Origin: an uncultured Candidatus Saccharibacteria bacterium
Lineage (GTDB): Bacteria > Patescibacteriota > Saccharimonadia > Saccharimonadales > Saccharimonadaceae
DNA length: 64,000 nt
NCBI GenBank assembly: GCA_964499245.1
Contig: CAZCIN010000001.1
Coordinates: 5,106 to 69,105, forward strand
Direction of reading: 5' to 3'
Notes under the pieces: generated by a model
Database searches by the model: none
What the model saw: only the letters and a program-made list of their open reading frames with translations
Told to the model about the DNA's origin: nothing
Shown here: one piece after another, positions 1-64,000 of the stretch
Layout: every line of letters starts with the position of its first letter
Position numbering within the stretch: the stretch's first letter is position 1
Translations under genes and position numbers: made by a program

Positions 1-1
1 C

Positions 2-553
2 CGTCAGCACCCCGTCTTTCAGGCGGTAGCCCATCATTTTTCCAACTGTGGTGCGTCCTTCCTCGAAGGCTTTTTTGATGCGCCATTTTTGGTTTTCACT
101 GGCAGAGTAGCTTTCCGCCTGTGCATAAGCGGCGAGCAGGGTGATAAGAAATTCCCCGTTCTCTGAAAGCGAATGGATATTGTCTTTTTCAAAATACACA
201 TCGATTCCGAGGGCTTTTAGCTCGCGCAGTGTACTTAAAAGCACCACCGTGTTGCGGGCAAAGCGTGTAAACGCTTTGGTGAGGATCAGGTCAACCTTGC
301 CTGCCCGGCAGTCCGCCAGCAGCTGCTGAAATGCTGGCCGCATCTCCTTCGTGCCGGAAATGCCCCGGTCTTCATAGATACCGGCAAATTCCCAATTGGG
401 GTTTGCCTTGATCTGCGCTGTGTAAACTTCCGCCTGATTTTCCAGAGAATTTAGCGCCATTTCTTTTTCCGTGGAGACACGGACATAAGCAGCCACCCGT
501 TTCTTCCTGTGCCGCGGGCTGACTGTCTGGCTGTCTAATTTCTCAATCCTCAT
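2..553 (-). CDS. Large serine recombinase, N-terminal resolvase domain (runs off the window)
   Basis: Hand translation MRIEKLDSQTVSPRHRKKRVAAYVRVSTEKE...YEDRGISGT...DLILTKAFTRFARN; catalytic YxRVS motif; AGGAG RBS; not in the ORF track because it is truncated. Confidence 0.92.
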   Translation of the reverse strand, partial: MRIEKLDSQTVSPRHRKKRVAAYVRVSTEKEMALNSLENQAEVYTAQIKANPNWEFAGIYEDRGISGTKEMRPAFQQLLADCRAGKVDLILTKAFTRFARNTVVLLSTLRELKALGIDVYFEKDNIHSLSENGEFLITLLAAYAQAESYSASENQKWRIKKAFEEGRTTVGKMMGYRLKDGVLT

Positions 554-614
554 AATGCATCATCTCCTTTTTGGTGTTGGAAAGAGGGGGCAGAACGCCC
601 CCTCAGCCTGTAAG

Positions 615-845
615 TTACAATTTCCTGATTTCATCCTCCCCATAGACTGCGCCGAGGCTGCAACCGTTCTCCCAGCTGACAAACACGGTGCCCGTGTCGT
701 CTACTGATTTTACGGTGCCTTTTAAGCCCGGCGGCATATCGCGGTATGGGTCATTCATGGAAACCAGTTCTACCTTTGTGCCTGCGGGATATTGTTCCCG
801 TATTTTTTCTACTATTTCCCGGCTTGGGAACTTCATCTGCGGCAT
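615..845 (-). CDS. DUF4314-type small protein
   Basis: YPAGTKVELVSMNDPY...GTVKSVDDTGTVFVSWENGCSLG pattern, typical neighbour of clostridial recombinases. Confidence 0.8.
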   Translation of the reverse strand: MPQMKFPSREIVEKIREQYPAGTKVELVSMNDPYRDMPPGLKGTVKSVDDTGTVFVSWENGCSLGAVYGEDEIRKL

Positions 846-926
846 GGTGTCTGCTCCTTTCTTTTCTGCGTCACTCTATTAGTCACTCAGGTTGGCATTT
901 CCATCAAGTCTTGATATCATGCCGGA

Positions 927-1385
927 TCATGGCATAGTGTCAGCGTTCCCCGCCTTGCCCGAATCCTCCACAGCCTTCAGAAGAATTTCCCGGTCAAAAT
1001 CCGCATCAAGATATCCTTGATGGATTGTCCCAAGATACCCCCTGCCCGGTGCGCAGTAATGTCTGCCTTCCGTGTTCATGATGTAGACCATTGCATAAAC
1101 CCGGCGGCCATTTACCGTGACCCGCAGCCGTTCCTTGCGGTAAAGGCAGGGCCAGCCTTCATAGCGGTCAAGCGCCTGTTCGTCCCCCGGCTGAATCCGC
1201 CAGACCAGGACGGGGACTTCCCCGCCTTTGCGGCGTTCAATCGTCGCTACCGAGTAGAACATCAGCCGCCAGTTCCTCAGTGTCGCTGTTCCCACGACCT
1301 GTGCCGTGGGACAGCGGTGTGCCATCTGCTCCAGATTGAGGTTGGAGCCGTAGGCGATGTAGAGCCTTTCTTTCCTATTCTTCAT
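927..1385 (-). CDS. Gamma-glutamylcyclotransferase (AIG2-like) family protein
   Basis: LYIAYGSNLN and LDRYEG motifs; start moved to MKNRKE. Confidence 0.88.
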   Translation of the reverse strand: MKNRKERLYIAYGSNLNLEQMAHRCPTAQVVGTATLRNWRLMFYSVATIERRKGGEVPVLVWRIQPGDEQALDRYEGWPCLYRKERLRVTVNGRRVYAMVYIMNTEGRHYCAPGRGYLGTIHQGYLDADFDREILLKAVEDSGKAGNADTMP

Positions 1386-2322
1386 GTGTATTCCCTCCGT
1401 TCCCGATATGGCTTCTGACATTTTCCCGGCTGCCGTAGCGCCAGGCGGCGTTTCCATCCAGATGTTTGTAAAGGTGCTCCCTGCAGCTCTTAAATTCCTC
1501 ACCGATAAAGCCAATGCGGTTTAAATAGGTGCGCATGGCGAACTTCTCGTTCTCGGCCTGGACTTTATGGTAGCGTGCAGACTTCTGTGTAAGGGCCTGA
1601 TGATCCATCGCAAGGGCGAAAACGATATAGGCCCGGACTTTCCCGGCGTGGAGCTCACTGTTGAACCCCCTCAGCTCCACGGTGTGGTTGCCGTGGAAGA
1701 AACTGTGGAGATTGAGGAAATGATACCGGCTCTGGTGGTAATGGGAGTTACGGTTGCCGGCATACTTCTCATACCAAATCCTCTCGATCTGCTCAAATGT
1801 CTTTGGCTTTTGCCGGTTCATCTGATTTACCAGGTAAGCATCCATCTTTTTGCAGTATTCCATCCGGTCCGGTGCAATTTGGAAAGCCTTGTAGAACAGG
1901 TCATTGCGCGAGGCAATCAGGTTCACAAAGTTACGGATGCTGCGCGGGGTGTGTTCGCCCCCGTCCAGATGGATATGGATGCCGCAGGTATTGTTCGTAA
2001 AACCTCCGGCTTTCCGCAGCCTCCTGATGAGTGACTGGATGCTGCCGATATCCTCGTAATAACTGAGGATCGGGCTGACCATCTCCACACTGTAGCTGCT
2101 GTCCGCGCCGACAATCCTCCGGCTCTTTTTCTTCTGGCATCTGATGCTGCCGTCATACATGAATTTCCAGACCCGCCCATCCGGCGCGGTCACTTCGTAG
2201 GCCTCATAGTAGCCGCCGGAATACCTTGCGCTGCCGCGCAGATATTCTGCGGCCGCACCGGCCGCCTTTTCACGGGTAATGCCGGTAAACTCCACCTCAA
2301 TGCCAAATTTGTGTGTAAACAA
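1375..2322 (-). CDS. Putative amidoligase (COOH-NH2 ligase, Amidoligase_2 family)
   Basis: FGIEVEF, EMVSPIL, CGIHIH, TVELRGFN motifs; TTG start behind GGAGGT. Confidence 0.88.
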   Translation of the reverse strand: MFTHKFGIEVEFTGITREKAAGAAAEYLRGSARYSGGYYEAYEVTAPDGRVWKFMYDGSIRCQKKKSRRIVGADSSYSVEMVSPILSYYEDIGSIQSLIRRLRKAGGFTNNTCGIHIHLDGGEHTPRSIRNFVNLIASRNDLFYKAFQIAPDRMEYCKKMDAYLVNQMNRQKPKTFEQIERIWYEKYAGNRNSHYHQSRYHFLNLHSFFHGNHTVELRGFNSELHAGKVRAYIVFALAMDHQALTQKSARYHKVQAENEKFAMRTYLNRIGFIGEEFKSCREHLYKHLDGNAAWRYGSRENVRSHIGNGGNTHEE

Positions 2323-2431
2323 CTGTATCCCACCTCCTTTTTGATTGGCGGCCACGGGAGGCTCTGCGGCACACCGCAGAAAGAAATCCCCGGTGTACCG
2401 CATGCAGTTGTTTCGCTGTTAAAGTTATGCT

Positions 2432-2605
2432 TTAATTTATTACATTTTCCTCCTTTCCCGGCGGCGCGCCGCCGCCAAGGTATCTCTGTGATAATTTCTG
2501 TAAAATCCGATGGTATTCACTAAGCGTGATAAGCCCCTGCCCCAGCAGGTCATCCGTCATGCAACAGAGGGCATGGTACCGAAGCTGGCGTTCAAAAGCT
2601 GTCAT
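2432..2605 (-). CDS. Small SHOCT-like hypothetical protein
   Basis: LLGQGLITLSEY motif; ATGA overlap with the upstream gene. Confidence 0.5.
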   Translation of the reverse strand: MTAFERQLRYHALCCMTDDLLGQGLITLSEYHRILQKLSQRYLGGGAPPGKEENVIN

Positions 2606-3048
2606 CCCCGCACCTCCATACATGTATCTGCCTGCGCAGCTTTCTGGCTGTCGGCAAAACATTTCCGGCAGCAGAACCGTTTATGCGGATTGCCGAAGGC
2701 AGTAAACTCACGCCCGCACTGCTCGCAGACCCGGCTATAAGGGATGCGGCGTTTCTGCTCATTGCCCCATGCGTTCCGGCAGCGGGCTGAACAGAACAGC
2801 TGTTTGCCGCCCAGGGCAGGCTTCTCAAAGTCCCTGCCGCAGTATTTGCATCTGGGCGTAGCGGGCGTCCCCGCGCCCAAAACCACCGCAGGGATAATCT
2901 CATCCGCCTTCGGTGCTTTGCCCATGATATGTCGAAAGGCATAGCGCACAGAACTCTCTCCCCGGCCAAGTTCCCGGCCAATCTGTACAAAACTCTTTCC
3001 CAAAGTCCTCTGTTTCACGATATATTGTTTTTCCTGTTCAGACATCAT
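2602..3048 (-). CDS. HTH plus Cys-rich zinc-finger protein
   Basis: N-terminal SFVQIGRELGRGESSVR helix-turn-helix; CxxC...FCSxxC motif twice. Confidence 0.65.
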   Translation of the reverse strand: MMSEQEKQYIVKQRTLGKSFVQIGRELGRGESSVRYAFRHIMGKAPKADEIIPAVVLGAGTPATPRCKYCGRDFEKPALGGKQLFCSARCRNAWGNEQKRRIPYSRVCEQCGREFTAFGNPHKRFCCRKCFADSQKAAQADTCMEVRG

Positions 3049-3096
3049 GTCTCTTCCCTCCTTCCTGCTATAGCCACGGTGCATAAGTTAAAAATA

Positions 3097-4080
3097 TCAA
3101 AGTGGGCATAGGCAGTCCTCCATATCCAGCTCATCCCGAAGCATGTCGGTAAACTCATCCGGCAGGATTACCGCAAAAACACGCGGGTACTGCGGGAAAG
3201 TCTCACGGATGTGCCGGATCAGCGAACGTTTCCGCGCTTCGTTCTTTACGATCCAGACCACCAGCGGGAATACATCGTCATGCAGGCGCTGTTCGGTGTC
3301 GCTTTTGTAGTATTCATAATAGCGGCGGCATTTTCCGATAATGGTCTGGATGTCCTCAGTGTTCAGGTCTACCTCGATAAACCAGCGCAATTCATACCAT
3401 GCCTCCTCATGGGTCATCCAATCCTGTTTTTCCGTGACAATGGCAAGGTCAGGTTTCAGGATGCGGTTTTTATAACTGCCCTGGTATGGCCGCCAGCAGT
3501 CCGGCTCCACCTGGAGTTCTATAAGTTTCATGTCTTCTTTCTGACAGGTTTCCACCGCCAGCACATAACATTCAGCCACGGAAACAGTATGTGCCAGGGT
3601 TGCAATAGATGGCTCAATGTTACGTTTCCTGATTTCTGGTTCATGGCGGTGTATCTGCAGGATATGCTCGCCGGCTTCGGTCAGGTAATAAATGTATGCC
3701 ATATAGCCACGGCTGCGGCAGTCCACCTTCCGATTGGCGGCGGCAATGAGTCCCAAATCAGACAGAGCTTTCAGGCGGCGGTTGGCAGCGGTCGTGCTGG
3801 CATTTTTACTCGCCCGGCCTGTAAAATAAAGCCGCTGAATCTGTTTTCCGAGGATTGCCCGGCACCGGCAGATGGTGCCAAGAATCTGCCAGTCGAGGTC
3901 GGAGAGTTCCGTCTCCAGTGCAAGCAGGCGCTTTCGGCTGAGCCTTGACGGCGCAGCACTTGTGGCAGGAGATACCGATTCAGAACGGTATCCGTCTTTT
4001 CCCTTATCAGGGGCGGAAGTGCCGCTTTGTGCGCCTTCCGGGAATCCAGTTGTGACTGTGCTGTTCATGGGGTTATTCAT
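3097..4080 (-). CDS. Replication-relaxation (Replic_Relax) family protein
   Basis: Winged-helix N-terminus, LAHTVSVAE, KPDL and FIEVDLNTE motifs. Confidence 0.85.
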   Translation of the reverse strand: MNNPMNSTVTTGFPEGAQSGTSAPDKGKDGYRSESVSPATSAAPSRLSRKRLLALETELSDLDWQILGTICRCRAILGKQIQRLYFTGRASKNASTTAANRRLKALSDLGLIAAANRKVDCRSRGYMAYIYYLTEAGEHILQIHRHEPEIRKRNIEPSIATLAHTVSVAECYVLAVETCQKEDMKLIELQVEPDCWRPYQGSYKNRILKPDLAIVTEKQDWMTHEEAWYELRWFIEVDLNTEDIQTIIGKCRRYYEYYKSDTEQRLHDDVFPLVVWIVKNEARKRSLIRHIRETFPQYPRVFAVILPDEFTDMLRDELDMEDCLCPL

Positions 4081-6253
4081 CCTTCTGCTCCTTCCTGCGG
4101 CGTCCTATGCCGCTCTTTTTGAACCCTTTTGCTTCTTCCTGCGGCGTGGTGGCAGTATCCTGAAATATCCCTTTCAGCTCTGTCTCTACCGCTTCGGCTG
4201 GTGTGCCGTAGCGCGCCATGCTGGCCGCCCTAAGCTCCGCCGCCCCCTGCAGGGGTTCCGGCTTTGGGAGGGTCACGCCCTGCACCCAGCCGGTATTTCT
4301 GCCGCCGCTCTGGAAACTAGCATAGACGTGGTAGCGCATGAGCGAGGCAAAATCCAGCGCCTCCAGCCCGTCAGCCATTGCCGCCATATCCTTGGCGTCC
4401 TTCCCGCTGATGCCGAAAATAATCTTGTTCCGGGCATTGGCATCCACGCCGGAGCGGAGCAGCACCGGCAGCTGGTCACGGTATTGGTGTGCCATGGTAA
4501 TCGCAAGCCCCATGCCCCTTGCCTGCGCCAATGCGTCCGATAAATCGGTTGGCAGTGAGAGGTAATCCTGCAGCTCATCAATGTAGATGCTCACCATTTT
4601 CCGCTTTTCCTGCGGGACATTTGCCCGGCCAAGCGCCAGTGTCCAGGTCAGGCCGACGATCAGTGAGCCAAGCAGCCTTGCAGATTCACCGCCGATAACG
4701 CCTTTATTCAGCGGCACCAGCACAATCTTTGATTCGGTGTAAAGGCTATTTAAGTCAAACTTCGGGTGTCCCTGCCCCAGGCAGTTACGGAGCTTTGGGC
4801 GGAGCAGGAACTGCCGGAGCTTGTTCAAAACGGGCTCGGTCATCTGCTGCCGCTGATATGGGGTCAGGTTCTCAAAACGTGACCAGAAAGGCTTCAGGGC
4901 GATTTCATCTTTTACATTTTTTGTGACGACAGCGCGGAACTTTTCGTTCGTCAGAAGTTCCGGCAGCCACATCAGGGAAGCGCCGTCCACCTCCATGAGT
5001 GTCAGGATGGCAGCCGATAAAATATCCTGTGTGCGGATGCCCCAGCTGTCTGCAAAAATCTCTTTCAAGACTGAAAGTACCGTGTCGGCGGTCAGTTCCT
5101 TGTCCTGCCCCTTTGCACAGGTCAGCGGGTTGAACCCTACCGGCTCCGGGCTGGCCGGATCTATCACCACCACATCTTCTCTGCGGTGCGCGGGAATACG
5201 CTCCAGTACATCATCCACCAGATCCTGCTTCGGGTCGATCACAAGGACACCCCGCCCAGCACCAATATCTGAGAGGATCAGGTTCAGCATGGCGGTAGAC
5301 TTCCCACTCCCCGTAGGCCCTAAAATGATCGTGTGCTCCAGTGCGTCTTTCGGGGAAATACTGAGCCTTTCCCCATTCATGGCAGCCGCAAAGCTCCTGT
5401 CCCCGTTCTTAAACACCGGCTCACTGTACCATCCGGGCGGCAGGGCGGCTTTGGGGTGAAGCGAAACAGTCCCGGGCAGTGCATCCTCGCCTACCGGCAG
5501 GAGCATGAAACCGGAAAGTTCTTTCACCGACAGCCGGAGTGGGAAATGCCATGGCACGCCTGCCCCGGTCAGTTTCTTCGGGTTCTCGCTGGCGGTATAG
5601 ATTTTGACACCTGCCGATTCCAGAATGCGGAAAGCAGCAGTCAGGTTGTGCAGTGGGTCAATATAATCCTTCCAGTTACTGGAGCCGATGCGGATCACCG
5701 CCTGGAACCCGCTCTGTTCGGCTTTTTCCTTTGCCGACTTCACCATGTCGCTGGTGGCTTTCTGTACCGTCCCGGTGATAATCTCCAGCCATGAGGCGTT
5801 CGGATCCTGCATCCCACCAGAGAGCGGCACCGGGCTGTAAGAAGCGCCCAAGACAATCTGTATGGCCAGTTCCTCATTTTCCCCGGTGTTTGCCAGTGCC
5901 GCCAGCCCTGCCCGGAGTACCGCCATGGAAGTGTCCATGTTGAGGGAGAGCAGTTTTTTGGAAGTTTTAAGCTGTGCCGCCCCGGCAGTCTCTTTCCGCG
6001 GGGTCTGACAGATGCTCCCAAAACGGACATCCCCGTGCGCCTTAAAAATGTGTTCTATCTTATCAAGATGCTGGCGTTCCGCGCCGAGCAGGTAACGGAT
6101 TTTACCGCCGCTGCCCCGGCACTCCCACACCACCGCGCCGCGCGGGTGTGTGGCGGCAAGGTGGGAGAGCATACCCCACACCGCTTCAATGGCAAACGGC
6201 CTCTGCCATGCCACTTCCCGCCAGACAAGCTCCTTAAAATCATGTGTACTCAT
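4073..6253 (-). CDS. Type IV coupling protein (VirD4/TraD-like ATPase)
   Basis: Walker A GPTGSGKS, VIDPK, Walker B IYIDELQ, AHQY motif. Confidence 0.85.
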   Translation of the reverse strand: MSTHDFKELVWREVAWQRPFAIEAVWGMLSHLAATHPRGAVVWECRGSGGKIRYLLGAERQHLDKIEHIFKAHGDVRFGSICQTPRKETAGAAQLKTSKKLLSLNMDTSMAVLRAGLAALANTGENEELAIQIVLGASYSPVPLSGGMQDPNASWLEIITGTVQKATSDMVKSAKEKAEQSGFQAVIRIGSSNWKDYIDPLHNLTAAFRILESAGVKIYTASENPKKLTGAGVPWHFPLRLSVKELSGFMLLPVGEDALPGTVSLHPKAALPPGWYSEPVFKNGDRSFAAAMNGERLSISPKDALEHTIILGPTGSGKSTAMLNLILSDIGAGRGVLVIDPKQDLVDDVLERIPAHRREDVVVIDPASPEPVGFNPLTCAKGQDKELTADTVLSVLKEIFADSWGIRTQDILSAAILTLMEVDGASLMWLPELLTNEKFRAVVTKNVKDEIALKPFWSRFENLTPYQRQQMTEPVLNKLRQFLLRPKLRNCLGQGHPKFDLNSLYTESKIVLVPLNKGVIGGESARLLGSLIVGLTWTLALGRANVPQEKRKMVSIYIDELQDYLSLPTDLSDALAQARGMGLAITMAHQYRDQLPVLLRSGVDANARNKIIFGISGKDAKDMAAMADGLEALDFASLMRYHVYASFQSGGRNTGWVQGVTLPKPEPLQGAAELRAASMARYGTPAEAVETELKGIFQDTATTPQEEAKGFKKSGIGRRRKEQKDE

Positions 6254-6266
6254 AATGCTGCCTCCT

Positions 6267-6482
6267 TTACCACCTGTCGCCATGCCGGTTTTTCCAGATA
6301 CGCCAGCCGATAGCTGCTCCGGCTGTCACCGCCGCAATAATGAGCAGCACCCACCAGACTTCGAGGAAGAACTGCACGCCCAGCCGGATCAGGTAGCCGC
6401 TGGCGGCAATGATGACAGCCGCCTCGAAAAGATATCCAATCCACCGGCCGGGGCCGCCCCTGTGGTCTCCACATTCGAACAT
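6267..6482 (-). CDS. Small membrane protein
   Basis: Two hydrophobic segments; sits within the operon. Confidence 0.6.
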   Translation of the reverse strand: MFECGDHRGGPGRWIGYLFEAAVIIAASGYLIRLGVQFFLEVWWVLLIIAAVTAGAAIGWRIWKNRHGDRW

Positions 6483-6488
6483 AAGCCA

Positions 6489-7169
6489 TCACGCTCCCTC
6501 CGTTTTCTTCGTAATATCTTTTGTAGTGTAATCTGCCGATACCGCATTAGCGCATTCCGCTCTTTTCAGGAGATCATATTTCAAAGCGTCACTGTATTGG
6601 GGTACCGGAAAGCCGGGGATAACCACATCGCTTGCGATTTCATTTCCCCAGACGGCCCAGCCGTGGCGGGGACGCCTTGCAAACAGTTCTAAGTATGGGC
6701 CGGGGGATACACGCTCCACGATGTCATAAAATTCCTCCGGCTTATGGGAATGATCCTGTACCGGAAAAAAGCCCCAGTTCGGCTGGCTTTTATATTTTAC
6801 CGGCGCCTTGCCGCGTGTCCCCAGCAGACAGTGTTCTGTGGCATTGCGCAGATATGCCCCCAGCCCGATGCGCGGCTTCACCCATGTAAAGGTTGAACGC
6901 GGCGTAAAACCCCAGACCTCCAGAATGTCATAGCCGATGCGCAGGGTGCCATTCGTCACCCAGAGCCACAGATGGGCATTTTCTTCACAAAGGTCTGCAA
7001 CCGGCAGATCTTTGATCCGAAACGGTTTCAACAGGCTGTAATATCTGACGGCGCCATGCAGCCCATGCTGCAGCACATCCCAGGGCGGGTCGACCACCAC
7101 GGTGGCGGCTCCGTTTGCCAATGTGTCCGGGAATATAGGCATATTTATTGTCATTGCATCAAAACTCAT
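6489..7169 (-). CDS. MT-A70 family adenine methyltransferase (copy 2)
   Basis: VVVDPPW, HLWLWVTN, EHCLLGTRG, HSHKPEEF, LELFARR motifs; start moved to MSFDAM. Confidence 0.9.
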   Translation of the reverse strand: MSFDAMTINMPIFPDTLANGAATVVVDPPWDVLQHGLHGAVRYYSLLKPFRIKDLPVADLCEENAHLWLWVTNGTLRIGYDILEVWGFTPRSTFTWVKPRIGLGAYLRNATEHCLLGTRGKAPVKYKSQPNWGFFPVQDHSHKPEEFYDIVERVSPGPYLELFARRPRHGWAVWGNEIASDVVIPGFPVPQYSDALKYDLLKRAECANAVSADYTTKDITKKTEGA

Positions 7170-7803
7170 AATTTTTCTTCTCCTCTCTGTTTTTGCTGTC
7201 TGGCAAAGCAGACAGAATAGTGCCGCTGTATTTTGGTACTGGAAAACCGGGAACGACCACATCGGAATCAATCTCATTTCCCCAGGCAGCCCAGCCGTGC
7301 CTGCGCCGCCTTGCAAATAACTCCAGGTATGGGCCGGGAGACACACGCTCCACGATGTCATAAAATTCCTCCGGCTTGTGGCTGTGATCCTGTATAGGGA
7401 AAATCCCAACGTTTGGCTGGTTTTTTACCCTGACCGGGGCTTTGCCACGGGTGGCCAGGATGCAGTGTTCGGTGCAGTTTCTCAGGTATACGCCCAGACC
7501 GAGCCGGGGCTTGAACCATGTGAAAATAGAACGGGGTGTGAACCCCCATGCCCTCAGGATGGAGAAACCTTCCTCCATCGTGGCGTTGGTGACCCAGAGC
7601 CAGCAGTGCGCGTTCTCCGCACAGAGGCTTCCGACCGGCAGGGCTTTGATCCGCTCCAGCGTCATGAGTTTATAGTGGTTTACCGCACCATAATTTCCGC
7701 GCTGTTGCACATCCCAGGGCGGGTCAACGATTACCGTGGACGCGCCCTTCGGCATTGTGCCCGGCAGTATGGGAGCCTTTATTTTCATAGCATCAAAAAC
7801 CAT
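7159..7803 (-). CDS. MT-A70 family adenine methyltransferase (copy 1)
   Basis: VIVDPPW, HCWLWVTN, HSHKPEEF, LELFARR motifs. Confidence 0.9.
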   Translation of the reverse strand: MVFDAMKIKAPILPGTMPKGASTVIVDPPWDVQQRGNYGAVNHYKLMTLERIKALPVGSLCAENAHCWLWVTNATMEEGFSILRAWGFTPRSIFTWFKPRLGLGVYLRNCTEHCILATRGKAPVRVKNQPNVGIFPIQDHSHKPEEFYDIVERVSPGPYLELFARRRRHGWAAWGNEIDSDVVVPGFPVPKYSGTILSALPDSKNREEKKNYEF

Positions 7804-7988
7804 GCATTCCTTCCCGACTATTTAATTTTTATTGCCACACCGATTTGACAGGCTGTCAAACCGGCGGGCGATTGGTGCGATTATAACGCCTCCCCGCCAA
7901 AAGCCGTGGAAATATGTAAGTTATGCTTACGCCGTGAGCATAACTTTTACGGTATTGGCATTGCACAGCCCTGTCCATTGGCAGTGTC

Positions 7989-8243
7989 TCAGATATCCTT
8001 ATCCACGGTGTTTTCCCCAAACCCGTGCAGGCAGGCGGCGCTGAACATCTTGCTAAAAGCTTCCATGCCGTCATTGTCCAACAGAAACTCATCCTGGATT
8101 AGCTGACGGAGATACTTGTTTTCTTCCTGCAGATCTGTCAGCCTGCCGGAATTGAAAAAAACTGTATCGACAAGCCAGAGCAGTGCGCTGGCCATCAGCA
8201 GGAGCACAATAATAAGTATAATGATAACTATGTATCCATCCAT
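7989..8243 (-). CDS. Hypothetical protein with N-terminal TM helix
   Basis: ORF with RBS, co-oriented with the operon. Confidence 0.55.
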   Translation of the reverse strand: MDGYIVIIILIIVLLLMASALLWLVDTVFFNSGRLTDLQEENKYLRQLIQDEFLLDNDGMEAFSKMFSAACLHGFGENTVDKDI

Positions 8244-8248
8244 TCCGG

Positions 8249-8572
8249 CTACCTCCTTTCCATCATCTGCTGTAGGCTCTTCCTGGCGTACACCGCCAGT
8301 ATGGCTTCATAATACTCGCGCCCCAGCGGTGCCGCTTCGGATAATTTAGTTGCCATGAAAGCCAGCCCACCGGTATTCTCCATGATGGATTTGGCGAACA
8401 GTACATCCCGGCGGTTCTGGAGGATTGACAGCGCAGCGGACTCCGTGAAGTCCTCCGGGTGTACATACTCCCCTGCGCCTGCCGGGATGAGGCTGATGAT
8501 GTCCTCCGCCTCCGGCGGGGCGTCATAAGTGTTGTAGACATAGTTTCTGTTACTGGTTGTTTGTCTTCGCAT
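8249..8572 (-). CDS. Hypothetical protein, first gene of the mobilisation operon
   Basis: GGAGG RBS, 107-aa ORF. Confidence 0.6.
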   Translation of the reverse strand: MRRQTTSNRNYVYNTYDAPPEAEDIISLIPAGAGEYVHPEDFTESAALSILQNRRDVLFAKSIMENTGGLAFMATKLSEAAPLGREYYEAILAVYARKSLQQMMERR

Positions 8573-8683
8573 TGTGAAAACCTCCTTCTGATTTTTGGAG
8601 GGCTGTTTTATCCCTCTACAACAGAAAGGACTCGCTTTCTCTATTTGAGTAGTAAAAGCAAAATTTTCCTGGAAAAGGCGTAA

Positions 8684-8728
8684 AAAATAAGCCCGCGCTG
8701 TGTGATATGCACAGAACAGGCTTATTTT
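8684..8728 (-). terminator. Intrinsic terminator after the DUF11 gene
   Basis: AAAATAAGCC...GGCTTATTTT inverted repeat with A/T tails. Confidence 0.6.
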
Positions 8729-8755
8729 AGTTATATGGATATTTTAAGTACCGGT

Positions 8756-10003
8756 TTACTTATGACGTCGCAGTTTATAATACAATCGGATGATGTTTGC
8801 CAGGCATGCAACAATGAACCCCCAAAGGACAACCGTTATAATGACCGCAGCTTTTTCCGATTTTTTTACCCTTACCGCAGCATGATCCTGATAGATGGTA
8901 GAGCTGACCATACCTTGCGCCCAGTTGACAAGCACGTTGTCGCCACAGGCGAGATCTTTATCAACAACCTCAGCGGTAAAGCGCACCCAACCAGAGGCGT
9001 TGGCCTTATAAGCACCGATATTGATGCCAGTGGTAAAGAGGTCGCCATCTGGAGTGATCTGCTTACCCTCCTTGTGGTTAGAGTTGTAAAGGTAAGTTGT
9101 GTTCGCGACATAAGCCATGTTGTTTGGCAAAACGTCACGGATAATTACATTCTCTTGAATGTCATTAACAGTATTGTTGTGGAATTCGATTTGGTATTCG
9201 ACCCTATCACCGACCTTAGCGTCGACAGATTCGGTGAATTCATCATGCGTACCGACCAAGCGGACTTTCTTATCTATTTCAAATTCATAGTCATAAACCA
9301 CTCTTACCTTTAAGGTAATATAGCAGGCATACTGGTATCCGCCTGGCATTATGCCGTCCATTTTATCATAACCAATTAAAACGCCTTCCGCTGTTGTTGT
9401 GATTTTATCACCCAGCTCAAGTCCGTCTGGATAAGCATTGTTGTATATAATTGCTGAACCATAAACATATTCCAAATGGAAATTGGTGTCGCTGTGAAAA
9501 TTGACGTAATCCCAATATTTATCCGGGGTTGCATTACTGGAAGTAATAAATCCATTTACTTTAACAGTGGTGCCGCTGTTGTCGGGGATGCTTACCTGAA
9601 CTCTGGTATCCTGGGATGCCGCACCAGACTCTTCATCCTGCTGAGGTACGCTGTTATTATGCACATAGAGCCGGATAAGATATTCCCTTCCATCCTCAAC
9701 ATCCATCACGTCATTTCCGTACCAGTTACTTTTCGTATTATTGGCGATAATATCGGCATTTTGCGCAGAAACAAAATTTGGCTCGTAAGGCTGTGCCCCT
9801 TCTGGGTCAACAATGGAATTAAGCGTAACTGTATCCCCTAATGCCCCTGAGTTTATTTCCTCGATTGTGTAATGTGTGCGGCCACCGCTACTGTCTCCCC
9901 ATGCTAGAGTTTTTATCGGGCTCAGCATGCACAAAAGAATCACTACAGCCAAGCCAACTGGAAAAAGTGAGACATTTGCTTTGGATAATCTGTTCCCCAT
10001 CAA
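8756..10003 (-). CDS. Secreted, membrane-anchored DUF11-type surface protein
   Basis: Signal peptide, KVGDRVEYQIEF...VIIRDVLPNNMAYVANTT conserved-repeat motif, C-terminal TM helix. Confidence 0.7.
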   Translation of the reverse strand: MMGNRLSKANVSLFPVGLAVVILLCMLSPIKTLAWGDSSGGRTHYTIEEINSGALGDTVTLNSIVDPEGAQPYEPNFVSAQNADIIANNTKSNWYGNDVMDVEDGREYLIRLYVHNNSVPQQDEESGAASQDTRVQVSIPDNSGTTVKVNGFITSSNATPDKYWDYVNFHSDTNFHLEYVYGSAIIYNNAYPDGLELGDKITTTAEGVLIGYDKMDGIMPGGYQYACYITLKVRVVYDYEFEIDKKVRLVGTHDEFTESVDAKVGDRVEYQIEFHNNTVNDIQENVIIRDVLPNNMAYVANTTYLYNSNHKEGKQITPDGDLFTTGINIGAYKANASGWVRFTAEVVDKDLACGDNVLVNWAQGMVSSTIYQDHAAVRVKKSEKAAVIITVVLWGFIVACLANIIRLYYKLRRHK

Positions 10004-10992
10004 TTGTCACCTCCGTTGTCAATATCCGTTCCCGTACCAATATGGCCGATGTTGTAATGCTCGACTGGTTCTGGATTTTTGACTGTGACGTTCACATAGG
10101 CAGGGTCAATTCTTCCCGTTTGGACAATTATAGTGGATAAATGCTCATCTTCGTCCTGTATATCCTCCACAGCGTTGACTAGCAGATGTTCTGTCCATGC
10201 AATTTCTGGATTCTCAGTGACAGTGCTGAGCCTGTTTTTATTTGCCTCATCAGGATAGACATCCACGTCAATGAACTCCTGACCACCTGGGACAAGACAA
10301 ATATCTGGATTCATGACCGAAAAACTTATGATTTCCGGGCTGCCATCTTCATCAGGTTCTTCCTTTTTCGGAGGATTAGGTACAAAATCACTAAGATAAA
10401 TGTGCAATATAATCGCTAAGAAAATAAGTATTGCCACAATATTTCCGCTCAGCCATTTCAGGAATTTTCTTTTATCCCATTCTTTTTTTGGCGGCTTTGA
10501 CGGTACTGGTTTGGCACCGTCCAACTCTGCAAACACTTCATCTGCGAGTAACTTCAACTCGTAGCGGTCATTTTTCTGAATTTCATTGAGTAGCTCCTTG
10601 ACAACTCCCACTATTGCCTTATCTTCCTTGTTCCGTACAGTTTTGGTAGTGACTCCCATTTCATCTGCAATTTTTTTATATCTTGACCCTACGCCTAACT
10701 CACAGTATTTCTCAGAAAAACCGTTGATACCTAAAAGCAACTCTCGATCATCATCGTCTGTATACACCTTTAATACCCTTTTAGCATATGGTTGCCTAAA
10801 AGCCTTCCATTCTTCCTCCCTATGCTCTTTCCTGTGTTCCTTGATGTATTCATCTCCCACAAGTATTTGAACAAATTTAGATATATTGTAATCTGTCTCC
10901 CTATTGGTGCCGTCATGCTTTATTTCATACATGCACCTCGTTATCTGAACCTCTAAGTCCCCATAATTAGCTGTTTCCTTATTTCCAGACAC
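10000..10992 (-). CDS. Hypothetical bitopic protein: cytoplasmic HTH, TM helix, Ig-like C-terminus
   Basis: YKKIADEMGVTTKTVRN HTH-like segment, TM at IVAILIFLAIILHIYL, beta-rich C-terminus. Confidence 0.55.
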   Translation of the reverse strand: MSGNKETANYGDLEVQITRCMYEIKHDGTNRETDYNISKFVQILVGDEYIKEHRKEHREEEWKAFRQPYAKRVLKVYTDDDDRELLLGINGFSEKYCELGVGSRYKKIADEMGVTTKTVRNKEDKAIVGVVKELLNEIQKNDRYELKLLADEVFAELDGAKPVPSKPPKKEWDKRKFLKWLSGNIVAILIFLAIILHIYLSDFVPNPPKKEEPDEDGSPEIISFSVMNPDICLVPGGQEFIDVDVYPDEANKNRLSTVTENPEIAWTEHLLVNAVEDIQDEDEHLSTIIVQTGRIDPAYVNVTVKNPEPVEHYNIGHIGTGTDIDNGGDN

Positions 10993-11097
10993 GCAGACAC
11001 CCCTCCTTGCCTAAAAGATGTATAAATTATAACATTTTTTTCGCCTTTTGAAAATGCGCAAGAAAAATGGCTGCAGTATACACCGCAGCCACTTGGC

Positions 11098-11694
11098 TTA
11101 GATACATTCATATTCTGTGATGTCCGCAAGGATGCTCCATTTGTTAAGTATGTTGTTGTACTTCTTTGGGTCTTTAATTCGGAGATCGATGCTCCGCGCT
11201 CGGTATCCCACATCTTCATAAATGTAGGATGTCTGATTGCCATGCAGCCCAATCGTGTATTCAGGTCGTACCCCAGAAGACAATTCCGGACCCTTGACCT
11301 CAAGACGTAGATCTGCGGCATCATAAATCCCCAGAAAACCGTACATATTCGTCTCCACATGAAAAAAATCGAACAATATCGCTGTAGGCGAAACTTCGAT
11401 TTCCGTAATTTCCCACCCAGGGACGTGGCCCCTCAGAATTGATTTGTAGTTGCCCACAAAATGGTCCAGCTGTTCTGGGTCAAGTGTAGTATCGCGGAAC
11501 ATGTCGGAATCGATGTAGGGAAATACATACTTCTCCCATTGTTCATCCGTTTCAATCCTCATGTGGCCAGAATAAAATTCCACTTCCAAAGCCTGGCAAT
11601 GGCGAGGGGAAAATTCATGCATGCGATGGAAATCCTTGCCAACAATTTTGTATCCCGATGTGTCATAATCCCTTACATAAGATTCTACTCTCAT
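11098..11694 (-). CDS. Hypothetical protein
   Basis: AGGAGG RBS before MRVESY; own sigma70 promoter upstream. Confidence 0.6.
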   Translation of the reverse strand: MRVESYVRDYDTSGYKIVGKDFHRMHEFSPRHCQALEVEFYSGHMRIETDEQWEKYVFPYIDSDMFRDTTLDPEQLDHFVGNYKSILRGHVPGWEITEIEVSPTAILFDFFHVETNMYGFLGIYDAADLRLEVKGPELSSGVRPEYTIGLHGNQTSYIYEDVGYRARSIDLRIKDPKKYNNILNKWSILADITEYECI

Positions 11695-11868
11695 ATTCTT
11701 CCTCCTATTTTTTGCAAATTTGCACAATAATCGCATCATCGCCCATCCTGCGAGAGGAGAAGCGAGTTCTGCGATTATCGGGAGGGAAACGGGTAGATTA
11801 GATATGTATTAGACATACAGAATATTTTAGTATCTTAATATGCTTATAAGTTAGCTTTATCTAACTTA

Positions 11869-11904
11869 TGCTTTCATTGTAGCACACATGTTCGATTTTG
11901 TCAA
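11869..11904 (-). promoter_or_regulatory. Sigma70 promoter TTGACA-N17-TACAAT
   Basis: Read directly; same extended motif recurs at 18974, 26496 and 35372. Confidence 0.75.
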
Positions 11905-12366
11905 TACTTTTTATGTTTTTTCGTTTAATTTGGCAACCCTTATACAATAATGTGTGAAAGAATTATGCGTTTTTCTTCTCAGCGGTTTCAACTTTGTTTC
12001 ACGTTCATTTCAACTTGTTTTCACAATACAGACAGTTTCTAATCTCTCCCCTAAAATGTATTTAAGCAAGGCAAACCCCTACATCAAACCACAGAAAGCG
12101 GGGTGAAAATCTTCATTGGCGGTCGGGGGAGTTGACTGCTAAGACACTAGAAACCATTAACAAATTCATATCAGGCCACATGTGCGCAGTGAGGCGGGAT
12201 ACGACATACCACATCCTTATGACCGTGATAAAGGCGGTTGTTGGGAGTGGGGGTGTAAGTACCCTTGTTTCCTGCGCATCTTTTTTGCCGTACCTGGGTA
12301 CTGCGGGTTAATCCGATTCTTGGCATCCTGCCGTCACTGCCTCTCTGGCTGGAAAGAGAGGCAAAA

Positions 12367-12837
12367 ATGTCTGATTACAATGATTACATGGAACTCAAAA
12401 AATACTATTTCGAATATCTGTCGATGGACATCATGACCCTAGAAATCAAACAACTATACTGGCGCAGCCTCAAAGGTTCAGAAAGAAGCTCCCGCTGCAG
12501 GCTGGAGAACGGCACCCGCTGCATGGCAAACTGCCGCAACTGCCCAAGACAACGAGAGGGCAATCCGCTTTCCCTTGATGCCTTGTCGGAAACAGGCATA
12601 GAGGCCGCCGATGTGTTCTCTTTGGAAGACCATATCATGGAACTGGAACTATCAGAGGCTCTCGCTGATGCCATCAACGCCCTGAGCGAGCAGAATCGAA
12701 TCATTATCCTCCTGTTCAGCGAAGGTGCCACAGAACGGGCTATCGCAGCAAAGGTCGGCATGAGCCAGAAAGGGGTCAACAACCGAATACACAAAATTAT
12801 TAATATATTGCGAGAAAGCCTCAAGGGCTTCTTCTAA
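12367..12837 (+). CDS. Sigma70 region-4 domain protein of the type found on clostridial mobile elements
   Basis: LSEQNRIIILLFSEGATERAIAAKVGMSQKGVNNRIHKI region-4 HTH; start moved to MSDYND. Confidence 0.75.
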   Translation: MSDYNDYMELKKYYFEYLSMDIMTLEIKQLYWRSLKGSERSSRCRLENGTRCMANCRNCPRQREGNPLSLDALSETGIEAADVFSLEDHIMELELSEALADAINALSEQNRIIILLFSEGATERAIAAKVGMSQKGVNNRIHKIINILRESLKGFF

Positions 12838-12842
12838 GGTTA

Positions 12843-12869
12843 GTGCCGCCAGCCAAATACTGGCGGCAC
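12843..12869. terminator. Hairpin between convergent genes
   Basis: GTGCCGCCAG / CTGGCGGCAC 10-bp stem. Confidence 0.6.
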
Positions 12870-12876
12870 CGCTTCG

Positions 12877-13461
12877 TTAATCTGTCTTTTCCATCTTCAT
12901 ATGCTCTCTCAGATAACTTTCCTGACAGCCAAGGATTACCAGTGGGTCGATTTTTTCTACCAAATAACTTTTCTGCATTAGCTCCAGCCCATATATGATA
13001 AGCCCTATATTATGGTCTGCCGATGCACTGAGAAGTCTAATAGCTTCTCCATACAGGCATTCATCACAATCAAATCTGGATAGATCCTCCTCGATCAGAT
13101 AGAGCAGCCATTGGAGTGCTTCGGCTATAAAAAAATTAACATCTTGGGTAAGCTCCTCATTTTTCTTTGCCAAAACTCCCATCGCATCATTAAAAATATC
13201 CGACTCTACAGCATAATAAATGCCTAATCCGATATAGAGCAAATCTGACAGGTCTGTATCTTCCGGAATATCCAGCCTGTCGCACCCCAATAGTTCAAGG
13301 GTGCGTAACCCGTAGATTACTGTTGTGAACGCATAGTGAAGTTTATACTCTTTCACTAAATAATCAGCCACACCATATTTATCCTCACCGTGCGGATATG
13401 GTGTCAGCAGCGGAGTCGCTATCTGCCCCTGTTCATCAATAATTCTTATCATCTCTACCAT
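12877..13461 (-). CDS. Hypothetical protein
   Basis: 194-aa ORF with AGGAGG RBS. Confidence 0.6.
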   Translation of the reverse strand: MVEMIRIIDEQGQIATPLLTPYPHGEDKYGVADYLVKEYKLHYAFTTVIYGLRTLELLGCDRLDIPEDTDLSDLLYIGLGIYYAVESDIFNDAMGVLAKKNEELTQDVNFFIAEALQWLLYLIEEDLSRFDCDECLYGEAIRLLSASADHNIGLIIYGLELMQKSYLVEKIDPLVILGCQESYLREHMKMEKTD

Positions 13462-13573
13462 CCCTATATGCCTCCTTCTGGTTTATAGAGCCGCCGGGCA
13501 GCCATTATTGCCCCGTCTCTCTATAGTGCAGAGGACAATTATTGGGTGTTTGAGAACTGGAAAGAACAGAAAC

Positions 13574-14146
13574 CTAGAACAGCCGCATCTCCAGATATGC
13601 TTTGTCCAGATCATCCTGCGCCACACCGAGGTAGCGTTTCGTGACCTCATAGCTACTATGGTTATAAATTTCCGTAATGATTATGGGTGACACGTTTCCG
13701 CTTGTCCACGCATGGTATCCCCATGTCTTTCTGAGACTATGACAGCCAAGGTTGCCATCCAAGCCTAATTCTGTAGCTGCGTCCTGTATAATCCGCCAAG
13801 CCTGCACCCGGCTGATTGGACGCGCATTTTTACGGTTGTTTACAAAAACAAAATCGCTGTGGCTGTGTGGGTAGTACAGCCGCAGCGCATCAATGGCCTG
13901 TTCGTTTAGGGCAATCAATTTTGCTTTGCCGGTTTTTTGTTCTGTAATTTTGACGTGTACCTTGAAGCGATCCCGCTCCACGTCATAAATCTCTGACCAG
14001 CAGATTCCTAATAAGTCGCTGATTCGTAATGCCGTACAGGTACCAAGCACCACCAGCGTATAGTTCCTTAATTCCCCTTTCTCCAAAAAATAATCCGCTA
14101 AAGCATGAAGCTGGGACTGGTCTCGGATTGGTTCAGTTGTTGCCAT
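13574..14146 (-). CDS. Small tyrosine recombinase (catalytic domain only)
   Basis: LRISDL, HSLRKTWGYH, TKRYLG supply the R-H-R-Y catalytic set; no arm-binding domain. Confidence 0.9.
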   Translation of the reverse strand: MATTEPIRDQSQLHALADYFLEKGELRNYTLVVLGTCTALRISDLLGICWSEIYDVERDRFKVHVKITEQKTGKAKLIALNEQAIDALRLYYPHSHSDFVFVNNRKNARPISRVQAWRIIQDAATELGLDGNLGCHSLRKTWGYHAWTSGNVSPIIITEIYNHSSYEVTKRYLGVAQDDLDKAYLEMRLF

Positions 14147-14471
14147 AATACATTCCCTCCTAATCTGTTTTTGCAATAAGTATAAAGCTCACAGATTAGG
14201 ATGTAACAAACTTTGAAAATTATTACCTCTTTTGGCAGATATTTTATGGTTAACAAGGGTAATGTGTGGTAAAACGTTCCTCAAAAGTGGACGAACCACT
14301 AAAATATGTTTGGACAATACCGGAAAAGAGCCATAAAATGCCCCTTATGTGCCTTGAACGCAGGGGTAAAATATGCTAAAATAAGACAGACTTCAAAAAA
14401 TGTTACATCCGACCCGCCAGGGCGGTTTTTTGACGAGCAAAACAAATATAACAGAGAGGAAAAAGTGAAGA

Positions 14472-15410
14472 ATGAAAAGACAATTTATGGTAATTTTGTT
14501 GGCCGGTGGGCTGACGCTTGGACTGTGCGGATGCGGAGGGGGCAGTAGTGCAAGTGCAATGTCGGCGCCGCCGGAGGAAACGGTAGAGCCGAGCGTGGAG
14601 GATGAAGCAGCCGTCGCGGAGAGCGAAGTGAAGTCTGAAGAAGCTGATGCGGAAAGCTATTCTGTTGATGAGGAACAGCCGGATCAGGCATCAAGTGACG
14701 CAGAACCCATTACTCAACCGGAAGAAAGTCTGGAAAACGAAAATGCCGAGAGCAACGCCGATATGTTGTCGCTGCTGAGTACTCACGTAATTGAGTATGA
14801 AGACCAGGGCGGCTATCAAATCCGCGAGACATGTCAGCTGAACCCGATTTTCCGGGAAGATGACAGTGAGGATATGTATGCGTTATGGGAAGCACTCGGT
14901 AATGATGTTGCGGATTTTCCGAACGAGGAGTCGTTGTATGGCGCGAGCCACTCTATGGAATATGCCCGTGACGCCGACAGCTGTAGCAGTATGGAGTACA
15001 TTATCGGAACCTACAAAATAGAGAATTTAACGGATGGTTTCCCGATTACTCCCGACAATCTTCGTACTTACGTCAGGGCACTCCATGCCGAGCAAGTTAC
15101 CGCCGGCGATAATGAACATGACGCAAACGCGGCCAATTCCTTTAATCTCCGTTCTGTGTCTGCGGTCATAAATGCCGACGGTATCGTTTGCTACGGAGAG
15201 CAAGACGCGGTGGTAATTGGCAACCTAAAGATGACTTCCGATACTTGGGGACCAGTATGCTTTGTCATTGCCCTACCGAATGGGGCTACACCTAACCGGC
15301 CTAATGGGTACTGTTATGATAAGATCAGCGTAGAATTTGGCAACAAAGCCTACGCCGACTCCGGTTATGACGTGTTTGAATTAAATTATTTTGGAGAAGG
15401 AGGTGATTGA
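14472..15410 (+). CDS. Acidic lipoprotein, paralog A
   Basis: Lipobox LCGC; similar to 16019-17038. Confidence 0.75.
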   Translation: MKRQFMVILLAGGLTLGLCGCGGGSSASAMSAPPEETVEPSVEDEAAVAESEVKSEEADAESYSVDEEQPDQASSDAEPITQPEESLENENAESNADMLSLLSTHVIEYEDQGGYQIRETCQLNPIFREDDSEDMYALWEALGNDVADFPNEESLYGASHSMEYARDADSCSSMEYIIGTYKIENLTDGFPITPDNLRTYVRALHAEQVTAGDNEHDANAANSFNLRSVSAVINADGIVCYGEQDAVVIGNLKMTSDTWGPVCFVIALPNGATPNRPNGYCYDKISVEFGNKAYADSGYDVFELNYFGEGGD

Positions 15411-15411
15411 T

Positions 15412-15780
15412 ATGGTATCAACATATACTATGTCAGTGGACGATGAACTTTTTTGGATCTGGAGACTGAAGCGAGGAAAGGCAGAACCTCCTGAACCGGC
15501 GTATGTACCGGTTGAAGAAAAATATGATAGAAATGCCCTGAAAAACATTCTTCGTGAATGGTATGGCCGGCACAGCTGTCCGGCTTGTGGTAAATCATTT
15601 TTCTTTATTCATTCGGCATTCAACTGTCATCCGAAAGCATCAGCTTATAAGGTTTGGGAGGAATTTGCACACAAAGGTCCGGCAGGTGCTACGTCATTAT
15701 CGGATTTGGTTAGGGCTGACGTCTGCAACCCTTACTCCGGTGGCGGTTATTACGGTGGCGGCGGGCCTTATGGCTTTTAA
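15412..15780 (+). CDS. Hypothetical protein with CxxC
   Basis: GGAGG RBS, CPACG motif. Confidence 0.5.
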   Translation: MVSTYTMSVDDELFWIWRLKRGKAEPPEPAYVPVEEKYDRNALKNILREWYGRHSCPACGKSFFFIHSAFNCHPKASAYKVWEEFAHKGPAGATSLSDLVRADVCNPYSGGGYYGGGGPYGF

Positions 15781-16018
15781 GCTGCCTTCTGCCCAATCGT
15801 GGGGGTGGCGCTTAGGCGCTGAATCAGGCTAAATACCTCGAAGTAGAAATCAGGAGTCGTATCACTATCACGGCCCAGCGCAAACTCGCGCTTTTTACTC
15901 TTTGCTTTTGAGCCCCAACGGAATTACAGTTATTTCCGTCGCCCCCTTCAAAATGATATCCTTGGTTGACAAGGGCTATTTTTATTGATAAGTCAAACAA
16001 TGGGAGGAAAAGTGAAAG

Positions 16019-17038
16019 ATGAAAAGACGATTTATGGCAATCTTGTTGGCTGGTGGGCTGATGCTCGGACTGTGTGGGTGCGAGGATAGTGTATCTATCG
16101 ATGCAGACGAGTATATGGAACAGCTAAGACAGGAAGAAGCATCAAGGCAGGAGCCCATGAGTGAGATATCGCCCGAGGGACTCGACATGGAAGATTATTC
16201 TATCGATAAACTGGTAGAGATGTGGTCTTCAGGAGTTCTCACTGAGGAAGATCTCGGACGCAAGGTTGCAACCGGAGAAATAAGTTACGAAACTTACGAG
16301 GAGTTCTTAAGCTATATAGGGGACGACAATCAGGAATTTGACATTGCCCGGCCAGAAGAAACCTTGGAAGGCAATAATCCTGCAGGCGACATCGACACAT
16401 CAGGACTCTTGACTGCACACATGGTGGAATACGAGGATCAAGACGGTTACACGATCCGTGAGACTTGTCAGTTGAGTCCGATTTTCACAGAAGATGATGC
16501 GGAAACTATGTATGCATTGTGGGAAGCGCTGGGCCAGGATGCAACATCTTTCCCGAGTGAGGAATCGCTGTATAATGCAAGCTACTTATTGAGGGATGCC
16601 CGTGATACATGCAACTGTAACAAACTGGAATATATTATTGGGACTTATACGATAGAAAATTTAACGGAAGGATTCCCGATTACGCCCGATAGCCCTCGCA
16701 CTTATGCTGGGCAACTTGCGACCAAACATGTTTCTGCTACAGATCGAGAGCATGATGCAACTGCTGCCGACTTCTTCAACGTGCGTTCCGTGGTGACAGT
16801 TGTGCAGTCTAGTGATACGGTTTGTTATGCCGAACAAGATGCGGTAATATTTGGTAAAGCAACAATGGATTCAAATACTTGGGGTCCGTATACCTTTGTC
16901 ATTGCTCTACCGAACGGGATTACGCCCAACCGACCCGATGGATATCGTTATGACAAAATTCCGGTAATACTTAGTGCGCATGTTTACTTCTATTCAGATT
17001 ATGACGCATTTGGATTGACATACTTTGAAGATTATTAA
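16019..17038 (+). CDS. Acidic lipoprotein, paralog B
   Basis: Lipobox LCGC; shares IRETCQL, EYIIGTY, FPITPD and IALPNGxTPNRP blocks with paralog A. Confidence 0.75.
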   Translation: MKRRFMAILLAGGLMLGLCGCEDSVSIDADEYMEQLRQEEASRQEPMSEISPEGLDMEDYSIDKLVEMWSSGVLTEEDLGRKVATGEISYETYEEFLSYIGDDNQEFDIARPEETLEGNNPAGDIDTSGLLTAHMVEYEDQDGYTIRETCQLSPIFTEDDAETMYALWEALGQDATSFPSEESLYNASYLLRDARDTCNCNKLEYIIGTYTIENLTEGFPITPDSPRTYAGQLATKHVSATDREHDATAADFFNVRSVVTVVQSSDTVCYAEQDAVIFGKATMDSNTWGPYTFVIALPNGITPNRPDGYRYDKIPVILSAHVYFYSDYDAFGLTYFEDY

Positions 17039-17225
17039 AAGGAAAATCCCCGCCCATTTGGACGGGAATTTTTATGTCCTTTATGCTTGTACTCGATGCT
17101 TTATAAATATTTTCTAGCCGTTGCATAAAAGAAGTAAATCAAGTAAAATAAGGTGAAACAAGTAGAATAACGTAAAACAAGTAAAATGCCACATCGGGGG
17201 TTCGGACTGACGTGGTAACACAGGA

Positions 17226-17261
17226 AGCAAAGACTCTATACCAAAGTATAGAGTCTTTGCT
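17226..17261 (+). terminator. Perfect 16-bp hairpin followed by a T-run
   Basis: AGCAAAGACTCTATAC-CAAA-GTATAGAGTCTTTGCT. Confidence 0.7.
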
Positions 17262-17404
17262 TTTCTGTAAGTGAGAACCGAAGCGCGCTAGCGCTAGGTT
17301 CGTTATCCGCCCGGTCGCGTAGCGACGACGGCGCGGATTTCTTTCCTGTCGCTTCCATTTCCCTATTATTTACATTATAATATGAGTAATTTGGAGTTTT
17401 ATTT

Positions 17405-17842
17405 ATGAAATTCTATGGTGAAGAATATGCGGAATTACCAAGATTAAAAGACGGCGATAGCCGTGTCCGGACTTTGGGAGATCTGTACGAGATCTTACGA
17501 AAATGTTGGAGCAGGGAGACAGCATATCCCAGCTGCCAGGCGGATTGGGTACCAGCTGACCCGACTTATGGACAGTGCGCAGTGACCGCGATGCTGGTTT
17601 ATGACTTGTTCGGCGGAACAATTCATAGAATTCGGGTTGAGGGTGGCGGAACGCATTATTTCAATAAAATTGATGGGCATTATATTGATTTGACTAGAGA
17701 ACAATTCGATTTGTACAATATTCCAGTTTTTTACGAACCAAATGAAGTGATGGATCGTCAATATTGTGGTAAAAATCTGGATACGAATCGACGTTATCAG
17801 CTGTTGGTTCAGCGAGTGACGGAATATTTGAAAGCCAACTAG
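17405..17842 (+). CDS. YunG-like protein
   Basis: CWSRETAY...GQCAVTAMLV...HYFN motif pattern. Confidence 0.65.
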   Translation: MKFYGEEYAELPRLKDGDSRVRTLGDLYEILRKCWSRETAYPSCQADWVPADPTYGQCAVTAMLVYDLFGGTIHRIRVEGGGTHYFNKIDGHYIDLTREQFDLYNIPVFYEPNEVMDRQYCGKNLDTNRRYQLLVQRVTEYLKAN

Positions 17843-17910
17843 GAAAAATGCAAAAAGAGCGACACGTGGCCGCTCTTTTGACAAAACTTTCTCCGCGGTC
17901 GGATTCACAG

Positions 17911-18918
17911 TCAGATGTGGCAATGGTCGGCGTAGCGCGTGAGTAACTCGTCTGTACAGAGATGGCATCCGCCACAGCTGGTAGGACACCCCCCCCCGCA
18001 AGCCTCAAGCAGCTGGCAACGCTGACATTCGTCACGGAGATATTTCTTCGCACGGAACTCCTTGAGTTCGGGGTGATTGATCCAGATTTCCGTCAATGGT
18101 GTTTCCAGAATGTTGCCGAGATCATGCCTGGCAACTGCGCAACGCGAAACCGAGCCATCCATGAATACCGCACAAGTGCCAAAGCCCCAATCACAACGAC
18201 CGGCATACTGACGCACTTCCTCGGGCAAGAGACAGAGCGGAAACGCATCGACCACTTCGGCGCGAATGCCCAGTTCATCGCTGAGACGGGCAATCTGCCG
18301 ATAAGCGGTTATCACCTCGTCGAGCGTGAGTTTCCAACTACCGTCAGTGGCACGGCCGTGCGGACCGATACGCTGCACCTGCACGTAATCAACCTTGATT
18401 CCCTGATGCAGGATCTTAGTAATTGTCTCGAAAATATGCGCGCAGTTAGCCTTGGTGAAATTGAGCGTGATGCCAGTGCCCTGCTCGGGGCGCTTGCACT
18501 GCTGCCAAGCCCTGAGATTGGCGATGACATTAGCGTATGCGCCATGGTGCGTGAAACTGTCATGGAGCTCCGGCAAACCGTGAATAGTAGTCTCGAGCGC
18601 AGTGACGTACGGCGTAATTTTCTCAATGGACGCATACTGATAGTAATGCGTGTTTGAGAGAATAGCCACCTCGAGTCCGGCTTGCTGGCAATACTGCAAA
18701 AGTTCCACAATGTGCGGATACAGAGACGGATTGCCGCCGACCAGCTCAATCGTTTCGACGCCGGCGATGGCCAGCTGATCAACGATGTGCTTCAAGGTTT
18801 CCAGATCACCATGCTGACGGGGTGCGCCCTTTTCTGTGATATAGCAGAAAGCGCAATCGCCCTCACAGTAAGTGGTGATGTGGAGTGCAGCAAAAACGGG
18901 TTTTACTAATTTTGTCAT
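17911..18918 (-). CDS. Radical SAM protein with SPASM domain
   Basis: CxxxCxxC (CEGDCAFC), GGNP, and C-terminal Cys cluster ending CQRCQLLEACGGGC. Confidence 0.9.
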   Translation of the reverse strand: MTKLVKPVFAALHITTYCEGDCAFCYITEKGAPRQHGDLETLKHIVDQLAIAGVETIELVGGNPSLYPHIVELLQYCQQAGLEVAILSNTHYYQYASIEKITPYVTALETTIHGLPELHDSFTHHGAYANVIANLRAWQQCKRPEQGTGITLNFTKANCAHIFETITKILHQGIKVDYVQVQRIGPHGRATDGSWKLTLDEVITAYRQIARLSDELGIRAEVVDAFPLCLLPEEVRQYAGRCDWGFGTCAVFMDGSVSRCAVARHDLGNILETPLTEIWINHPELKEFRAKKYLRDECQRCQLLEACGGGCPTSCGGCHLCTDELLTRYADHCHI

Positions 18919-18973
18919 ATGATTTCCCTCCCAAATCAATGTATTTTAATAATGCTACTAGGGACTATGCCCC

Positions 18974-19009
18974 ATACTTTCATTGTAGCACAGATTGACT
19001 AAAAAGTCA
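18974..19009 (-). promoter_or_regulatory. Sigma70 promoter TTGACT-N17-TACAAT for the radical SAM gene
   Basis: Read directly. Confidence 0.75.
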
Positions 19010-19120
19010 ATAGCGTTTATGTTTTTTGGTAGAAAAATCAAGAAAAATGGTCTTGATTGAAGCATTTGGGGCGAAAATATGATATAATTGGAGGAAGATA
19101 ATAAACAAATAAGGAGTTCT

Positions 19121-19636
19121 ATGGGAAAAGAGCGCGATTTGGTGCAACGAAGTTTGGTGGTGTGTAAGCCAGATGCAGTGCAGCGGGGGATTGTGGGGGA
19201 GATTATTCAACGGTTTGAGCGCGTGGGCCTGAAAATTGTGGGTATCAAAATGGTGATGCCGGACGAGGATCACTACCGAGCGCATTATGAGACGATTGGC
19301 AAGATGATCACTCGCCGGGGTGAAGAGGCTTATCGCTATAATTTGCATTATATGATGACCGGGCCGGTGATTGCGATGGTACTAGAGGGTGTCGAAGCGG
19401 TGCCGCTGGTACGGAAGATTGTGGGGCCAACCGAGCCGAAATCGGCAGAGATGGGGACGATTCGCGGGGATTACGCGCACATGAGCTTTGGTTATTCGGA
19501 TGCGAAAGGCATCGGTGTGCCGAACTTGATCCACGCTAGTGGTAGCCCGGAAGAGGCGAAGGAAGAAGTTGCGTTGTGGTTCAAGCCGGAAGAGCTCTAC
19601 GACTACTCGGATCTGAACGAGAAATATACGCGTTAG
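19121..19636 (+). CDS. ndk: Nucleoside diphosphate kinase
   Basis: KPDAVQRG, GPT.P...GTIRGD, NLIHASGS (catalytic His). Confidence 0.95.
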   Translation: MGKERDLVQRSLVVCKPDAVQRGIVGEIIQRFERVGLKIVGIKMVMPDEDHYRAHYETIGKMITRRGEEAYRYNLHYMMTGPVIAMVLEGVEAVPLVRKIVGPTEPKSAEMGTIRGDYAHMSFGYSDAKGIGVPNLIHASGSPEEAKEEVALWFKPEELYDYSDLNEKYTR

Positions 19637-19648
19637 AAATACAAGCGG

Positions 19649-19675
19649 AATCCGTCACGAAAGTGGCGGATTTTT
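19649..19675 (+). terminator. ndk terminator (GAAA tetraloop hairpin plus T5)
   Basis: AATCCGTCAC-GAAA-GTGGCGGATT-TTT; the G.U pair forms on the plus strand. Confidence 0.75.
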
Positions 19676-19870
19676 GCAGCGCAGAGCAAAGCCGAAGCCT
19701 CTAAAATAGCTGTTCTGGGCGTAGACATTACCGGCCCACGTACCCAGGCCGCGTCCGCTAGCAGCCGAACTGGCCGTGCTAGACCACCAGTAGCCATCCG
19801 TAGTACGCGCGTAGAGGTAGCCGTCGGAACGGTAGTAGACGCCGGTACGCAGGAACTGGAGAGGCCAAGG
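19676..19870 (-). pseudogene. Orphan C-terminal fragment of a FISUMP (Fib_succ_major)/C-type-lectin-fold protein, resembling a DGR variable region
   Basis: PWPLQFLRTG...GYWWSST...NSYFRGFGFALRC; no upstream gene body; only 2 of 65 codons end in A. Confidence 0.75.
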
Positions 19871-19876
19871 ATTAAC

Positions 19877-19963
19877 CAGTCCGGAGGACATGAAACAAAG
19901 TTTCATGTCCAGCAAGCAACTTTGTTGCTTGCTCTCAACTCTGAGGAGATGAGTTCCGGACTG
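19877..19963. other. Four-way-junction palindromic element
   Basis: 9-bp closing stem CAGTCCGGA/TCCGGACTG around three abutting hairpins of 11, 10 and 4+3 bp. Confidence 0.85.
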
Positions 19964-20015
19964 AACATTAATACGGTTGTAGTTGGGGACACTGGCACCG
20001 TTATTTAACCTAAGC

Positions 20016-20111
20016 GCTTATCCTTGTAGTTTCTCTCCAATCTGTGCTATACTATTGAGGGGGCCCGATACTTGACTAAAATATGATAATATTGAATAGT
20101 ATTGACTAGGA
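20016..20111 (+). repeat. 96-bp inverted repeat, copy 1 (contains extended -10 TGTGCTATACT)
   Basis: Roughly 90% identical to the reverse complement of 24820-24915 by manual alignment. Confidence 0.92.
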
Positions 20112-20201
20112 GATTGAACTGAGATAATATTAAAAAGGACAGCGGGGCCGTATGGGCACCACTTTCGGCATCATTTAATTAAGGGAAAGGAGGATTCGGG
20201 T

Positions 20202-20270
20202 ATGTCGATTTACTTCGGCTTTACTTTACTGCGCAAACGCTTTGAAGTAAAAATTTCTCTAGCTAAATAA
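20202..20270 (+). CDS. Candidate 22-aa peptide MSIYFGFTLLRKRFEVKISLAK
   Basis: AAGGAGG 8 nt before ATG; stop lies in an 11-bp hairpin; downstream of the repeat promoter. Confidence 0.4.
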   Translation: MSIYFGFTLLRKRFEVKISLAK

Positions 20271-20452
20271 GCTAGAGAAACCAACCTGTCTATATTCTAT
20301 CACCTGCACCGAGTAAGGTCAAGCGTTTATAGCAAGATTTTATGAAGAATTGTATGTGAAGCGGTATAGGCCCTATCCCCGCCGTCCGACCAAAATCTCC
20401 TACCACCGTAAAGCCAAAAGAAAACGCCCCAAAAGAATTTGGGGTGTTTTCT

Positions 20453-20529
20453 TGGTGACCCGGGCGCGAGTCGAACGCGCAACCTTTTCCTTAGGACGGA
20501 ACTGCTCTATCCAATTGAGCTACCAGGCC
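20453..20529 (-). tRNA. tRNA-Arg(CCU)
   Basis: Cloverleaf folded by hand, anticodon CCT, encoded CCA. Confidence 0.92.
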
Positions 20530-20571
20530 ATGCCTTATATTATACCATATTCAGAAGTTAGAACGAAGCTA

Positions 20572-20635
20572 ATAACCCTTTGCTCGGGCCGCTCCGGGGA
20601 GAAAGCCCAAGTCCTACTCCCTCATAAATGGTTAT
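20572..20635 (+). repeat. Dispersed hairpin repeat, copy a
   Basis: Core CTCGGGCCGCTCCGGGGAGAAAGCCCAAGTC in an ATAACC/GGTTAT stem. Confidence 0.75.
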
Positions 20636-20665
20636 CAGCTTCGCTTCAGCACCGATACGGTTTAA

Positions 20666-21409
20666 TTATTTCGACTCGGGGTCGTAGTTGGCGATACCCT
20701 CGGTGATGGCATTCGGAGCGATATTGAGGGTGGTGGCGATGGCAGCGGCGCAGGCCATATAGCCAATAACCGGCTCGCCGGTGAGGAAGCTGGCAACCGT
20801 GAAGGCCTGGCGACCAAAGCTGAGGCTGGCTTCGCAACCTTTGCGATAGAGCTTGGAATAATCAATCCGGAGATCAGAATCGGAAGACGCGCCATAGGTC
20901 AGAGTCTCAGTCTTGCCACGGAATTTGGCGAAATCGGCATAATGGGAATCGTCACGATTGAGGACAACGCTTTCTGGCTGCATCTCGAAAAGCGAAGATT
21001 GAGCGCCTAGATAGCCCGCAAGATCTTCGTCGGCGAGGCCGGTGGGTGCAAAATCAGTGAGGGCAGCGACATGGATTGGTAAGCCATAAAACGTATCAGC
21101 GGCAAGCGACTCGGCCGGCGCGGTGATGATAGCGTAGGTGACCTTGGCCTTCCAAGCGTCGTTCAAAAAGCGGTGCAAAACAGAGGCCTTGATGGCCTTC
21201 TCAGAAGCTAAAATCGCGGCCGGCTGCTTGGCGACGGCAAGAATTTCGTGGATATAGTGCGCCACGGTGACTTTGCCGGTAGTGCCGGTGATGCAAATAA
21301 GTTTAAGATCTCGCGCTGGGTGCCCATAGTAGGAGGCTAGAAGCTTCACCTTCGCGCGTTCGAGGCGAAACCGCTTTTTACCTCCAGAAAGTTTCGCAGT
21401 TTGTTCCAT
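20666..21409 (-). CDS. Mur-ligase central-domain protein (truncated MurE-like)
   Basis: RDLKLICITGTTGKVT, VVLNRDD, TYG motifs; no C-terminal ligase domain; start moved to MEQTAK. Confidence 0.75.
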   Translation of the reverse strand: MEQTAKLSGGKKRFRLERAKVKLLASYYGHPARDLKLICITGTTGKVTVAHYIHEILAVAKQPAAILASEKAIKASVLHRFLNDAWKAKVTYAIITAPAESLAADTFYGLPIHVAALTDFAPTGLADEDLAGYLGAQSSLFEMQPESVVLNRDDSHYADFAKFRGKTETLTYGASSDSDLRIDYSKLYRKGCEASLSFGRQAFTVASFLTGEPVIGYMACAAAIATTLNIAPNAITEGIANYDPESK

Positions 21410-21624
21410 AATTTGATTATAGCACAGATAATAGAGATTGACCCCAATTTGCGTGAATTGAGGGCGATTTGGCGATGAATTTGGCAATTTTCTCAAGAAA
21501 AAATATATTTTTACTCTATCACTTTTCTTAAAATGTGCTATAATGATGGTATTGTAAGTTTTACAATGCCCTTTTAATCTTTGGTGGATGTCGTAGCGCT
21601 CAGCGCGAAAATATCCACACATGT

Positions 21625-21701
21625 GTGCCCGTAGCTCAGCTGGATAGAGCGTTAGCTTGCGGAGCTAAAGGTCGTAGGTTCGAATCCTGTCGGGCATACC
21701 A
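21625..21701 (+). tRNA. tRNA-Arg(GCG)
   Basis: Cloverleaf, anticodon stem TTAGC/GCTAA around TTGCGGA, encoded CCA. Confidence 0.93.
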
Positions 21702-21745
21702 TAGAAAATACCTTACTTTCACGAGTAAGGTATTTTCTATGGTAT
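21696..21745. terminator. 22-bp perfect hairpin overlapping the tRNA 3' end
   Basis: ATACCATAGAAAATACCTTACT / AGTAAGGTATTTTCTATGGTAT. Confidence 0.75.
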
Positions 21746-21950
21746 ATTTCGTAGGGGTCGATATCGGAGCCATTTATGGCAAGGTTCGTTATCGAACGAA
21801 GTGAGATGCGGAGCGCAAGCAGAGCTTTCCTGTCGGGCATACTAAGACTACCATCTAGTCGTACTAGATAGCTTATATTTCCATATTAGCACAGATTTGT
21901 ATTTTTGTCAACCACTAGTTTTTTAGAAGAGGGTCTGATATAATAAGGTT

Positions 21951-23753
21951 ATGTTTGAGGGTACTACGGGTGGGCCGGACGGCATGACGGCGACGGAGAA
22001 GCGACAGCTGGAGATTATTCGATATTTTATGCCGCGGCTAACAGCGGAGGCGAACCGCATTGCGACTGAAAAAGCAAAAATGGCCGCGAAAGAAGCAGCG
22101 AAAAATGCAAAGACGGATGCGGAACGGGCAGCGGCGGCTCAGCAACAGACCGTGCAACTTTTGCCAGAACAGCCGGATCCGGCAGTGGCACGGCAGATGT
22201 TTCTCGCGGCACTGAGAGATGGACAGATTACTACGGCGGACGAAAACGAATACCTGCTGAGCTTGCCGTCGCAGTTAGAACGATATGGTGAACAGCGGAT
22301 TTTTGACGAAATCGCCGGGAGATTGCGTGATAAGCAGATCCTAGCAATAGTGACGGGTTTCACAACGAAAAATTGGCAGGACGTGAAGGCGGCAGACGTG
22401 AAAACATTCCTGAGCAATCCGCGACGAGGGCAGGAAGATTACCGAACGCCAGTAGGATTTGCGGATCTGAGACGAAAGTTCTTGTCGGAAATTCATCCGA
22501 TTGCTAGCCCGAAGCAATTTGACGACTATGTGCGTTCGATGAACGAGCTGGAAAACGCGCTTTACGGACCGCGATTTGCAGGGTTTAAGCAGTTTGAGAC
22601 TTTGCGCAAAGAAGCGATGGCGCTGGGGCAGGATTATGAGGCGAGCTTGGTAACAGAGACGGATCCATCGCTTGACCCGGCCCTTGGCGGGAGCGCAAGT
22701 GGAGAGACGCCAATGCTAGCAAAGGCACTGCACGAAACAACGTTGACGCCGATTGAGACAGAGGTGGGTGATCAGATTTTGAACCGGGCGACGATTGATG
22801 GTGATGTTTGGAAGCAGGGTGGTCAGGAATATTCACTTAGCATACCGAATTTGATCAGCGCAGGGCTAAATCCAGCCTATCATATTTTGGTGGCTAATCA
22901 GGAAATCTATCTATCAAATCTCTTTAATTTGACAAGCGATCAAATGGCGGCGATTGCTTATATCCCGACGACAGTAGGGGTGAAAGTACGGTCATTTTAT
23001 CGCGATAAAGCACAGGCACTGTGGCGATATTTGCCGGATTATGTCCGTGGGATTAACGGTGAAGGAATTGATATTTTTGGGAGTGGATTTGACGAGCGGT
23101 CGATTATTTTGCCGATTGCTTTGCAATCAGCGTTGAATCAGATTGAGCGATACCGAGGGATTGTGGATCTTTCCGGCACGAATCCGGATTTCCTATTCGC
23201 GGGGACAGCGATGGCGTATAATTCGCGCCAAGAATATCGCGAGGCGTTCCAGCGAGGGCTGATGCGGGGGGACTTCTACCGTGAAGTGTCGCCGACCGCG
23301 ATGAACGCGGAACAATCGTCGACAACCGAGCCGGGGCATCGCAAAGTGGCTCCACAGCTATTGTCGGTGGCGGAAAGCTTTGCACCAGATTTTGAGAGAT
23401 TGATTGCGAGATATTCAGTTTATTCGACTTTTGCGGGGCAGATTATGGGCGAGGGATATGTTTCGCACGACGCGCAGTATTATTGGCTATTTTCGACGGA
23501 TTATCGAGGACGAAGTTGGGTAGCAAATATTGAGACGAATGCGATGGTGACGTCGACGGGATGCCGGCAGGAGTGGCTGGCGCCGGTCGATATTACGACG
23601 CCGCTTTATGAGGCGCTGAGGCTGGCGGATGGTTATGGCGATCCAAGCGACACGCGGACGGGCAATTATATTTCGATGTGGAATAATTATCTTGCGAAAG
23701 TGCCACTGATTCAAAATTATACGGCGGTGGTGAAAGCAAGTTCAGAAAACTAG
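21951..23753 (+). CDS. Hypothetical 600-aa protein
   Basis: Long ORF with TGA-TATAAT 6 nt before ATG; no recognisable motif. Confidence 0.8.
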   Translation: MFEGTTGGPDGMTATEKRQLEIIRYFMPRLTAEANRIATEKAKMAAKEAAKNAKTDAERAAAAQQQTVQLLPEQPDPAVARQMFLAALRDGQITTADENEYLLSLPSQLERYGEQRIFDEIAGRLRDKQILAIVTGFTTKNWQDVKAADVKTFLSNPRRGQEDYRTPVGFADLRRKFLSEIHPIASPKQFDDYVRSMNELENALYGPRFAGFKQFETLRKEAMALGQDYEASLVTETDPSLDPALGGSASGETPMLAKALHETTLTPIETEVGDQILNRATIDGDVWKQGGQEYSLSIPNLISAGLNPAYHILVANQEIYLSNLFNLTSDQMAAIAYIPTTVGVKVRSFYRDKAQALWRYLPDYVRGINGEGIDIFGSGFDERSIILPIALQSALNQIERYRGIVDLSGTNPDFLFAGTAMAYNSRQEYREAFQRGLMRGDFYREVSPTAMNAEQSSTTEPGHRKVAPQLLSVAESFAPDFERLIARYSVYSTFAGQIMGEGYVSHDAQYYWLFSTDYRGRSWVANIETNAMVTSTGCRQEWLAPVDITTPLYEALRLADGYGDPSDTRTGNYISMWNNYLAKVPLIQNYTAVVKASSEN

Positions 23754-24491
23754 TTCTGCTAAATTGATGCCAGTAACTTTATAGAAACCTTTGAACTGAG
23801 GAGAGCGGTTGATTTCGATAATGACAAGTGAGCCGTCGTCAAGCACGGCTAGATCAACGCCGACGAAATCAAGCTCCGGGAATTTGGCCATGGCTCTCTT
23901 CACGAAGTCCATTTGCTCATCGGTGAGCTGATGTTCGCCGATGACTTTGACGCCCTGAGATTCAGTCTTGCTAGTGCGAGTCTCAGCAGTGCGGAAAACC
24001 TGACCGTTAAGATAGAAAACACGCATTTCTTGAGCAATGTTGACACGGCGCTGGATAATGTAGCTATCAAGATTAGCACCCTCGGGAATCTCAAAGTGAA
24101 CATCACGACAACGGCAGGAAATGCGCTTTTTAACGATCATTTTGCCGGGAATAAATTCTTGTTCCCTGGCGAGCCAAGTTTCGGGCATGAAATCTTTACC
24201 GAATTGATAAAACTGGCGCCATTTATCCTCGATATAAAAGTCTTCGACAGTGTGGACGTGGTCGATGGAATAACAATCGGGGTTGTCGTGGAAGAATTGA
24301 GTGGTGATTTCCTCAAGGCGGCTATCTAGGGTAGGGTCGGTGGGGTCGTTGAAGGGATCGCGGAAATAGACCTTGTCGAACTGCGGAAAAGTGGCAGGGA
24401 GTTCGTCGTTGTAATAGTAGATGGCGTCGACGTTTGGTTCCCAAAGCGGAAGGGCAAGGTCGGCGTGAGTGGTGAATAAGGCTGATTTCAT
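23742..24491 (-). CDS. ATP-grasp (RimK-like) ligase
   Basis: IVKKR, IIQRRV...EMRVF, FVGVDL...IIEINRSPQF motifs. Confidence 0.75.
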   Translation of the reverse strand: MKSALFTTHADLALPLWEPNVDAIYYYNDELPATFPQFDKVYFRDPFNDPTDPTLDSRLEEITTQFFHDNPDCYSIDHVHTVEDFYIEDKWRQFYQFGKDFMPETWLAREQEFIPGKMIVKKRISCRCRDVHFEIPEGANLDSYIIQRRVNIAQEMRVFYLNGQVFRTAETRTSKTESQGVKVIGEHQLTDEQMDFVKRAMAKFPELDFVGVDLAVLDDGSLVIIEINRSPQFKGFYKVTGINLAELVF

Positions 24492-24819
24492 AAGGATATT
24501 ATAACACATGCTTTATGGTGAATGGGGTATTGTGGTGGATGGCGGGCTTGCTCTATCGCCTCACTCGCAAATCCAAGCTCTTGACGGAACTTGGTAGCCG
24601 TGATAGGATAGAGGTAGGTTTATTGGCGGTTCCGTTTTAGCGGGATCGCTTTTGTGTAGATTCTAGTCCCAGTGAGACTATTCTCTAACACAGCACTAAG
24701 GCTTTTTATTTCTAGCGGTTGCACTGCATCTACCTTTCTCCCCTCATTAGCTTTTTAATTTACTCGTAGACGCTTCGCATAGCGCCCGCCATCCTTTTCA
24801 ATATTACCCTAGTTTATCA

Positions 24820-24915
24820 TCCTAGTCAATACTATTCAATATTATTATAATTTAGTCAAATATCGGGCCCCCTCAATAGTATAGCACAGATTGAGAGAAA
24901 ACTACAAGGGTAAGC
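24820..24915 (-). repeat. 96-bp inverted repeat, copy 2
   Basis: Reverse complement of 20016-20111; weaker similarity continues about 45 bp inward. Confidence 0.92.
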
Positions 24916-24974
24916 AATATTTTTATATGTTGTAGATTAATATAATCGACACAGCGCAGAGCAAATGATAAGCC

Positions 24975-25047
24975 CACACTGGCTTTTCTCGACCTTGCGC
25001 TCCAGGCCGCGCGGCCAAGTCTTTACGGTCTTCAAAAAGCCAGTGTG
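24975..25047 (+). repeat. Dispersed hairpin repeat, copy b
   Basis: Core CTCGACCTTGCGCTCCAGGCCGCGCGGCCAAGTC in a CACACTGGCTTTT/AAAAGCCAGTGTG stem. Confidence 0.85.
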
Positions 25048-25129
25048 AAACCTATCATCTTTCTAGTACAGCATATACCATTAAAATCCAAAATGGAGAC
25101 AGATCGGGGGGGCGATACTGTCTCCATTT

Positions 25130-25206
25130 TGGTGGCGGGAGTTGGATTTGAACCAACGACCTTTTGGTTATGAGCCAAACGAGCTACCAGGCTGCTCTAT
25201 CCCGCG
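25130..25206 (-). tRNA. Initiator tRNA-fMet(CAU)
   Basis: C1:C72 mismatch, A11-U24, anticodon CAT, encoded CCA; terminator hairpin at 25088-25132. Confidence 0.9.
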
Positions 25207-25306
25207 ACATGTGTTCATTATATCGCAAGACGCGAAAAAATGCAAGAGTTTTCTTGAAACAAAATTCAACCCCGCTTTGTGGGCGGGGCTGGTGGAACTA
25301 AAATAC

Positions 25307-26389
25307 TTAATAATCACCTCCAAACGTGGGAATTTTAGGCTCGTAATCAGCGGGAGGAGTAGGTATGGGATCCGGCGTAGGGACTGGAGTAGGTTCCGGG
25401 TTCTTAGGCATAGGAGTCGGAGTAGGTGCGGGCATGGGCTTGGGATAGTTATCGACGTCGATATCGATATCGTCATCATCACTAGGCCGCGTCACAAAGC
25501 GTTCTTCCGATTCGTAGCCTTCGGCACCATAGTTATAGTTGTAATAACCGTCTACGCCACTAACGCCATTGCTCTCATACTCGGCATAATCACCAGATGT
25601 ATAGAAACATAAGATGAATTCTCCATCCTCGATGCGAGGACGACTGCCATAAGCACGGCGATAGCACTCACTGGAACAAAACTCGATGCCTAAATTATCG
25701 GCAGCGGTAGTGATGTCCAGCTCACCAACGTGACGAACGTGCTGACGGTTGTCATCAATGGTAATAGTGATAACACCAGGCTCGTCTTCCGTGATAAGAT
25801 AAGTGCTGTTTGCAGTAATGTCGGCTTTGACTTCCCCTTTTTCATTCCGATAAAGCGGAATGGCATCCCAACAGATTGCGTAGACCGCGTCCGATTCTAA
25901 AGTGTAGCTACCGTCAAAATTGGGTTCGATGAGAATGTTATCATCCCGCACCGGCACCTGATAAAGCGTGAGATTCATGCTCTTCTCGGTATAGACCGGT
26001 TCCGAGGTTGTGTCCTCAAGCAGTTTGTCCTCATCGGACAGATAGCTGTCCTCGTATTTAGCTTCAGACGGTTCATTCTCGTCAGGCGGATAATCGTCTT
26101 CGTTCCGATTTACGGCGAAGCCGGAGACGGGCAGTTCAGAATCTTGCTGGTCCGCATTGCTGACGACTTCAGTTTTGTCAACATACTTCTCAGAAGTATG
26201 TTTGTTGAAGACGTACATCAAAAGAGAGCCTAACAAAAATATTACTGCGCCGACACAAAGACATGCTGCGACGATCGCCTTACCGCTAAGTTTGTCCGGT
26301 TTTTGGTTCATGTAATCAAACCGGCTGTCGCGAGTGTCCTGATTGTCCTGATTTACCTGTTCCTGGTTGTTGTTCTGTTCGTTTGCCAT
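25307..26389 (-). CDS. Hypothetical bitopic membrane protein with Pro/Thr-rich tail
   Basis: TM helix near the N-terminus, acidic extracellular part, PTP repeats; GGAGG RBS. Confidence 0.75.
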   Translation of the reverse strand: MANEQNNNQEQVNQDNQDTRDSRFDYMNQKPDKLSGKAIVAACLCVGAVIFLLGSLLMYVFNKHTSEKYVDKTEVVSNADQQDSELPVSGFAVNRNEDDYPPDENEPSEAKYEDSYLSDEDKLLEDTTSEPVYTEKSMNLTLYQVPVRDDNILIEPNFDGSYTLESDAVYAICWDAIPLYRNEKGEVKADITANSTYLITEDEPGVITITIDDNRQHVRHVGELDITTAADNLGIEFCSSECYRRAYGSRPRIEDGEFILCFYTSGDYAEYESNGVSGVDGYYNYNYGAEGYESEERFVTRPSDDDDIDIDVDNYPKPMPAPTPTPMPKNPEPTPVPTPDPIPTPPADYEPKIPTFGGDY

Positions 26390-26495
26390 AATAAATTCCC
26401 TCCAATTTTATATTTTAATTTGAAACGAAAGTTAACAGCTACACACAGGGGTTTTAAGCTTTAGTTCTTAATTTGCTTAACTTCCCCCATAGTTA

Positions 26496-26531
26496 TACTT
26501 CCATTGTAGCACAGATTGTCCAAAAAGTCAA
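26496..26531 (-). promoter_or_regulatory. Sigma70 promoter TTGACT-N17-TACAAT
   Basis: Read directly. Confidence 0.75.
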
Positions 26532-28330
26532 GAGTGTTTATGCTTATTTTGCAATTCTGGCAAAGATTTGGTGGAATTTTTTGAGATTTTGACAGTTTTT
26601 CGGGGATTTGACAAGGTTGACGAGTTTGAGTGGATCGTGGCATAGCTGGGTAGGAAAATATAGTATAACAGGGGTGGGAGAAGGTAGATGTGAAGAGCGT
26701 TGGGGAGGCCGGCGAAGAATTGCAGAGAGAGGAGATAGGCGGTGATAAGAGCGACGAGGAAGGGGAGATTTTGAGGGTTTTTGAGGGGCTTTGAGCGGAA
26801 GGCGAAATAGAGGGCGGCGAGGAGAAGGGCGACACCGAAAAGACCGGTCTCGAGGAGGAGGGAGATGGGCTGATTTTGGACGATTTCTTTGGGGCTGGGG
26901 TTATTCACGGGGTCGAAACGGTGCATGGCGACGCCGGCACCACCGAGACCAACGCCGAAGATCATGGTGGCTGGAGACTGAGACCAGGTGGCAAGGGCGG
27001 CGGAATTAAGGCCGAGACGAACATCGGTGGAATCGGCGACGTAACCATCAAATATGGGGGCAGGCAACTCGTCTTCAGATACGGTAACGCTCTCTGGACG
27101 CTCCCTGCGGGTGGCGTCCAGACCCGCGTTAGCCTGACCATCAGTACCTTCAGACAACCTCCCTGCCCCCTCATCGATGGTTGTGCTACCATCGTCCGGC
27201 TCGGTCTGACTATTTGTGCGAAAATCCAAGAAGCCGAGGGAAAGCTGGTGAATGGATTTAGTAACGGCGGAGGTGAAAGTCTCAGAAGTGGGGCCGAAAT
27301 GAGCGAAAGTTCCCTGTAAGCCGAGCGAAAGGAGGAAAGTGGCGACGGGAATAATAATGAGGGCGGGGCGGAAGGTGTGGCGACACAGGGTGAAGATAAT
27401 TAAAATAAGAAGGCCAAGGGCGTAGGAATAGATGGCGCCACGGGAAAAAGTGAAGAAAAGCGTAGTAGAAAATAAAATTGCACAGACGACAAGAGGGAGT
27501 TTTACGGAAGTTTTGCGCAGGTGTGGAAAAGTGGTTGTGGTTTGTTCGGCTCTTATATGTTCGGTTTTTGCGCGGTGTTCGGTTTTATTGGGGTGGGGTG
27601 TGGTTTCGCTGGTGGTTTGGCAGAGAAGGTAGAGAGCAAGAAGGGTGGGGGCGAGGAGGAGATTACCCATGAATTGCGGCTCGATGGCGAAGCCATTGGG
27701 ATGGGGGAAGCCGAAGGAGCGATAAGTGCAGCCGGCGCAGAGGAGAGTGGTTTCGCGGGAGAGGCCACAGGAATCGAGTATAGACTGGATAAAGCAAAAG
27801 AGGCATACCACAGCGGTGCTTACGAAGAAGGCCCCGAGGACCCAAATTTTGAGCTCTCGTGGGGGTTCTAGCCGGGGCGAGAGGCGGAGGATAGCAAAAA
27901 TGGCGAAAAAGAGGAGCCAGAGGATGCCGGCGGTGAGGATAGTGCGGAGGGGGTTGGCGGACCAGAAGACTGACAGGGTGGCATAGAGAGGAAAAAGCAA
28001 CCATAGTAGAAACTTTGTGACGTCTTTTCTCGAGCTGCGCTCCGGGGCGCGCGCCCGAGTCTTTATGCTCTCGAAAAGAGCCGCAAAGTTCCCTCTACTA
28101 ACTTTTTCCGCTTTGGGGCGCTGATCCAAGTCTTTACGGTCTCGAAAAAGCACCACAAAGTTGATGAAAGCAATAAGGTCGAAGAGGATGAGCCAGAGGA
28201 GCGGGAGGGAGAGCTCGAAATTCATGGAAGAATTGGCGCCGAGAGAGATGATGGGGTAATAGGAGAAAAAGAGGACGGCGGGGAGGGCGACAAGCAGGGC
28301 GAAATAGGCCATGCGGAAGAATTTAGACAT
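26528..28330 (-). CDS. O-antigen ligase/polymerase-like polytopic membrane protein with low-complexity insertions
   Basis: Many TM helices, PNGFAIEPQFMGN, TFSRGA, GVGLGG, LHIY motifs; start moved to MSKFF overlapping the upstream stop. Confidence 0.75.
   Translation of the reverse strand: MSKFFRMAYFALLVALPAVLFFSYYPIISLGANSSMNFELSLPLLWLILFDLIAFINFVVLFRDRKDLDQRPKAEKVSRGNFAALFESIKTRARAPERSSRKDVTKFLLWLLFPLYATLSVFWSANPLRTILTAGILWLLFFAIFAILRLSPRLEPPRELKIWVLGAFFVSTAVVCLFCFIQSILDSCGLSRETTLLCAGCTYRSFGFPHPNGFAIEPQFMGNLLLAPTLLALYLLCQTTSETTPHPNKTEHRAKTEHIRAEQTTTTFPHLRKTSVKLPLVVCAILFSTTLFFTFSRGAIYSYALGLLILIIFTLCRHTFRPALIIIPVATFLLSLGLQGTFAHFGPTSETFTSAVTKSIHQLSLGFLDFRTNSQTEPDDGSTTIDEGAGRLSEGTDGQANAGLDATRRERPESVTVSEDELPAPIFDGYVADSTDVRLGLNSAALATWSQSPATMIFGVGLGGAGVAMHRFDPVNNPSPKEIVQNQPISLLLETGLFGVALLLAALYFAFRSKPLKNPQNLPFLVALITAYLLSLQFFAGLPNALHIYLLPPLLYYIFLPSYATIHSNSSTLSNPRKTVKISKNSTKSLPELQNKHKHS
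28011..28162 (+). repeat. Dispersed hairpin repeat, copy c plus a partial second unit, in frame inside a CDS
   Basis: Core CTCGAGCTGCGCTCCGGGGCGCGCGCCCGAGTC; second CCAAGTCTTTACGGTCTCGAAAAAG. Confidence 0.8.
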
Positions 28331-29768
28331 TGGGGGCGTCCTCAGGGGCAGGGTCGGCGGCAGGTTCAGGGATGGGAGCGGGATTTTTGAGAGCTTGATC
28401 GATGAAAGCGGTGATTCCCTCGCGGAATTTGTTGACGTCGAACGGTGCGGCTGAGGCGGAGATTTTTTGACGGTCAAAATGATGGTCGGGGAATTCCTGA
28501 AGGGCGGTGACAAGTGAATCGACGGTTTGCTCGCGGAAGAAAAGGCCGTTTTCGCCGGGGTGCACAAAATCGCGGCTGCCACCGTCGGCGAAGGCAATCA
28601 CCGGGCAACCGGCGGCTAAAGCTTCGACGGGGGCGATACCGAAAGGCTCGAGACTTGGAAAAATGAAAGCGCGGGCATTTTGCAGGTGCTCGGCGAGCTG
28701 ATCGGAAGTGAGCCAAGGGAGAAATTCGATATGACTGGTGTCGCGGGCGGGGACGCTCATGGCGAGTTGTTGGAGTTTTTTGTGCTCGGGGCCGTCGCCA
28801 ATCACTTGCAGAGGGAGACCGAGGCGATTGCAAGCGGAGATAGCGAGATCGACGCGTTTCCAGGTAACCTGACGACAAGAGATGACAAAAGGATGATTTT
28901 GGGGCTGGCTGGAGTTAGAGTTATCCACAGAGTTTTGCACAGATTTATCCACAGATTTTGCGGAGTTTTCCACAGGTTTAACAGGGGTAGTGATAGATTT
29001 GGAGAATTTTTGGACGTCAACGGGCGGATAAATAATGGTGGCGTCGCGGTGATAGTATTTTTTGATCTGTTCGGCGGCGTAGCTAGAGATGGTGACGAAA
29101 TAATCCGGCTGCTGGGCAGCGGCGAAATCGGCTTTTCTAAGAGGTTTCACTAAGAGACGGAAAAAGAATTTAACGATAGGATTCAGGAAACCGAAGCCAG
29201 GATTTTGGAGATAGCGGTCGTAAGATTGCCAATAATACTGAGTGGGGACATGGCAATAACAGATATGGGTGGTGTGGGGCTGCATAGGGAGCAAGACTTC
29301 GTACTTCCCTTTCCGAGTGGCGGTGCGATAAGGCTTGGGCTGAGTGCGGACAGATTTGGCTTCGGCACCGGTAACAGAGATGACGAGGTCGTAATGGCTG
29401 AGGTCGAGATGGGAGAAATAATGCTGGCGCAGAGGGCCAAGAATGCGACGGAAAGTGGCGGGAAAAAGATTGAGCCAGCCGGTTTTGACGGTGGCGTCTT
29501 TGAACCAGTCGATGCGCTTTGGGCGATACTGAGAGGTATAGATGGGGGCGTCGGGATAGAGGTGGTGGAGCTCAAGAAGGACTTTTTCGGCACCGCCTTT
29601 TTCCGTTAGCCAATCACAAACGAGGGCAACAGTAGGGCGGGAGGGAGTGGTTGATTCACGGCGGTCAGAAGCAGAAGATTCTCCGGCTTCACCGGACGAA
29701 AAGGTTCCACGAACGGCGTCGCGCTGACCTTTTCTAGAATCTTCTGCTTTTGACCGGCTCATCAACAT
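28323..29768 (-). CDS. Glycosyltransferase family 4 (GT-B)
   Basis: GGAEKV, RQVTWKRVDL, EPFGIAPVEALAAG motifs. Confidence 0.9.
   Translation of the reverse strand: MLMSRSKAEDSRKGQRDAVRGTFSSGEAGESSASDRRESTTPSRPTVALVCDWLTEKGGAEKVLLELHHLYPDAPIYTSQYRPKRIDWFKDATVKTGWLNLFPATFRRILGPLRQHYFSHLDLSHYDLVISVTGAEAKSVRTQPKPYRTATRKGKYEVLLPMQPHTTHICYCHVPTQYYWQSYDRYLQNPGFGFLNPIVKFFFRLLVKPLRKADFAAAQQPDYFVTISSYAAEQIKKYYHRDATIIYPPVDVQKFSKSITTPVKPVENSAKSVDKSVQNSVDNSNSSQPQNHPFVISCRQVTWKRVDLAISACNRLGLPLQVIGDGPEHKKLQQLAMSVPARDTSHIEFLPWLTSDQLAEHLQNARAFIFPSLEPFGIAPVEALAAGCPVIAFADGGSRDFVHPGENGLFFREQTVDSLVTALQEFPDHHFDRQKISASAAPFDVNKFREGITAFIDQALKNPAPIPEPAADPAPEDAPNV
28921..28974 (+). promoter_or_regulatory. Cluster of DnaA-box sequences within the GT4 coding region
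   Basis: TTATCCACA at 28921 and 28945, TTTTGCACA at 28933, TTTTCCACA at 28966. Confidence 0.6.
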
Positions 29769-29818
29769 ACTCCCTCTCACCCTACTGTTGCTCTACATTG
29801 CGATTGATTAGCCATGAT

Positions 29819-31246
29819 CTATTTTGCACCTTTTCTTAGTAAAACAGCGCCGACGGTGCGAAAAAGGATGCGAAAGTCGAGCCAAAGACTCCAGTTCTGA
29901 ATGTAATAAATATCAAGGGCGCGACGTTCGGCAAAAGAGATGTCGCGGCGGCCGGAAACCTGGGCAAGACCAGTAAGGCCAGATTTGACCGAGAGAAGTA
30001 AGGAGCGGTCGCCATAATGACGGAGTTCGCCAGGGACGAGAGCACGGGGGCCGACTAAGGAAATATCACCACGAAGGACATTAAAGAGCTGTGGGAGCTC
30101 GTCAAGTGAGGTAGCGCGCAAGAAACGGCCAACTTTGGTAACGCGGGGGTCGTTTTTGATCTGATCGCCATCGGCGCGGTATTTCTTAATGAGATTCGGC
30201 TTGCCCATTTTGGTGAAGGCTTCCTCGGGAGAAATACCGCAATATTCGGGGTACATGGAGCGGAATTTATAGATTTTGAAGCGGCGATTATAGCGAGAGA
30301 GGCGAGTTTCGGCGTAGATGGCAGGGGCGTGAGGGTCGGCGATTTTCTCGGCGAGCCAGATGATAGCCATAGGGATAGCAGCGAGCAGAACTAGGATTGA
30401 GCCGAGAATGAGATCGGTACAACGTTTGACAAAACGAGCGCTACCAGCGAGAGGAGTGACAGGAACAAAGATAGTGGGGGTGCTACCGATGAGCTCGATT
30501 TCGCCCATTTGCGAAGAAAGATCGGCGGTCGACGGCACGTAATAATAGAGAAGATGGTGGTTGAGAGCCTGGCGATAGACATATTCGGAACTCTTGGAAT
30601 CGGTCTGGAAAATGACGTCGGGGCGAGTCTTTTTGAGGGCTTCTTTGAGCGAAGAATATTGCTTTTTGCGGAGGTCGGCGGGGATGTATTTGGCGCCGGC
30701 GACGATGCCAGCGAGCGAAAAGCCGGATTCGGGATAGGCAGCGATGTAATTGGCGATGGACTCGGTACTTTTATTATTACCGATGACGATGGCGCGAAGG
30801 GCAGTTTTACGACTGTGTTTGAGGGCGAAATTGCGAATAAAACGGACGAGGCCGCGGAAAAGACAGAGGAACAGGAAGCAGGCGAAGGCGGCATAGATGG
30901 CCATGATACGGACTGGGAAGAGATCGAGTTCGAGGAAGAAATCGATGGAAATGATAGTCATCATACCAACAAGCGAGGCAAAAAAGAGGCGGGCGACCTC
31001 AGTCCAGCGGCTGCTGCGCAGGAAGATGGATTTTTTGTAGAGGCCGAAGCAGGCGAGAATGATGACGTAAATTGGGATGAGAGAGAGCATGGTGAGAACG
31101 AAACGGCCGGGATCGGCGGTGAAGTAGAAAGGGCGCTGGTCGAGATGGGTGCGCATGAAATAGGCCGCCAAAAAGGAGAGGACAATAGAAAGAGCGTCCC
31201 CTAAAATGAGGAAGACGTGGAAGACCACACCGAAATCCCGTTTCAT
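29819..31246 (-). CDS. Polyprenyl glycosylphosphotransferase (initiating sugar transferase)
   Basis: [45 protein letters not shown]; start moved to MKRDFG. Confidence 0.92.
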
Positions 31247-31276
31247 AGGGTAATTATAGCATAAATAGATATATAG

Positions 31277-31349
31277 GGCTAGTAACCCTTTGCTCGGACC
31301 GCTCCGGGCCGCTTGGCCAAGTCGATATCCTCGCAAAGGGTTTCTAGCC
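31277..31349 (+). repeat. Dispersed hairpin repeat, copy d
   Basis: Core CTCGGACCGCTCCGGGCCGCTTGGCCAAGTC in an AACCCTTTGC/GCAAAGGGTT stem. Confidence 0.8.
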
Positions 31350-31399
31350 TTAAGATCGTTTTTGCATAATTCCTCTATAAAATGGGGTATAATTGGGGT

Positions 31400-32401
31400 A
31401 TGAAGATTTTAGTGACTGGGGGGACGGGATATATTGGTTCGCACACGGTGGTGGAGTTGATTCAGGCGGGGCATGAGGTGGAAATTCTTGATAATCTCTA
31501 TAATTCAAAGCGTGATGTTCTTTCGAAAATTGCGGAGATTACTGGGGTGGAACTGAAATTCTACGAAGTGGATCTGAGAGATAAGTCGGCGCTTGAGAAA
31601 GTGATGCAGGATGGCGGATACGAGGCGGTGATACATTTTGCGGGGCTGAAAGCGGTGGCGGAATCGGTGGAGAAACCGCTCACATACTACGAGAACAACG
31701 TGGGTGGGACGGTGAATTTGCTGGAAGCGATGGAAAAATTTGGGGTGAAAAAGTTGATTTTCTCGAGTTCGGCGACGGTTTATGGCAATCAGAAAGCTCC
31801 GTTTGTGGAAACAATGGAGACGGGGCGGAATATGACCAACCCTTACGGGCAGACGAAATACGTGATCGAGGAGATTATTAAAGACCTCTGTATAGCGGAT
31901 GCAGAATTTGAAGCGACGATTCTGCGGTATTTCAATCCAATCGGAGCGCACGAGTCGGGGCTAATTGGTGAGGAGCCAAATGGCATTCCGAATAATCTGA
32001 TGCCGATTATCATGAAAGTGGTGACGGGGGAGATGGAAGAGTTGCTGGTGTGCGGCGATGATTATCCAACGGCGGATGGGAGCGCGGAGCGGGATTATAT
32101 TCATGTGATGGATCTAGCGCAGGGGCACGTGGCGGCGCTTGAAAAAATGCAACCGGGGGCAACGGTTTATAACCTGGGAACAGGGCGGGGGGTGAGTGTG
32201 CTTAAGATAGTGGAGGCGTTTGAGAAAGTGAGTGGTTCCCCGCTGGCACACAGAATAGTGGGGCGGAGAGCAGGCGATCTCGCGGTGGTGTACGCGGATC
32301 CGAGTAAAGCGGAGCGAGAATTGGGCTGGAAAGCAACGCGGACGATTGAAGACGCGTTCCGGGATACGCTCAAATTCCTAAAACTTGACAAAAAAGCATA
32401 A
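31400..32401 (+). CDS. galE: UDP-glucose 4-epimerase
   Basis: GGTGYIGSH, SSSATVYG, YGQTK, LRYFNPIGAH. Confidence 0.95.
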   Translation: MKILVTGGTGYIGSHTVVELIQAGHEVEILDNLYNSKRDVLSKIAEITGVELKFYEVDLRDKSALEKVMQDGGYEAVIHFAGLKAVAESVEKPLTYYENNVGGTVNLLEAMEKFGVKKLIFSSSATVYGNQKAPFVETMETGRNMTNPYGQTKYVIEEIIKDLCIADAEFEATILRYFNPIGAHESGLIGEEPNGIPNNLMPIIMKVVTGEMEELLVCGDDYPTADGSAERDYIHVMDLAQGHVAALEKMQPGATVYNLGTGRGVSVLKIVEAFEKVSGSPLAHRIVGRRAGDLAVVYADPSKAERELGWKATRTIEDAFRDTLKFLKLDKKA

Positions 32402-32452
32402 GTGTGATAGGATGGGGGTAGTTAACCGCTTCGAGACGGAGCGGACGGGATT

Positions 32453-33235
32453 TTATTGTTCAAATAGTTTGGTGTAGGCTTTGGTGACTTCTTCAGGGGT
32501 GCCGGAAACGGCGATCTTTCCCTGCTCGAGCATGATGGCGCGGTCGCAAAAACGCAGGACGTTGTCCATGGAATGAGTAACGAGGATGACGGTTTGCTTG
32601 CCGTGGAGCGAGGCGAAATAATCATTGCATTTTTTCTGGAAGGCGGCGTCGCCGACGGCTAGGACTTCATCGAGAATGAGGATGTCGCCTTTGGCGCGGA
32701 TAGCGATGGAGAAAGCGAGGCGGACTTGCATACCGGAAGAATAATTTTTGAGTTTTTGATCCATGAAATCTTCGAGTTCGGCGAATTTGACGATGTCGTC
32801 GTACATGGCAGTGATCTCGGAATTACTAAAGCCGAGCATGGCACCGTTGAGATAAATATTCTCGCGGCCGGTGAGCTCCATATTGAAACCGACACCGAGT
32901 TCGATGAAAGGAATAAGATTGCCATTAATGATGACCTCACCGGCGCTGGGGTAGTAAACACCGGCGAGGATTTTGAGAAGGGTGGATTTGCCGGAGCCGT
33001 TGCGACCGACGATGCCGACGAATTCACCTTTTTTGATATCAAAACTGATATCGTCAAGAACTTGCTGATCACGATAGCCCTTGATGCCGCGGAGACGATT
33101 AAAGATGGCTTGCTTGAGACCCCAAGAGCGCTCAGTGGGAAGACGGAAGGACTTGGAGAGGTTTTTGACAGAAATGGCAATGTCGTTCTCTGGGTCGTGA
33201 GCCTCAATACGAGTGCCGATAACGCGTTTTTCCAT
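32453..33235 (-). CDS. wzt: Polysaccharide ABC transporter ATP-binding subunit
   Basis: GRNGSGKST, YSSGMQVRLAF, LDEVLAVGD. Confidence 0.9.
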   Translation of the reverse strand: MEKRVIGTRIEAHDPENDIAISVKNLSKSFRLPTERSWGLKQAIFNRLRGIKGYRDQQVLDDISFDIKKGEFVGIVGRNGSGKSTLLKILAGVYYPSAGEVIINGNLIPFIELGVGFNMELTGRENIYLNGAMLGFSNSEITAMYDDIVKFAELEDFMDQKLKNYSSGMQVRLAFSIAIRAKGDILILDEVLAVGDAAFQKKCNDYFASLHGKQTVILVTHSMDNVLRFCDRAIMLEQGKIAVSGTPEEVTKAYTKLFEQ

Positions 33236-34045
33236 TTAGATTTCCTCCGCAAAGAAGCGCGAACGGCGCCGGAAAATTAGTGCACCAATGACAAAGACAG
33301 CGAGGGCAAAAAGAATAGAGAAAACCTGGCCCCAGGGGCCGTTGAGGCTGAGGTTGGTGACACTGGTGTCGGTGATAAGACTCCAGCGGGCGTCTTGGAT
33401 GACTTGGGCGATGGGGTCGAGCATGATAACGCGAGCGGCGAGCATGCTGGTGCTTGCAACCATGGAGATAGGATAGATGATGGGAACGGCATAGAAAAGG
33501 GCTTGCAGAAGGACTTCCCAGATAGAACTGATGTCGCGATATTTGACGTTGATTGAACCAAGAAAGAGAGCGATGCCAAGGGAGAAAAGATAAAGTTCAA
33601 AAAGGAGAACCGGTACGAGTAGCCAGCTCCAAGACGGAGTGACGCCGTTGATGAGGGCGAAAATTACGACAACGACGAGATTGATGCAGACATTGATAAC
33701 GGCGGTAAGAGTGGCGGAGACGGTGATGATGTACTTGGGGAAGCTGATTTTGCGGATGAGATCGCCGCGGGTAATGACAGCCTGAATGCCTTGATTGGTG
33801 CATTCGGTAAAGAAGCTCCAGAGAACGGTACCAAGCAAAAGATAGACGGGGTAATGCGGGATGTCATTACCGAGGCGAAGAAGCTGAGCGAAGACGACGT
33901 AAAGAATGGCAAAAAGTAGGAGTGGGCGTAGTAAGGCCCAGAGATAGCCAAGAACGGAGCCCTGATAGCGAAGCTTAAAATCGGTTTTGGTGAGTTCTTG
34001 TAAGAGGACGCGGTTGCGTTTGTTCCAGAACTGGGGGATTTTCAT
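33236..34045 (-). CDS. wzm: Polysaccharide ABC transporter permease
   Basis: DFKLRYQGSVLGYLW, PIIYP; adjacent to wzt. Confidence 0.9.
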   Translation of the reverse strand: MKIPQFWNKRNRVLLQELTKTDFKLRYQGSVLGYLWALLRPLLLFAILYVVFAQLLRLGNDIPHYPVYLLLGTVLWSFFTECTNQGIQAVITRGDLIRKISFPKYIITVSATLTAVINVCINLVVVVIFALINGVTPSWSWLLVPVLLFELYLFSLGIALFLGSINVKYRDISSIWEVLLQALFYAVPIIYPISMVASTSMLAARVIMLDPIAQVIQDARWSLITDTSVTNLSLNGPWGQVFSILFALAVFVIGALIFRRRSRFFAEEI

Positions 34046-34106
34046 ATATACTATTATACCATATTTAGTATAATTCTTAGAAGTCGTTTAGCATAGGTGG
34101 TGGAAA

Positions 34107-34130
34107 ATGCCCCTACCGAAGTAGGGGCAT
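34107..34130 (-). terminator. Terminator of the orphan gene
   Basis: ATGCCCCTAC-CGAA-GTAGGGGCAT preceded by AAAA. Confidence 0.7.
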
Positions 34131-34157
34131 AATCGCTTTTGGAGCACAAACCAAATC

Positions 34158-35120
34158 TCAGTCTTTCAGGAAATCTCCTATGAATTCTTCCCTGTCAAGT
34201 TCGCCATCGAAAATTGCGGAGCTACGAACCCATACTCTTAGATAGTCAGTGTGAGATCTCAAATAGTCATACTCCCAAGTATGCAGAACTCTCTTGCTAT
34301 GCACGCCAAACCCTTGGTGATAACCGTCGTTGTGGCTCCCTCTGGTACGAAACGGTTCGTCGGCGCGGACCTCTAAACCTTTTTTACAGTGGTCGGGGTC
34401 AGGAACAACCTTGCCCGACACAAAGGTACAGACTTTACTAGGAACAACAAAGTCGTAAGAGGAAGTGTGAAACATCACCGAATCGCCAATATTGAAGTAG
34501 CCACAGGGCCGGAGGTGGGAAAAGCACGGTTTTTCTTCCGACTTCTCCAACATTCTCGTCAAATAGCGGATACGGGCCGTTACCTGCTGTATGCGGAGAG
34601 GTAACTCGGCTCTGCACACTTTCATGTGTGCCACGCAAGCATCTAGCGCGTCTTGCGTGCTGTTGGCGAGCACACAGGGAGTATCAAAATGGATATTATT
34701 TTGAGCTTTTAGTGGGATGAGTGAGCAAGCAACAGTAGAAGTGCACTCGCGGCACCGACCCCCATCGCAATCGGAGCACCGACGTTCGATACAGTATTTA
34801 CACCATCCGCAAACATTGAAAGTTGTTGCACCAAATTTACGGTTGATAGAATCTCCATACAGTGATTCCGGATTTTCATATTCGGCCGCTATCTTTTTAA
34901 TATCACTTAGAGTCATATTGGAAAACAGGTCAATCTCGTTGTTTATAGCCCTCAGTCTTCCATACATATATCTCCTCTCTTTTTGCCAATCTACCCTCAG
35001 CCGCTTAATATTTTTGCTACCGATAAAAATCAAATCTTCTTCAGTAGGTATACAGATCTTGTAGTCCCAGCGCCTGGGGATGAGGTCCTGCGGGTTGATG
35101 CTGATTTTTTGATTTGCCAT
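34158..35120 (-). CDS. Orphan Cys-rich hypothetical protein
   Basis: AAAGGAG RBS before MANQK; CGWCKYC...CSDCDGGRCRECTSTVAC cluster. Confidence 0.75.
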   Translation of the reverse strand: MANQKISINPQDLIPRRWDYKICIPTEEDLIFIGSKNIKRLRVDWQKERRYMYGRLRAINNEIDLFSNMTLSDIKKIAAEYENPESLYGDSINRKFGATTFNVCGWCKYCIERRCSDCDGGRCRECTSTVACSLIPLKAQNNIHFDTPCVLANSTQDALDACVAHMKVCRAELPLRIQQVTARIRYLTRMLEKSEEKPCFSHLRPCGYFNIGDSVMFHTSSYDFVVPSKVCTFVSGKVVPDPDHCKKGLEVRADEPFRTRGSHNDGYHQGFGVHSKRVLHTWEYDYLRSHTDYLRVWVRSSAIFDGELDREEFIGDFLKD

Positions 35121-35371
35121 AATGCAAATCTCCTTTCTTTTTGGCGGGGTTTCACCTACGAAACCTATCAACGTTGAGATATTGCTACTTGGTAGCATAC
35201 GACACACAAGAATCTATGCGCCCTATGCCACCAAGTAACAGGTAACCAAAAGCGATTTTAAGTTGCAAGACCTTCTAAGCGTGAAGAGGTATTCTTCGTA
35301 AGAACAATACCCTGCATACACAGGGTTCAATCTGCGCAACAGTCTATGGCGCGTAGATTTGATTATCTACG

Positions 35372-35407
35372 TACTTCCATTGTAGCATACATTGCTCAAA
35401 ATGTCAA
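35372..35407 (-). promoter_or_regulatory. Sigma70 promoter TTGACA-N17-TACAAT
   Basis: Read directly. Confidence 0.75.
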
Positions 35408-35544
35408 TGCTTTTTTAGAAGAATCTGTATTGGGGTGATAAGATATAAGATATGCATTACTATACTATGACTAAATATGTCATAGTATGTCTTTATTACG
35501 CGTAACGTGGGGGTAATAGGCGTTATCTATGGTATGATATATTT

Positions 35545-36918
35545 ATGAAATCCGTTAAATCTCCCCTCGTATCAATTGTTGTACCGGCTTATAATACTGG
35601 TAAGGCGGCACAAAAGGTGATTTCGCAGCTGTCGAAACAGAGTTATCAGAATATCGAGATTGTGGTGATTGATGACGGGTCGACAGATGATTCCCTGGTG
35701 CGGCTACAGGAAATCACGGGAAAAGAGCGACGGGTAAAATTATTCCATCAGAAGAATGCAGGGGTGAGTGCGGCACGCAATGCGGGGATCGAGCGGGCGC
35801 GGGGGGAGTATATGGTGTTTGTGGATTCGGATGACGAAGTGAAGCCGGAGTTCATTGCGAAACTAGTGGAAGCGATGAATGATCCTGACGTAGCGGTGGC
35901 ACTAACAGGCAAAGTGCATGAGAATTTACAGGATGAACGGCGGACGAAAGTAGTGGCAAAGCCGCGGCGGGAGCGTAAAAAACGGGAAAAATTAGCGAAT
36001 TATATGATGTATCTGCTGCTGCTGGACGGGCGGATGTATAGTGTGACGAATAAGATTTTCCGGGCAGACGTGATTCGAAAGCTGGGGTTGGAATTTGAGG
36101 AAGGGCGGGATTTTGCGGAAGATACGAAATTTGTGCTGGATTATCTGCAATTCCAGCCGGGAGAGATTAAGTTTATCCCGGAGGCGCTGTATATTTATAA
36201 ATTTGGGACGGAGACGAGTATCGTGCGGGGGGCGGCGACGAAGTGGGAGAACTGGCAGAGGAGTTATGATGACCTGAAGGAGTGGGTGCGCGAGACGGGG
36301 GGTGGAGGGTTTCGCTCCTGGGTTTTGCTACATCTTGTGAAATTGCGATGGCGAGTGTCATATGTGCGGTCAAAGAGGAGAGCGCGGAAGGCTGGTTTGG
36401 GGGTCGTCTCCGAGGCTGTGGAAAAACCTGTGGAAAAGTTTGAGCGACACGCCGTGAAATATGCGCTGGTAGGGGTATTTATCACGCTGTTTGATTTTGT
36501 GGTCTATACGGTGCTGGTGAAATTGGTTTTCCAGACGAATGACGCGCTAGAAATTTCGACGGCGATTGCGACAGTGCTGGCGACGATCCTTGCGTATATT
36601 CTACACAGTCGGATCACTTGGCGCGACCGCAAGCCGGCGAAATTTGGAGTGGTAAAATTCTTCCTATGGAATGGGCTAGTGGCAGTGGCACTGAAGCCGT
36701 TTACAGCCTGGGTGGTGGGGACGTGGACGGGGCTTTTCCAATTTGCGCTGATGGTGTCGGAGTGGCTGAGATTACCATTTGATTACGGAACGATTGAATA
36801 TCTGGGGGTGTATGGGATAGCGACGCTAGTGATTATGGTACTCAATTATTTCTTCTACGATAAACTAGTTTTTGGGTCTGAAAAGAAGGCGGTAAAGACG
36901 GGGGAAATGGCGAAGTAG
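35545..36918 (+). CDS. Glycosyltransferase family 2 fused to a GtrA-like flippase domain
   Basis: VSIVVPAYN, DDGSTD, FVDSDD; C-terminal KYALVGVFITLFDF...NYFFY GtrA pattern. Confidence 0.82.
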   Translation: MKSVKSPLVSIVVPAYNTGKAAQKVISQLSKQSYQNIEIVVIDDGSTDDSLVRLQEITGKERRVKLFHQKNAGVSAARNAGIERARGEYMVFVDSDDEVKPEFIAKLVEAMNDPDVAVALTGKVHENLQDERRTKVVAKPRRERKKREKLANYMMYLLLLDGRMYSVTNKIFRADVIRKLGLEFEEGRDFAEDTKFVLDYLQFQPGEIKFIPEALYIYKFGTETSIVRGAATKWENWQRSYDDLKEWVRETGGGGFRSWVLLHLVKLRWRVSYVRSKRRARKAGLGVVSEAVEKPVEKFERHAVKYALVGVFITLFDFVVYTVLVKLVFQTNDALEISTAIATVLATILAYILHSRITWRDRKPAKFGVVKFFLWNGLVAVALKPFTAWVVGTWTGLFQFALMVSEWLRLPFDYGTIEYLGVYGIATLVIMVLNYFFYDKLVFGSEKKAVKTGEMAK

Positions 36919-37824
36919 GACGGCGCGGGGAAAACTGCGTAAGGACTGGGGGCGAATGTATTTTTTGAAACCAGAGCGTGTGAATTTTTGATAAAACTTC
37001 AGAAAATCACGCTTGGGGAGTTGGCTTGCGAGGGTGAGGAAAGAGACTGAGAGGTAGTGCGAAATGGGGGCGGTGGATTTGGGGCTGATTTGATCGAGGA
37101 GTGGGAGTTGGTAGGCGAGGCCGGCGTAGGCATCAGCGACGCGCTTCTCAAGCTTGGCGGGGTCATGCATGATGCTACCGGAGCGAAGACGATAATTATA
37201 ACAGATGTCAGAAATGGCAGCGACGGAAGTGGCACGGGCGATAATGAGCGGAGTGAGACCAAAATCTTCGGCGAGTCGACCTTTGGCGTAGGCGAAATGA
37301 TTGGATTTAAAGAATTCGGTGCGGTAGCAGTAGAGCCAGGCATTTTCCGTATAATGATAGCGGGCGAGGAGTGGAAAAGCGGCAAGACCAGACATGGGGG
37401 CGAAATCGGGTTCTGAGTGCGGGACTAATTCCCCGTTTTCGAGGAGATCTTGGCACTGGAAACGGAGAAGGTCAACGGGAGCTTGCGCAGTTTCGTGAAA
37501 TTGATTAAGGGCGTCGGCGATTTTAGTGATGGCGCCCGGGGTGAGAGAGTCATCGCCGTCGAGGAAAATGAGGTATTCTCCAGTAGACTTTTTGACACCG
37601 GAATTACGGGCCTCAGAAAGGCCGGAATTGGGCTGGATAATAAGATGAACGCAGGGATCTTTTTGGGCGTATTGACGACAAATCGTGGTGGTGGAATCGG
37701 TGGAACCGTCATCGACGAGAATGATCTCGTAGTCGGAAAAATCTTGGCTTAGGACGGAATCGAGACAAGCGGGCAAAAAGTCCTCGACATTATAGGCGGG
37801 AATAATAATGGAAAACTTAGTCAT
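36865..37824 (-). CDS. Glycosyltransferase family 2
   Basis: SIIIPAYN, DDGSTD, FLDGDD; start moved to MTKFS. Confidence 0.9.
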   Translation of the reverse strand: MTKFSIIIPAYNVEDFLPACLDSVLSQDFSDYEIILVDDGSTDSTTTICRQYAQKDPCVHLIIQPNSGLSEARNSGVKKSTGEYLIFLDGDDSLTPGAITKIADALNQFHETAQAPVDLLRFQCQDLLENGELVPHSEPDFAPMSGLAAFPLLARYHYTENAWLYCYRTEFFKSNHFAYAKGRLAEDFGLTPLIIARATSVAAISDICYNYRLRSGSIMHDPAKLEKRVADAYAGLAYQLPLLDQISPKSTAPISHYLSVSFLTLASQLPKRDFLKFYQKFTRSGFKKYIRPQSLRSFPRAVLLRHFPRLYRLLFRPKN

Positions 37825-39085
37825 CGTGATGTTTCCCGATACGAACAAGATGAGCTTGATAGGCAAAAAGGAGAATATAAAGAACAAGCAAAGCAAACAT
37901 GGAGAAGAAATAAACGAGGCAAGCGCCGGTGATTCCTTTTGCGATGACGAAGAGGCGGGCGGTCATGAACGCAAAAAGGGCGACGAGGAAAAAGACAACA
38001 AGCTGGCTGGCGGTGTCGCGCATGGTGGTAAGAGAGGTGGAGATGACAACCGACATGGCGTAGAAGGTGCCGCCGGCAATAATGATGAGGAGCGGAACGA
38101 GATAGTCGCCGAGAGGAACATCATAAAGCAGCTCAAGAACTGGGATGCCGAGGAGCCAGGCAGCAAGTAGGCAGACGAAGCCAAAAACTAGGATGGAAAG
38201 GGTGAGGCGAATCGTAAGACGAATGAAGCGGGGAAAATTCTGGTGGAGACTGGTTTTGAGTGTCATGAGGAAGGGCTGGATGACATATTGGCCAAAGAGG
38301 GCGAGGACGGTAGCGGGCATAGCGATGATGCCGTAGATGGTCTGAGCTTCATTGGTAGAGACAGAGTCAATGGCATATTTGGGGGCATTGATGAGGTAAA
38401 TGCCGAGGAAGCTAAAGCCGAAAACGAAGAAACCTTTTTTGGTGAGGTACCAGACTTTGGCGAGGTTTGGTTTCTCTAGATGAAAGTGGGCCTGGCGGAG
38501 GCGCGGAATGTCATAAAAAAGGATGATCGAGGCGCTCGCGAGAACAAGCATAGTGCAGGTGAAGACGAGATTGTGGGTGAGGGCGTCGATGACGAAGAAG
38601 AAAATGAGCGAGAGGAGGGCTTTGAGAAAGAATGACTTACCAACTTGGTCGAGACGATCCTTTTTCTGGACGACAGCGTAGGTACTTTCGCTGATGGCCT
38701 CAAGGGCTTTGTAGAAAGTAAGGAGCATGATAATGGTGAATTTGTAGGCGTCATAGCCGCGGAAAATACAGAAAAAGAGGGCAAAAATGAGCATAGCGGC
38801 ACAGCTCCAGAAGCGAGCGTGGAAATAATCTGAGTCGGAAATTTCTTTGGTAGTGTCGGTGATTTGGAAAGTGCGACCGCTATAAACGCCGATGACATAA
38901 AAAACACAGGCGGTGGAGAAGGCAAAAGAAAAGATGCCGGCGTCGTCGATGCCGTTGAGGCGAGTGGCGAGCATCAAAAAGAAAAGCGAAGTGAAATTCC
39001 AGCAGGTAGTGCCGATTAAATTCCAAATAAAATTGCGACGGAAGGCGGGGGTGGCGACTTGACTATTTGTGAGACTTTTTGTCAT
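37817..39085 (-). CDS. Wzx-like oligosaccharide flippase
   Basis: About 12 TM helices, NFIWNLIG start, MOP-family layout. Confidence 0.75.
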   Translation of the reverse strand: MTKSLTNSQVATPAFRRNFIWNLIGTTCWNFTSLFFLMLATRLNGIDDAGIFSFAFSTACVFYVIGVYSGRTFQITDTTKEISDSDYFHARFWSCAAMLIFALFFCIFRGYDAYKFTIIMLLTFYKALEAISESTYAVVQKKDRLDQVGKSFFLKALLSLIFFFVIDALTHNLVFTCTMLVLASASIILFYDIPRLRQAHFHLEKPNLAKVWYLTKKGFFVFGFSFLGIYLINAPKYAIDSVSTNEAQTIYGIIAMPATVLALFGQYVIQPFLMTLKTSLHQNFPRFIRLTIRLTLSILVFGFVCLLAAWLLGIPVLELLYDVPLGDYLVPLLIIIAGGTFYAMSVVISTSLTTMRDTASQLVVFFLVALFAFMTARLFVIAKGITGACLVYFFSMFALLVLYILLFAYQAHLVRIGKHHDD

Positions 39086-39434
39086 GCGGTTCCTTTTTGG
39101 CAGAAGAACGAGATTGCTCGAATCGAAGAAGCGAGACTTGTTCGGCGAGCTCAGTGATTTTGGCTTGTTGCTCGGAGATGTGGCGAGAATCTTGGAAATT
39201 AATAAAAAGCAAGAAAACGACTGCGAGAGTTAGGAGCAAAGCAGGGGGGTAGGCGATGCCAAAGATTTCGGCAAGCCAGTTGATGGAGTAAGGAAAAATC
39301 GAAAGCAAAAGAATGACAATCGAACCGACCAACCACCAAAAGCTGGCTTTGACGGACAATTTGTTTTTGCGCACAGTATGAACGATGTAGATCATCAAAA
39401 TGATGGCGATGATGATAAAATAAATATTATTCAT
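39063..39434 (-). CDS. DUF2304 family membrane protein
   Basis: Pattern with GIAYPPALL, adjacent to a GT2 gene. Confidence 0.8.
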   Translation of the reverse strand: MNNIYFIIIAIILMIYIVHTVRKNKLSVKASFWWLVGSIVILLLSIFPYSINWLAEIFGIAYPPALLLTLAVVFLLFINFQDSRHISEQQAKITELAEQVSLLRFEQSRSSAKKEPHDKKSHK

Positions 39435-40168
39435 CGGTGAAGTTTCTCCTTAAAACGGCGCTTAAAGCCAAAATGTTGCAAGAAAACGAAGAAAATACTG
39501 TAGAACATATTAATCATGTAGGTGATCGGGCCAATAATACCACCATGCATACTCTCGCCGAACTGACGCTGGCGCATTTTAACAGGAGCTTCGGTGATTT
39601 GATAGCCGCGGTAAATCATTTCAATAATGAGATTAGCATCGGGGAACTCGGGATAATCATTGAAGCTGGCATATTTTTCGATGACGCGGCGATTGAGACA
39701 TTGGAAACCGGAAAGTGGGTCGGTGATGCGCTTGCGACAAAAGATGCGAATGAGAAGGGAAAAAATCTTTTGGCCGAGACGGCGGAAGAAGGGGCACTTA
39801 TAGCCAGAGTTTTCGAGATAGCGCGAACCGATAACAATGTCGGCTTTGGTGCTGACAGCGGTCTGATAGAGTTTGGCGGCTTCGGCGGCGATATGTTGAC
39901 CATCGGCATCGAACTGAATAGCATAATCATAATTATTGGTTGCGGCATACTTAAGACCAGTTTGGATCGACCAGGCATAACCAAGGTTGAAAATATTATC
40001 GACGCAAGGAACATGATGAGAAGCGACAATTTCGCGGGTGGCATCAGTGGAGTAATCGTTGATGACAAGAATGTCGGCAGTAGCAAAATCATGTTGCAAC
40101 TCAGTGATAACTGCAGTAATACTCTCGGCCTCATTGTGGGCGGGGATAATGACTAGAACTCTATGCAT
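39431..40168 (-). CDS. Glycosyltransferase family 2 (polyprenol-phosphate glycosyltransferase-like)
   Basis: IIPAHNE, QFDADGQH, VIGSRY, TDPLSGF. Confidence 0.88.
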   Translation of the reverse strand: MHRVLVIIPAHNEAESITAVITELQHDFATADILVINDYSTDATREIVASHHVPCVDNIFNLGYAWSIQTGLKYAATNNYDYAIQFDADGQHIAAEAAKLYQTAVSTKADIVIGSRYLENSGYKCPFFRRLGQKIFSLLIRIFCRKRITDPLSGFQCLNRRVIEKYASFNDYPEFPDANLIIEMIYRGYQITEAPVKMRQRQFGESMHGGIIGPITYMINMFYSIFFVFLQHFGFKRRFKEKLHR

Positions 40169-40267
40169 ATGTATATTATACGACTTTATAAGAGTGAGGG
40201 CAAGCCAGTGAGGATTTTGCCTAAAACAGTAGCAAGATTTGGTACAATAGTAAAAAGGAGTTACCCC

Positions 40268-41305
40268 ATGTCGAGACCGAAGTTGAGCATTATTATTCCC
40301 TGCTATAAAGTTGAGAAATACTTGCCAAAATGTTTGGATTCGCTAGTAAACCAAACCCTAAAAGATATTGAGCTAATTTGCATTAATGATGGTTCGCCAG
40401 ACAGTTGTCTAGAGATTCTCAAAAAGTATCAGAAGAAATATGGATCGAAGATTGTTATCATTGATAAAAAGAATGAGGGGGTTTGGATCGGTCGTCAAGA
40501 TGGCATTAAAAAAGCACAGGGTGAATACATTGGCTTTGTGGATAGTGATGATTATGTACATCCGGAATTTGCGGAAAAACTGTACAATGCTGCAAGCAGT
40601 CGAAATGCCGACATTGCGGTGTGTGGGTTCGAACGAATTGACCTTGAGACCGGAAAAGTTTACTCACGAGAGATGTGCAAAAAGAGGTCGGACATCGATT
40701 CGACGACAGATCCCGGTGCGATGTTGGAGTTAAACGGCGCTCCGTGGAACAAGGTATTTCGAGCTGAGCTGCTGAAAAAGAATTTTTATCAGATGAAAAA
40801 CGTACCAAAAGTGTTGGACGATATGATCTTTCAACTTTTAGTCTATTATAAGACAAAGAAAATTACTTTCGTACCGGATAGCCTGGTCTATTATATGGTG
40901 CGTAAAGATTCGATTATTAATACAGTAAAGATGGATTTGATACCGTCGACTTATGCGGCCATGGTGGAGGTGCGACAACTTTATGAACGCGAGAGGCCGG
41001 AACTTCTAGATTACATAGACGCAAATGCTTTCCTACATCTCGGAGTTTCATTTGTTTACCGACTGTCAGAAAATCCGGGCGTGAATTTGAAGCAACTGAT
41101 CCGCGAAAATCAGGAATTTCTCAACCAGAATTTTCCACGTTGGAAAAAGACACCCTACACAACTTTTGGGTATGTCTTGCGACACCACGGAGCAAATCTG
41201 AAACTTTGGATTGTGAAAGTGATTATAAATTTGGGGTTGTTTAGATGCTTCATCGGGACTTATAAATTTATGATCCGGACGCTGGGGGTAGATATAAAAT
41301 GGTAG
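40268..41305 (+). CDS. Glycosyltransferase family 2
   Basis: SIIIPCY, NDGSPD, FVDSDD, PWNKVF; start moved to MSRPK. Confidence 0.9.
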   Translation: MSRPKLSIIIPCYKVEKYLPKCLDSLVNQTLKDIELICINDGSPDSCLEILKKYQKKYGSKIVIIDKKNEGVWIGRQDGIKKAQGEYIGFVDSDDYVHPEFAEKLYNAASSRNADIAVCGFERIDLETGKVYSREMCKKRSDIDSTTDPGAMLELNGAPWNKVFRAELLKKNFYQMKNVPKVLDDMIFQLLVYYKTKKITFVPDSLVYYMVRKDSIINTVKMDLIPSTYAAMVEVRQLYERERPELLDYIDANAFLHLGVSFVYRLSENPGVNLKQLIRENQEFLNQNFPRWKKTPYTTFGYVLRHHGANLKLWIVKVIINLGLFRCFIGTYKFMIRTLGVDIKW

Positions 41306-42405
41306 ATTATGATTATTTGGTGGTTGGGGCGGGATTATTTGGCGCAACGATGGCCAATTTGCTGCACAAAGCAGGCAAAAAAGTCTTGGTGATTGATCGA
41401 CGCGAGCATATTGCTGGTAATATATATACAGAATTAGTAGAGGGTATTAATGTCCACCGCTACGGAGCGCATATTTTCCACACTGATAACAAAAAAGTTT
41501 GGGACTATGTGAATACATTTGCGGAATTTAACCGTTATACTAACTCACCGATTGCAAGATTTGGGGACGAATTATACAACTTGCCATTTAATATGAACAC
41601 ATTTTCGAAGATTTGGAGCGACGTAATAACTCCAGATGACGCCTTGCGACATATTGAAACGGAACGAAAAGAGATTGTGGGTAAGCCAAGAAATCTTGAG
41701 GAGCAGGCAATTAGTTTGGTGGGTCGGACAATTTATGAGAAGTTGATTAAGGGTTACACCGAGAAGCAATGGGGGCGCGATTGCAAAGATTTGCCGGCGA
41801 GCATTATCAAGAGAATCCCGGTGCGACTAATTTATGACAATAATTATTTTGATGACCGATATCAAGGGATTCCAATCGGCGGGTATACGGCAATGGTGGG
41901 GCGAATGCTGGACGGTATCGAAGTGAAACTTGGCGTAAATTTCTTTGAACGGCGCGATGAATGGCAAAAAATCGCCAACAAAATTGTGTATACTGGAGCA
42001 ATTGACGAATATTTTGATTGCTGCTTTGGGGAGTTGGAATATCGTTCCCTGCGATTTGATACTAAAATCTTAGAGACCAAAAACTTCCAAGGAAATGCGG
42101 TTGTGAATTATACTGGGCATGAAGTGGATTATACGCGCGTGATTGAACATCGACATTTTGAGAAGACTGATAGCGACAAAACGGTAGTGACCTACGAATA
42201 TCCGAACGATTACACGAAGGGGGCGGAAAAATATTATACAGTTAACGACGAAAAGAATAACCAAATGGCGGCTAAGTACCGCGCTTTGGCAGAGCAGGAA
42301 AAAGATGTGATTTTTGGGGGAAGGCTAGCAGAGTACAAATATTACGATATGGACGACGTGATTGCTTCAGCTTTCGCTGCGGCAGAAAAAGAGCAGCAGA
42401 GCTAA
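41299..42405 (+). CDS. glf: UDP-galactopyranose mutase
   Basis: VVGAGLFG, HRYGAHIFHT, GGRLAEYKYYDMD. Confidence 0.96.
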   Translation: MVDYDYLVVGAGLFGATMANLLHKAGKKVLVIDRREHIAGNIYTELVEGINVHRYGAHIFHTDNKKVWDYVNTFAEFNRYTNSPIARFGDELYNLPFNMNTFSKIWSDVITPDDALRHIETERKEIVGKPRNLEEQAISLVGRTIYEKLIKGYTEKQWGRDCKDLPASIIKRIPVRLIYDNNYFDDRYQGIPIGGYTAMVGRMLDGIEVKLGVNFFERRDEWQKIANKIVYTGAIDEYFDCCFGELEYRSLRFDTKILETKNFQGNAVVNYTGHEVDYTRVIEHRHFEKTDSDKTVVTYEYPNDYTKGAEKYYTVNDEKNNQMAAKYRALAEQEKDVIFGGRLAEYKYYDMDDVIASAFAAAEKEQQS

Positions 42406-42410
42406 ATCAA

Positions 42411-43970
42411 CTACATGATGCTGTACTTGGCGACATAGATAGCGACGGTGAGAGCAAGGCAGCAGTAAGAGACAAAAATGAGAGTGGTGGCATAGGGATA
42501 GGATTCGGTTTTGGCGCCGCGTGGTGCGAGTATAAGTGCAAAAAGTGGTAGAAGTGGTAAGAAGTAGCGGGACTGAATGCCGCTAGCATGTGGAGCACCG
42601 ACCTCAGCATACGAAAGATAGAGAGAGGCAACAATTGCGCCAACCACTACGACAAAGGCGAAAGCTAGGCAGATTTTTAGGCGGGTAGTAAAGATTTTCC
42701 GGTCAAGTTTGATTGTGAAAATAGTGGAGAAGAAAATGATAATCTGTATAAGCCCAACGAGAGCCGTAGTGTAATGACCGGTAGAAATGTACCCCATATT
42801 CCCAAATGATTCTGCAGAGAGAAACACAGGGGCAACGGCTTCAGTAATACTGCGCCCCACAATAACTGGCACGCGAACAGGGTGCGTAAATAGAAAGTGA
42901 AGTTGACCGCTAACACTGGTATTGCCACCACGCACATCAGGAGTCATACTACCACTGAGAACTGGCAAAACGAAAGTCGCCGCAATGAGCACAGTAATGA
43001 GTACTAGACTGAGTTTGATAGCGAGAGCGCGCTTGGGGCGATCAAATTGCTTACTAGGGATTAGGAGCGGCAATAGAAGCAGCGGGCAATAAATTGCTTT
43101 GGGAAGACAGCCCCAAATCGCAGCAAGAACAAAAGCAATGAGAAGCTTCGGATCGACTTTAGGCTGGCTGATCATGCGGGCAAAGATGGCAAGAGCAAGA
43201 CTAAGGCCAGCGGTAACCATGGGGTCGACAGAAAACTGGCTAGCAATACAGATACAACTGACGATGAGACCGGTTGCAAAGAAAATTGGACGAAGATGCT
43301 TTTGGCTGACCTTGATGGCAAAGTAAAAGAGGGCTATATAGCAAAGCATATTGCAAAGTTTTGCAAGCATAATGGTGGTGACGAAACTGAGATGGAGGAA
43401 AGAGCCAATATTAAAACCGAGATGATATGGCAAATAGGCAAGGCGTTGATACAGCTCAGCATCATTGTTTAATGTAATAATTTGGATGGTATCTGACTGA
43501 TTGGCAGCGTTAATAACGCGATAAGCCTCTTCACGTTCAATAAAATTAAGATTGCTCACGGACTTCGCGACATCGTTGGATTCGACAATACGAAAAGCGT
43601 CGCTGGCGGGAATTGAATCGCTAGATAATGCTAGCGCTCGTACAAAATGGATTTGGTCGTCAGGCGTAGCGTAAAGGGTACACGGTAAAATAATCACGTA
43701 AGATATACCAGTGACGAGCGAGATGAGAAGAAAGGCTTTGTGAAGATTCTCAGCAAAATAGCGACGGAACTTGATTAACAAGGCAAAACTACAGAGGAAC
43801 GCAGCGACGACTAAGAAGCGAGGCAAGTAGAAACGAGGTGCGTGGCTCAGCAGAAGACCAAAGATTACTACTTCGGCAAAGGCACTGAGAGCCAAACTTA
43901 CAGCGACACTTGCACCGATAAAAATAAGGTTGGGGCGATTATATTTAGCGAGAGGATTTTTGACCGTCAT
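42411..43970 (-). CDS. DUF2142-type polytopic membrane protein (GT-C-like)
   Basis: TPDDQIHF, KAIY, GIQSRYFLP motifs. Confidence 0.75.
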   Translation of the reverse strand: MTVKNPLAKYNRPNLIFIGASVAVSLALSAFAEVVIFGLLLSHAPRFYLPRFLVVAAFLCSFALLIKFRRYFAENLHKAFLLISLVTGISYVIILPCTLYATPDDQIHFVRALALSSDSIPASDAFRIVESNDVAKSVSNLNFIEREEAYRVINAANQSDTIQIITLNNDAELYQRLAYLPYHLGFNIGSFLHLSFVTTIMLAKLCNMLCYIALFYFAIKVSQKHLRPIFFATGLIVSCICIASQFSVDPMVTAGLSLALAIFARMISQPKVDPKLLIAFVLAAIWGCLPKAIYCPLLLLPLLIPSKQFDRPKRALAIKLSLVLITVLIAATFVLPVLSGSMTPDVRGGNTSVSGQLHFLFTHPVRVPVIVGRSITEAVAPVFLSAESFGNMGYISTGHYTTALVGLIQIIIFFSTIFTIKLDRKIFTTRLKICLAFAFVVVVGAIVASLYLSYAEVGAPHASGIQSRYFLPLLPLFALILAPRGAKTESYPYATTLIFVSYCCLALTVAIYVAKYSIM

Positions 43971-44577
43971 AGAACTCCTTATTAACTATTACGAGAGCGA
44001 TAAAAATAGCGAGGGCAGCGCCCATAATGAAATACCAGACGGCAAAAACATCTTTGTGCGACTTCGTGAAGGCCATAAGGAGATGTCGCTCGCTGGGTTT
44101 GCCATTGATCACGAGTGAAGCGGGATTTTGCTCGGAGGTACTAGTGAAAAAAGTGATGGGCGAGTCCGTGTCTGAAGTGTGAAGCTTGAGAATATAATTA
44201 ACCCCGGCGCTAAGATGATAGTCAAAATAAGCAAAGCTATTATCCAATAGACTACCGAGCGAGCGTTCGATAGTTGTGGGAGAAGCCCCCTCGGATTGGA
44301 TAGTGATAACGAGTTTGCCTTGATGAACTGGTCGACTATAATTGGCGAAATATAGACCAAAAGAGTCATAATCCTCGTCCACGGTGAATCGTTGTTCGAT
44401 GACATCGCCGGGTTCAATCTGATCAAGTGGGGCTAAGTCGGTAACAGTAAAAATACTGGTGCTATGTTTTGTGCGGGGGCTGACAACAGATATCACGCCA
44501 CCAATTAGACAGATGATTACAACAACGATGCAAGCGCAGACGCCGGGAGATAAGAGTTTTTTAAGCTTGGTAGGCAT
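43945..44577 (-). CDS. Hypothetical membrane protein
   Basis: N- and C-terminal TM helices; overlaps both neighbours. Confidence 0.7.
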   Translation of the reverse strand: MPTKLKKLLSPGVCACIVVVIICLIGGVISVVSPRTKHSTSIFTVTDLAPLDQIEPGDVIEQRFTVDEDYDSFGLYFANYSRPVHQGKLVITIQSEGASPTTIERSLGSLLDNSFAYFDYHLSAGVNYILKLHTSDTDSPITFFTSTSEQNPASLVINGKPSERHLLMAFTKSHKDVFAVWYFIMGAALAIFIALVIVNKEFYDGQKSSR

Positions 44578-45565
44578 TCCGGTATTCTCCGCTTTCGATG
44601 TTCTGCACCCAGTTCTGGTTTTCTAGATACCAATCGATTGTGGATTGCATGCCATCGTCAAAATTATACTTACGAGTCCAACCAAGTTCGGTTTCGGCTT
44701 TGGTGGGATCCATGGCATAGCGTAAATCGTGACCGGGGCGATCGGCAACAAATTCAATCAGGGTCTCTGGTTTGCCAAGCTGTTTCAGGATAGTTTTGAC
44801 GATAGTGAGATTGTCGCGTTCGGAACGACCGCCGAGATTATAAACTTCGCCTTCTTTGCCTTGGCGAACAATCATGTCGACGCCAACATTGTGGTCGTAG
44901 ACATGAATCCAGTCGCGAACGTTCTTCCCTTCTCCATAAACGGGGATTTTTTGATCTTTGACAGCACAAGCGATAGTGTGAGGGATTAATTTTTCGGGAA
45001 ATTGGTAGGGGCCATAATTGTTAGAACAGCGGCTGATGGTAGCTGGAAGTTTGAAAGTGCGCATATAGGCAAGGACGAGCAAATCGGCGCCACCCTTGGA
45101 AGCTGAGTAGGGACTGGAGGTGTGAAGTGGGGTGCTTTCAGTGAACAATAGGTCAGGACGATCGAGCGGCAGGTCGCCATAGACTTCGTCGGTGGAGACT
45201 TGGTGGTAACGCTTCACATTATGTTTCAAAGCGGCATCCATGAGAACTTGCGTGCCCATGACGTTGGTTTTGACAAAAATGCCGGGGTTTTTGATGGAAT
45301 TATCAACGTGGCTCTCGGCAGCGAAGTTGATGACGTAATCCGGTTTCTCGGCAGCAAAAAGTGCGTCAACGCCGTCACGATCAGTAATGTCGAGTTTTAC
45401 AAAACGGAAGTTTGGTTTATCGATGATTGGGTCGAGATTATGATAATTACCAGCATAAGTAAGTGAATCAATGCAGATAAATTCATCCTCGGGATATTTA
45501 TTCACAACGTAATGCAAATAATTGCTACCAATAAAACCGCAGCCACCAGTGACGATAAATTTCAT
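44561..45565 (-). CDS. rfbB: dTDP-glucose 4,6-dehydratase
   Basis: GGCGFIGSN, NFAAESHVD, VSTDEVYG, YSASK. Confidence 0.96.
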   Translation of the reverse strand: MKFIVTGGCGFIGSNYLHYVVNKYPEDEFICIDSLTYAGNYHNLDPIIDKPNFRFVKLDITDRDGVDALFAAEKPDYVINFAAESHVDNSIKNPGIFVKTNVMGTQVLMDAALKHNVKRYHQVSTDEVYGDLPLDRPDLLFTESTPLHTSSPYSASKGGADLLVLAYMRTFKLPATISRCSNNYGPYQFPEKLIPHTIACAVKDQKIPVYGEGKNVRDWIHVYDHNVGVDMIVRQGKEGEVYNLGGRSERDNLTIVKTILKQLGKPETLIEFVADRPGHDLRYAMDPTKAETELGWTRKYNFDDGMQSTIDWYLENQNWVQNIESGEYRNAYQA

Positions 45566-46440
45566 AATTCTCCTTCCTTTTTGAGTTCTTCAATATAACG
45601 CTTCGTGGCATCTTGCCAATTTGGCAAACGCGTAAAACCGTTTTTCTCGATACTGTCCTTGCTGAGCTTGGAATAATGGGGACGCTTGGCCTGTGGATGA
45701 CCGGCAATCTCAGCGTACTGCTCAGTAGTGACTTTTTTGACTTTGGTGTCGACGCCAGCGTTTCGGTAAATTTCTTCGGTGAATTCTGCCCACGAGCAAA
45801 AGCCTTCGTTGGTGGCATGATAAGTGCCATATTTATCACTTTCGGACAGATCGACGAGGAATTTGGCGAGATCGACCGTGTAAGTAGGAGAGCCGATTTG
45901 ATCGTCGACTACGGCGACTTCATCACGACCATTTGCAACTTTAAGCATGGTTTTTACAAAATTGTGACCATTAATGCCGAAGACCCAGGCGGTACGGACG
46001 ATGAAATGTTTAGGATACTGCCGAACGACTTGTTCCCCGTCGTATTTGGTCTGACCATAGACACTCTGGGGATCTACTGCGTGATTAACCGCATACGGCT
46101 CGGGATTTTCGCCATCGAAAACGTAATCCGTAGAAATGTAAATAATCTTTGCACCGACTTTCTCAGCAGCTTTGGTGAGATTGGCTGTACCGTCGACGTT
46201 GACTTTGCGACAAGTTTCGGCGTCATCCTCAGCACCATCAACATTGGTATAGGCAGCGCAATGGATAATCGCATCAGGACGGAAGTTTTCCACATAGTTT
46301 TCCACAGCTTGTGCATCGGTGATGTCAAGATCGGCCAGATGAGGAGCGGCAATATCAGGCTCGACAACACCGCGGCTGAGTAATTCCTTTTTGACATCAA
46401 AACCGAGTTGTCCACTAGCACCAGTAATAAGGTATTTCAT
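45562..46440 (-). CDS. rfbD: dTDP-4-dehydrorhamnose reductase
   Basis: GASGQLG, CAAYTNVD, STDYVFDG, YGQTK. Confidence 0.96.
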   Translation of the reverse strand: MKYLITGASGQLGFDVKKELLSRGVVEPDIAAPHLADLDITDAQAVENYVENFRPDAIIHCAAYTNVDGAEDDAETCRKVNVDGTANLTKAAEKVGAKIIYISTDYVFDGENPEPYAVNHAVDPQSVYGQTKYDGEQVVRQYPKHFIVRTAWVFGINGHNFVKTMLKVANGRDEVAVVDDQIGSPTYTVDLAKFLVDLSESDKYGTYHATNEGFCSWAEFTEEIYRNAGVDTKVKKVTTEQYAEIAGHPQAKRPHYSKLSKDSIEKNGFTRLPNWQDATKRYIEELKKEGEL

Positions 46441-47003
46441 TTCGATTGCTCCTGTTCGTACTCGGCGAGAGTATGACGGTGCTGGTCCTTTTCGGAAAGC
46501 ATCGGCGACTCAATACCATATTCACTGAAAATTTCCTGCCAGTTAATATTGATTTCGGGATCGTCCCAAGCGATACCATCTTCTTGCTCAGGAGCGTAGG
46601 CATTGTCAACGTAATATTGGAAAATCGTGTTATCTTCAAGGCTAAGGAAACCATGAGCAAAACCACGCGGAATATAAAGTTGGCGATTATTATCGGGGGT
46701 AAGTAACACAGAAGTGAACTTTCGATAACTGGGAGATTCTGAACGCATGTCGACAACGACATCCACGACCGAACCGCGGACTACTTCGACGATTTTGGCC
46801 TGAGCGTAGTCGCCTTTTTGGAAATGCATGCCACGCAAAATGCCTTTGCTAGATTTGCTACGACTGACTTGTTTGATACCTTTGAAACCTAACTCGACAA
46901 GTTCGGGTTCGATATAAACTGGCGAATAGTATCCACGGGCATCGCCAAATTGAGCCGGCTCAAGAATGAAACAATCTTTGAGATTAGTAGAAATTTTGTT
47001 CAT
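46437..47003 (-). CDS. rfbC: dTDP-4-dehydrorhamnose 3,5-epimerase
   Basis: LRGMHFQ, QAKIV, GFAHGF; start moved to MNKIS. Confidence 0.95.
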   Translation of the reverse strand: MNKISTNLKDCFILEPAQFGDARGYYSPVYIEPELVELGFKGIKQVSRSKSSKGILRGMHFQKGDYAQAKIVEVVRGSVVDVVVDMRSESPSYRKFTSVLLTPDNNRQLYIPRGFAHGFLSLEDNTIFQYYVDNAYAPEQEDGIAWDDPEININWQEIFSEYGIESPMLSEKDQHRHTLAEYEQEQSK

Positions 47004-47878
47004 CGGCGAACCTCCAAAACTTTCTGCAGGAAGGCACCATAGGAATTCTTTTTTAGGAGTTCGGCGCGCTCGGCTAATTGTTCTGCGGTGATCCAACCTT
47101 TGTCAAAAGCAATCTGCTCAGGACAGGCAATAACGCGACTTTGATTAGTCTCGAGGGCGCGAACCATAACGGCAGCGTCCATTTGGCTATCAAAAGTGCC
47201 AGTATCAAACCAGCAGAAACCATTGCCAAGCAACTGGCCGCTCAGTCTTCCTTCCTGGAGATACATATCATTGAGGGTGGAAATTTCGATTTCACCACGA
47301 GCAGAGGGGGCAACGCGCTTGGCGTATTCAGAAACGCCAGCTGGATAGAAATAAAGACCAGTGACGGCAAAATCGGATTTAGGAACGGCGGGCTTTTCCT
47401 CAATACTCAGAATACGACCATCGGGGCCGAGTTCCATGATGCCAAAGCGCTCCGGATCGTGGACACGGAAACCGAAATTAGTGGCGAGGCCAGCCTCAGC
47501 ATCTTGCTTGGCTTGTTGAAGGAGATTAGTGAAACCGTTGCCGTAGAAAATATTGTCACCGAGGATCATAGCACAGGCTTCGCCACCAATAAATTCTTCG
47601 CCGACAATAAAGGCGTCGGCAAGACCGCGAGGCTCGGACTGAACTGCATACTGAAGATTGAGACCAAATTTACTACCATCACCAAGAAGTTTTTGGAAGC
47701 TGGCTTGATCGTTTGGAGTAGTGATGATGAGGATGTCGCGAATATCAGCGAGCATGAGCGTGGTCAGAGGATAAAAGATCATTGGTTTATCATAAATTGG
47801 CATTAACTGCTTGCTAATACCTTCGGTGATTGGATAAATGCGCGTGCCTGAGCCACCAGCTAGAATTATTCCTCTCAT
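47000..47878 (-). CDS. rfbA: Glucose-1-phosphate thymidylyltransferase
   Basis: GIILAGGSGTR, KQLMPIYDKPM, WFDTGT. Confidence 0.97.
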   Translation of the reverse strand: MRGIILAGGSGTRIYPITEGISKQLMPIYDKPMIFYPLTTLMLADIRDILIITTPNDQASFQKLLGDGSKFGLNLQYAVQSEPRGLADAFIVGEEFIGGEACAMILGDNIFYGNGFTNLLQQAKQDAEAGLATNFGFRVHDPERFGIMELGPDGRILSIEEKPAVPKSDFAVTGLYFYPAGVSEYAKRVAPSARGEIEISTLNDMYLQEGRLSGQLLGNGFCWFDTGTFDSQMDAAVMVRALETNQSRVIACPEQIAFDKGWITAEQLAERAELLKKNSYGAFLQKVLEVRR

Positions 47879-49428
47879 AGATCTCCTTTTAGTTTATAAA
47901 TTAATACTTTGTAACCCTTGGTGGTATTGATTTTGTCGTGATAAATGCGGTAGGGGTCAGCACCGACGGAAAGCCCACGTTCGGTGTTGGCGGGATGTAA
48001 ACCGGCTTTTGACAGAAGTTCGGCATAGATTTTCTTCTGGTGGCTAGGGACAGCGAGAACAAGAACGGAGGCTGCGTGCATACTGGTCTTAAGGTTCTCG
48101 ATAAAAGCCGCGATCGAATCAGGAGCAGCCTTTGGATGAAGTGGCTGGGAGATGATAAGATCAAAAAACACGCGAGGACGGCTGGGAGTACGGAAGAAGA
48201 AATCCGTGAGAAATTTGGTCTTATAAGAGTAGGGATCAGATTCAAGCCACTCATTATTGAGGGCAATGACTTGGCTATCGTCGATCCCCATAGTTGCTAA
48301 ATCATAATCGCCAAAACGGCCGATAGTTAAAACCTCTGACTCTCTAGTGAGTGGAAACTTCAAATCGCGACGCGCAATACGGAAAACATTGGGCTCGCCA
48401 AGAGAAAGTGGCGTGTCGGTTTTATGATCGGACAAAATATAGTCCGATTGGTCGGAAGGCAAGTCAAGCTGCTCGGCAAGTTCGGTGATGCGCTTCTTGA
48501 GAGCGGTAAATTGATAATTGACTTTATCGTCGACGCGAGCATCAAAAAGCTCAAGAAACGGGTGCAAAATGAATTTAGCGATATGCTTAATTATATACTT
48601 GGGATGAAAATGATGAGTGTTTTCTCCTTCGGGGCGTCTTTCACGCACGGCGTTATCGACTTCGACGAGGTCGTAACCGCGTCTTTCAAGATCGTTTTCG
48701 ATTAAAGAAATGGGGTAATCGCTAACGTTGGTTAAGATTCCCCGCCAATCAGCAACTGGGCCTTGGTCGCGAATCCCACCGAGGAAGAATTTGACTTTTA
48801 GAAGTGGGAACCGGTGGCCGACAATGGCGTTCATGGCGTCCATGTAGGGATGGCTGCCAAGGTCATCATATTTGATGAAGGTGCTATGGGTGAAGCCAGA
48901 TTTATCAAGCACAAAGGTAAGACGGTCTTCGTACTTGGAACAAACGGCATGAACGTTTTTTTCGGGTTTGATTGAATCAAAGAATTGGTAGAAGACATCT
49001 GACTCGAGAACTGGTTTTTTGAAGGCAACAAAATAACTTTGGATATGCAAATGATGATGGAAGGCAGAAGTGAGGCCCCAAAAGTCATTATCGCGACTTT
49101 CCATTTCTTCAAAAAGTGGCGCGAGGTCAAAAAGTGGACCGTAGCATGAGTCGTTAGTGAGAATTAGCTCGTCGTACTGTGCAATTTTTTGACGCCCAAC
49201 GTGATGAATGAGCTCTTGCCAAGAGCCAAAGTCGTATTTACCATGACGCTTGGCGAATGCCTCAACACAGTAAGGTTTAAGCTTGGCAAGCTCCGTGGCG
49301 TCAGCATCAAAATCACCATAATAATAAACGTCGGCAAACTGAGATAAGGCCTTTACGAGATAAACGACATAATCGGCAATTTGCCCGTTCGCATCAAAGC
49401 CCGCAACAAAACAGATCCTCTTATTCAT
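47875..49428 (-). CDS. Rhamnan synthesis protein F (RgpF)-like rhamnosyltransferase
   Basis: YDFGSW, LTNDSCYGP, DFWGLT, HIQSYF motifs. Confidence 0.8.
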   Translation of the reverse strand: MNKRICFVAGFDANGQIADYVVYLVKALSQFADVYYYGDFDADATELAKLKPYCVEAFAKRHGKYDFGSWQELIHHVGRQKIAQYDELILTNDSCYGPLFDLAPLFEEMESRDNDFWGLTSAFHHHLHIQSYFVAFKKPVLESDVFYQFFDSIKPEKNVHAVCSKYEDRLTFVLDKSGFTHSTFIKYDDLGSHPYMDAMNAIVGHRFPLLKVKFFLGGIRDQGPVADWRGILTNVSDYPISLIENDLERRGYDLVEVDNAVRERRPEGENTHHFHPKYIIKHIAKFILHPFLELFDARVDDKVNYQFTALKKRITELAEQLDLPSDQSDYILSDHKTDTPLSLGEPNVFRIARRDLKFPLTRESEVLTIGRFGDYDLATMGIDDSQVIALNNEWLESDPYSYKTKFLTDFFFRTPSRPRVFFDLIISQPLHPKAAPDSIAAFIENLKTSMHAASVLVLAVPSHQKKIYAELLSKAGLHPANTERGLSVGADPYRIYHDKINTTKGYKVLIYKLKGDL

Positions 49429-49436
49429 AGTATCTA

Positions 49437-51143
49437 TTATACCATAAGACGGCAATCTGTATGGTCAAGAGAGAGGTTTGGGTTATAGAAGGGATCACCC
49501 TGAGCGAAAATAGTAGGATGTGCATCGCGAAGCTTGGTGGCGATGGTGGGGTCGACAATTTTAGGTTGGGATTTACCAAGACGTCGGAAGCTTGCGGTGG
49601 GATTATAGACAACACTAAGGCCAGCTTCACGAAGGCGAAGGCAGAAGTCCACATCAGCTAATGCACCGAAAGATGAATCAAAACCACCAAATTCCTGGTA
49701 AACGGACTTTTTGATCATAAGACAGCTACTAGAGACAGCAGAATATTCGCCAGCCAAAGCGCCGTGGTCATTATAAGTATAAGCGGGAGGTTCACCATAG
49801 AAGATATTGCCGACGGAATGATATATGCCGACGATGAGACCAGCGTGTTCGATGCGCCCGTTATGCTGGAGAATTTGACCGGCGACACAACCGACATTGC
49901 CACGCTGGAGGGTGCCGATGAGTTGAATGATGGCGTGTTTTGAAAGCGGCTGGAGGTCGTCATCAAGGAAGAAAAGAAACTCGCTTTTAGGATCGGCAGA
50001 AGCTACGTCGGTGACGATTTCAAAATTCGTGTAATCGTCAGCTTGCAGAGCGGTAATAAAACGTGCTTTATCTGGATTTGAAGTAACGATGCTAACTAAT
50101 GGCTGTGCTTGCAACTGGTAATCAACGCGATAAGAACCGGGCAGAACTGGCTGACTCACGGAGACTGGAAGCGTGGTTTGGTCTTTCAGATATTCAGTGA
50201 GAGCACGTTCACCAGCTGCATAGGCATATGACTTATTCTTGGGGTCTTTGGCGGTGGAATTTTCGGCAGCGCGCCAATGATAAAGAATTTTTGGAATATG
50301 ATGAAAAGTGGCATGAGGGAGTAGGCGCAGATACAAATCGTAGTCCTGAGCACCATCAAAAGCGGAACGTTCATATTCCCCGTCGGACGTTTGGATGGCA
50401 GGAAGGAGCGATTTGTCGCAGACAAAAAAATGATTGATATAGTTGCAACTTTCGAGTAAGAAACGATTGAAATCAGGTTTAACAACATAGTAAGCATCGG
50501 GATCGTCACGAAGGGCAACAACATCTTCGTCACAATATAGTAAACGAGCGTCGGGATGTTGATTGAGATATTTAGCGTATTCAAAAAGGGTGTTTGGTTC
50601 GAGATAATCATCGTGGTCACAGAGAGCGACATGGGTAACGTCGGGATCTTGAAGAGCGAGCTCGAGACCGCGATTAGTATTGCCGGAGATACCGTAATTC
50701 TGGCCTAGCACAGCGTAGTGAATAGGGAGAGAATTTTGATAGCTGGCGACAATGGAAGAAAGCGCAGTGGATGGCTCTGCTTCTGAAGATTCTGATAGAA
50801 GCGGCGAAGCGTCCACGAGGAAAAGTTTGAACTGCGAATAAGTCTGAGCTTCAAAACTCTCGAGAAGTTCACGCAAATAAGCTTCTTTGGTGTTATAAAG
50901 CGGTATAACAATGCCAAAAACGGGCTGAGTTTTGAATTGGAAACGACGTTGGTAAGCCAACTCGGCACTGGAAAGTTGGTGCTCGGCGCGGAACTTACGA
51001 TAATCCCGACGCCAAGCGGAGTATTTATACTGAAGACGACCTTTGAGCCGCTCGGAGAAACCCTTGAGCCCACTGGTGGCGAGAATATGAGCAGCTTTTT
51101 TAAAATTAGCAGGATGAAAAAGGCGGGAAATATAATTAAACAT
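49437..51143 (-). CDS. Glycosyltransferase family 2, two GT-A domains
   Basis: IVIPLYNT, DHDD, DGAQDYDL, LYHWR, DVDFCLRL. Confidence 0.88.
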   Translation of the reverse strand: MFNYISRLFHPANFKKAAHILATSGLKGFSERLKGRLQYKYSAWRRDYRKFRAEHQLSSAELAYQRRFQFKTQPVFGIVIPLYNTKEAYLRELLESFEAQTYSQFKLFLVDASPLLSESSEAEPSTALSSIVASYQNSLPIHYAVLGQNYGISGNTNRGLELALQDPDVTHVALCDHDDYLEPNTLFEYAKYLNQHPDARLLYCDEDVVALRDDPDAYYVVKPDFNRFLLESCNYINHFFVCDKSLLPAIQTSDGEYERSAFDGAQDYDLYLRLLPHATFHHIPKILYHWRAAENSTAKDPKNKSYAYAAGERALTEYLKDQTTLPVSVSQPVLPGSYRVDYQLQAQPLVSIVTSNPDKARFITALQADDYTNFEIVTDVASADPKSEFLFFLDDDLQPLSKHAIIQLIGTLQRGNVGCVAGQILQHNGRIEHAGLIVGIYHSVGNIFYGEPPAYTYNDHGALAGEYSAVSSSCLMIKKSVYQEFGGFDSSFGALADVDFCLRLREAGLSVVYNPTASFRRLGKSQPKIVDPTIATKLRDAHPTIFAQGDPFYNPNLSLDHTDCRLMV

Positions 51144-51157
51144 CTAATGATATTATA

Positions 51158-52954
51158 CTACTTTTTGACGATACGGATTTCCAAAGCTTCCATACGACGG
51201 GATTTGCCAGTGGTACCAGCCATTTCCCCATTTTTGACCCAACCTTGCCAATCTTCGTCCTCAACATGAGCGCGATATTCGATACCATAGTGTTCGGCAG
51301 CTTCGCCGGTGAGCTTGATCTCGATAGCTTCTATGCGAAGAGATCTGCCAGTAGTGCCAGCAAGGGCACCATTCTTAGCCCAGCCTTGCCAACCGTCCTC
51401 GGCAACATGAGTACGATATTCAATATCGTATTTATCAGCGTCTTTACCGGTGAGTTTAATATTCAAAGCTTCCATACGGCGGGACTTGCCGGTGGTGCCA
51501 GCGGTGGCGCCATCTTTAACCCAAGGTTGCCAATACTCATCCTGAACATGGGCACGATATTCGATGCCGTCGATGGCTGGGATCTTGGGGGCTTCCGGTT
51601 CTTCCTCGGTCTCTTGATTGATATAGGCGTCGCCGGAGCCAGATGGTGCTGTGGAGTTTTTGCGTAGAACAGTTATTTGAAGAGCTTCGACACCGGCAGT
51701 AGGAATGTTGGTGCCAGCGGGATCACCATTCTTGGCCCAGCCCATCCAGCCAATATCAGAAACGTGGACGCGATAATAGATATCATACTCTGAAGCTAGC
51801 TTATCGGACAATTTAATACTGACGGCATGGATGCGTTTGGAAGCACCAGTTGTACCGGAGACTTCGTTGTTGCTATGCCAATCGTTTTCCCAACCATTAC
51901 CTTCAACGTCCGATTTGTAGAGAATGTCTGGATTATCAATTTTATAGGCTTCTAGGCGCAGAGATGCACCGACGGAACCGATGGGTTGTCCGGCACGAAC
52001 TACCTCTTGCCAGCCGACATCTTGGACGTGCCCTGAGAAGCGGAAGTCATACTCGGCAGCGACACTAGGAATTTTGATATTAACTGCGGGCAAAGCTGAG
52101 CCTTGAGTGCTACCAAACCACTTGGTAAAGTAGGCATAGAAATTGCGATTGCCATAGGCGGAGCAGGCGTCGCCAGTGCCGGTGCCGGCGTTGATGGCGG
52201 CAGCGTTGGGCTGATAAGGAGTGTAACGATAGAGAGCGGCGGTGGCGCGATTCTCGATCCAAACCTCACTACTACCACAGTTTTTATTGGGGTGATAAGC
52301 GACATAGACACCGCTAGTCTTTTCGGGATAGGCATAGTAACCATTATCAAGAGTATAGCGGAAAAGTTCGGCAGCCTTATTGATCTGATTCTTAAGACCA
52401 TAATATTTAGAATCGCAAGCGGCGGTATCTGGGCAGCCATAACCAGTCGCAGAGCGATATTGAACATTATTAGGATAATCGTCGGTAATGAGGCTCTGCT
52501 CCTTTTCTAGCAGAACGAGGAGAACCTGAGGGTTGATGCGGTGAGTTTGAGCAGCCTCATAGATGATCTCAGCAGCAGTTTGGCCTTCGCCAATGGTAGT
52601 ACCATCACCGAATTTTTCTTCGGAAAGACAGACGAAATGGCCGTTATATGGTTCCCCGCTCCAGTGCCAGGAGAGGTGAGGGTATTTTTTGACGAGACTG
52701 AGATAAAAATTATAGTCGGTATTTTTACAAGAATTCTTGCTGGTAAGAAAATTCTGAATGTCGGTGACACTCATAGTATCGTAATTAGACATGGTGGCGT
52801 CGCTGATGATATTGCCAGGTTTGAAGCCGTCGAGAGCGGCGGCGGAAGACGAAGGAGAGGAAGAGAGCGACATGAAAGCAAGGATCGCTCCGAGGATAAA
52901 TGAAGCGGCGCCGAGGGCGATAATTCTTTTTGGAAGGTGGGATTTTTTAGGCAT
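51158..52954 (-). CDS. Secreted cell-surface protein with C-terminal ChW-like (clostridial hydrophobic-W) repeats
   Basis: Signal peptide; repeated YRxHVxxxGW...GTTGxSxRxEA units; start moved to MPKKS. Confidence 0.8.
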   Translation of the reverse strand: MPKKSHLPKRIIALGAASFILGAILAFMSLSSSPSSSAAALDGFKPGNIISDATMSNYDTMSVTDIQNFLTSKNSCKNTDYNFYLSLVKKYPHLSWHWSGEPYNGHFVCLSEEKFGDGTTIGEGQTAAEIIYEAAQTHRINPQVLLVLLEKEQSLITDDYPNNVQYRSATGYGCPDTAACDSKYYGLKNQINKAAELFRYTLDNGYYAYPEKTSGVYVAYHPNKNCGSSEVWIENRATAALYRYTPYQPNAAAINAGTGTGDACSAYGNRNFYAYFTKWFGSTQGSALPAVNIKIPSVAAEYDFRFSGHVQDVGWQEVVRAGQPIGSVGASLRLEAYKIDNPDILYKSDVEGNGWENDWHSNNEVSGTTGASKRIHAVSIKLSDKLASEYDIYYRVHVSDIGWMGWAKNGDPAGTNIPTAGVEALQITVLRKNSTAPSGSGDAYINQETEEEPEAPKIPAIDGIEYRAHVQDEYWQPWVKDGATAGTTGKSRRMEALNIKLTGKDADKYDIEYRTHVAEDGWQGWAKNGALAGTTGRSLRIEAIEIKLTGEAAEHYGIEYRAHVEDEDWQGWVKNGEMAGTTGKSRRMEALEIRIVKK

Positions 52955-52964
52955 AGGCTCCTTT

Positions 52965-53537
52965 CTATAAGTTAATTTCTGCGGTGATATGGCCGGATTT
53001 GTCCGGAGAAGTAATGATGACGTCAATGGTATAAGTGCCGGAAAGTTGGTTCACCGGTACGGTGAAAGGGCCACAAGCCGAACTGGTGGCTTCGGCGGTG
53101 ACAGGCAAACTATCAGTGCTTCTGACTTCTTGGCCACTTGAATCCTTGAGAACGAGACGGCAGTTGCTATCGGAAGATAAGAATTGGTCGATACTAGCAA
53201 CAACTGTCAATTCCCCGCTAGAGATACTACGGCGGGTGATGGAGCCGGTGAGTTCTTCAAGCTCATTGGGATTCTCGCCCTCAAATTGGATGGCTTTGTC
53301 AGGAGGATTTTCAACAGCTGTTGAATTATTGGAGTCAGTCGATGAACTACTAGTATTTAGGGTGGAACTAGTGGTAGCCTCCTCAGTTTTAGTAGGGCGA
53401 AGCAGGAAAAAGGCCACAATAGCAATAGCAATAGCAATAGCAATAGCAATGGCAACTATCAATATGATAGCAATGATAATGGTGATGGGACGGCGATAGA
53501 CGGGAACGCGCCGGGATTTTGTTTGAGTTTTTGTCAT
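52965..53537 (-). CDS. Hypothetical membrane-anchored protein
   Basis: AGGAG RBS, TM helix containing an AI dipeptide run. Confidence 0.7.
   Translation of the reverse strand: MTKTQTKSRRVPVYRRPITIIIAIILIVAIAIAIAIAIAIVAFFLLRPTKTEEATTSSTLNTSSSSTDSNNSTAVENPPDKAIQFEGENPNELEELTGSITRRSISSGELTVVASIDQFLSSDSNCRLVLKDSSGQEVRSTDSLPVTAEATSSACGPFTVPVNQLSGTYTIDVIITSPDKSGHITAEINL
53417..53452. repeat. Hexanucleotide tandem repeat (CAATAG)5 plus CAATGG
   Basis: Read directly; encodes the AI run. Confidence 0.85.
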
Positions 53538-53591
53538 AAAGTTCTCCTATGTATTATTATAGCGGAAAAACTGGTAAGTACAAGACAAAAA

Positions 53592-53933
53592 TTATTGGAG
53601 ATTAGTATCGGCGAGGTCGAGGCCGAGGATTTCGGCGGCTTGCTCGATAATACGAGCTTCGGCAGGCGAAGCGTAGGCAAGACGTTGGCGGAAAAGCAGG
53701 GTGGTTTCCGGAAAATTGAGGTCGACGACTTCAAGTGAACGGGCGGCGCCGGGAGTTTTGCGGAGAGCGCCTTTCATGACGAGATTTTCGATATGCTCGG
53801 CAACAGCGGAAACGGAGGAGAGACCGAGGGCGGACATGATCTCGCGATAAGATGGTGATTCCCCTTCGCGAGCAGTGTATTCGCTGATGAAATCAACGAT
53901 GAGAGATTGTTTTTTGGTGAGTTTCGCTTTCAT
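53592..53933 (-). CDS. LexA-type DNA-binding domain protein without the S24 peptidase domain
   Basis: LTKKQ...PSYREI...LSSVSAVAEHIENLVMKGAL winged HTH; only 113 aa. Confidence 0.8.
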   Translation of the reverse strand: MKAKLTKKQSLIVDFISEYTAREGESPSYREIMSALGLSSVSAVAEHIENLVMKGALRKTPGAARSLEVVDLNFPETTLLFRQRLAYASPAEARIIEQAAEILGLDLADTNLQ

Positions 53934-54014
53934 ATAAAATTTCCAAAATTGTTATGACTTTAGGCAAATAGGTGTTATAATGGTTATTATAAATTAGGGA
54001 AAAAAGCAAGTCAA

Positions 54015-55826
54015 ATGGGAAATACGACCATCGATGGCCTGAAGGTGCGTTCGGCAAAAAAACCGGCTCCGCGCGTGAAAAAAAGCGCAGGGGCGACGCT
54101 TGATTTGGCGAAAAAACCGGCGGCAAAGCCGAAACCGGCAGTGGCTAAAGCACCGAAGAAGCCAGTCAGTTCACGTGCAGTGGTGAAAGATTTTGCTGAG
54201 CAGGACGATAGCGATTGGTCGGATTTGCTGGGGCAGATGAGCAATGACAGGACCGAAGAGAAAAGACCAGTTCGTAATGATGAGATTTTTGATGAAGAGC
54301 TAGACAACGACCCACCCGATAATGATTGGGATGATGATAAAGTCGATGCCCTTGAAGATGGGAAGACATACGAAAAAGATGACGATTGGATGGCAGACTG
54401 GGGCGGTGAAGGCGATGGCCTATTAGATGATGATTTTAGTTTTGTTGATGAGGACGAGAAACCGCGGCGAAAGACAAATAATAGTAAGAAAAAATTAAAG
54501 CATGGCCGTGGTAAGCACTGGGGGCGTAAAATTGCAATCATTGTGGTTGGGCTAGTGCTAGTAGGCGGAATAGTAATATTCTTGTGGGGCGACGCTTTGA
54601 TTTCGCGTTTGACGGGCGGGCGCTCGGGGCTTTGGAGTACTTTCTCGGCGATGATAGCTGACACGGTACCATTTGAAGAAGACGCTCAGGGGCGTACCAA
54701 TGTATTGGTTTTTGGCACAGAGGGTTACAACATGAACGGTGATGTGGGCGACGGTCAACATGACGGCTCACAACTGACGGATTCTATTATGGTAATCAGT
54801 TTTGACCAGGATACAAAAGATGTAGCACTGATTAGTCTTCCGCGGGATTTGAAGGTGTCGCGTGCTTGTTATGCTGGGAAAATTAATGAGGTTTATTCTT
54901 GCCATAATGATAATGGTAGTAATGAGCAAGCCGGCGCGGAGACTTTGGCAAGACAAGTAGGTGAAGTACTGGGAATTGATATTCAATACTGGGTGCATGT
55001 CAACTGGGGATCGCTAGTGCAAATTGTGGATAATCTAGGCGGGATTACGGTGACACTAGATGAGGATATTAACGATGTCAGCTATACCGGGGCAGTCATT
55101 AAGGCCGGGGTGCCAGTGACGCTCAACGGTGATGCGGCGTCAGGTTTGGCACGGGCGAGACATGGCACGATAGGTGGAGATTTCACGCGTGGTAATACTC
55201 AACAAAAAATTGTGATCGCGATTGTGCAGAAAGTGTTGGAATCGCAACTGGGCTGGGGACAGGCGCTCAATCTTTTAAATATCCTAGGTGATAACTTGCG
55301 GACAAATCTGGCAGCGGAAAACTTTAAGTCAGGATTTGTGATGATCTCGGGCTTTGATATAAATAATATCCGACAAGTACCGCTGATGGATTATAACAAT
55401 GATATTTATTACCTGTCGACTGCGAATATTAATAATATTTCCTTTGTGTTGCCGGCGCTAGGTGAAGGCAATTATGATGACATTCAGGCTTATGTGCGAC
55501 AGATGCTAAATTCTGATCCGACAATACGAGAGGGAGCGACTATTGCAGTGCTGAATGCGACTGACGAGGTTGGTGTAGCGGGGGCGGAACGCAACCGCCT
55601 GACAGAAAAAGGCTATAATGTTGTAGAGGTGGGGGATGCACCGAATGAAAGTTGTCAAGAAAAGTATTGTGTATTCGTGACTAACGACTCCAAACCAGCT
55701 ACTAAGGCAGCTCTGGAGCAGGCTTATGGCGTTACGGCACAACCATTTAATGATAGTTTACCCTGGACGAACGCTGACATTATCGTAGTGATTGGGGCGA
55801 CAGATGAAGAAGCAACTGCAGAATAA
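54015..55826 (+). CDS. LCP (LytR-CpsA-Psr) family glycopolymer transferase with LytR_C domain
   Basis: TDSIMV, ISLPRD, KINEVY, LARAR, RGNTQQ; C-terminal VLNAT...AG. Confidence 0.9.
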   Translation: MGNTTIDGLKVRSAKKPAPRVKKSAGATLDLAKKPAAKPKPAVAKAPKKPVSSRAVVKDFAEQDDSDWSDLLGQMSNDRTEEKRPVRNDEIFDEELDNDPPDNDWDDDKVDALEDGKTYEKDDDWMADWGGEGDGLLDDDFSFVDEDEKPRRKTNNSKKKLKHGRGKHWGRKIAIIVVGLVLVGGIVIFLWGDALISRLTGGRSGLWSTFSAMIADTVPFEEDAQGRTNVLVFGTEGYNMNGDVGDGQHDGSQLTDSIMVISFDQDTKDVALISLPRDLKVSRACYAGKINEVYSCHNDNGSNEQAGAETLARQVGEVLGIDIQYWVHVNWGSLVQIVDNLGGITVTLDEDINDVSYTGAVIKAGVPVTLNGDAASGLARARHGTIGGDFTRGNTQQKIVIAIVQKVLESQLGWGQALNLLNILGDNLRTNLAAENFKSGFVMISGFDINNIRQVPLMDYNNDIYYLSTANINNISFVLPALGEGNYDDIQAYVRQMLNSDPTIREGATIAVLNATDEVGVAGAERNRLTEKGYNVVEVGDAPNESCQEKYCVFVTNDSKPATKAALEQAYGVTAQPFNDSLPWTNADIIVVIGATDEEATAE

Positions 55827-57312
55827 AATCAAAGATGAGTTTAAGGCTATGCGGGGGAGCTTGGTGATTTTTAAGGAGTGGAGGTGGCTCCTAGCGATAA
55901 TGACAGTGCTACTGGTGGCATACTTGGCGCTAATGCGGGCAAATTTCTACTACCTAGACGACCAAGGGAGGATGCTTGATGGCCATATGGGATGGATGGG
56001 GTTTAGCCGGTATACGACAACTTTGGCGGCTGGTGTGATGCAGATGGGCTCATATATGGCTGATTTGTCACCGCTAACGACGTTATTAGCTATTATACTG
56101 ATGGCGATGGCGGGACTGATTATTATTTATACAATCAAAGTAAAGATTTTTGAGAAAGAGATTAAGTGGTGGGATGTAATGATCGTAGCCATCATGGGAG
56201 TGACGCCATATTTTGCGGAGTGTATGTCGTACAAATTTGACACGCCATTTATGGCTTTGTCGGTACTAGCGAGCGTGATGCCGTTTGTATTCTATAAAGA
56301 TTCCAAGCTAGGATTTTATGGTACTGCAGTAATTGGGACGATGGTAATGTGCACAACTTATCAGGCGTCATCAGGGATTTTTCCGATGATGGTGATGGTG
56401 GTGGCTGCAGCGGAATGGGCGAACGGGAGAAAATGGAAGGACTTGTGGAAGTTTGTGCTAGGGTCGGGCTTGGTGTATTTGGCGACGGCAGTAGTATTTA
56501 AGGAATTTTTGATGATTCCCCAGTCGCTTTATGTATCGAACGAAGTGCTGGGGCTAGGTGATTTGTTACCGGGGATAATGAATAATCTGCGAGAATATTA
56601 TAGTCTTGTGATAAGTGATTCGCGGTGGCTATGGCTAGTAATCGGCGGAGCGATAATCATAGAGTTTGTGATTGTTTACACTGTGAAAGCGAAAGGTAAT
56701 AAACTAGCAGCGGGGGCAACAGCGCTACTAGTGGTGGCACTGATGGGGCTAATGGCGTTTGGCCTATACATCGTGCTGGTGGCGCCACTAACAGCGATGC
56801 GTGGGATGTACGGAATTGGCGTAGCAATGACACTACTCGCGGTGATGATTAGCGGGATGGCGGAGCGATGGATCTTGGAATTACCGGCGATAGTTCTAGC
56901 TTATAACTTTATTATTTTTACGACTACTTATGGAAATATGTTAGCAGTGCAAGACGCGGAAACAAAATTCCGAGCGGAAGCTCTAGCGATGGACTTGGCG
57001 AATCTAGAAATTATGCAGACAGATAAACCGAAATTTGTAAAAATCTATGGCGGGATTGGACCAGCGAGAGCAATCCAACAATGGACAGATAAAACTGGCT
57101 CGGGTGCTTTGATGCGACTAATACCAGTGCAGATGCACGGGGACGGTTGGACTTGGGGACAGATGTATTTCTTCAACCAGCTGGGATTAAAAACCGCAGT
57201 GATGGTGGGACAGGAAGATATAGAAATTGGAGACGACTGGGAAAAGTCAATTAGTAACTTATATCACGACGTCTACACAAAGAATAATCAAATAGTGATA
57301 TATATTAAATAG
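55792..57312 (+). CDS. GtrII-like glucosyltransferase (GT-C membrane protein)
   Basis: YYLDD, CMSYKFD, CTTYQAS motifs. Confidence 0.75.
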   Translation: MGRQMKKQLQNKIKDEFKAMRGSLVIFKEWRWLLAIMTVLLVAYLALMRANFYYLDDQGRMLDGHMGWMGFSRYTTTLAAGVMQMGSYMADLSPLTTLLAIILMAMAGLIIIYTIKVKIFEKEIKWWDVMIVAIMGVTPYFAECMSYKFDTPFMALSVLASVMPFVFYKDSKLGFYGTAVIGTMVMCTTYQASSGIFPMMVMVVAAAEWANGRKWKDLWKFVLGSGLVYLATAVVFKEFLMIPQSLYVSNEVLGLGDLLPGIMNNLREYYSLVISDSRWLWLVIGGAIIIEFVIVYTVKAKGNKLAAGATALLVVALMGLMAFGLYIVLVAPLTAMRGMYGIGVAMTLLAVMISGMAERWILELPAIVLAYNFIIFTTTYGNMLAVQDAETKFRAEALAMDLANLEIMQTDKPKFVKIYGGIGPARAIQQWTDKTGSGALMRLIPVQMHGDGWTWGQMYFFNQLGLKTAVMVGQEDIEIGDDWEKSISNLYHDVYTKNNQIVIYIK

Positions 57313-57766
57313 CTTTCTTAGTAATGAGGAGTTGGCGCTCGCGACCTTCACCTTCGGAGTGAGTTTCGATGTCGGAATAATCCTGAGCAACTTTATGAAC
57401 AACGCGACGATCGGCAGCGTTGAGGTTGAGGACCTTAGTCTGACCAGTGGCACGAACTTCGCGAATCCAATCTTCGGCCTGCTCGGCAATGCGATCTGCA
57501 CGTTGACGCTTATAATCAGCAACATCAACACTCACACGGGTAACTTCAGCACCGCGGCCGGCAAGTGCCATGGAGACAATATGTTGGAGAGCGCGGAGAT
57601 TATTGGCTTCTTTACCAATTAGTAGTGAGTTCATAGAGGTAGACGGGATGCTAAGCTGGATGACCTCATCATCAATAGTGGAATCGATGGCGACGTTGAT
57701 ACCAAAGAATGATAATAAATCCTCTAGATATTTAGTAGCGAAACGAATTGATTCATCTTTATTCAT
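57305..57766 (-). CDS. jag: Jag/KhpB RNA-binding protein (KH plus R3H)
   Basis: LLIGKEA, VDVADYK, DRRVVH, SEGEG; follows yidC. Confidence 0.88.
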   Translation of the reverse strand: MNKDESIRFATKYLEDLLSFFGINVAIDSTIDDEVIQLSIPSTSMNSLLIGKEANNLRALQHIVSMALAGRGAEVTRVSVDVADYKRQRADRIAEQAEDWIREVRATGQTKVLNLNAADRRVVHKVAQDYSDIETHSEGEGRERQLLITKKAI

Positions 57767-57768
57767 AA

Positions 57769-58872
57769 TTAACTCCTTTTCTTTTTAGTGCCCTTCCCGG
57801 CGGAAATGTGAGTGACGTGGACGCCGGCACCATCGGCATTTTTGGAATTTTTATTTTTGACCCAGCGACCAGTTTTGGTGGAGTCGCTGACAACTTGGGC
57901 TTCTTCAATATTTTTGAGTTCTTTAATAAGGCGCTTATCGGCGGAAATTTCCATCTCGTCGGTCTTTTTATTAAGGAGATATTTCTGCTGGATGCCGGTG
58001 AGAATATTACTAATACAATAATAGAAGACAAGTGCGCCGGGGAGATTAATCATGATCATAAACATCATGAGTGGCATAATGAAAGACATTTGGCCGGTCA
58101 TGGCTTGGCTGAGATCGGCTTGATCAGGTTCCTGACCATTGGCGGCTTCACGCATAAGCTGGCGGAAAGTTTTGCTATTCTTGGATTTCTTGGATGGCAA
58201 CTGCTGACGGGAAATCCAGTACTGAGTAAAGGCGGAAGCAACCGCGAATAATAGCATAATAATGGCAGAGAGTGAGCCAAAGCCTGGGCGTGGGTCGAGA
58301 TCAACTACCCCAAAAAGTTTGGGGTGGAATTTATATTCGGGAGCGGTAAGTTTGTTCGCGGCATCTTGATCTCCGGATTCCTCGGCGGCCTTTTTGGCTT
58401 CGTTATAAGTGTTAAGGTCGGCAAGATATTCGTCTTGATATTGAATAACTTCATCAATACGGCCAATCTGATTGACGCCGGGATAGGCGCGAATACTAAG
58501 ATTGTCCGACGGAGTAGGCATCACCATGACACGAACAGCGGTATAGAGAGCGATGAAGATCGGGAGCTGAATGATTATGGTGAGCATGGAGCGGAAAGGT
58601 TTGATATTGTGGCGCTTGTAGAGATCCATCATCTGTAAAGACTCAAGCTGGCGATTACCATTGCAATTCTTTTTGATCTCGGCGAGTTCAGGCTGAATTT
58701 TGCGCATAAGGCGGGTTTGGTGCATTTGGCGTTTAACTAGCGGCCAGAGACAAATTTTAATCAGGACAGTAAAAAGAATAATGGCGAGACCAAAGTCGCC
58801 AACGAACCCATAAATGATGAATAAAACATTTGTGATTGGACGAACAATCAACAGGTCAATTAACTCAAACAT
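57769..58872 (-). CDS. yidC: Membrane protein insertase
   Basis: DFGLAIILFT, IQPEL, LPIFIALY, GALVFYY. Confidence 0.93.
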   Translation of the reverse strand: MFELIDLLIVRPITNVLFIIYGFVGDFGLAIILFTVLIKICLWPLVKRQMHQTRLMRKIQPELAEIKKNCNGNRQLESLQMMDLYKRHNIKPFRSMLTIIIQLPIFIALYTAVRVMVMPTPSDNLSIRAYPGVNQIGRIDEVIQYQDEYLADLNTYNEAKKAAEESGDQDAANKLTAPEYKFHPKLFGVVDLDPRPGFGSLSAIIMLLFAVASAFTQYWISRQQLPSKKSKNSKTFRQLMREAANGQEPDQADLSQAMTGQMSFIMPLMMFMIMINLPGALVFYYCISNILTGIQQKYLLNKKTDEMEISADKRLIKELKNIEEAQVVSDSTKTGRWVKNKNSKNADGAGVHVTHISAGKGTKKKRS

Positions 58873-58929
58873 ATAGTCATTATATCACAAGAGGTAGTTG
58901 TAGGCAATTCACCCCGATATAGACAGATG

Positions 58930-59018
58930 GAGGCTTTACGCTAAGCTTTTCTCGACCTAGCGCTCCAGGCCGCGCGGCCAAGTCTTTACGGTCTTCGAAA
59001 AACTTAACATAAAGCCTC
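58930..59018 (+). repeat. Dispersed hairpin repeat, copy e
   Basis: Core CTCGACCTAGCGCTCCAGGCCGCGCGGCCAAGTCTTTACGGTCTTC, nearly identical to copy b, but in a different stem (GAGGCTTTA/TAAAGCCTC). Confidence 0.85.
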
Positions 59019-59079
59019 TACTAGCTGCTTATCATTAGGGAGAATTGCTTCTATACATCTCTTATGTTATAATTATTAT

Positions 59080-59418
59080 ATGTTAAGGCAGAAGTATCGG
59101 TTTCATTCGAGGGGTGGGGTGAATTTTGTTCACCAGAAAGGGCAGATGATTCGCACGCCGATGATGGCGGTGACTTTTATTCGAAATGAGCGGGGATTCC
59201 GAAGATTTGCAGTAGTGGTGTCAAAAAAAGTGATGAAATCAGCGGTGGGGCGAAACCGGATCCGACGGAGGGTTTACGAAGCGATCCGCCTAGAATTTCC
59301 TAGTGATAAACCACCGACGGATTATATTTTTACGGTTTATAACCCAGGTGTGATGAAAATTCCCTTTCGGGAGCTGAGACGAATAGTACAAGAATTAATT
59401 CTAAGAGCCGAACAATAA
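59080..59418 (+). CDS. rnpA: Ribonuclease P protein component
   Basis: FAVVVSKKV...AVGRNRIRRR RNR motif. Confidence 0.93.
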   Translation: MLRQKYRFHSRGGVNFVHQKGQMIRTPMMAVTFIRNERGFRRFAVVVSKKVMKSAVGRNRIRRRVYEAIRLEFPSDKPPTDYIFTVYNPGVMKIPFRELRRIVQELILRAEQ

Positions 59419-59445
59419 AAATATACGCTCTAGAGCGTATATTTT
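59418..59445. terminator. Bidirectional terminator between rnpA and rpmH
   Basis: AAATATACGCTC-TA-GAGCGTATATTT. Confidence 0.7.
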
Positions 59446-59452
59446 ATTAATA

Positions 59453-59590
59453 TTAGGCGGTGAGGCGAGCGCGGCCTTTAATACGGCGGCGTTTGAGAAC
59501 TTTTTGGCCGTTCTTTGTGCTGTTTCGCTTCATGAAGCCATGCTCAACCTTGCGCTGGCGCTTGTGAGGCTGGTATGTACGTTTTGGCAT
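59453..59590 (-). CDS. rpmH: 50S ribosomal protein L34
   Basis: Hand translation [45 protein letters not shown]; below the ORF-track cutoff. Confidence 0.95.
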
Positions 59591-59643
59591 ATCAATATCC
59601 TTTTACTTTTATTATCAGAAATACTTGTTCTAGTATACTCCAG

Positions 59644-59775
59644 TTTTCCACATTTTTCAAGGAGTTTTCCACATAACAGATTAGAGGTTTGGTGGAAAAG
59701 TGTGGAAAAACTACCCCTATTAGGCTGGTTTTATATTAGAACACAATGCAGAAATAGAGATAAAACTGTGGAAAA
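59644..59775. promoter_or_regulatory. DnaA-box cluster upstream of dnaA
   Basis: TTTTCCACA at 59644 and 59665; TGTGGAAAA at 59701 and 59767. Confidence 0.75.
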
Positions 59776-59825
59776 GTCGGTGGGGGTTTGGTATAATTGG
59801 GGTAGTAAGGAGGTCCGAGGGTTTT

Positions 59826-61181
59826 ATGCTAGAAGTCTGGAAAGGTGTACTGAACGAAGTTGAACAGGTGATTTCGCGAGAACAATACATGACATGGTTT
59901 CCGGAAACGGAATTGATTTCGGTCGAAGACGGGGTGGTGACAGTGGGGGCTCCAAACATCTTTAAGGTGAAACAACTTGAGGCAAAGTTTAGCGAGGTGA
60001 TTAAGGAAGCGTTGATTCACCAAGATATAGAGGTGAAGAAACTGGTTTATGTAGTGGCGAGTAGTACAAAGTCGAAAAGGCCACTACGTACAGAAAGTGG
60101 TATAACACGAACGGCACCGGTAAGTTTAGGATCGATAGGGCTAAATAATACCGGACGATTATCAACGGGCCTAAACCCGCGTTATACACTTGATAATTTT
60201 GTGCTAGGGTCAAATAATGAGCTAGCCGTGAACGTGGCGCGTAATATCGTGGATAATCCAGGAGTGAAATTTAATCCATTCTTCCTTTATGGTGGGCCGG
60301 GGCTTGGGAAAACACATTTGGTGCAGGCGATTGGTAATGCTTTGATGGAAAAGAATCCGAAATTAAAAATCTTATATCTGCCGACATCGGAATTTTATTC
60401 GGGATTCATCAAGGCTTTGGCGGCAAAAAAGGCAGATGAATACCGCCAAAAGTTTATGAAATTGGATGTACTGATCATTGATGATTTCCAGATGATCATG
60501 AATAAAGATGCTTCGCAGGTGGAATTCTTTGATATTTTCAATGCACTATATCAAGCAAATAAACATATTATTGTGACGTCGGATCGTTTGCCGGATCAGA
60601 TTAAATCAGTGGATGAACGATTAGCATCGAGGTTGACTTGGGCGGGGGCATACGATTTGCAACTGCCACAATTTGAAGATCGCTGCGCAATCTTGAAGGC
60701 AAAAGCGGAGTTTAAGGGTGTGGAAATTGAAGACGAAGCGATTGAATATATCGCGGAGAATATCAAATCAAATATTCGGGCGCTAGAAGGCGAACTAGAG
60801 CATATCCTTGCGATGGCGGATATCAAAAATATGACACCACTGAGAGTAATTAAAGAAGGTTACGCACCGGTGGTGGCAAATCCGCGCTCAAAGACCGTAA
60901 CAGCGAAACAAGTAGTGGAAAAAGTTGCAAAACATTATGGCTTGACAGTGAAAGAAATGTGCGGAAAAAGTCGAGTGGCAAATATTAAAAATGCTCGACA
61001 AGTGGCAATGTATATATTATCGAAGGATCTCGCAATGAGTACACCGAAAATTGCGGCTGAAGTAGGAGTGAAAGATCACACGACAGTGATGCATGGAGTT
61101 AAAAAAATTGAACAGGATTTGAAACTGAATTTTAATTTGCGGGACGAACTTAATTCAATTAAGGAAAAACTTTATGCATAA
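59826..61181 (+). CDS. dnaA: Chromosomal replication initiator
   Basis: LYGGPGLGKTHL, IIDDFQ, SDRLP, DHTTVMH. Confidence 0.98.
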   Translation: MLEVWKGVLNEVEQVISREQYMTWFPETELISVEDGVVTVGAPNIFKVKQLEAKFSEVIKEALIHQDIEVKKLVYVVASSTKSKRPLRTESGITRTAPVSLGSIGLNNTGRLSTGLNPRYTLDNFVLGSNNELAVNVARNIVDNPGVKFNPFFLYGGPGLGKTHLVQAIGNALMEKNPKLKILYLPTSEFYSGFIKALAAKKADEYRQKFMKLDVLIIDDFQMIMNKDASQVEFFDIFNALYQANKHIIVTSDRLPDQIKSVDERLASRLTWAGAYDLQLPQFEDRCAILKAKAEFKGVEIEDEAIEYIAENIKSNIRALEGELEHILAMADIKNMTPLRVIKEGYAPVVANPRSKTVTAKQVVEKVAKHYGLTVKEMCGKSRVANIKNARQVAMYILSKDLAMSTPKIAAEVGVKDHTTVMHGVKKIEQDLKLNFNLRDELNSIKEKLYA

Positions 61182-61420
61182 TGTGGAAAAGTTGTGGAAA
61201 AGCGCGCGAAAAAACTTGCGGAAAAGTTGTGGAGAAAAAAGTGGAAAAGTACGGATGTTGGAGTTTTCCACTAAACGTGAGGGAGTTTTCCATAGCATGA
61301 ATGAAATTGTGGAGAAGTTTTACATAGGTTTTACACATAGAATGACCGGTGTTATGAATGAGTTTTACACAATTTCCACAGGACTTACTAATACTACTAT
61401 TATTTTATGATAAGAAAGGA
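61182..61420 (+). promoter_or_regulatory. Putative oriC: DnaA boxes plus DnaA-trio unwinding element
   Basis: Several TGTGGAAAA-type boxes, then TTTCCACA (61373-61380) followed by TAC TAA TAC TAC TAT TAT (61386-61403) and an AT-rich tract. Confidence 0.8.
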
Positions 61421-61425
61421 AAGAG

Positions 61426-62532
61426 ATGGAGATTAAAATTCTACAAGAAAAGTTAGCAAAAGCACTAAACCATGTCAGTAAGGTAGTGGCTGGAGGAAGA
61501 GCGACTTTACCGATTTTGAATAATGTTTTGATTAGAGTGGATGATAAGAAAGTCACCCTTACAACGACAAATCTAGATATGGCGGTGGTGGATTATTTAT
61601 CGGTGATTGATAGTAAAAATGGTGTAGTGACGGTGCCGGCGCGGCTGATAGCGGAGTTTGTGTCAAATTTACCGAAAGGTAAGACGGTGACTTTGACTGC
61701 GGAAAATGAAAAAGTGACAGTGAAGGCGGACGGGTATAGTTCGGTGCTAAATGGTACACTAGCGGATGATTTTCCGGAATTACCTGGGATGGATGAAAGC
61801 AAAACAGTGAAATTTACAATGGGGGTAGAAGATTTTAAGAGGGGGCTTTCACAGGTGATGGTGGCGGCGAGTAATGATATGGCAAGGCCGGCGCTAACTG
61901 GGGTGTATTTTAATACGGCTGATGATACGCTTTATGTGGCGGCGACGGATGGGTATCGCTTGGCGGAGCGGAAATTAGCGGAGAAAGTTGGAGTGGAAGT
62001 GGCAGCGGTAGTGCCGGCGGCGTCACTAAGAACGGTGCTTAGCTTACTAGATGATGGCGTGGAAGAAGTGGAAATGATTTTTGATGAGACGCAGGTGAAA
62101 TTCCGCTTGAATGATGTGGAGGTAACTTCAAAATTAGTGGACGGGTCGTTTCCTGATTATCGGCAACTGATACCAAAAGATAGTGAGATAAAAGTTGATT
62201 TGGATCGAGATGAATTAGTGCGTGTGACGAAACTAGCGGCGCTGTTTGCGCGAGAGGTGGGTGGATCAATAGTCTGCTCGACTAGTGCAGAAAAAGGTAC
62301 GTTTGCGATTGCGGCGGTGGCAAATGAATTAGGGGAAAATAATTCGGAAATGGAAGCTAAAATAGAGGCGGACGGTAAGGTAACTTTGAATTCGCGGTTC
62401 TTATTAGATGCTTTGAATGCGTTAGAGGGCAAAAAAGTAAAGGTGGGATTCTCGAATAAACTAGATCCGATTGTGCTAAAGAGTGATCAAGATACTGGGT
62501 ATGTGCATATCGTGATGCCGCTGAAGGGGTGA
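61426..62532 (+). CDS. dnaN: DNA polymerase III beta clamp
   Basis: LPILNNVLI, ATDGYRL, GSFPDYRQLIP, VMPL. Confidence 0.97.
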   Translation: MEIKILQEKLAKALNHVSKVVAGGRATLPILNNVLIRVDDKKVTLTTTNLDMAVVDYLSVIDSKNGVVTVPARLIAEFVSNLPKGKTVTLTAENEKVTVKADGYSSVLNGTLADDFPELPGMDESKTVKFTMGVEDFKRGLSQVMVAASNDMARPALTGVYFNTADDTLYVAATDGYRLAERKLAEKVGVEVAAVVPAASLRTVLSLLDDGVEEVEMIFDETQVKFRLNDVEVTSKLVDGSFPDYRQLIPKDSEIKVDLDRDELVRVTKLAALFAREVGGSIVCSTSAEKGTFAIAAVANELGENNSEMEAKIEADGKVTLNSRFLLDALNALEGKKVKVGFSNKLDPIVLKSDQDTGYVHIVMPLKG

Positions 62533-62533
62533 G

Positions 62534-63538
62534 ATGATTATCCGAAAGGTGAAGCTAGTGGGTTTTCGGAGCCACGAAAATTTTGAACTGGTATGTCGAA
62601 AAAATATCACGACAATTACCGGTGAGAATGGTTGTGGAAAAACTTCTGTGATAGAGGCGATATATGAAGCACTGAGGGGGAAAAGTTTTCGGGCAGTGGA
62701 TGCGGAAATTATAAGGAGGGGGGCGGAGTTTTACCGGGTGGAGTTAGAATATGAAGATGGGCGGAAAGTGGTAGCGTATTATGACGGAGAGAAGAAAGAG
62801 TTTTTAGTTGAAGATAAAAAACAGAGGCGCTTACCGAAAAAGGCGAAATACCCGATTATATTATTTGAACCAGATGATTTACATTTGATTGGGGCGAGTC
62901 CGGTGAGTCGGAGGAATTATTTCGACCGATTTTTTGGACAGCTGAGTGATGGGTATGCGCTGGCGCTTACGCGCTATAATAAGGCTTTGAAGCAGCGAAA
63001 TGAGCTTCTGAAGACTAATGATGTGCAACCTGGTGATACTTTTGCGTGGGATGTGATGCTGGTAAAATACGGGGCGGAACTTGTGCAACAACGACGAAAA
63101 TGGACGGAAGCGGTGAATCGTAAATTTACGGAAACATATCGATCGATTGCGGAGAATAATGATGAGGTGGCGCTACAATACGAGAGTGAAATTCGGACGG
63201 ATAGTGATTTTTTGGAGAAGTTAAATCGGAATTTTGAACGTGATTCCCTGCTTGGGCACACAAGTTATGGGGTGCATCGGGATACTTACAATTTTATTTT
63301 TAATAAGGTGAAAGCGGATGGGTCGGCGAGTCGGGGTGAAGTGAGGTCGTCAGTCTTGGCGCTAAAATTTATTGAGGCGGAATTATTAGAGCGGACACTG
63401 GGGCAAAAGCCGGTGGTGCTGCTAGACGATGTGTTTTCTGAACTAGACCAGGCGCGACAAAAGTGTTTGGTGAAGAATTTTCAGAATAATCAAGTGATTT
63501 TGACGAGCGTGGGAGATGGGGAGATGGTGGTCGACTAA
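62534..63538 (+). CDS. recF: DNA replication and repair protein RecF (short form)
   Basis: GENGCGKTS, RRNYFD, GVHRD, SRGE, LLDDVFSELD. Confidence 0.93.
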   Translation: MIIRKVKLVGFRSHENFELVCRKNITTITGENGCGKTSVIEAIYEALRGKSFRAVDAEIIRRGAEFYRVELEYEDGRKVVAYYDGEKKEFLVEDKKQRRLPKKAKYPIILFEPDDLHLIGASPVSRRNYFDRFFGQLSDGYALALTRYNKALKQRNELLKTNDVQPGDTFAWDVMLVKYGAELVQQRRKWTEAVNRKFTETYRSIAENNDEVALQYESEIRTDSDFLEKLNRNFERDSLLGHTSYGVHRDTYNFIFNKVKADGSASRGEVRSSVLALKFIEAELLERTLGQKPVVLLDDVFSELDQARQKCLVKNFQNNQVILTSVGDGEMVVD

Positions 63539-63996
63539 GCGACGTAGTTGCGACTACGCAGATCGGCATAAATGATGTATTCTTTGGCGGCGATGACTGG
63601 CTCAGAGGAATTTTGAACGGGTGAGTCGTCGAGGAAGCGGAGATCTTCGTGTTTGAAGTTGGCAACGAGTTCGGCGCTGGAAGTACTAGTGAGTTCGTGC
63701 TCATCGAGAGCGACGCGAGTGTCGGGGTTATAGAGTTCAGTATAATTATAATAGTCGACGAGGGCGAGGACGGTCTCGACGTTGTCTTTGGTGAGACCGG
63801 AAATGCGGGAGAGATAATCAGCATACGAAGTAATGGGGTTTTCTGAGGTGTAGCGTTCGTAGTTGGCGAGGATTGGGCTGACGAAGGCGGCTTCTTCTTG
63901 ATTTTCTTCCTCTGAACTATTAGTGGACTTAGAGTCATCATTGTGCATCTGACTAATAACGCGCATATCTTCCATATAACGTTCATAATATCTCAT
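63535..63996 (-). CDS. Hypothetical acidic protein (start may lie outside the window)
   Basis: 153-aa ORF convergent with recF. Confidence 0.6.
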   Translation of the reverse strand: MRYYERYMEDMRVISQMHNDDSKSTNSSEEENQEEAAFVSPILANYERYTSENPITSYADYLSRISGLTKDNVETVLALVDYYNYTELYNPDTRVALDEHELTSTSSAELVANFKHEDLRFLDDSPVQNSSEPVIAAKEYIIYADLRSRNYVA

Positions 63997-64000
63997 TTCG

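What the first reader, a model, noticed from the sequence alone, without database searches (positions are those of the whole stretch)
1..17215. Clostridia-type mobilisable element contiguous with an apparent Saccharibacteria chromosome
Seen: the left 17 kb has Shine-Dalgarno-led operons and near-balanced G/C (line 4621 has 19 G and 20 C by hand count), while the rest has mostly leaderless starts and a G-rich plus strand. Known: the serine recombinase, DUF4314, amidoligase and sigma70-r4 gene set is typical of gut Clostridia elements. Inference: either a cross-phylum acquisition by a CPR epibiont or an assembly chimera.
Basis: partly seen in the sequence, partly recalled or inferred. Interest (0 to 1): 0.65.

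Follow-up and report, generated by a model that had tools for sequence, protein, structure and literature searches.

The report
Clostridial mobile element inside Saccharibacteria chromosome
A roughly 22-kb mobile DNA element of the kind carried by gut Lachnospiraceae (Clostridia) is really inserted, at the very end of a serine tRNA gene, in the chromosome of an ultra-small gut Saccharibacteria bacterium, so this is recent gene transfer between two distant phyla and not an assembly error.

Summary

- **The two sides.** Window 1-17222 is the right-hand 17.2 kb of a ~22.3-kb integrative mobilizable element. It carries tandem large serine recombinases, a Replic_Relax relaxase, a T4SS coupling protein and no mating-pore genes. 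Window 17223-64000 is a rodent-gut Saccharibacteria chromosome.
- **Insertion site.** The element sits exactly at the CCA end of tRNA-Ser(GGA). Only a 2-bp "CA" (17221-17222) is shared between element and target. The deduced attP has 10/12 inverted half-sites around it.
- **Read-level support.** Both junctions occur in independent per-run assemblies of four runs, at the element's own depth. Two of those runs also hold the empty tRNA-Ser allele, with 18-23% occupancy.
- **Independent cases.** A related element sits at the same nucleotide in another study. Another sits at the CCA of tRNA-Glu in the Saccharibacteria MAG MGBC122299.
- **Origin.** Copies 99.97-100% identical occur in other insertion contexts. 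One has the left flank seen in cultured Lachnospiraceae bacterium 10-1 (~93% nt over the core). One lies next to a Lachnospiraceae-like lysis cassette.
- **Recurrence.** At least nine Saccharibacteria MAG contigs carry relatives. Five of them are 95-100% identical to copies in Clostridia genomes.

The transfer route (mobilisation by conjugation) is inferred, not shown.

The parts
2..553 (-). N-terminal 184 aa of the first of two tandem large serine recombinases. The gene runs off the left edge of the window. The YVRVST motif contains the putative catalytic serine.
   Evidence: Pfam Resolvase E = 3.1e-33. Translation. Contigs 100% identical to the window show the full 445-aa protein (Resolvase + Recombinase + Zn_ribbon_recom), followed by a second 469-aa protein.
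615..845 (-). DUF4314 protein (76 aa).
   Evidence: Pfam PF14192 E = 5.5e-31.
927..1385 (-). GGACT/AIG2-like gamma-glutamyl cyclotransferase-fold protein (152 aa by the public gene call).
   Evidence: Pfam GGACT E = 5.8e-13. Gene call in identical contigs.
1375..2322 (-). Amidoligase_2 protein (315 aa by the public gene call).
   Evidence: Pfam PF12224 E = 9e-70. Gene call.
3097..4080 (-). Putative relaxase (Replic_Relax family, 327 aa).
   Evidence: Pfam PF13814 E = 3.8e-28.
4073..6253 (-). Type IV coupling protein, VirD4/TcpA-like P-loop ATPase (726 aa by the public gene call).
   Evidence: Pfam T4SS-DNA_transf, 32.6 bits against a cut-off of 20.1; also TrwB_AAD_bind. 96% aa identity to Lachnospiraceae bacterium 10-1.
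6489..7803 (-). Two tandem MT-A70 DNA methyltransferase paralogues (about 6489-7184 and 7159-7803).
   Evidence: Pfam MT-A70 E = 1.8e-25 and 9.4e-29. The two copies are about 70% identical to each other (cross-hits). Unitigs break here at the repeat.
8756..10003 (-). Gram-positive-type surface protein with a DUF11/isopeptide-fimbrial-like domain, an N-terminal signal and a C-terminal membrane anchor.
   Evidence: Pfam DUF11. NCBIfam TIGR01451 E = 4e-10. Sequence.
12265..12837 (+). Small sigma-70 region-4 / ECF-like sigma factor.
   Evidence: Pfam Sigma70_r4_2 E = 4.8e-7. NCBIfam sigma70-ECF.
13574..14146 (-). Short (190-aa) tyrosine recombinase, the candidate invertase of the adjacent switch.
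   Evidence: Pfam Phage_integrase E = 9e-22. 190-aa gene call.
14199..14410 (.). Invertible 212-bp promoter segment bounded by 19-nt inverted repeats (14199-14217 and 14392-14410). In the window its promoters face the lipoprotein operon.
   Evidence: Inverted repeat, 16/19 complementary. Promoter-like sites on the + strand at 14311-14339 and 14354-14382. The same segment is in the opposite orientation in L001 and L002.
14472..17038 (+). Cargo operon: two paralogous lipoproteins (312 aa at 14472-15410 and 339 aa at 16019-17038, with lipobox LGLCGC) and a 122-aa ORF (15412-15780).
   Evidence: Sequences. The paralogues are about 69% identical in nucleotides. No Pfam or NCBIfam hit.
17209..17222 (+). 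Right terminus of the element: recombinase half-site GACGTGGTAACA plus the CA crossover dinucleotide (17221-17222).
   Evidence: Ten contigs with the element lose similarity at 17222 and run into five different flanks. Empty-site contigs gain similarity at 17221. The left terminus is the inverted half-site GACGTACTAACA.
17223..17262 (+). Chromosomal sequence that directly follows tRNA-Ser(GGA) in empty-site genomes (hairpin AAGCAAAGACTCTATAC...GTATAGAGTCTTTGCTT).
   Evidence: L011 reads ...CGCTTCCGC-CA-GGAAGCAAAGACTC, with tRNA-Ser at 9729-9818. Sequence.
17405..19636 (.). First chromosomal genes: YunG (17405-17842, +), radical SAM/SPASM (17911-18939, -) and NDK (19088-19636, +).
   Evidence: Pfam. 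The same gene order follows NusA-hypothetical-tRNA-Ser in empty-site contigs. The listed NDK hits are all Saccharibacteria.

Best explanation
Window 1-17222 is the right-hand three quarters of a ~22.3-kb integrative mobilizable element (IME) of a family resident in rodent-gut Lachnospiraceae and other Clostridia. It is integrated in the chromosome of a rodent-gut Saccharibacteria (Nanosyncoccus-like) population.

**Shown**
- The element is joined on both sides to the site that in related genomes reads NusA - hypothetical - tRNA-Ser(GGA) | YunG.
- The insertion point is the CA of the tRNA's encoded CCA end. The tRNA gene therefore stays intact.
- Only 2 bp are shared between element ends and target.
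- The element ends are imperfect inverted repeats around that dinucleotide. This is the signature of a large serine recombinase, and the element encodes two in tandem at its left end.
- Occupied and empty alleles coexist in the same samples.
- Near-identical copies sit in Clostridia-type contexts elsewhere.

**Inferred**
- The element was excised as a circle in a Lachnospiraceae donor.
- It was nicked by its Replic_Relax relaxase and delivered by its own coupling protein through the mating pore of a co-resident conjugative element.
- It entered a Saccharibacteria cell and was integrated by the serine recombinase(s) into a tRNA 3' end that resembles its usual targets.

**Cargo**
- Two MT-A70 methylases and an amidoligase/GGACT pair.
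- A Gram-positive-type surface protein and a small sigma factor.
- A lipoprotein operon behind a promoter that is flipped by a short tyrosine recombinase.
For: **Taxonomy of the two sides**
- All 80 listed hits of the NDK protein are Saccharibacteria or Nanosyncoccus MAGs, and there is synteny with MGBC122299.
- The coupling protein is 96% identical in amino acids, and the element core about 93% in nucleotides, to Lachnospiraceae bacterium 10-1 (an isolate, 1.08-Mb scaffold) and to MAG MGBC132469.

**Right junction**
- In run X1 a 1416-nt unitig spans 15913-17328 with no mismatch. The same holds in X2.
- In X3 and X4 the occupied unitig (depth 52.3 and 32.9) and an empty tRNA-Ser unitig (171.1 and 153.1) both feed the shared unitig that starts at 17221.

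**Left junction**
- In X1 and X3, unitigs at the element's depth continue past the element's left terminus into CGGAAGCGACAGGATTCGAACCTGCG. This is the reverse complement of the tRNA-Ser 3' end.
- The tRNA-Ser is annotated in empty-site contigs and ends at the position equal to window 17222.

**Depth**
- Element depth is uniform along 1-17222 and differs from chromosome depth: X1 about 600 against 691, X3 about 53 against 200, X4 about 35-46 against 195.

**att sites**
- attL ...CGCTTCCGC-CA-TGTTAGTACGTC.
- attR GACGTGGTAACA-CA-GGAAGC.
- The half-sites match 10/12 as inverted repeats.

**Independent replicates**
- L017 and L018, from another study, have a related end at the same CA. The empty allele L012 comes from that same study.
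- L162 (MGBC122299) has the left end at the CCA of tRNA-Glu.
- L134 and L131 have element ends at tRNA-Ala.

**Near-identical copies in other contexts**
- L153-L156 are 99.97-100% identical to the window.
- L155 has the Lachnospiraceae 10-1 flank.
- The amidase next to the L153 copy is closest to Lachnospiraceae.

**Domains and composition**
Against: - All four runs that hold the junction belong to one study. They are available only as k = 31 contigs, so no single long read was seen spanning the whole 22 kb.
- The left junction was read only as a 26-nt overhang on a homologous reference, because the true left end lies outside the window.
- No circular (attP) junction was seen, so ongoing excision is not shown.
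- The relaxase family (Replic_Relax) is not a canonical MOB class.
- No oriT was identified.
- Conjugative entry into a Saccharibacteria cell has never been demonstrated, as far as I know. These bacteria are also reported to be naturally competent (my own recollection of the literature, not checked here).
- Whether any element gene is expressed in the Saccharibacteria host is unknown.
Confidence: 0.88

Rival explanations
1. Assembly chimera. A Clostridia element contig and a Saccharibacteria contig were joined in silico through a short shared repeat.
For: Mobile elements often sit at contig ends in the Saccharibacteria MAGs (L110, L134 and L137 lie at contig extremities). In four rat-gut runs from other studies the element's right end is joined to other flanks and the Saccharibacteria relative has the empty site.
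Against: - Only 2 bp are shared at the junction, too little for a de Bruijn graph mis-join.
- Junction k-mers are present at 33-602x in four separately assembled runs, and both junctions are seen.
- Occupied plus empty depths add up to the chromosome depth in X3 and X4.
- The breakpoint falls exactly on a tRNA CCA end with recombinase-type inverted half-sites.
- There is an independent related insertion at the same nucleotide in another study.
Confidence: 0.02
2. The integration is real, but the element entered by natural transformation, or by vesicle or phage-mediated uptake of host DNA, rather than by conjugative mobilisation.
For: Saccharibacteria are reported to take up DNA through competence machinery (my recollection, not tested here). 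The element has no mating-pore genes of its own. In the four junction-holding runs essentially all copies sit in the Saccharibacteria site, so no donor copy is evident.
Against: - Site-specific integration needs a circular double-stranded attP substrate and expressed recombinase. Conjugative delivery with relaxase-mediated recircularisation provides this naturally, and uptake of fragmented single strands does not.
- The element keeps an intact relaxase and coupling-protein module at 100% identity to copies elsewhere.
- The same family has entered Saccharibacteria repeatedly at different tRNA genes. This fits an active transfer function.
Confidence: 0.25
3. Opposite direction. The element family is native to Saccharibacteria and has spread from them into Lachnospiraceae.
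For: Nine or more Saccharibacteria MAG contigs carry relatives, several at tRNA genes. The data show sharing, not direction.
Against: - About 40 of the 51 related loci are Clostridia, including isolates with megabase scaffolds.
- The core has 54% GC, negative GC skew and foreign tetranucleotide usage relative to the chromosome.
- It has strong Shine-Dalgarno sites, unlike the chromosome.
- It has a Gram-positive-type surface protein and a sigma factor.
- The insertion is polymorphic, and absent from closely related Saccharibacteria.
Confidence: 0.05

Closest known systems
Element in Lachnospiraceae bacterium 10-1 (KE159810.1, about 956.9-979.1 kb) and in Lachnospiraceae MAG MGBC132469
   Same: Same gene order: two serine recombinases, DUF4314, GGACT, amidoligase, Replic_Relax, coupling protein, MT-A70, surface protein, sigma factor and tyrosine recombinase. 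Nucleotide identity is 85-93% over window 1-9310 and 11689-14218. The left terminus is the same.
   Different: The host phylum and the insertion site differ (left flank ...CATGGTGCTAGCAC-CA, not a tRNA). Window 9311-11688 has no nucleotide match. The lipoprotein operon is only about 69% alike (seen in L135). The 10-1 element continues further on the right.
Tn4451/Tn4453 (TnpX) and Tn5397 (TndX) of clostridia: transposons moved by a large serine recombinase (from my knowledge of the literature)
   Same: Excision and integration by a large serine recombinase, with a 2-bp crossover and no longer target duplication. Several different target sites resemble the element's joint. Tn4451 is mobilisable rather than self-transmissible.
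   Different: Here there are two tandem recombinases, a CA rather than a GA dinucleotide, a Replic_Relax relaxase plus its own coupling protein rather than TnpZ, a size of about 22 kb, no antibiotic-resistance gene seen among the ORFs scanned, and a preference for tRNA CCA ends in Saccharibacteria.
Integrative mobilizable elements of streptococci and other Firmicutes (relaxase, with or without a coupling protein, plus a serine or tyrosine integrase, often at tRNA 3' ends; from my knowledge of the literature)
   Same: Modular make-up: an integration module, a relaxase, a TcpA/VirD4-like coupling protein and no mating-pore genes. Insertion at the 3' end of tRNA genes without inactivating them.
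   Different: Found here in a Candidate Phyla Radiation bacterium. The cargo includes a recombinase-controlled invertible promoter driving lipoproteins.
SCCmec CcrA/CcrB (from my knowledge of the literature)
   Same: Two adjacent large serine recombinase genes serve one element that integrates at a single conserved chromosomal 3' gene end.
   Different: No relaxase or coupling protein in SCCmec. The target is rlmH, not a tRNA. No sequence relationship was tested.

Membership tests
Integrative mobilizable element (IME) | Own integration/excision recombinase | tested here: met
   Resolvase domain at window 2-553 (E = 3e-33). Two full-length large serine recombinases lie immediately left of the window in 100%-identical contigs.
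Integrative mobilizable element (IME) | Defined ends, with occupied and empty target sites | tested here: met
   Right end at 17222 and left end about 5.05 kb left of the window. Empty tRNA-Ser sites occur in related genomes and in the same samples.
Integrative mobilizable element (IME) | Relaxase (with or without a coupling protein) for DNA processing | tested here: met
   Replic_Relax, 99.3 bits against a cut-off of 25.3. T4SS-DNA_transf, 32.6 bits against 20.1. Nicking activity and oriT were not tested.
Integrative mobilizable element (IME) | No mating-pore (VirB4 and other MPF) genes, which distinguishes it from an ICE | tested here: met
   No VirB4/TrbL-type hit in any ORF of the 22 kb that was scanned. 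Several small ORFs have no hit at all, so this rests on absence of evidence.
Integrative mobilizable element (IME) | Transfer to a recipient with the help of a conjugative element | not testable with these tools
   Only indirect evidence: 99.97-100% identical copies at several different insertion sites, one of them in this Saccharibacteria chromosome and others in Clostridia-type contexts.
Large serine recombinase (integrase/transposase) systems | Resolvase + Recombinase + zinc-ribbon domain architecture with an N-terminal catalytic serine | tested here: met
   All three Pfam domains are present in both proteins. The YVRVST motif is in the window-encoded N-terminus.
Large serine recombinase (integrase/transposase) systems | Crossover at a 2-bp central dinucleotide, with no longer direct repeat | tested here: met
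   Element-side similarity ends at 17222 and target-side similarity begins at 17221. The same CA is found at the left junction and in four other contexts.
Large serine recombinase (integrase/transposase) systems | attP made of imperfect inverted half-sites around the dinucleotide | tested here: met
   GACGTGGTAACA-CA-TGTTAGTACGTC. The half-sites are 10/12 identical as inverted repeats. The attP joint is deduced, not observed.
Saccharibacteria chromosome (right part of the window) | Closest relatives and synteny within Saccharibacteria | tested here: met
   The 80 listed NDK loci are all Saccharibacteria or Nanosyncoccus, with a top hit of 96% aa. There is about 80% nt synteny over 17.9-29.4 kb with MGBC122299. 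No 16S gene or full marker set lies in the window.
Prophage | Capsid, terminase or tail genes, or similarity to known phages | tested here: not met
   No such Pfam hits and no megablast match in the phage collection. The holin and amidase seen in L153 lie outside the element's end.
Integrative conjugative element (ICE) | Complete type IV secretion/mating-pore module | tested here: not met
   Only the coupling protein is present. A variant in L001 carries a 1281-aa TrbL_3 protein, but the window copy does not.

The most novel reading that the evidence does not exclude
Rodent-gut Saccharibacteria exchange live mobile elements with Lachnospiraceae because they are physically attached to them. On this reading the element family marks Lachnospiraceae or related Clostridia as the so far unknown hosts of gut Saccharibacteria. 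All cultured hosts that I know of are Actinobacteria. Shared IMEs at 95-100% identity could then be used to assign hosts to uncultured CPR bacteria. A further possibility is that the element's relaxase and coupling protein plug into the relaxase-less, monoderm-type T4SS that most Patescibacteria carry (PMC12102498), so that the epibiont becomes a donor too.
Probability: 0.25. Interest if true: 0.85.

Novelty: new member of a known kind. Interest (0 to 1): 0.62.

Why it matters
As a machine, the element is an ordinary Firmicutes-type IME. What is unusual is where it sits.

- **Recent inter-phylum transfer.** It is a site-specific, population-polymorphic insertion in a CPR/Patescibacteria chromosome. 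Copies identical or nearly identical over several kilobases occur in Clostridia-type contexts. This is read-level evidence for very recent transfer into an ultra-small epibiont with a reduced genome.
- **Recurrence.** The same family has done this repeatedly, at tRNA-Ser, tRNA-Glu and tRNA-Ala.
- **A testable host question.** It makes two questions testable: who gut Saccharibacteria live on, and how DNA reaches them.
- **A possible genetic tool.** The recombinases and the short attB offer a natural candidate tool for putting DNA into Saccharibacteria.
- **A warning for genome curation.** 'Contamination' filters that remove Clostridia-like regions from CPR genomes may delete real biology.

My paper searches found general statements that Patescibacteria acquired mobile elements (PMC12102498). 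They found no report of this element family or of a Lachnospiraceae-Saccharibacteria link.

Tried and rejected
- **Exact look-up of the amidoligase ORF** failed because the longest-ORF start was wrong. The DUF4314 protein worked instead.
The homologous GTDB locus L135 at 82% likeness gave the overhang.
- **An exact scan for the right-end 26-mer** in GTDB representative genomes found nothing. The left-end motif found four loci.
- **The Nanopore run X24** with the same organism label held nothing relevant. The label is evidently the animal host.
- **RNA runs** did not hold the junction, so expression in this host could not be assessed.
- **A suspected internal junction near 8238** rested on the GC drop and on the start of L002. 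I rejected it because unitigs of X1, X3 and X4 run through it at constant depth.
- **Prophage and plasmid readings** were rejected (and domain content).
- **The tyrosine recombinase as the integrase of the element** was considered and rejected. It is only 190 aa and lies internal to the element. It sits next to a segment that is found in both orientations.

Full report
**1. The observation**

The compositional contrast is real.
- Window 1-17222 has GC skew -0.044. Window 17223-64000 has +0.203, locally up to +0.4.
- Strand-symmetrised tetranucleotide profiles of 1-8 kb correlate with the rest of the window at r = 0.30-0.35. Chromosomal 4-kb chunks correlate with each other at 0.73-0.86. The 8-16 kb part is intermediate.
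- In a rough ORF set, 82% of left-hand ORFs have a candidate start with anti-Shine-Dalgarno pairing of -8 kcal/mol or better. The figure for right-hand ORFs is 36%. 'Leaderless' as such cannot be tested without transcript ends.

The named genes are all present:
- a Resolvase-domain recombinase running off the left edge (2-553, minus strand);
- DUF4314, a GGACT/AIG2-like protein and Amidoligase_2;
- a Replic_Relax protein and a VirD4/TcpA-like coupling ATPase;
- two MT-A70 methylases;
- a DUF11/isopeptide-type surface protein and a sigma-70 region-4 protein;
- also a 190-aa tyrosine recombinase.

**2. Who owns each side**

The NDK protein at 19088-19636 has its 80 listed loci among GTDB species representatives exclusively in Saccharibacteria or Nanosyncoccus MAGs from mouse, rat and ruminant guts. 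The best is MGBC122299 at 96% aa. That MAG is syntenic with window 17.9-29.4 kb at about 80% nt, so it is a different species of the same lineage. The rest of the window encodes ordinary envelope functions: rhamnose and rhamnan synthesis, glycosyltransferases, an ABC-2 exporter, LytR and YidC.

The coupling protein of the left part has its best relatives in two Lachnospiraceae genomes at 96% aa. One is Lachnospiraceae bacterium 10-1, a cultured isolate with a 1.08-Mb scaffold. The other is Lachnospiraceae MAG MGBC132469. Acetatifactor follows at 93%. About 40 further Clostridia genomes follow at 50-72%.

At the DNA level, the 10-1 and MGBC132469 elements match window 1-9310 and 11689-14218 at 84-94%. 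So the whole left part, not just its GC-rich first 8 kb, belongs to one Lachnospiraceae-type element.

**3. The junction is real and precise**

Exact-protein look-ups gave two informative sets of public contigs.
- Ten contigs carrying the 339-aa cargo protein all lose similarity to the window at 17222. They continue into five different flanks.
- Contigs carrying YunG have the order NusA - hypothetical - tRNA-Ser(GGA) - YunG. In one group similarity to the window begins at 17221, which is the penultimate base of the tRNA's encoded CCA. In a second strain group it begins at 17296, after a different sequence downstream of the tRNA.

Element and target therefore share only the dinucleotide CA (17221-17222).

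Four runs of one study (X1-X4) hold all sampled words across the junction. Their per-run assemblies are k = 31 graphs, because neighbouring pieces overlap by exactly 30 nt.
- In X1 a unitig covers 15913-17328 without a mismatch. The same holds in X2.
- In X3 and X4 two unitigs converge on the shared unitig that begins at 17221. One is the occupied form (depth 52.3 and 32.9). The other is the empty form ending ...GGTTCGAATCCTGTCGCTTCCGC (depth 171.1 and 153.1).
- Occupancy is therefore about 23% and 18% in X3 and X4. It is close to complete in X1 (602 against 691) and in X2.
- Element depth is flat from 1 to 17222: X1 571-630, X3 52-61, X4 33-47. It is distinct from chromosome depth (691, 200 and 195).
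- A suspected internal seam at about 8.2 kb is not one, because unitigs cross it.

**4. The left end**

The unitigs continue 4.8-5.1 kb beyond window position 1. Public contigs 99.97-100% identical to window 1-6738 show what lies there:
- the rest of the first recombinase (445 aa);
- a second one (469 aa), both with Resolvase + Recombinase + Zn-ribbon domains;
- four small ORFs without family hits.

Similarity among all copies stops at ...GACGTACTAACA-TG, followed by different flanks. I laid X1-X4 on the homologous Lachnospiraceae 10-1 locus. In X1 and X3, element-depth unitigs run past this terminus into CGGAAGCGACAGGATTCGAACCTGCG. This is the reverse complement of the tRNA-Ser 3' end.

The two junctions are therefore:
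- attL: tRNA-Ser...CGCTTCCGC-CA-TGTTAGTACGTC...
- attR: ...GACGTGGTAACA-CA-GGAAGCAAAG...

The tRNA gene remains complete. The element is about 22.3 kb. The deduced attP, GACGTGGTAACA-CA-TGTTAGTACGTC, has half-sites identical at 10 of 12 positions as inverted repeats. A 2-bp crossover within inverted half-sites is the hallmark of large serine recombinases (established knowledge of phiC31, Bxb1, TnpX and TndX).

**5. Independent replication**

- In two runs of another study, a related element is joined to the same CA of the same tRNA-Ser site. It is 85% identical over the last 190 nt and has the identical last 18 nt. It sits in a strain with a different downstream sequence. The empty allele is present in that study too (L017 and L018 against L012).
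- In MGBC122299 the left terminus follows the CCA of tRNA-Glu(CTC) (...GGAATCAC-CA-TGTTAGTACG). An 82-nt remnant of the same terminus lies 70 nt after tRNA-Leu on another contig.
- Nine Saccharibacteria MAG contigs carry relatives of the coupling protein, at about 57% aa to this one and 40% for L139.
- For five of these, the DNA is 95-100% identical to copies in Clostridia genomes:
  - L110 against the isolate 'Bacterium D16-76', 99.6% over 13.4 kb;
  - L117 against Lachnospiraceae MGB1, 100% over 5 kb;
  - L131, L134 and L137 against Lachnospiraceae or Roseburia MAGs, 96-98%.
- Two of them end at tRNA-Ala genes.
- In rat-gut runs of other studies, the same right end is joined to other flanks and the Saccharibacteria relative has the empty site. 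The insertion is therefore recent and local, not ancestral.

**6. Where the identical copies live**

- L155 is 100% identical over 3.4 kb. It has the same left flank as the Lachnospiraceae 10-1 element (GTGCTAGCACCATGTAATAA).
- L153 is 99.97% identical over 6.7 kb. It is followed by a holin and an amidase. The amidase's closest relatives are Lachnospiraceae MAGs (69% and 62%) and other Clostridia.
- One right flank (L010) is the inverted 3' end of another tRNA.

The element thus uses several targets, like the TnpX/TndX transposons. tRNA 3' ends are among them. Their conservation across phyla plausibly explains why a Saccharibacteria site is usable.

**7. What it is and how it works**

- **Shown:** a defined ~22.3-kb element with a recombinase module, a relaxase, a coupling protein and no mating-pore genes. 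That makes it an IME. It is integrated site-specifically, polymorphic in the population and foreign in composition.
- **Inferred:** excision as a circle, mobilisation through a helper element's pore from a Clostridia donor, and integration by the serine recombinase(s). Uptake by competence is the main rival for the entry step.
- **Not shown:** expression in the new host, excision from it (no attP unitig) or onward transfer.
- **Cargo:** two MT-A70 methylases (plausibly anti-restriction), an amidoligase/GGACT pair, a surface protein and a sigma factor. There is also a lipoprotein operon (lipobox LGLCGC) behind a 212-bp segment. That segment is bounded by 19-nt inverted repeats and carries outward-facing promoter-like sites. 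It is found in both orientations in public contigs. I read it as a phase-variation switch operated by the adjacent 190-aa tyrosine recombinase.

**8. Comparison and novelty**

The closest relative is the unnamed element of Lachnospiraceae bacterium 10-1. Mechanistically the element resembles Tn4451/Tn5397-type serine-recombinase transposons and Firmicutes IMEs. The tandem recombinases recall CcrAB.

There was no near-identical match in the plasmid or phage collections. The paper searches found general statements: Patescibacteria carry about a hundred relaxases and probably acquired mobile elements by conjugation, and their own T4SS is monoderm-like but lacks a relaxase (PMC12102498). They also found that host guesses from gene transfer remain unvalidated (PMC11659515). 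They did not find this element family or a Lachnospiraceae-Saccharibacteria link.

As a system it is a new member of a known kind. As a case it is well-documented, very recent inter-phylum transfer into a CPR epibiont.

**9. Verdict**

- The interpretation of cross-phylum acquisition is supported, and the chimera is rejected.
- Confidence in real integration by a serine recombinase at tRNA-Ser is 0.88.
- Interest is 0.62. It would be higher if the host-link reading holds.

Noticed in passing
window 13574-17038: A candidate phase-variation switch inside the element. A 212-bp segment (14199-14410) is bounded by 19-nt inverted repeats and carries two promoter-like sites. In the window these face an operon of two paralogous lipoproteins. 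Contigs L001 and L002 have the segment in the opposite orientation. A 190-aa tyrosine recombinase gene lies next to it. In run X2 the contigs break at both repeats.
   Followed up: partly
window 51158-53026 (-): A 622-aa protein with six ChW ('clostridial hydrophobic W') repeats (Pfam E = 1.9e-82) is encoded in the Saccharibacteria chromosome. GC skew is locally lower there. The domain is typical of Clostridia surface proteins, so this could be an older transfer or a host-binding protein.
   Followed up: no
window 26000-34000 and 36000-39000: The plus strand has very strong positive GC skew (+0.25 to +0.35), although the well-supported genes there (Wzy_C, GT1, Bac_transf, ABC transporter) are on the minus strand. 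The skew therefore runs against the coding strand and rises monotonically over 47 kb.
   Followed up: no
window 17296-17342 and 19676-19982: Short interspersed repeats in the Saccharibacteria chromosome. The GC-rich palindromic stretch around 17296-17342 is joined to several different contexts in runs X2 and X10. The stretch 19676-19982 matches two places in MGBC122299. The stretch 19867-19975 is replaced by other sequence in some contigs.
   Followed up: no
L162 2527-2640 and L165 7132-7371 (Saccharibacteria MAG MGBC122299): The closest GTDB relative of the window's genome has a related element at the CCA of tRNA-Glu(CTC). On another contig it has an 82-nt solo remnant of the same terminus after ...GGGCAC-CA, 70 nt downstream of tRNA-Leu(TAG).
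   Followed up: partly
L001 1761-7400: A variant of the element carries a 1281-aa TrbL_3 protein and a ParE toxin gene left of the tyrosine recombinase, in place of the window's 8.2-13.5 kb module. Modules are therefore shuffled within the family, and some members may carry mating-pore parts.
   Followed up: no
L010 1310-1360: In one public contig the identical right end is joined to the inverted 3' end of another tRNA (GTTGAAGCGACAGGATTTGAACC...). This half-site closely resembles the reverse complement of the Saccharibacteria tRNA-Ser half-site.
   Followed up: partly
window 6489-7803: There are two tandem MT-A70 methyltransferase genes about 70% identical to each other. The relative L152 has one. 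The repeat causes the only unitig breaks inside the element.
   Followed up: no
window 20453-20529 (-): ARAGORN calls a tRNA-Arg(CCT) that Rfam's tRNA model does not report at gathering threshold. It overlaps a 118-aa ORF on the other strand.
   Followed up: no
window 14755-15942: In runs X3 and X4 this part of the lipoprotein operon has four to six times the depth of the rest of the element (199-225 against 33-53). In X1 it shows 12 substitutions. Other copies of this cargo gene must therefore exist elsewhere in the same communities.
   Followed up: no

What the first reader, a model, noticed from the sequence alone, without database searches (positions are those of the whole stretch)
19676..20017. 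Orphan DGR-variable-region-like FISUMP cassette with no gene body and no reverse transcriptase in view
Seen: 65 codons reading PWPLQFLRTGVYYRSDGYLYARTTDGYWWSST...NSYFRGFGFALRC on the minus strand, with only 2 of 65 codons ending in A, stopping abruptly at RC against a GAAA-loop hairpin. The open frame extends up to 20017 and is cut exactly where the 96-bp repeat begins. Known: FISUMP/C-type-lectin C-termini are DGR targets in CPR, and variable regions derived from AAY template codons are rich in NNY codons. It is not AAC-rich, so it resembles a variable region rather than a template. Inference: a silent donor cassette for surface-protein variation, an ectopically homed cDNA, or a decayed DGR target.
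Basis: partly seen in the sequence, partly recalled or inferred. Interest (0 to 1): 0.75.

Follow-up and report, generated by a model that had tools for sequence, protein, structure and literature searches.

The report
Gene-less DGR variable-region cassette, one of dozens
This short stretch is a genuine target repeat of a diversity-generating retroelement, but it has no gene attached; the same small gut Saccharibacteria genome carries about 25-45 such scattered copies, while the reverse transcriptase, the template and (in a relative) the full-length surface-protein gene lie elsewhere.

Summary
Window 19676-19870(-) reads as the C-terminal about 65 residues of a FISUMP-type domain, ends at ...ALRC, and is followed by a hairpin.

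It is a DGR variable region (VR), not a template.
- In the four runs that hold this genome, a contig at the same depth carries a DGR-type reverse transcriptase with a convergent template repeat (TR).
- The window VR differs from that TR at 14 positions. All 8 that can be resolved are TR adenines.
- A related contig (L050) shows the canonical locus: a 571-aa FISUMP surface protein with this VR, a 344-aa accessory ORF, the RT, and an inverted TR. There, 17 of 18 mismatches are at TR adenines.

The window copy is not that gene.
- It is one of a dispersed family of about 235-nt VR-only cassettes: 43 in one Saccharibacteria MAG and roughly 25 in the window's own genome.
- About half have no in-frame start codon.
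- Cassettes share about 45 nt of gene-derived 5' sequence that the TR lacks, so they are not homed cDNA.
- Orthologous cassettes differ 13-18% while their flanks differ 1-8%.
- Identical VRs occur at different loci in one genome.

I read them as a DGR-linked, recombining archive of VR variants. That function is inferred, not shown. This is a new variant of a known kind.

The parts
19676..19858 (-). Variable region proper: 183 nt (CAGTTCCTGCG...GCTCTGCGCTGC) homologous to the DGR template repeat. It encodes QFLRTG...GFALRC.
   Evidence: Aligns to the TR of L044 and L050. The TR-bearing contig of the window's own genome matches 19676-19782 with 14 differences, and all 8 resolvable ones are at TR adenines.
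19859..19867 (-). TGGCCTCTC: the proximal part of the 5' extension. All cassettes and the full-length target gene share it, but the TR does not.
19868..19965 (-). 98-nt structured insertion present in a subset of cassettes. It forms a four-way junction with terminal inverted repeats CAGTCCGGA/TCCGGACTG and a TTAAT duplication. It contains the only ATG (19904-19906).
   Evidence: The joint 19867->19966 in other copies skips it. Nine copies were found, all inside cassettes. MFE is -53.8 kcal/mol, z = -9.7. Six base pairs show compensatory changes. No Rfam match.
19966..19999 (-). Distal part of the 5' extension (GGTGCCAGTGTCCCCAACTACAACCGTATTAATG, encoding GASVPNYNRIN). It is homologous to ...GASTPNYNHINE... 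of the full-length target.
19649..19672 (-). Hairpin starting 3 nt after the end of the VR (stem 6+3 bp, loop TTTC, which reads GAAA on the + strand). It sits where the DGR target-recognition hairpin would be.
   Evidence: Strong hairpins follow about a third of the cassettes, against 19% of control windows.
19655..19915 (-). The only ORF over the cassette: 86 aa from TTG, or 83 aa from the ATG at 19906. It starts inside the insertion and has no recognisable ribosome-binding site.
   Evidence: P0001. AlphaFold2 gave mean pLDDT 35.
20018..20020 (-). TAA that closes the frame upstream. No gene body lies beyond it.
20016..20146 (-). 131-nt repeat directly upstream of the cassette, with a second, inverted copy at 24785-24915. 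It is multi-copy in the genome and contains a TAGCACAGAT motif that recurs upstream of genes.
   Evidence: Depth is about 13-15x that of the flanks. One further copy was found in L027.

Best explanation
Identity (about 0.9 confidence).
- The segment is a variable-region repeat of a diversity-generating retroelement (DGR).
- The retroelement lies elsewhere in the same genome. It consists of a conserved 344-436-aa accessory ORF, a DGR-clade reverse transcriptase, and a template repeat in convergent orientation.
- The template carries AAC/AAT codons at about 20 positions. Error-prone copying at template adenines rewrites the first two bases of those codons in VR copies and resets all other positions. 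This gives the invariant scaffold with NNC/NNT codons.
- The primary target, seen in relative L050, is a 571-aa secreted FISUMP/C-type-lectin-like surface protein that carries this VR at its C-terminus.

The window copy.
- It is not the primary target. It is one of about 25-45 dispersed VR-only cassettes of about 235 nt.
- Each cassette holds about 45 nt of gene-derived 5' sequence, the 183-nt VR, and the GC-rich end, often followed by a hairpin.
- The cassettes sit between unrelated genes, and about half have no in-frame start codon.

Function (inferred, about 0.4).
- The cassettes form a library of VR variants.
- The library is fed by the DGR, either directly in trans or through the expressed gene.
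- It exchanges sequence by homologous gene conversion, among cassettes and with the expressed gene, using the shared 5' extension and 3' end.
- This would combine DGR mutagenesis with a silent-cassette archive for the episymbiont's host-binding protein.

Shown: the repeat family, TR, RT, adenine bias, lack of a gene body, hypervariability at orthologous loci, and identical VRs at different loci.
Inferred: that the window copy is still homed, that it donates to or receives from the expressed gene, and any benefit.
For: Dispersed family.
- 43 exact anchor matches in one MAG, plus copies in other genomes.
- Depth over the cassette is 10-35x that of its flanks in the window's own runs.

DGR signature across 49 unique copies.
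- About 20 codons vary at positions 1 and 2 only. The third position is fixed, and synonymous scaffold sites are nearly invariant.

Template and reverse transcriptase.
- Found in L044.
- The RT matches Pfam RVT_1, shows 27% identity to Brt (E 8e-25) with the IGNLTSQL and YVDD motifs, and its best PDB match is Brt, 8ub7.

Same genome as the window.
- A 2730-nt contig carries the TR end, a spacer, the RT and the accessory ORF.
- Its depth matches the window's in four runs: 46/860/672-740/341-376 against 48/814-872/720-762/353-357.
- All 8 resolvable differences between window VR and TR fall on TR adenines.

Canonical locus with a full-length target.
- L050; 17 of 18 mismatches are at adenines. 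L001: 18 of 18.

No gene body.
-.

The 5' extension is absent from the TR but present in the target gene.
-.

Turnover and exchange.
- Orthologous cassettes differ at 30-33 of 183 positions while flanks are 92-99% identical.
- L047 and L048 are 98.8% identical over 12.5 kb, yet each orphan VR carries its own set of 23 and 29 mismatches to the TR.
- In rat-gut strains the ndk-side contig enters this cassette and then diverges.
- Six pairs of VRs with 0-3 differences sit at different loci.
- The DGR-adjacent VR in L044 carries about 12 non-adenine alleles typical of orphan cassettes, by my reading.

Signs of past protein-level selection.
- Adenines in structural Tyr/Thr/Gln codons are retained in 88-100% of copies, against 47% at the one fully synonymous adenine.
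- Scaffold changes are 47% nonsynonymous, against 72% expected.
Against: - No read-level data were available, only assembled contigs. Active homing at this locus is therefore not shown. The VR is identical in the four samples that hold this genome.
- Six of the 14 VR/TR differences could not be resolved because they lie near a contig end.
- Orphan cassettes carry a median of 9 non-adenine differences to the available TRs, and they are heterogeneous at non-adenine sites within one genome. Many have therefore not been overwritten recently by the present TR, which fits relics as well as an archive.
- Only about a third have a strong downstream hairpin.
- The full-length target was seen in a relative (L050), not in the window's own genome.
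- Retention of structural adenines could reflect site-specific fidelity of the RT rather than selection.
- No Avd-like accessory protein was found.
- Transcription evidence is weak: low-depth contigs from one metatranscriptome.
Confidence: 0.6

Rival explanations
1. Passive relics. The cassettes are solo VRs left by duplications and deletions of the target gene's 3' end. They have no role. They look diversified because each froze a past VR state, or because they are occasionally hit by the DGR or by recombination.
For: - Half have no start codon.
- A median of 9 non-adenine differences to the TR, and heterogeneity within one genome.
- Ragged 5' ends.
- Some copies have indels, duplications or truncations.
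- The isolated peptide has no confident fold.
- L001 and L020 show truncated or rearranged FISUMP genes.
Against: - 25-45 copies, about 1% of a roughly 1-Mb reduced genome, are kept at orthologous loci across MAGs.
- The frame is open in 55 of 56 complete copies.
- The 5' extension, which the TR cannot repair, is still nearly identical among copies.
- VRs at orthologous loci change about 10 times faster than their flanks.
- Identical VRs at different loci show ongoing copying.
Confidence: 0.3
2. Mini-genes. The cassettes, or those with a start codon such as the window's 83-86-aa ORF beginning in the insertion, are translated into small DGR-diversified binding modules.
For: - About 17 of 57 copies have an in-frame ATG, and all insertion-bearing copies start MK(L/Q)(C/S)F(M/I)PSG.
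- The roughly 75-aa unit occurs as a tandem repeat in giant proteins, so it may fold independently.
- Structural adenines are retained.
Against: - No conserved ribosome-binding site or signal peptide.
- The ATG lies inside an 11-bp hairpin. Compensatory changes there preserve the hairpin while the peptide changes.
- About half the copies cannot be translated, yet they show the same retention of structural adenines.
- AlphaFold2 mean pLDDT is 35.
- The 84-aa 'MTNPNG' proteins proved to be cut gene calls of the 571-aa protein.
Confidence: 0.08
3. The fragment is the template repeat (TR), or a second template, of a DGR rather than a VR.
For: It is intergenic, follows a repeat element that may carry a promoter, and has structured RNA beside it.
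Against: - It has TAC, GAC, GGC, GGT and similar codons where the real TRs have AAC/AAT.
- The TR of its own genome is on another contig, next to the RT.
- It carries the gene-derived 5' extension that TRs lack.
Confidence: 0.01
4. An ectopically integrated DGR cDNA, that is, a retro-copy of the TR.
For: The 3' end is fixed and the 5' ends are somewhat ragged across copies.
Against: Every copy extends about 30-45 nt beyond the 5' limit of the TR, into sequence that matches the target gene (NYNRINEWPL) and not the TR leader.
Confidence: 0.03

Closest known systems
Canonical diversity-generating retroelements (Bordetella phage BPP-1 mtd/avd/TR/brt; Treponema denticola TvpA; Legionella LdtA)
   Same: - A TR/VR pair of about 190 nt.
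- Mismatches at template adenines in AAY codons.
- An RT of the Brt clade.
- The VR forms the C-terminus of a lectin-like ligand-binding domain.
- A GC-rich VR end followed by a hairpin.
   Different: - Here most VRs have no gene.
- There are tens of VRs per genome, all remote from the RT.
- The TR is convergent with the RT.
- There is no Avd; a conserved 344-436-aa ORF with no known family precedes the RT instead.
DGRs with several or remote targets (CPR/DPANN, cyanobacteria, multicellular bacteria). A 2024 survey found up to 6 target genes per MAG (PMC11661182). Roux et al. 2021 note that remote targets are missed by contig-based detection (PMC8144416).
   Same: One RT/TR serves VRs scattered over the chromosome. 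The host is a Patescibacteria member with a reduced genome.
   Different: In those systems the VRs lie inside complete target genes. Here 25-45 VRs are bare cassettes. The count is also several-fold above the numbers reported in the papers read here.
Silent-cassette antigenic variation (Neisseria pilE/pilS; Mycoplasma genitalium MgPa repeats; Treponema pallidum tprK donor sites; Borrelia vls). This comparison rests on my own knowledge.
   Same: - Truncated copies without their own start codon (about half) of the variable part of one expressed surface protein.
- They are dispersed in a small host-associated genome.
- They share flanking homology.
- There is evidence of copying between loci.
   Different: - Diversity in those systems comes from recombination alone. 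Here the variable codons carry the adenine-mutagenesis signature of a retroelement.
- Transfer into the expression site has not been shown here.

Membership tests
Diversity-generating retroelement (VR component) | A DGR-clade reverse transcriptase in the same genome | tested here: met
   No RT lies in the window. A 2730-nt contig at the window's depth in four runs aligns to the L044 accessory ORF and RT at about 84% identity. The L044 RT matches RVT_1, hits Brt at E 8e-25, and has the IGNLTSQL and YVDD motifs.
Diversity-generating retroelement (VR component) | A near-identical template repeat (TR) paired with the VR | tested here: met
   The end of the same contig matches window 19676-19782 with 14 differences. 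Full TRs were read in L044 and L047-L050.
Diversity-generating retroelement (VR component) | TR/VR mismatches confined to TR adenines | tested here: met
   - Window against its own TR: 8 of 8 resolvable mismatches are at adenines; 6 are unresolved.
- L050: 17 of 18. L001: 18 of 18.
- Window against the heterologous L044 TR: 20 of 39. The lower share is as expected for a TR from a different lineage.
Diversity-generating retroelement (VR component) | VR located at the 3' end of a protein-coding target gene | tested here: not met
   The window cassette has a stop 50 codons upstream and no gene body. About half of 57 copies have no in-frame start. The feature is met only by the primary target in L050, a 571-aa protein.
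Diversity-generating retroelement (VR component) | Cis elements for homing: a GC-rich IMH-like end and a downstream hairpin | tested here: inconclusive
   The GCTCTGCGCTGC end and the hairpin at 19649-19672 are present. Hairpins are only modestly enriched across copies. Whether they function cannot be tested here.
Diversity-generating retroelement (VR component) | An accessory variability determinant (Avd) next to the RT | tested here: not met
   The ORF upstream of the RT is 344-436 aa and is conserved (53% identity between L044 and L045). It has no Pfam, NCBIfam or PDB match.
Diversity-generating retroelement (VR component) | Ongoing diversification of this VR | tested here: inconclusive
   - The VR is identical in four samples of one study.
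- Related rat-gut strains diverge within the VR while the flanks match.
- Other orthologous cassettes differ 13-18%.
- No raw reads were available.
FISUMP / Fib_succ_major domain (PF09603, TIGR02145) | A significant match to the family model | tested here: inconclusive
   - The fragment itself gets no hit.
- A profile built from the cassettes finds the C-termini of P0057, P0100 and P0157. Their PF09603 hits are below the curated cut-off: 33.6, 26.9 and 27.3 bits against 33.9.
- P0084 scores 86 bits.
- The L050 target is listed as Fib_succ_major (weak).
- The cassette corresponds to roughly the last 60-80 positions of the model.
Silent-cassette gene-conversion systems (pilS-like, MgPar-like) | Truncated copies of the variable part of one expressed gene, plus an expression locus | tested here: met
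   The cassettes are documented. The expression locus was seen in the relative L050. In the window's genome, the RT contig runs to within about 240 nt of the position where L044 has a VR upstream of the accessory ORF. A VR there is expected but was not read.
Silent-cassette gene-conversion systems (pilS-like, MgPar-like) | Segmental transfer from cassettes into the expression locus | not testable with these tools
   Only indirect hints exist: identical VRs at different loci and orphan-type non-adenine alleles in the L044 DGR-adjacent VR. A real test needs long reads or a time series.

The most novel reading that the evidence does not exclude
A retroelement-fed archive. A DGR in an ultra-small episymbiont maintains, genome-wide, dozens of gene-less variable-region cassettes. 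These store variants, including variants already tested by selection, and trade them with the single expressed adhesin gene by gene conversion. Hypermutation and a silent-cassette memory would then be joined in one system.
Probability: 0.35. Interest if true: 0.9.

Novelty: new variant of a known kind. Interest (0 to 1): 0.75.

Why it matters
DGRs are understood as rewriting the end of one or a few complete genes. A lineage in which most VRs are bare cassettes, about one per 20 kb in a roughly 1-Mb genome, would change that picture in three ways.
- DGR surveys that require the VR to lie in an ORF or near the RT would undercount targets.
- DGR cis-recognition may work on non-coding DNA.
- A reduced-genome epibiont may pair hypermutation with a stored repertoire for host attachment.

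The finding also makes a concrete question testable: do orphan VRs receive cDNA, donate sequence, or do neither?

It also explains why assemblies of these Saccharibacteria break at these sites.

Tried and rejected
- Second copy or TR in the window: none. blastn and tblastn found only a 14-nt match at 24952-24965, which lies in the arm of an unrelated long hairpin.
- Pfam and NCBIfam on the fragment: no hit.
- Rfam on 19500-25300 at E<=10: only tRNAs and noise.
- RT motif and Brt tblastn scans of the window and about 314 kb of cassette-bearing loci: nothing.
- Viral contigs scan for the anchor: 0 hits, so there is no sign the family is phage-borne.
- Exact look-ups of the window's Ndk and of P0001: not on record.
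- TR search in L045, a related canonical-looking locus: none within 10 kb either side.
- AlphaFold2 of the 83-aa product: pLDDT 35, uninformative. No fold search was run.
- The 84-aa 'MTNPNG' mini-protein idea was rejected once L050 showed that it is internal to a 571-aa protein.
- An apparent signal peptide in P0016 was rejected because the DNA there is the upstream gene's terminator hairpin.
- The promoter consensus scan found no sigma-70-like site on the - strand inside the 131-nt repeat. My promoter reading of TAGCACAGAT is only an inference.
- Two register errors in my own scripts made the automatic counts unusable. I read the printed sequences by eye instead.
- Literature searches found no description of dispersed orphan VRs in Saccharibacteria.

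Full report
**1. The observation**

On the - strand, 19676-19870 reads PWPLQFLRTGVYYRSDGYLYARTTDGYWWSST...NSYFRGFGFALRC. Of its 65 codons only GGA and AGA end in A.

The open frame runs from a TAA at 20018-20020 to a TGA at 19655-19657. It therefore continues six codons past RC. What stops at RC is the homology to the repeat family.

A hairpin (AATCCGCCAC-TTTC-GTGACGGATT, 19649-19672) follows 3 nt later. Upstream, the frame ends at a 131-nt repeat (20016-20146) whose inverted copy lies at 24785-24915.

Neighbours are ndk (19088-19636, +), a radical-SAM/SPASM gene, tRNA-Arg(CCT) (20453-20529, -) and a Mur-ligase-like gene. There is no second copy of the 195 nt in the window and no reverse transcriptase.

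**2. A dispersed family**

A protein search returned 35 homologues at 64-78% identity, all 78-129 aa, none with a Pfam domain. Their alignment shows an invariant scaffold, WPLQFLRTGxYxRSYGYLxxRTTxGYWWSxTAGSATxGRxLxTWTGNVxAQxNxFRGxGFALRC, broken by discrete hypervariable columns.

A 20-nt scaffold anchor found 38 stretches among representative genomes, all uncultured Saccharibacteria. Forty-three matches lie on 15 contigs of one mouse-gut MAG (MGBC122299), about one per 20 kb. Two 20-kb loci from other assemblies hold 3 and 5 anchor-matched copies; a blastn search found a fourth copy in L001.

The cassettes lie in unrelated intergenic contexts and in both orientations.

In the four runs that hold the window's own genome, contig depth over the scaffold is 10-35x that of the flanks. 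Over the anchor it is about 23-29x. This organism therefore has roughly 25 copies too.

**3. The variation pattern**

I analysed 49 unique copies.
- About 20 codons vary at positions 1 and 2, with all four bases.
- Their third position is fixed as C or T.
- Scaffold columns, including synonymous sites, are nearly invariant.

This is what adenine-directed rewriting from a common AAY-rich template produces.

**4. Template and reverse transcriptase**

A metagenome scan with an Asn-rich version of the scaffold gave one contig, L044. It carries:
- a 427-aa ORF with IGNLTSQL and YVDD motifs;
- a repeat downstream of it, convergent in orientation, with AAC/AAT at every variable codon.

The ORF matches Pfam RVT_1. 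It aligns to Bordetella Brt at 27% identity (E 8e-25), and its best solved-structure match is Brt, far ahead of a group II maturase. A 346-aa ORF with no known family precedes it. That ORF is 53% identical to the one in L045, whose RT is 72% identical.

**5. The same genome as the window**

In runs X1-X4 a 2730-nt contig has depths of 46, 860, 672-740 and 341-376. The window's contigs have 48, 814-872, 720-762 and 353-357.

The contig aligns to the L044 accessory ORF and RT. After a shorter spacer it runs into the TR. Its first 107 nt lie on window 19676-19782 with 14 differences.

I separated the contigs by depth. The TR contig differs from the window at 19708, 19723, 19735, 19743, 19744, 19749, 19750 and 19758, and in every case it reads T on the + strand, which is A in the sense strand. 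The other six differences lie within 30 nt of the contig end and are not listed.

So the window VR reads TAT, TAC, GCC, GGT, GGC and AGC where its own TR reads AAT, AAC, ACC, AAT, AAC and AAC.

**6. The canonical locus**

An RT 100% identical to the L044 RT occurs on 24 contigs. One of them, L050, is complete. It reads, in order:
- a 571-aa protein with a signal-peptide-like N-terminus and a weak Fib_succ_major hit, ending ...SICPRGWQLP...RTYGMTNPNGASTPNYNHINEWPLQFLRTG...GFALRCVAR;
- the 344-aa accessory ORF;
- the RT;
- the inverted TR.

VR and TR differ at 18 positions within the repeat, 17 of them at TR adenines. The equivalent VR in L001 differs at 18 positions, all at TR adenines.

The many 84-aa 'MTNPNG...' proteins are cut calls of this gene. 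In most assemblies the contig breaks in the VR.

The cassettes begin at about ...GASTPNYNRINEWPL, which is 30-45 nt upstream of where TR homology starts (CAGTTCC). They are therefore copies of the gene's 3' end, not of the TR or its cDNA.

FISUMP homology rests on relatives:
- the cassette profile matches the C-termini of P0057, P0100 and P0157;
- the roughly 75-aa unit is repeated in tandem in larger proteins such as P0084 (976 aa, 10 stretches, PF09603 at 86 bits), and the profile also matches giant proteins of up to 6,311 aa in 12-13 stretches.

**7. Are the orphan cassettes coding?**

- Of 57 copies, about half have no ATG, GTG or TTG in the short open frame upstream, which is usually closed 10-20 codons before the cassette.
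- The window copy has no start before the insertion. Its only ORF (83-86 aa) begins inside a hairpin of the insertion.
- AlphaFold2 on that product, with the 35-sequence alignment, gave mean pLDDT 35.

**8. Dynamics**

- Orthologous cassettes in different MAGs differ at 30-33 of 183 VR positions, 19-23 of them at TR adenines. Their flanks are 92-99% identical.
- L047 and L048, which encode the identical RT protein, are 98.8% identical over 12.5 kb. Their orphan VRs differ from the TR at 23 and 29 aligned positions, 15 and 19 of them at adenines.
- In rat-gut strains the ndk-side contig enters this very cassette and then stops aligning for about 120 nt.
- Within one genome, six pairs of VRs with 0-3 differences sit at different loci.
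- Orphans carry a median of 19 adenine-site and 9 non-adenine differences to the TR, the latter at recurrent positions. This suggests older or alternative TR alleles, and infrequent overwriting.
- By my reading, the DGR-adjacent VR in L044 carries about 12 of these orphan-type non-adenine alleles. That is a hint, not proof, of exchange with the cassettes.

**9. Selection or bias**

- Adenines in structural codons (TAC, ACG, ACC, CAG) are retained in 88-100% of copies, including copies that cannot be translated.
- The one fully synonymous TR adenine (TCA) is retained in 47%.
- AAY codons retain A in 10-82%.
- Scaffold substitutions are 47% nonsynonymous, against 72% expected.

Three explanations fit. 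The variants may have passed through a translated gene, the template itself may be under coding constraint, or the RT may be more faithful at some adenines. I cannot separate these.

**10. Mechanism**

Shown: this is a DGR VR repeat without a gene, one of dozens in the genome. The RT, TR and accessory ORF lie elsewhere in the same genome, and a full-length target exists in a close relative.

Inferred: the cassettes form a library fed by the DGR that recombines through the shared 5' extension and 3' end (about 0.4). The main rival is that they are functionless relics (about 0.3). Mini-proteins are unlikely (under 0.1).

**11. Comparison and novelty**

The system works like a canonical DGR, with these differences:
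- gene-less, remote and very numerous VRs;
- a convergent TR;
- a non-Avd accessory ORF.

The papers read here report up to 6 target genes per MAG and note that remote targets escape contig-based surveys. An earlier Saccharibacteria comparison noted at most one DGR per genome. I found no description of dispersed orphan VRs. I rate it a new variant of a known kind.

**12. Limits**

All run data were assembled contigs, so there is no read-level variation. The window's own primary target and the full TR were not recovered. Copy numbers from summed contig depth are approximate. The TRs used for the family-wide spectrum come from related strains.

Noticed in passing
window 19868-19965 (-); also L002, L008, L013, L032, L036, L038, L041, L042: A 98-nt insertion sits at one fixed site in a subset of cassettes. 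It folds as a four-way junction (-53.8 kcal/mol, z = -9.7) with six compensatory base pairs, terminal inverted repeats and a TTAAT duplication. It has no Rfam match and was seen only inside cassettes. It supplies an ATG buried in an 11-bp hairpin.
   Followed up: partly
window 24948-25062 and 58945-59001 (partial copy 28126-28151); L007 492-523 and 4578-4610; L011 572-603; L033 852-905: A conserved core of about 57 nt (TTTTTGAAGACCGTAAAGACTTGGCCGCGCGGCCTGGAGCGCAAGGTCGAGAAAAG) sits in the loop of long hairpins. The outer stems differ in sequence but stay complementary. In other genomes it abuts cassette ends. The 14-nt 'FALRC' match at 24952-24965 is part of one hairpin arm. No Rfam match.
   Followed up: partly
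window 20016-20146 and 24785-24915; motif also at 18986, 21418 and 21885: A 131-nt repeat (85% identity, inverted pair) has about 13-15x depth in the genome's runs. It contains a TAGCACAGAT motif that also precedes ndk, tRNA-Arg(GCG) and a 600-aa ORF. This may be a lineage-specific promoter or leader. The simple sigma-70 scan does not call it.
   Followed up: partly
L044 378-1418; L045 12150-13460; L047-L050: A conserved 344-436-aa ORF overlaps the start of the DGR RT in these Saccharibacteria. It has no Pfam, NCBIfam or PDB relative and is not Avd-like in size. It is a candidate new DGR accessory protein.
   Followed up: partly
L044 2815-3009 (-); L047-L050: The template repeat lies downstream of the RT and is convergent with it, not upstream in the same direction as in the prototype. 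A leader of about 230 nt precedes the TR.
   Followed up: no
L003 3388-3569; L008 567-683; L010 1644-1717; L041 1251-1493: A second family of gene-less FISUMP-like cassettes (FPLNFLRTGYYNYSDGKVYYRTAAGSWWAATRSS...GFGFAVRGV) lies convergent to family-1 cassettes, in repeated composite units.
   Followed up: no
L001 9839-10255; L020 5554-6249: Two rearranged FISUMP genes. In L001 the target gene is cut at ...WQLP and abuts the 3' end of a UvrD-like gene, and no RT lies within 10 kb. L020 has a 231-aa hybrid FISUMP ORF directly followed by a cassette that lacks the 5' extension.
   Followed up: no
window 20252-20322 (-): A good sigma-70-like promoter (TTGACC-17-TAGAAT, with TG) is followed at once by a 13-bp hairpin and a T run. 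It lies between tRNA-Arg(CCT) and the 131-nt repeat and may be a small RNA or an attenuator.
   Followed up: no
window 1-8000 versus the rest: G+C is 53-57% in the first 8 kb and 41-51% in most of the rest. GC skew changes sign near 14 kb.
   Followed up: no

What the first reader, a model, noticed from the sequence alone, without database searches (positions are those of the whole stretch)
19871..19971. Near-perfect four-way junction that looks like an in-frame insertion with a 5-bp target duplication
Seen: CAGTCCGGA closes on TCCGGACTG around three hairpins with no linkers (GGACATGAAAC-AAA-GTTTCATGTCC; AGCAAGCAAC-TTT-GTTGCTTGCT; CTCA-A-CTC-TGAG-GAG-A-TGAG). On the minus strand it is flanked by TTAAT on both sides; removing the 96 nt at 19871-19966 leaves an in-frame NYNRINPWPLQF junction, and the insert itself has no stop in that frame. 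Inference: a miniature structured mobile element, a Holliday-junction-like recombination signal for the adjacent cassette, or a structured RNA.
Basis: partly seen in the sequence, partly recalled or inferred. Interest (0 to 1): 0.75.

Follow-up and report, generated by a model that had tools for sequence, protein, structure and literature searches.

The report
Structured insert in silent DGR cassettes
A 96-base insert that folds into a near-perfect four-armed junction sits at one fixed spot in some of the many silent, retroelement-mutated gene-tail copies of a rodent-gut Saccharibacteria; the element is real and its structure is conserved, but its role is unknown and it is not a translated in-frame insertion with a target duplication.

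Summary
The four-way junction at 19877-19963 is real: fold z-scores are -7.6 to -10.6 on both strands, as RNA or DNA. It is not in a normal gene. The minus-strand "ORF" at 19658-20017 is a promoterless, 5'-truncated copy of the last ~80 codons of a FISUMP/C-type-lectin surface protein. This copy is a variable repeat (VR) of a diversity-generating retroelement (DGR). Related rodent-gut Saccharibacteria carry at least 24 such cassettes per genome, plus a full-length target gene, a reverse transcriptase and an adenine-rich template repeat (TR).

I found 16 copies of the insert. All sit at the same site, between ATTAATG and AATGG, 9 nt upstream of where TR homology begins. About one cassette in five is filled. 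The expressed gene is empty wherever I saw it.

Orthologous loci exist in both filled and empty states. The predicted empty allele ATTAATCCTTGG was not found, and the 5-bp duplication is not conserved. Mouse-lineage copies carry an in-frame TGA.

The stems are kept by three compensatory pair changes and by sense-strand G-U wobbles (99.0% of cells paired in sense, 93.3% in antisense).

Best reading: a non-coding palindromic passenger element that moves between cassettes by gene conversion. A role as a cis-acting 5' border structure for DGR homing is not excluded.

The parts
19870..19965 (-). The 96-nt inserted block relative to empty cassettes (ATTAATG^AATGG). The two bases after it on the sense strand (19869-19868, CT here) replace the ancestral AA of the Glu codon.
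   Evidence: Joint 19867->19966 with 'TT' in DNA runs. Clean indel at the orthologous locus L018 vs L028. 12-sequence alignment A3.
19877..19885 (-). Closing stem, arm 1 (pairs with 19955-19963).
   Evidence: Folds. 97% of cells paired over 12 distinct copies.
19955..19963 (-). Closing stem, arm 2.
19934..19953 (-). Hairpin A (first on the sense strand). It has 7 pairs plus a U.U mismatch in this copy; the other 11 distinct copies pair at that position.
19911..19933 (-). Hairpin B, 10-bp stem and 3-nt loop. The loop-closing pair is C-G in rat-type copies and U-A in mouse-type copies (compensatory change).
   Evidence: pair 55/59.
19886..19910 (-). Hairpin C, 11-bp stem and 3-nt loop. One A-U to G-C compensatory pair. 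A further G-C to A-T double change appears in run X27. The loop flips between AAA and TTT among copies. It contains the ATG that gene callers used as a start.
   Evidence: 19892 G>A together with 19904 C>T; P0001.
19871..19875 (-). Right-hand TTAAT (sense strand). It pairs with 19967-19971 as a weak outer helix and is not a conserved target duplication.
   Evidence: helix 1.
19966..20002 (-). Constant 5' segment of the cassette (NGASVPNYNRIN). It is homologous to the codons just upstream of the VR in the full-length target gene.
   Evidence: full-length gene in L048.
19676..19860 (-). DGR variable repeat: the stretch homologous to the template repeat, ending in the conserved GGCTTTGCTCTGCGCTGC (IMH-like) end.
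   Evidence: TR found in L027 and L046. Variable columns are codon positions 1 and 2. 20 of 41 TR adenines are changed in this copy, against 22 of 144 other positions.
19655..20017 (-). The whole silent cassette: an open frame with no start codon, a stop at 19655-19657 and an upstream stop at 20018-20020.
   Evidence: Weak Pfam Fib_succ_major match to profile positions 127-185 only.
19649..19672 (-). Hairpin AATCCGCCAC-TTTC-GTGACGGATT just after the VR end. It is the kind of stem-loop DGR targets carry 3' of the IMH, and could equally be the terminator of the convergent ndk gene.
   Evidence: Sequence; fold of the 45 nt downstream (-9.9 kcal/mol, z -2.1).

Best explanation
The structure is a lineage-specific, non-coding 96-nt palindromic insertion made of three hairpins inside a 9-bp closing stem. 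Its only known home is one fixed site in the constant 5' segment of silent, 5'-truncated DGR variable-repeat cassettes of rodent-gut Saccharibacteria.

Shown: the window's 'ORF' is one of several dozen such cassettes. These are copies of the last ~80 codons of a FISUMP/C-type-lectin target gene and are diversified at template-repeat adenines. The insert lies between ATTAATG and AATGG, 9 nt upstream of where template-repeat homology starts. About a fifth of cassettes carry it. Every copy of the expressed full-length gene that I saw lacks it. Orthologous loci occur both filled and empty. Its helices are preserved by compensatory and wobble changes.

Inferred: it is a passenger. It is carried from cassette to cassette, and lost again, by the same homologous gene conversion that moves whole VRs between cassettes, not by its own transposase. 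It is tolerated because the cassettes are not translated, and it is kept out of the expressed gene because it would break that gene. Its pairing persists because the sense strand really does fold when single-stranded (as a transcript, or as DNA during replication or repair). That persistence comes through selection or through hairpin-templated repair.
For: Structure.

DGR context:
- Scaffold invariant while codon positions 1 and 2 are hypervariable.
- TR found in L027 and L046, with about 43% of adenines changed against about 9% of other bases.
- Complete DGR with a 571-aa target, RT and inverted TR in mouse-gut contigs L048 and L049.
- Cassettes lack starts and N-terminal domains.

Distribution of the insert:
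- 16 copies, all at the identical site, behind many different upstream flanks.
- The covariance model finds no other copy in 360 kb. BLAST finds no partial copies. None in viral contigs.
- 5 of at least 24 cassettes are filled in MAG MGBC122299.
- The expressed gene in L048/L049, and twelve 'MTNPNG...' fragments that match its C-terminal sequence, are empty.

Gain and loss by conversion:
- L018 vs L028 have flanks that are nearly identical. The tract from 9 nt upstream of the insertion site through the VR differs, and it includes the 96-nt indel.
- L006 vs L001 behave likewise.
- Identical VRs sit in different flanks (L010/L027, L009/L033).

Not translated: in-frame TGA in all mouse-type copies.

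No effect on diversification detected: filled and empty cassettes carry the same adenine-mutation load (18.4 vs 17.3 of 41) and show the same orientation bias relative to GC skew.
Against: A pure passenger should decay. Instead, every stem substitution between the rat-type and mouse-type consensus keeps pairing on the sense strand: two compensatory double changes, three wobbles and one repaired mismatch. The length is constant at 96 nt. The element has persisted since the two lineages split (about 12% divergence). The sense strand stays 99.0% paired against 93.3% for the antisense; hairpin-templated repair alone would not produce that asymmetry. The position 9 nt from the TR-homology border, and the filled state of the TR-adjacent cassette in L027, look non-random. 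The origin of the first insertion is unexplained. The codon next to the insert varies oddly (TAA/TAT/TCT/CCT).
Confidence: 0.45

Rival explanations
1. The element is a functional cis-acting border structure for the DGR or cassette system. Folded on the sense DNA strand, the strand to which the antisense cDNA must anneal, the junction would sit 9 nt beyond the 3' end of the annealed cDNA. It could hold the target open or stall synthesis. That would mirror the stem-loop 3' of the IMH. It could also set the upstream limit of the homing or gene-conversion tract.
For: The position is fixed 9 nt upstream of the TR-homology start. Structure conservation is biased to the sense strand and includes compensatory changes. 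The TR-adjacent cassette in L027 is filled. Published work holds that cDNA targets the single-stranded sense strand and that the 3' stem-loop probably prolongs the open state (PMC12875486; PMC3240598 listed).
Against: Only about 20% of cassettes carry it, and the expressed target carries none. Filled and empty cassettes show the same adenine-mutation load and the same non-adenine divergence. There is no orientation difference relative to GC skew. No experiment bears on it.
Confidence: 0.25
2. The element is a non-autonomous mobile element (a MITE, or a palindrome-associated element of the IS200/IS605 type) that a transposase supplied in trans inserts site-specifically as single-stranded DNA next to AATG.
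For: A 9-bp terminal inverted repeat with subterminal hairpins. Insertion without duplication, 3' of a constant AATG, in copy L035. Strand asymmetry. Clean 96-nt presence/absence at orthologous loci. An empty site GAT (L012) equals precise removal of the 96 nt from a TAT-type copy.
Against: There are no copies outside the one cassette site and no partial ends or parent element in the 360 kb held. None in viral contigs. Each orthologous gain or loss comes with linked flanking changes and a rewritten VR, as expected for conversion. No transposase was identified, although whole genomes were not searched.
Confidence: 0.17
3. The element is a sense-strand RNA element. Where a cassette is transcribed, the junction would stabilise or terminate the RNA, or would supply the in-frame ATG of hairpin C so that an ~83-aa VR mini-protein is made.
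For: Sense-strand wobble pairs. In L027 a promoter module reads into the filled cassette. The ATG in hairpin C is in frame in all copies, and the neighbouring codon is usually a sense codon rather than the TAA expected from a plain insertion. A contig from a real RNA-seq run covers the element at low depth (X26).
Against: There is no Shine-Dalgarno sequence and the ATG is buried in an 11-bp stem. The window copy has no sense promoter; the adjacent module points away from it. The product would lack two thirds of the domain. No Rfam family matches. The RNA evidence is contig-level, unstranded and could be DNA carry-over.
Confidence: 0.1
4. The element is a translated in-frame 32-codon insertion, or one that is bypassed or spliced out, in a functional protein gene.
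For: The length is a multiple of three in all copies, and the frame is open in the two rat-type copies.
Against: The host is a start-less fragment. All mouse-type copies have an in-frame TGA. Joints skipping the element exist in DNA runs and belong to empty paralogues. Perfectly paired stems leave no catalytic core for self-cleavage or splicing.
Confidence: 0.02

Closest known systems
Stem-loop/cruciform 3' of the IMH in DGR targets (Bordetella phage BPP-1; Guo et al. 2011, PMC3240598)
   Same: Both are DNA secondary structures placed directly at a border of the region rewritten by the DGR. Both are thought to act on a single strand of the target, and both are dispensable for the chemistry.
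   Different: The known element is one short GC-rich hairpin at the 3' border and is part of efficient targets. This one is a 96-nt three-hairpin junction at the 5' border. It is present in only a minority of VRs, is absent from the expressed target, and has no measured effect.
Palindromic miniature insertion elements that sit inside coding sequence (Rickettsia palindromic elements; Neisseria Correia elements; REP/BIME)
   Same: They are ~100-150-nt, multi-copy, strongly folding elements. They are often a multiple of three in length, are polymorphic between strains, and have no coding capacity.
   Different: Those elements are scattered over many unrelated sites (Correia elements with a TA duplication). 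This one occupies a single sequence context that is itself a repeat, has no conserved duplication, and shows compensatory maintenance of three separate stems.
IS200/IS605-derived palindrome-associated elements (single-strand transposition, no target duplication, insertion 3' of a fixed tetranucleotide)
   Same: Subterminal hairpins, strand asymmetry, insertion next to a constant AATG without duplication.
   Different: No TnpA or RAYT gene and no parent element were found. Gains and losses are linked to conversion tracts. There is only one target context.
Silent-cassette antigenic variation (Neisseria pilS/pilE with its G4 structure; Borrelia vls; Treponema tprK)
   Same: One expressed gene plus many promoterless partial copies with conserved borders that exchange variable segments by gene conversion. 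In Neisseria a non-B DNA structure is part of the system.
   Different: Here the variable segments are additionally written by a DGR. The structure sits in some silent copies rather than at the expression site. Transfer from cassette to expressed gene was not demonstrated.

Membership tests
DGR variable repeat (host of the element) | A template repeat exists, and VR/TR differences are concentrated at TR adenines. | tested here: met
   TR in L027/L046 and L048/L049. About 43% of 41 adenines are changed against about 9% of 144 other bases; the window copy shows 20/41 and 22/144. Variable columns are codon positions 1 and 2.
DGR variable repeat (host of the element) | A DGR-type reverse transcriptase is present in the same genome. 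| tested here: inconclusive
   No RT in the 64-kb window. RT with the IGxxxSQ motif in L020, and RVT_1 RTs next to a target and TR of this family in mouse-gut contigs L048/L049. No RT was found in MGBC122299 with a pattern-limited scan. The rat genome beyond the window is not available.
DGR variable repeat (host of the element) | The VR forms the C-terminal end of a complete C-type-lectin-fold or FISUMP target protein. | tested here: not met
   The window cassette has no start codon and matches only Pfam Fib_succ_major positions 127-185. The feature is met by the full-length 571-aa gene in L048.
MITE (transposase-mobilised miniature element) | Terminal inverted repeats. | tested here: met
   9-bp closing stem CAGTCCGGA/TCCGGACTG.
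MITE (transposase-mobilised miniature element) | A conserved target-site duplication. | tested here: not met
   The right-hand repeat varies (TTAAT/TTAAC/TTAGC/TTAGT). The predicted empty allele is absent. L035 is a plain insertion.
MITE (transposase-mobilised miniature element) | Copies at many unrelated genomic sites, and a related autonomous element. | tested here: not met
   All 16 copies are at one site of one repeat family. No partial copies or ends elsewhere in the 360 kb held. Whole genomes were not searched.
IS200/IS605-type palindrome-associated element | A Y1 transposase (TnpA/RAYT) in the genome that recognises the hairpins. | not tested
   Only loci around cassettes and the window were available. 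No candidate was seen among the ORFs inspected.
Known structured RNA families (Rfam), tRNA-like cloverleaf | A match to a curated covariance model, or a tRNA/tmRNA detector hit. | tested here: not met
   Nothing at 19870-19965 at the gathering threshold or at E<=10. ARAGORN finds only three ordinary tRNAs.
Self-cleaving ribozyme with a four-way junction (hairpin, twister-sister) | Conserved unpaired core nucleotides in internal loops or at the junction. | tested here: not met
   The helices are fully paired and there is one linker nucleotide in all. No Rfam hit.

The most novel reading that the evidence does not exclude
The junction is a previously unknown cis-acting part of a two-tier diversification system. 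A DGR writes adenine mutations into several dozen silent VR cassettes. Gene conversion then moves these into, or between, loci. The four-way junction, folded on the sense DNA strand 9 nt beyond the homing region, controls that traffic. It could act as a 5' clamp or stop for cDNA integration, or as a heterology lock that decides where conversion tracts begin and keeps a cassette from being copied whole into the expressed gene.
Probability: 0.22. Interest if true: 0.8.

Novelty: new variant of a known kind. Interest (0 to 1): 0.6.

Why it matters
How DGR cDNA is integrated at the 5' side of a target is still unknown. A natural, optional and highly structured element placed 9 nt from that border gives a ready-made with/without comparison.

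The context is arguably more interesting than the junction. These tiny (~1 Mb) epibiont genomes keep several dozen promoterless DGR-diversified cassettes beside one full-length surface-protein gene, and the cassettes demonstrably exchange VRs. That suggests a combination of retroelement hypermutation with cassette-type antigenic variation. I found no description of such a combination in the papers searched.

If the junction is only a passenger, it is still a clean example of a palindromic element that survives through structure-preserving substitutions inside a gene-conversion family.

Tried and rejected
- Rfam at gathering and permissive thresholds: no family matches the element.
- My first DNA pattern, built from the rat sequence, found nothing in the genome collection because the mouse lineage differs in the loops. 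A degenerate pattern then worked.
- Exact-protein look-up of the neighbouring ndk product: not on record.
- RT search in the window by motif: none.
- RT search in MGBC122299 with a goat Saccharibacteria RT: only ruminant loci came back.
- Hypothesis that the filled cassette is the template repeat: rejected, because its variable codons are diversified, not Asn-rich.
- Hypothesis that L034 is a filled copy of the expressed gene: rejected, because the upstream gene is a helicase-like ORF and the cassette is only a slightly longer truncation.
- Splicing or precise RNA removal: the skipping joints are also present in DNA runs.
- Kissing AAA/UUU loops: not conserved, since the mouse loops are GAA with AAA or TTT.
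- Correlation of filled state with adenine-mutation load or with orientation relative to GC skew: none.
- Viral contigs: none.
- Host-labelled RNA runs were not used, because they are unlikely to contain this bacterium.

Full report
**1. Observation**

Read on the + strand, window 19877-19885 (CAGTCCGGA) pairs with 19955-19963 (TCCGGACTG). These arms enclose three contiguous hairpins at 19886-19910, 19911-19933 and 19934-19953. One unpaired T at 19954 is the only linker. ViennaRNA returns exactly this four-way junction as the minimum-energy and centroid fold on both strands:
- RNA, 121 nt: -53.5 and -55.7 kcal/mol, z -7.6 and -8.1.
- 100-nt core as DNA: z -10.5 and -10.7.
- 100-nt core as RNA: z -9.4 and -9.6.
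- No shuffle out of 200 reached these energies.

The structure is therefore real and far beyond chance.

**2. What it sits in**

The minus-strand frame is open from 20017 to 19658 but has no start codon. It matches only the last third (profile positions 127-185) of Pfam Fib_succ_major, and weakly.

Homologues are short ORF fragments with an invariant scaffold, GAS(T/V)PNYNRIN-E-WPLQFLRTG...GFALRC, and hypervariable residues. The organism is a Candidatus Saccharibacteria of the rodent gut. The stretch is nearly complete (0.91-0.92 of the sampled words) in four runs of one coded study and partly present in rat-gut metagenome runs. The closest reference genome is the MAG MGBC122299.

That MAG holds at least 24 dispersed copies of this unit in both orientations. 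None of them is joined to an N-terminal domain or to a conserved start.

In an alignment of 25 copies, the variable columns are mostly codon positions 1 and 2 and show all four bases. Most other columns of the repeat are more than 90% conserved. That is the AAY-codon signature of a diversity-generating retroelement (DGR).

The template repeat was then found in L027 and in MGBC122299 contig 6 (L046). It reads QFLRTGNYNRSYGNLASRTTNGNWWSDTAGSATNGRNLDTNTGNVNAQNNNWRGNGFALRC. Measured against it, cassettes have on average 17-18 of 41 adenines changed but only about 12.5 of 144 other bases. The window copy shows 20/41 and 22/144.

A complete DGR of the same family lies on the mouse-gut contigs L048 and L049. 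It consists of:
- a full-length 571-aa secreted FISUMP protein ending ...YGMTNPNGASTPNYNHINEWPLQFLRTG...GFALRCVAR;
- a 344-aa protein;
- a 422-aa RVT_1 reverse transcriptase;
- an inverted TR.

FISUMP domains are documented DGR targets (PMC11661182). The window's 'gene' is thus a silent, 5'-truncated VR cassette.

Cassettes exchange sequence. Identical VRs sit between different flanks (L010/L027, L009/L033). At orthologous loci the whole tract, from just upstream of the insertion site through the VR, can differ while the flanks stay nearly identical.

**3. The element as a family**

A degenerate pattern and a covariance model recovered 16 copies, 12 of them distinct. They are the window, L001, L002, L003, L024-L035 and a truncated copy at a contig end, L019.

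Every copy lies at the same site, after CGTATTAATG and before TGGCCTCTCCAG, in cassettes with many different upstream flanks. No copy was found elsewhere in 360 kb of related sequence. There are no partial copies and none in viral contigs.

Occupancy:
- MGBC122299: 5 of at least 24 cassettes are filled.
- Rat run X1, by word depth: roughly 35-40 cassette equivalents against about 3-6 element equivalents, with at least two flank variants.
- The expressed full-length gene is empty in L048/L049. So are the twelve 'MTNPNG...' fragments that match its C-terminal sequence.

Empty sites read ATTAAT-GAA-TGG (also GCA and GAT).

Copy L035 shows the plainest junction, ATTAATG[96 nt]AATGG, which is an insertion with no duplication. 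In the other copies the two following bases are AT, CT, or (with the last base of the insert also changed) CCT. The flanking TTAAT of the window is TTAAC, TTAGC or TTAGT elsewhere, and TTAA also forms a weak outer helix.

All mouse-type copies contain an in-frame TGA (GCAATGAAATTGC). The open frame of the window copy is therefore not a conserved property.

Template-repeat homology begins at TCCAGTTCC, window 19860, which is 9 nt downstream of the insert.

**4. Structure conservation**

Rat-type copies (window, L002) and mouse-type copies differ at about 12 of 96 positions.

In the stems:
- two pairs change on both sides (C-G to U-A in hairpin B; A-U to G-C in hairpin C);
- three pairs become G-U on the sense strand;
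- the U.U mismatch of the window's hairpin A is a U-A pair in the other 11 distinct copies;
- a further G-C to A-T double change appears in a metagenome variant (19892 and 19904).

On the sense strand 99.0% of cells are paired, against 93.3% on the antisense strand. Mouse-type copies fold better in sense: -51.0 vs -44.5 kcal/mol as RNA, and -31.3 vs -28.3 as DNA.

The sequences are few and related, so this is suggestive rather than statistical proof. The loop of hairpin C flips between AAA and TTT among otherwise identical copies. This kind of small inversion is typical where a DNA hairpin or its inverted repeat is active.

**5. Mechanism**

Steps shown:
- identity of the host as a DGR cassette;
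- the fixed site;
- presence/absence polymorphism;
- exclusion from the expressed gene;
- non-translation in the mouse lineage;
- preserved pairing.

Step inferred: how the element spreads, and whether it does anything.

Three orthologous comparisons link gain or loss of the element to changed flanking bases and a rewritten VR. This is what gene conversion between cassettes predicts, and a transposase does not predict it. I found no autonomous relative.

Filled and empty cassettes do not differ in adenine-mutation load (18.4 vs 17.3), in background divergence (12.9 vs 12.5), or in orientation relative to local GC skew. About 70% of both classes have the sense strand on the G-rich strand, and so does the expressed gene.

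I therefore rank a non-coding passenger spread by conversion first (0.45). The strict structure maintenance, the sense-strand bias and the position 9 nt from the homing border keep a functional border element alive (0.25). Current work proposes that the cDNA anneals to the single-stranded sense strand and that the stem-loop 3' of the IMH prolongs the open state (PMC12875486). A junction on the same strand at the other border would fit that logic.

A site-specific single-strand transposon (0.17), an RNA-level role (0.10) and a translated insert (0.02) follow.

**6. Comparison and novelty**

The element resembles the palindromic miniature insertions of Rickettsia, Neisseria and enterobacteria in size and foldability. 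It resembles IS200/IS605 derivatives in strand bias and in lacking a duplication. It fails their membership tests on duplication, dispersal and parent element.

It resembles the IMH-adjacent hairpin of DGR targets in being a structure at a homing border. It differs in side, size, optional presence and absence from the expressed target.

The papers I searched did not describe a 5' structured element in DGR targets, or dozens of silent VR cassettes per genome. Those searches cover open literature only.

**7. Verdict**

- The interpretation as an in-frame insertion with a 5-bp duplication is wrong.
- The idea of a small structured, gain-and-loss element tied to a cassette system is right.
- Function is unproven.
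- Interest is moderate to high, mainly because of the DGR-plus-cassette context and the testable border hypothesis.

Noticed in passing
window 20016-20146 (+) and 24785-24915 (-): A 130-bp repeat (88% identity) containing a good sigma-70-like promoter (TTGACT-17-TAATAT at 20102-20130). Its core (about 20027-20119) is about 7-17 times single-copy depth in run X1, so it is a multi-copy promoter module. In L027 the same module reads into a filled cassette. In the window it points away from the cassette.
   Followed up: partly
window 20136-20390 (+) and 24535-24797 (-): Downstream of each promoter module lies a ~260-290-nt candidate RNA whose 5' and 3' ends pair (z -4.6 and -5.7). The second ends GCCCGCCAUCC followed by ACCA. 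Neither has an Rfam, tRNA or tmRNA hit. Each also carries a possible Shine-Dalgarno sequence plus a tiny ORF. Homologues lie beside cassettes in L025 and L030, and part of it in L027.
   Followed up: partly
window 1-64000, switch near 12000-16000: GC skew is negative (-0.07 to -0.10) up to about 12 kb and strongly positive (+0.08 to +0.34) from 16 kb on, which looks like a replication origin or terminus switch. Most long ORFs between 25 and 53 kb nevertheless lie on the minus strand.
   Followed up: no
window 24990-25022: The sequence ttctcgaccttgcgctccaggccgcgcggcc matches the 5' flank shared by a cassette subfamily (L003, L004, L012), but no cassette follows it. In mouse locus L025 the orthologous intergenic region between tRNA-Met and the RNA candidate holds a filled cassette. 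Whole cassettes therefore come and go at this locus.
   Followed up: partly
L048 3602-8122; L049; L046 3470-3680; L027: The mouse-gut lineage has a complete DGR: a 571-aa FISUMP target, a 344-aa protein, an RT and an inverted TR. It also has a second TR copy 340 nt downstream of a cassette, with no RT next to it. The two TRs differ at several codons.
   Followed up: partly
L003 475-684, L016 4366-4584, L019 361-579, L034 2431-2748: A second cassette subfamily (NFPLNFLRTGYYYYSDGKVY...GFAVRC) often lies tail-to-tail within about 10-150 nt of a type-1 cassette. It corresponds to a different full-length target (P0053 in L047, next to its own RT). No junction element was found in it.
   Followed up: partly
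L026 3190-3260: One filled cassette carries a short internal duplication (CTGCGTACTGG...CAACCGTTC repeated) that shifts the frame. This is further evidence that the cassettes are not under coding constraint.
   Followed up: no
window 20453-20529, 21625-21701, 25130-25206; L005, L014, L027: Cassettes and promoter modules are frequently found beside tRNA genes and their terminators, both in the window and in related loci.
   Followed up: no
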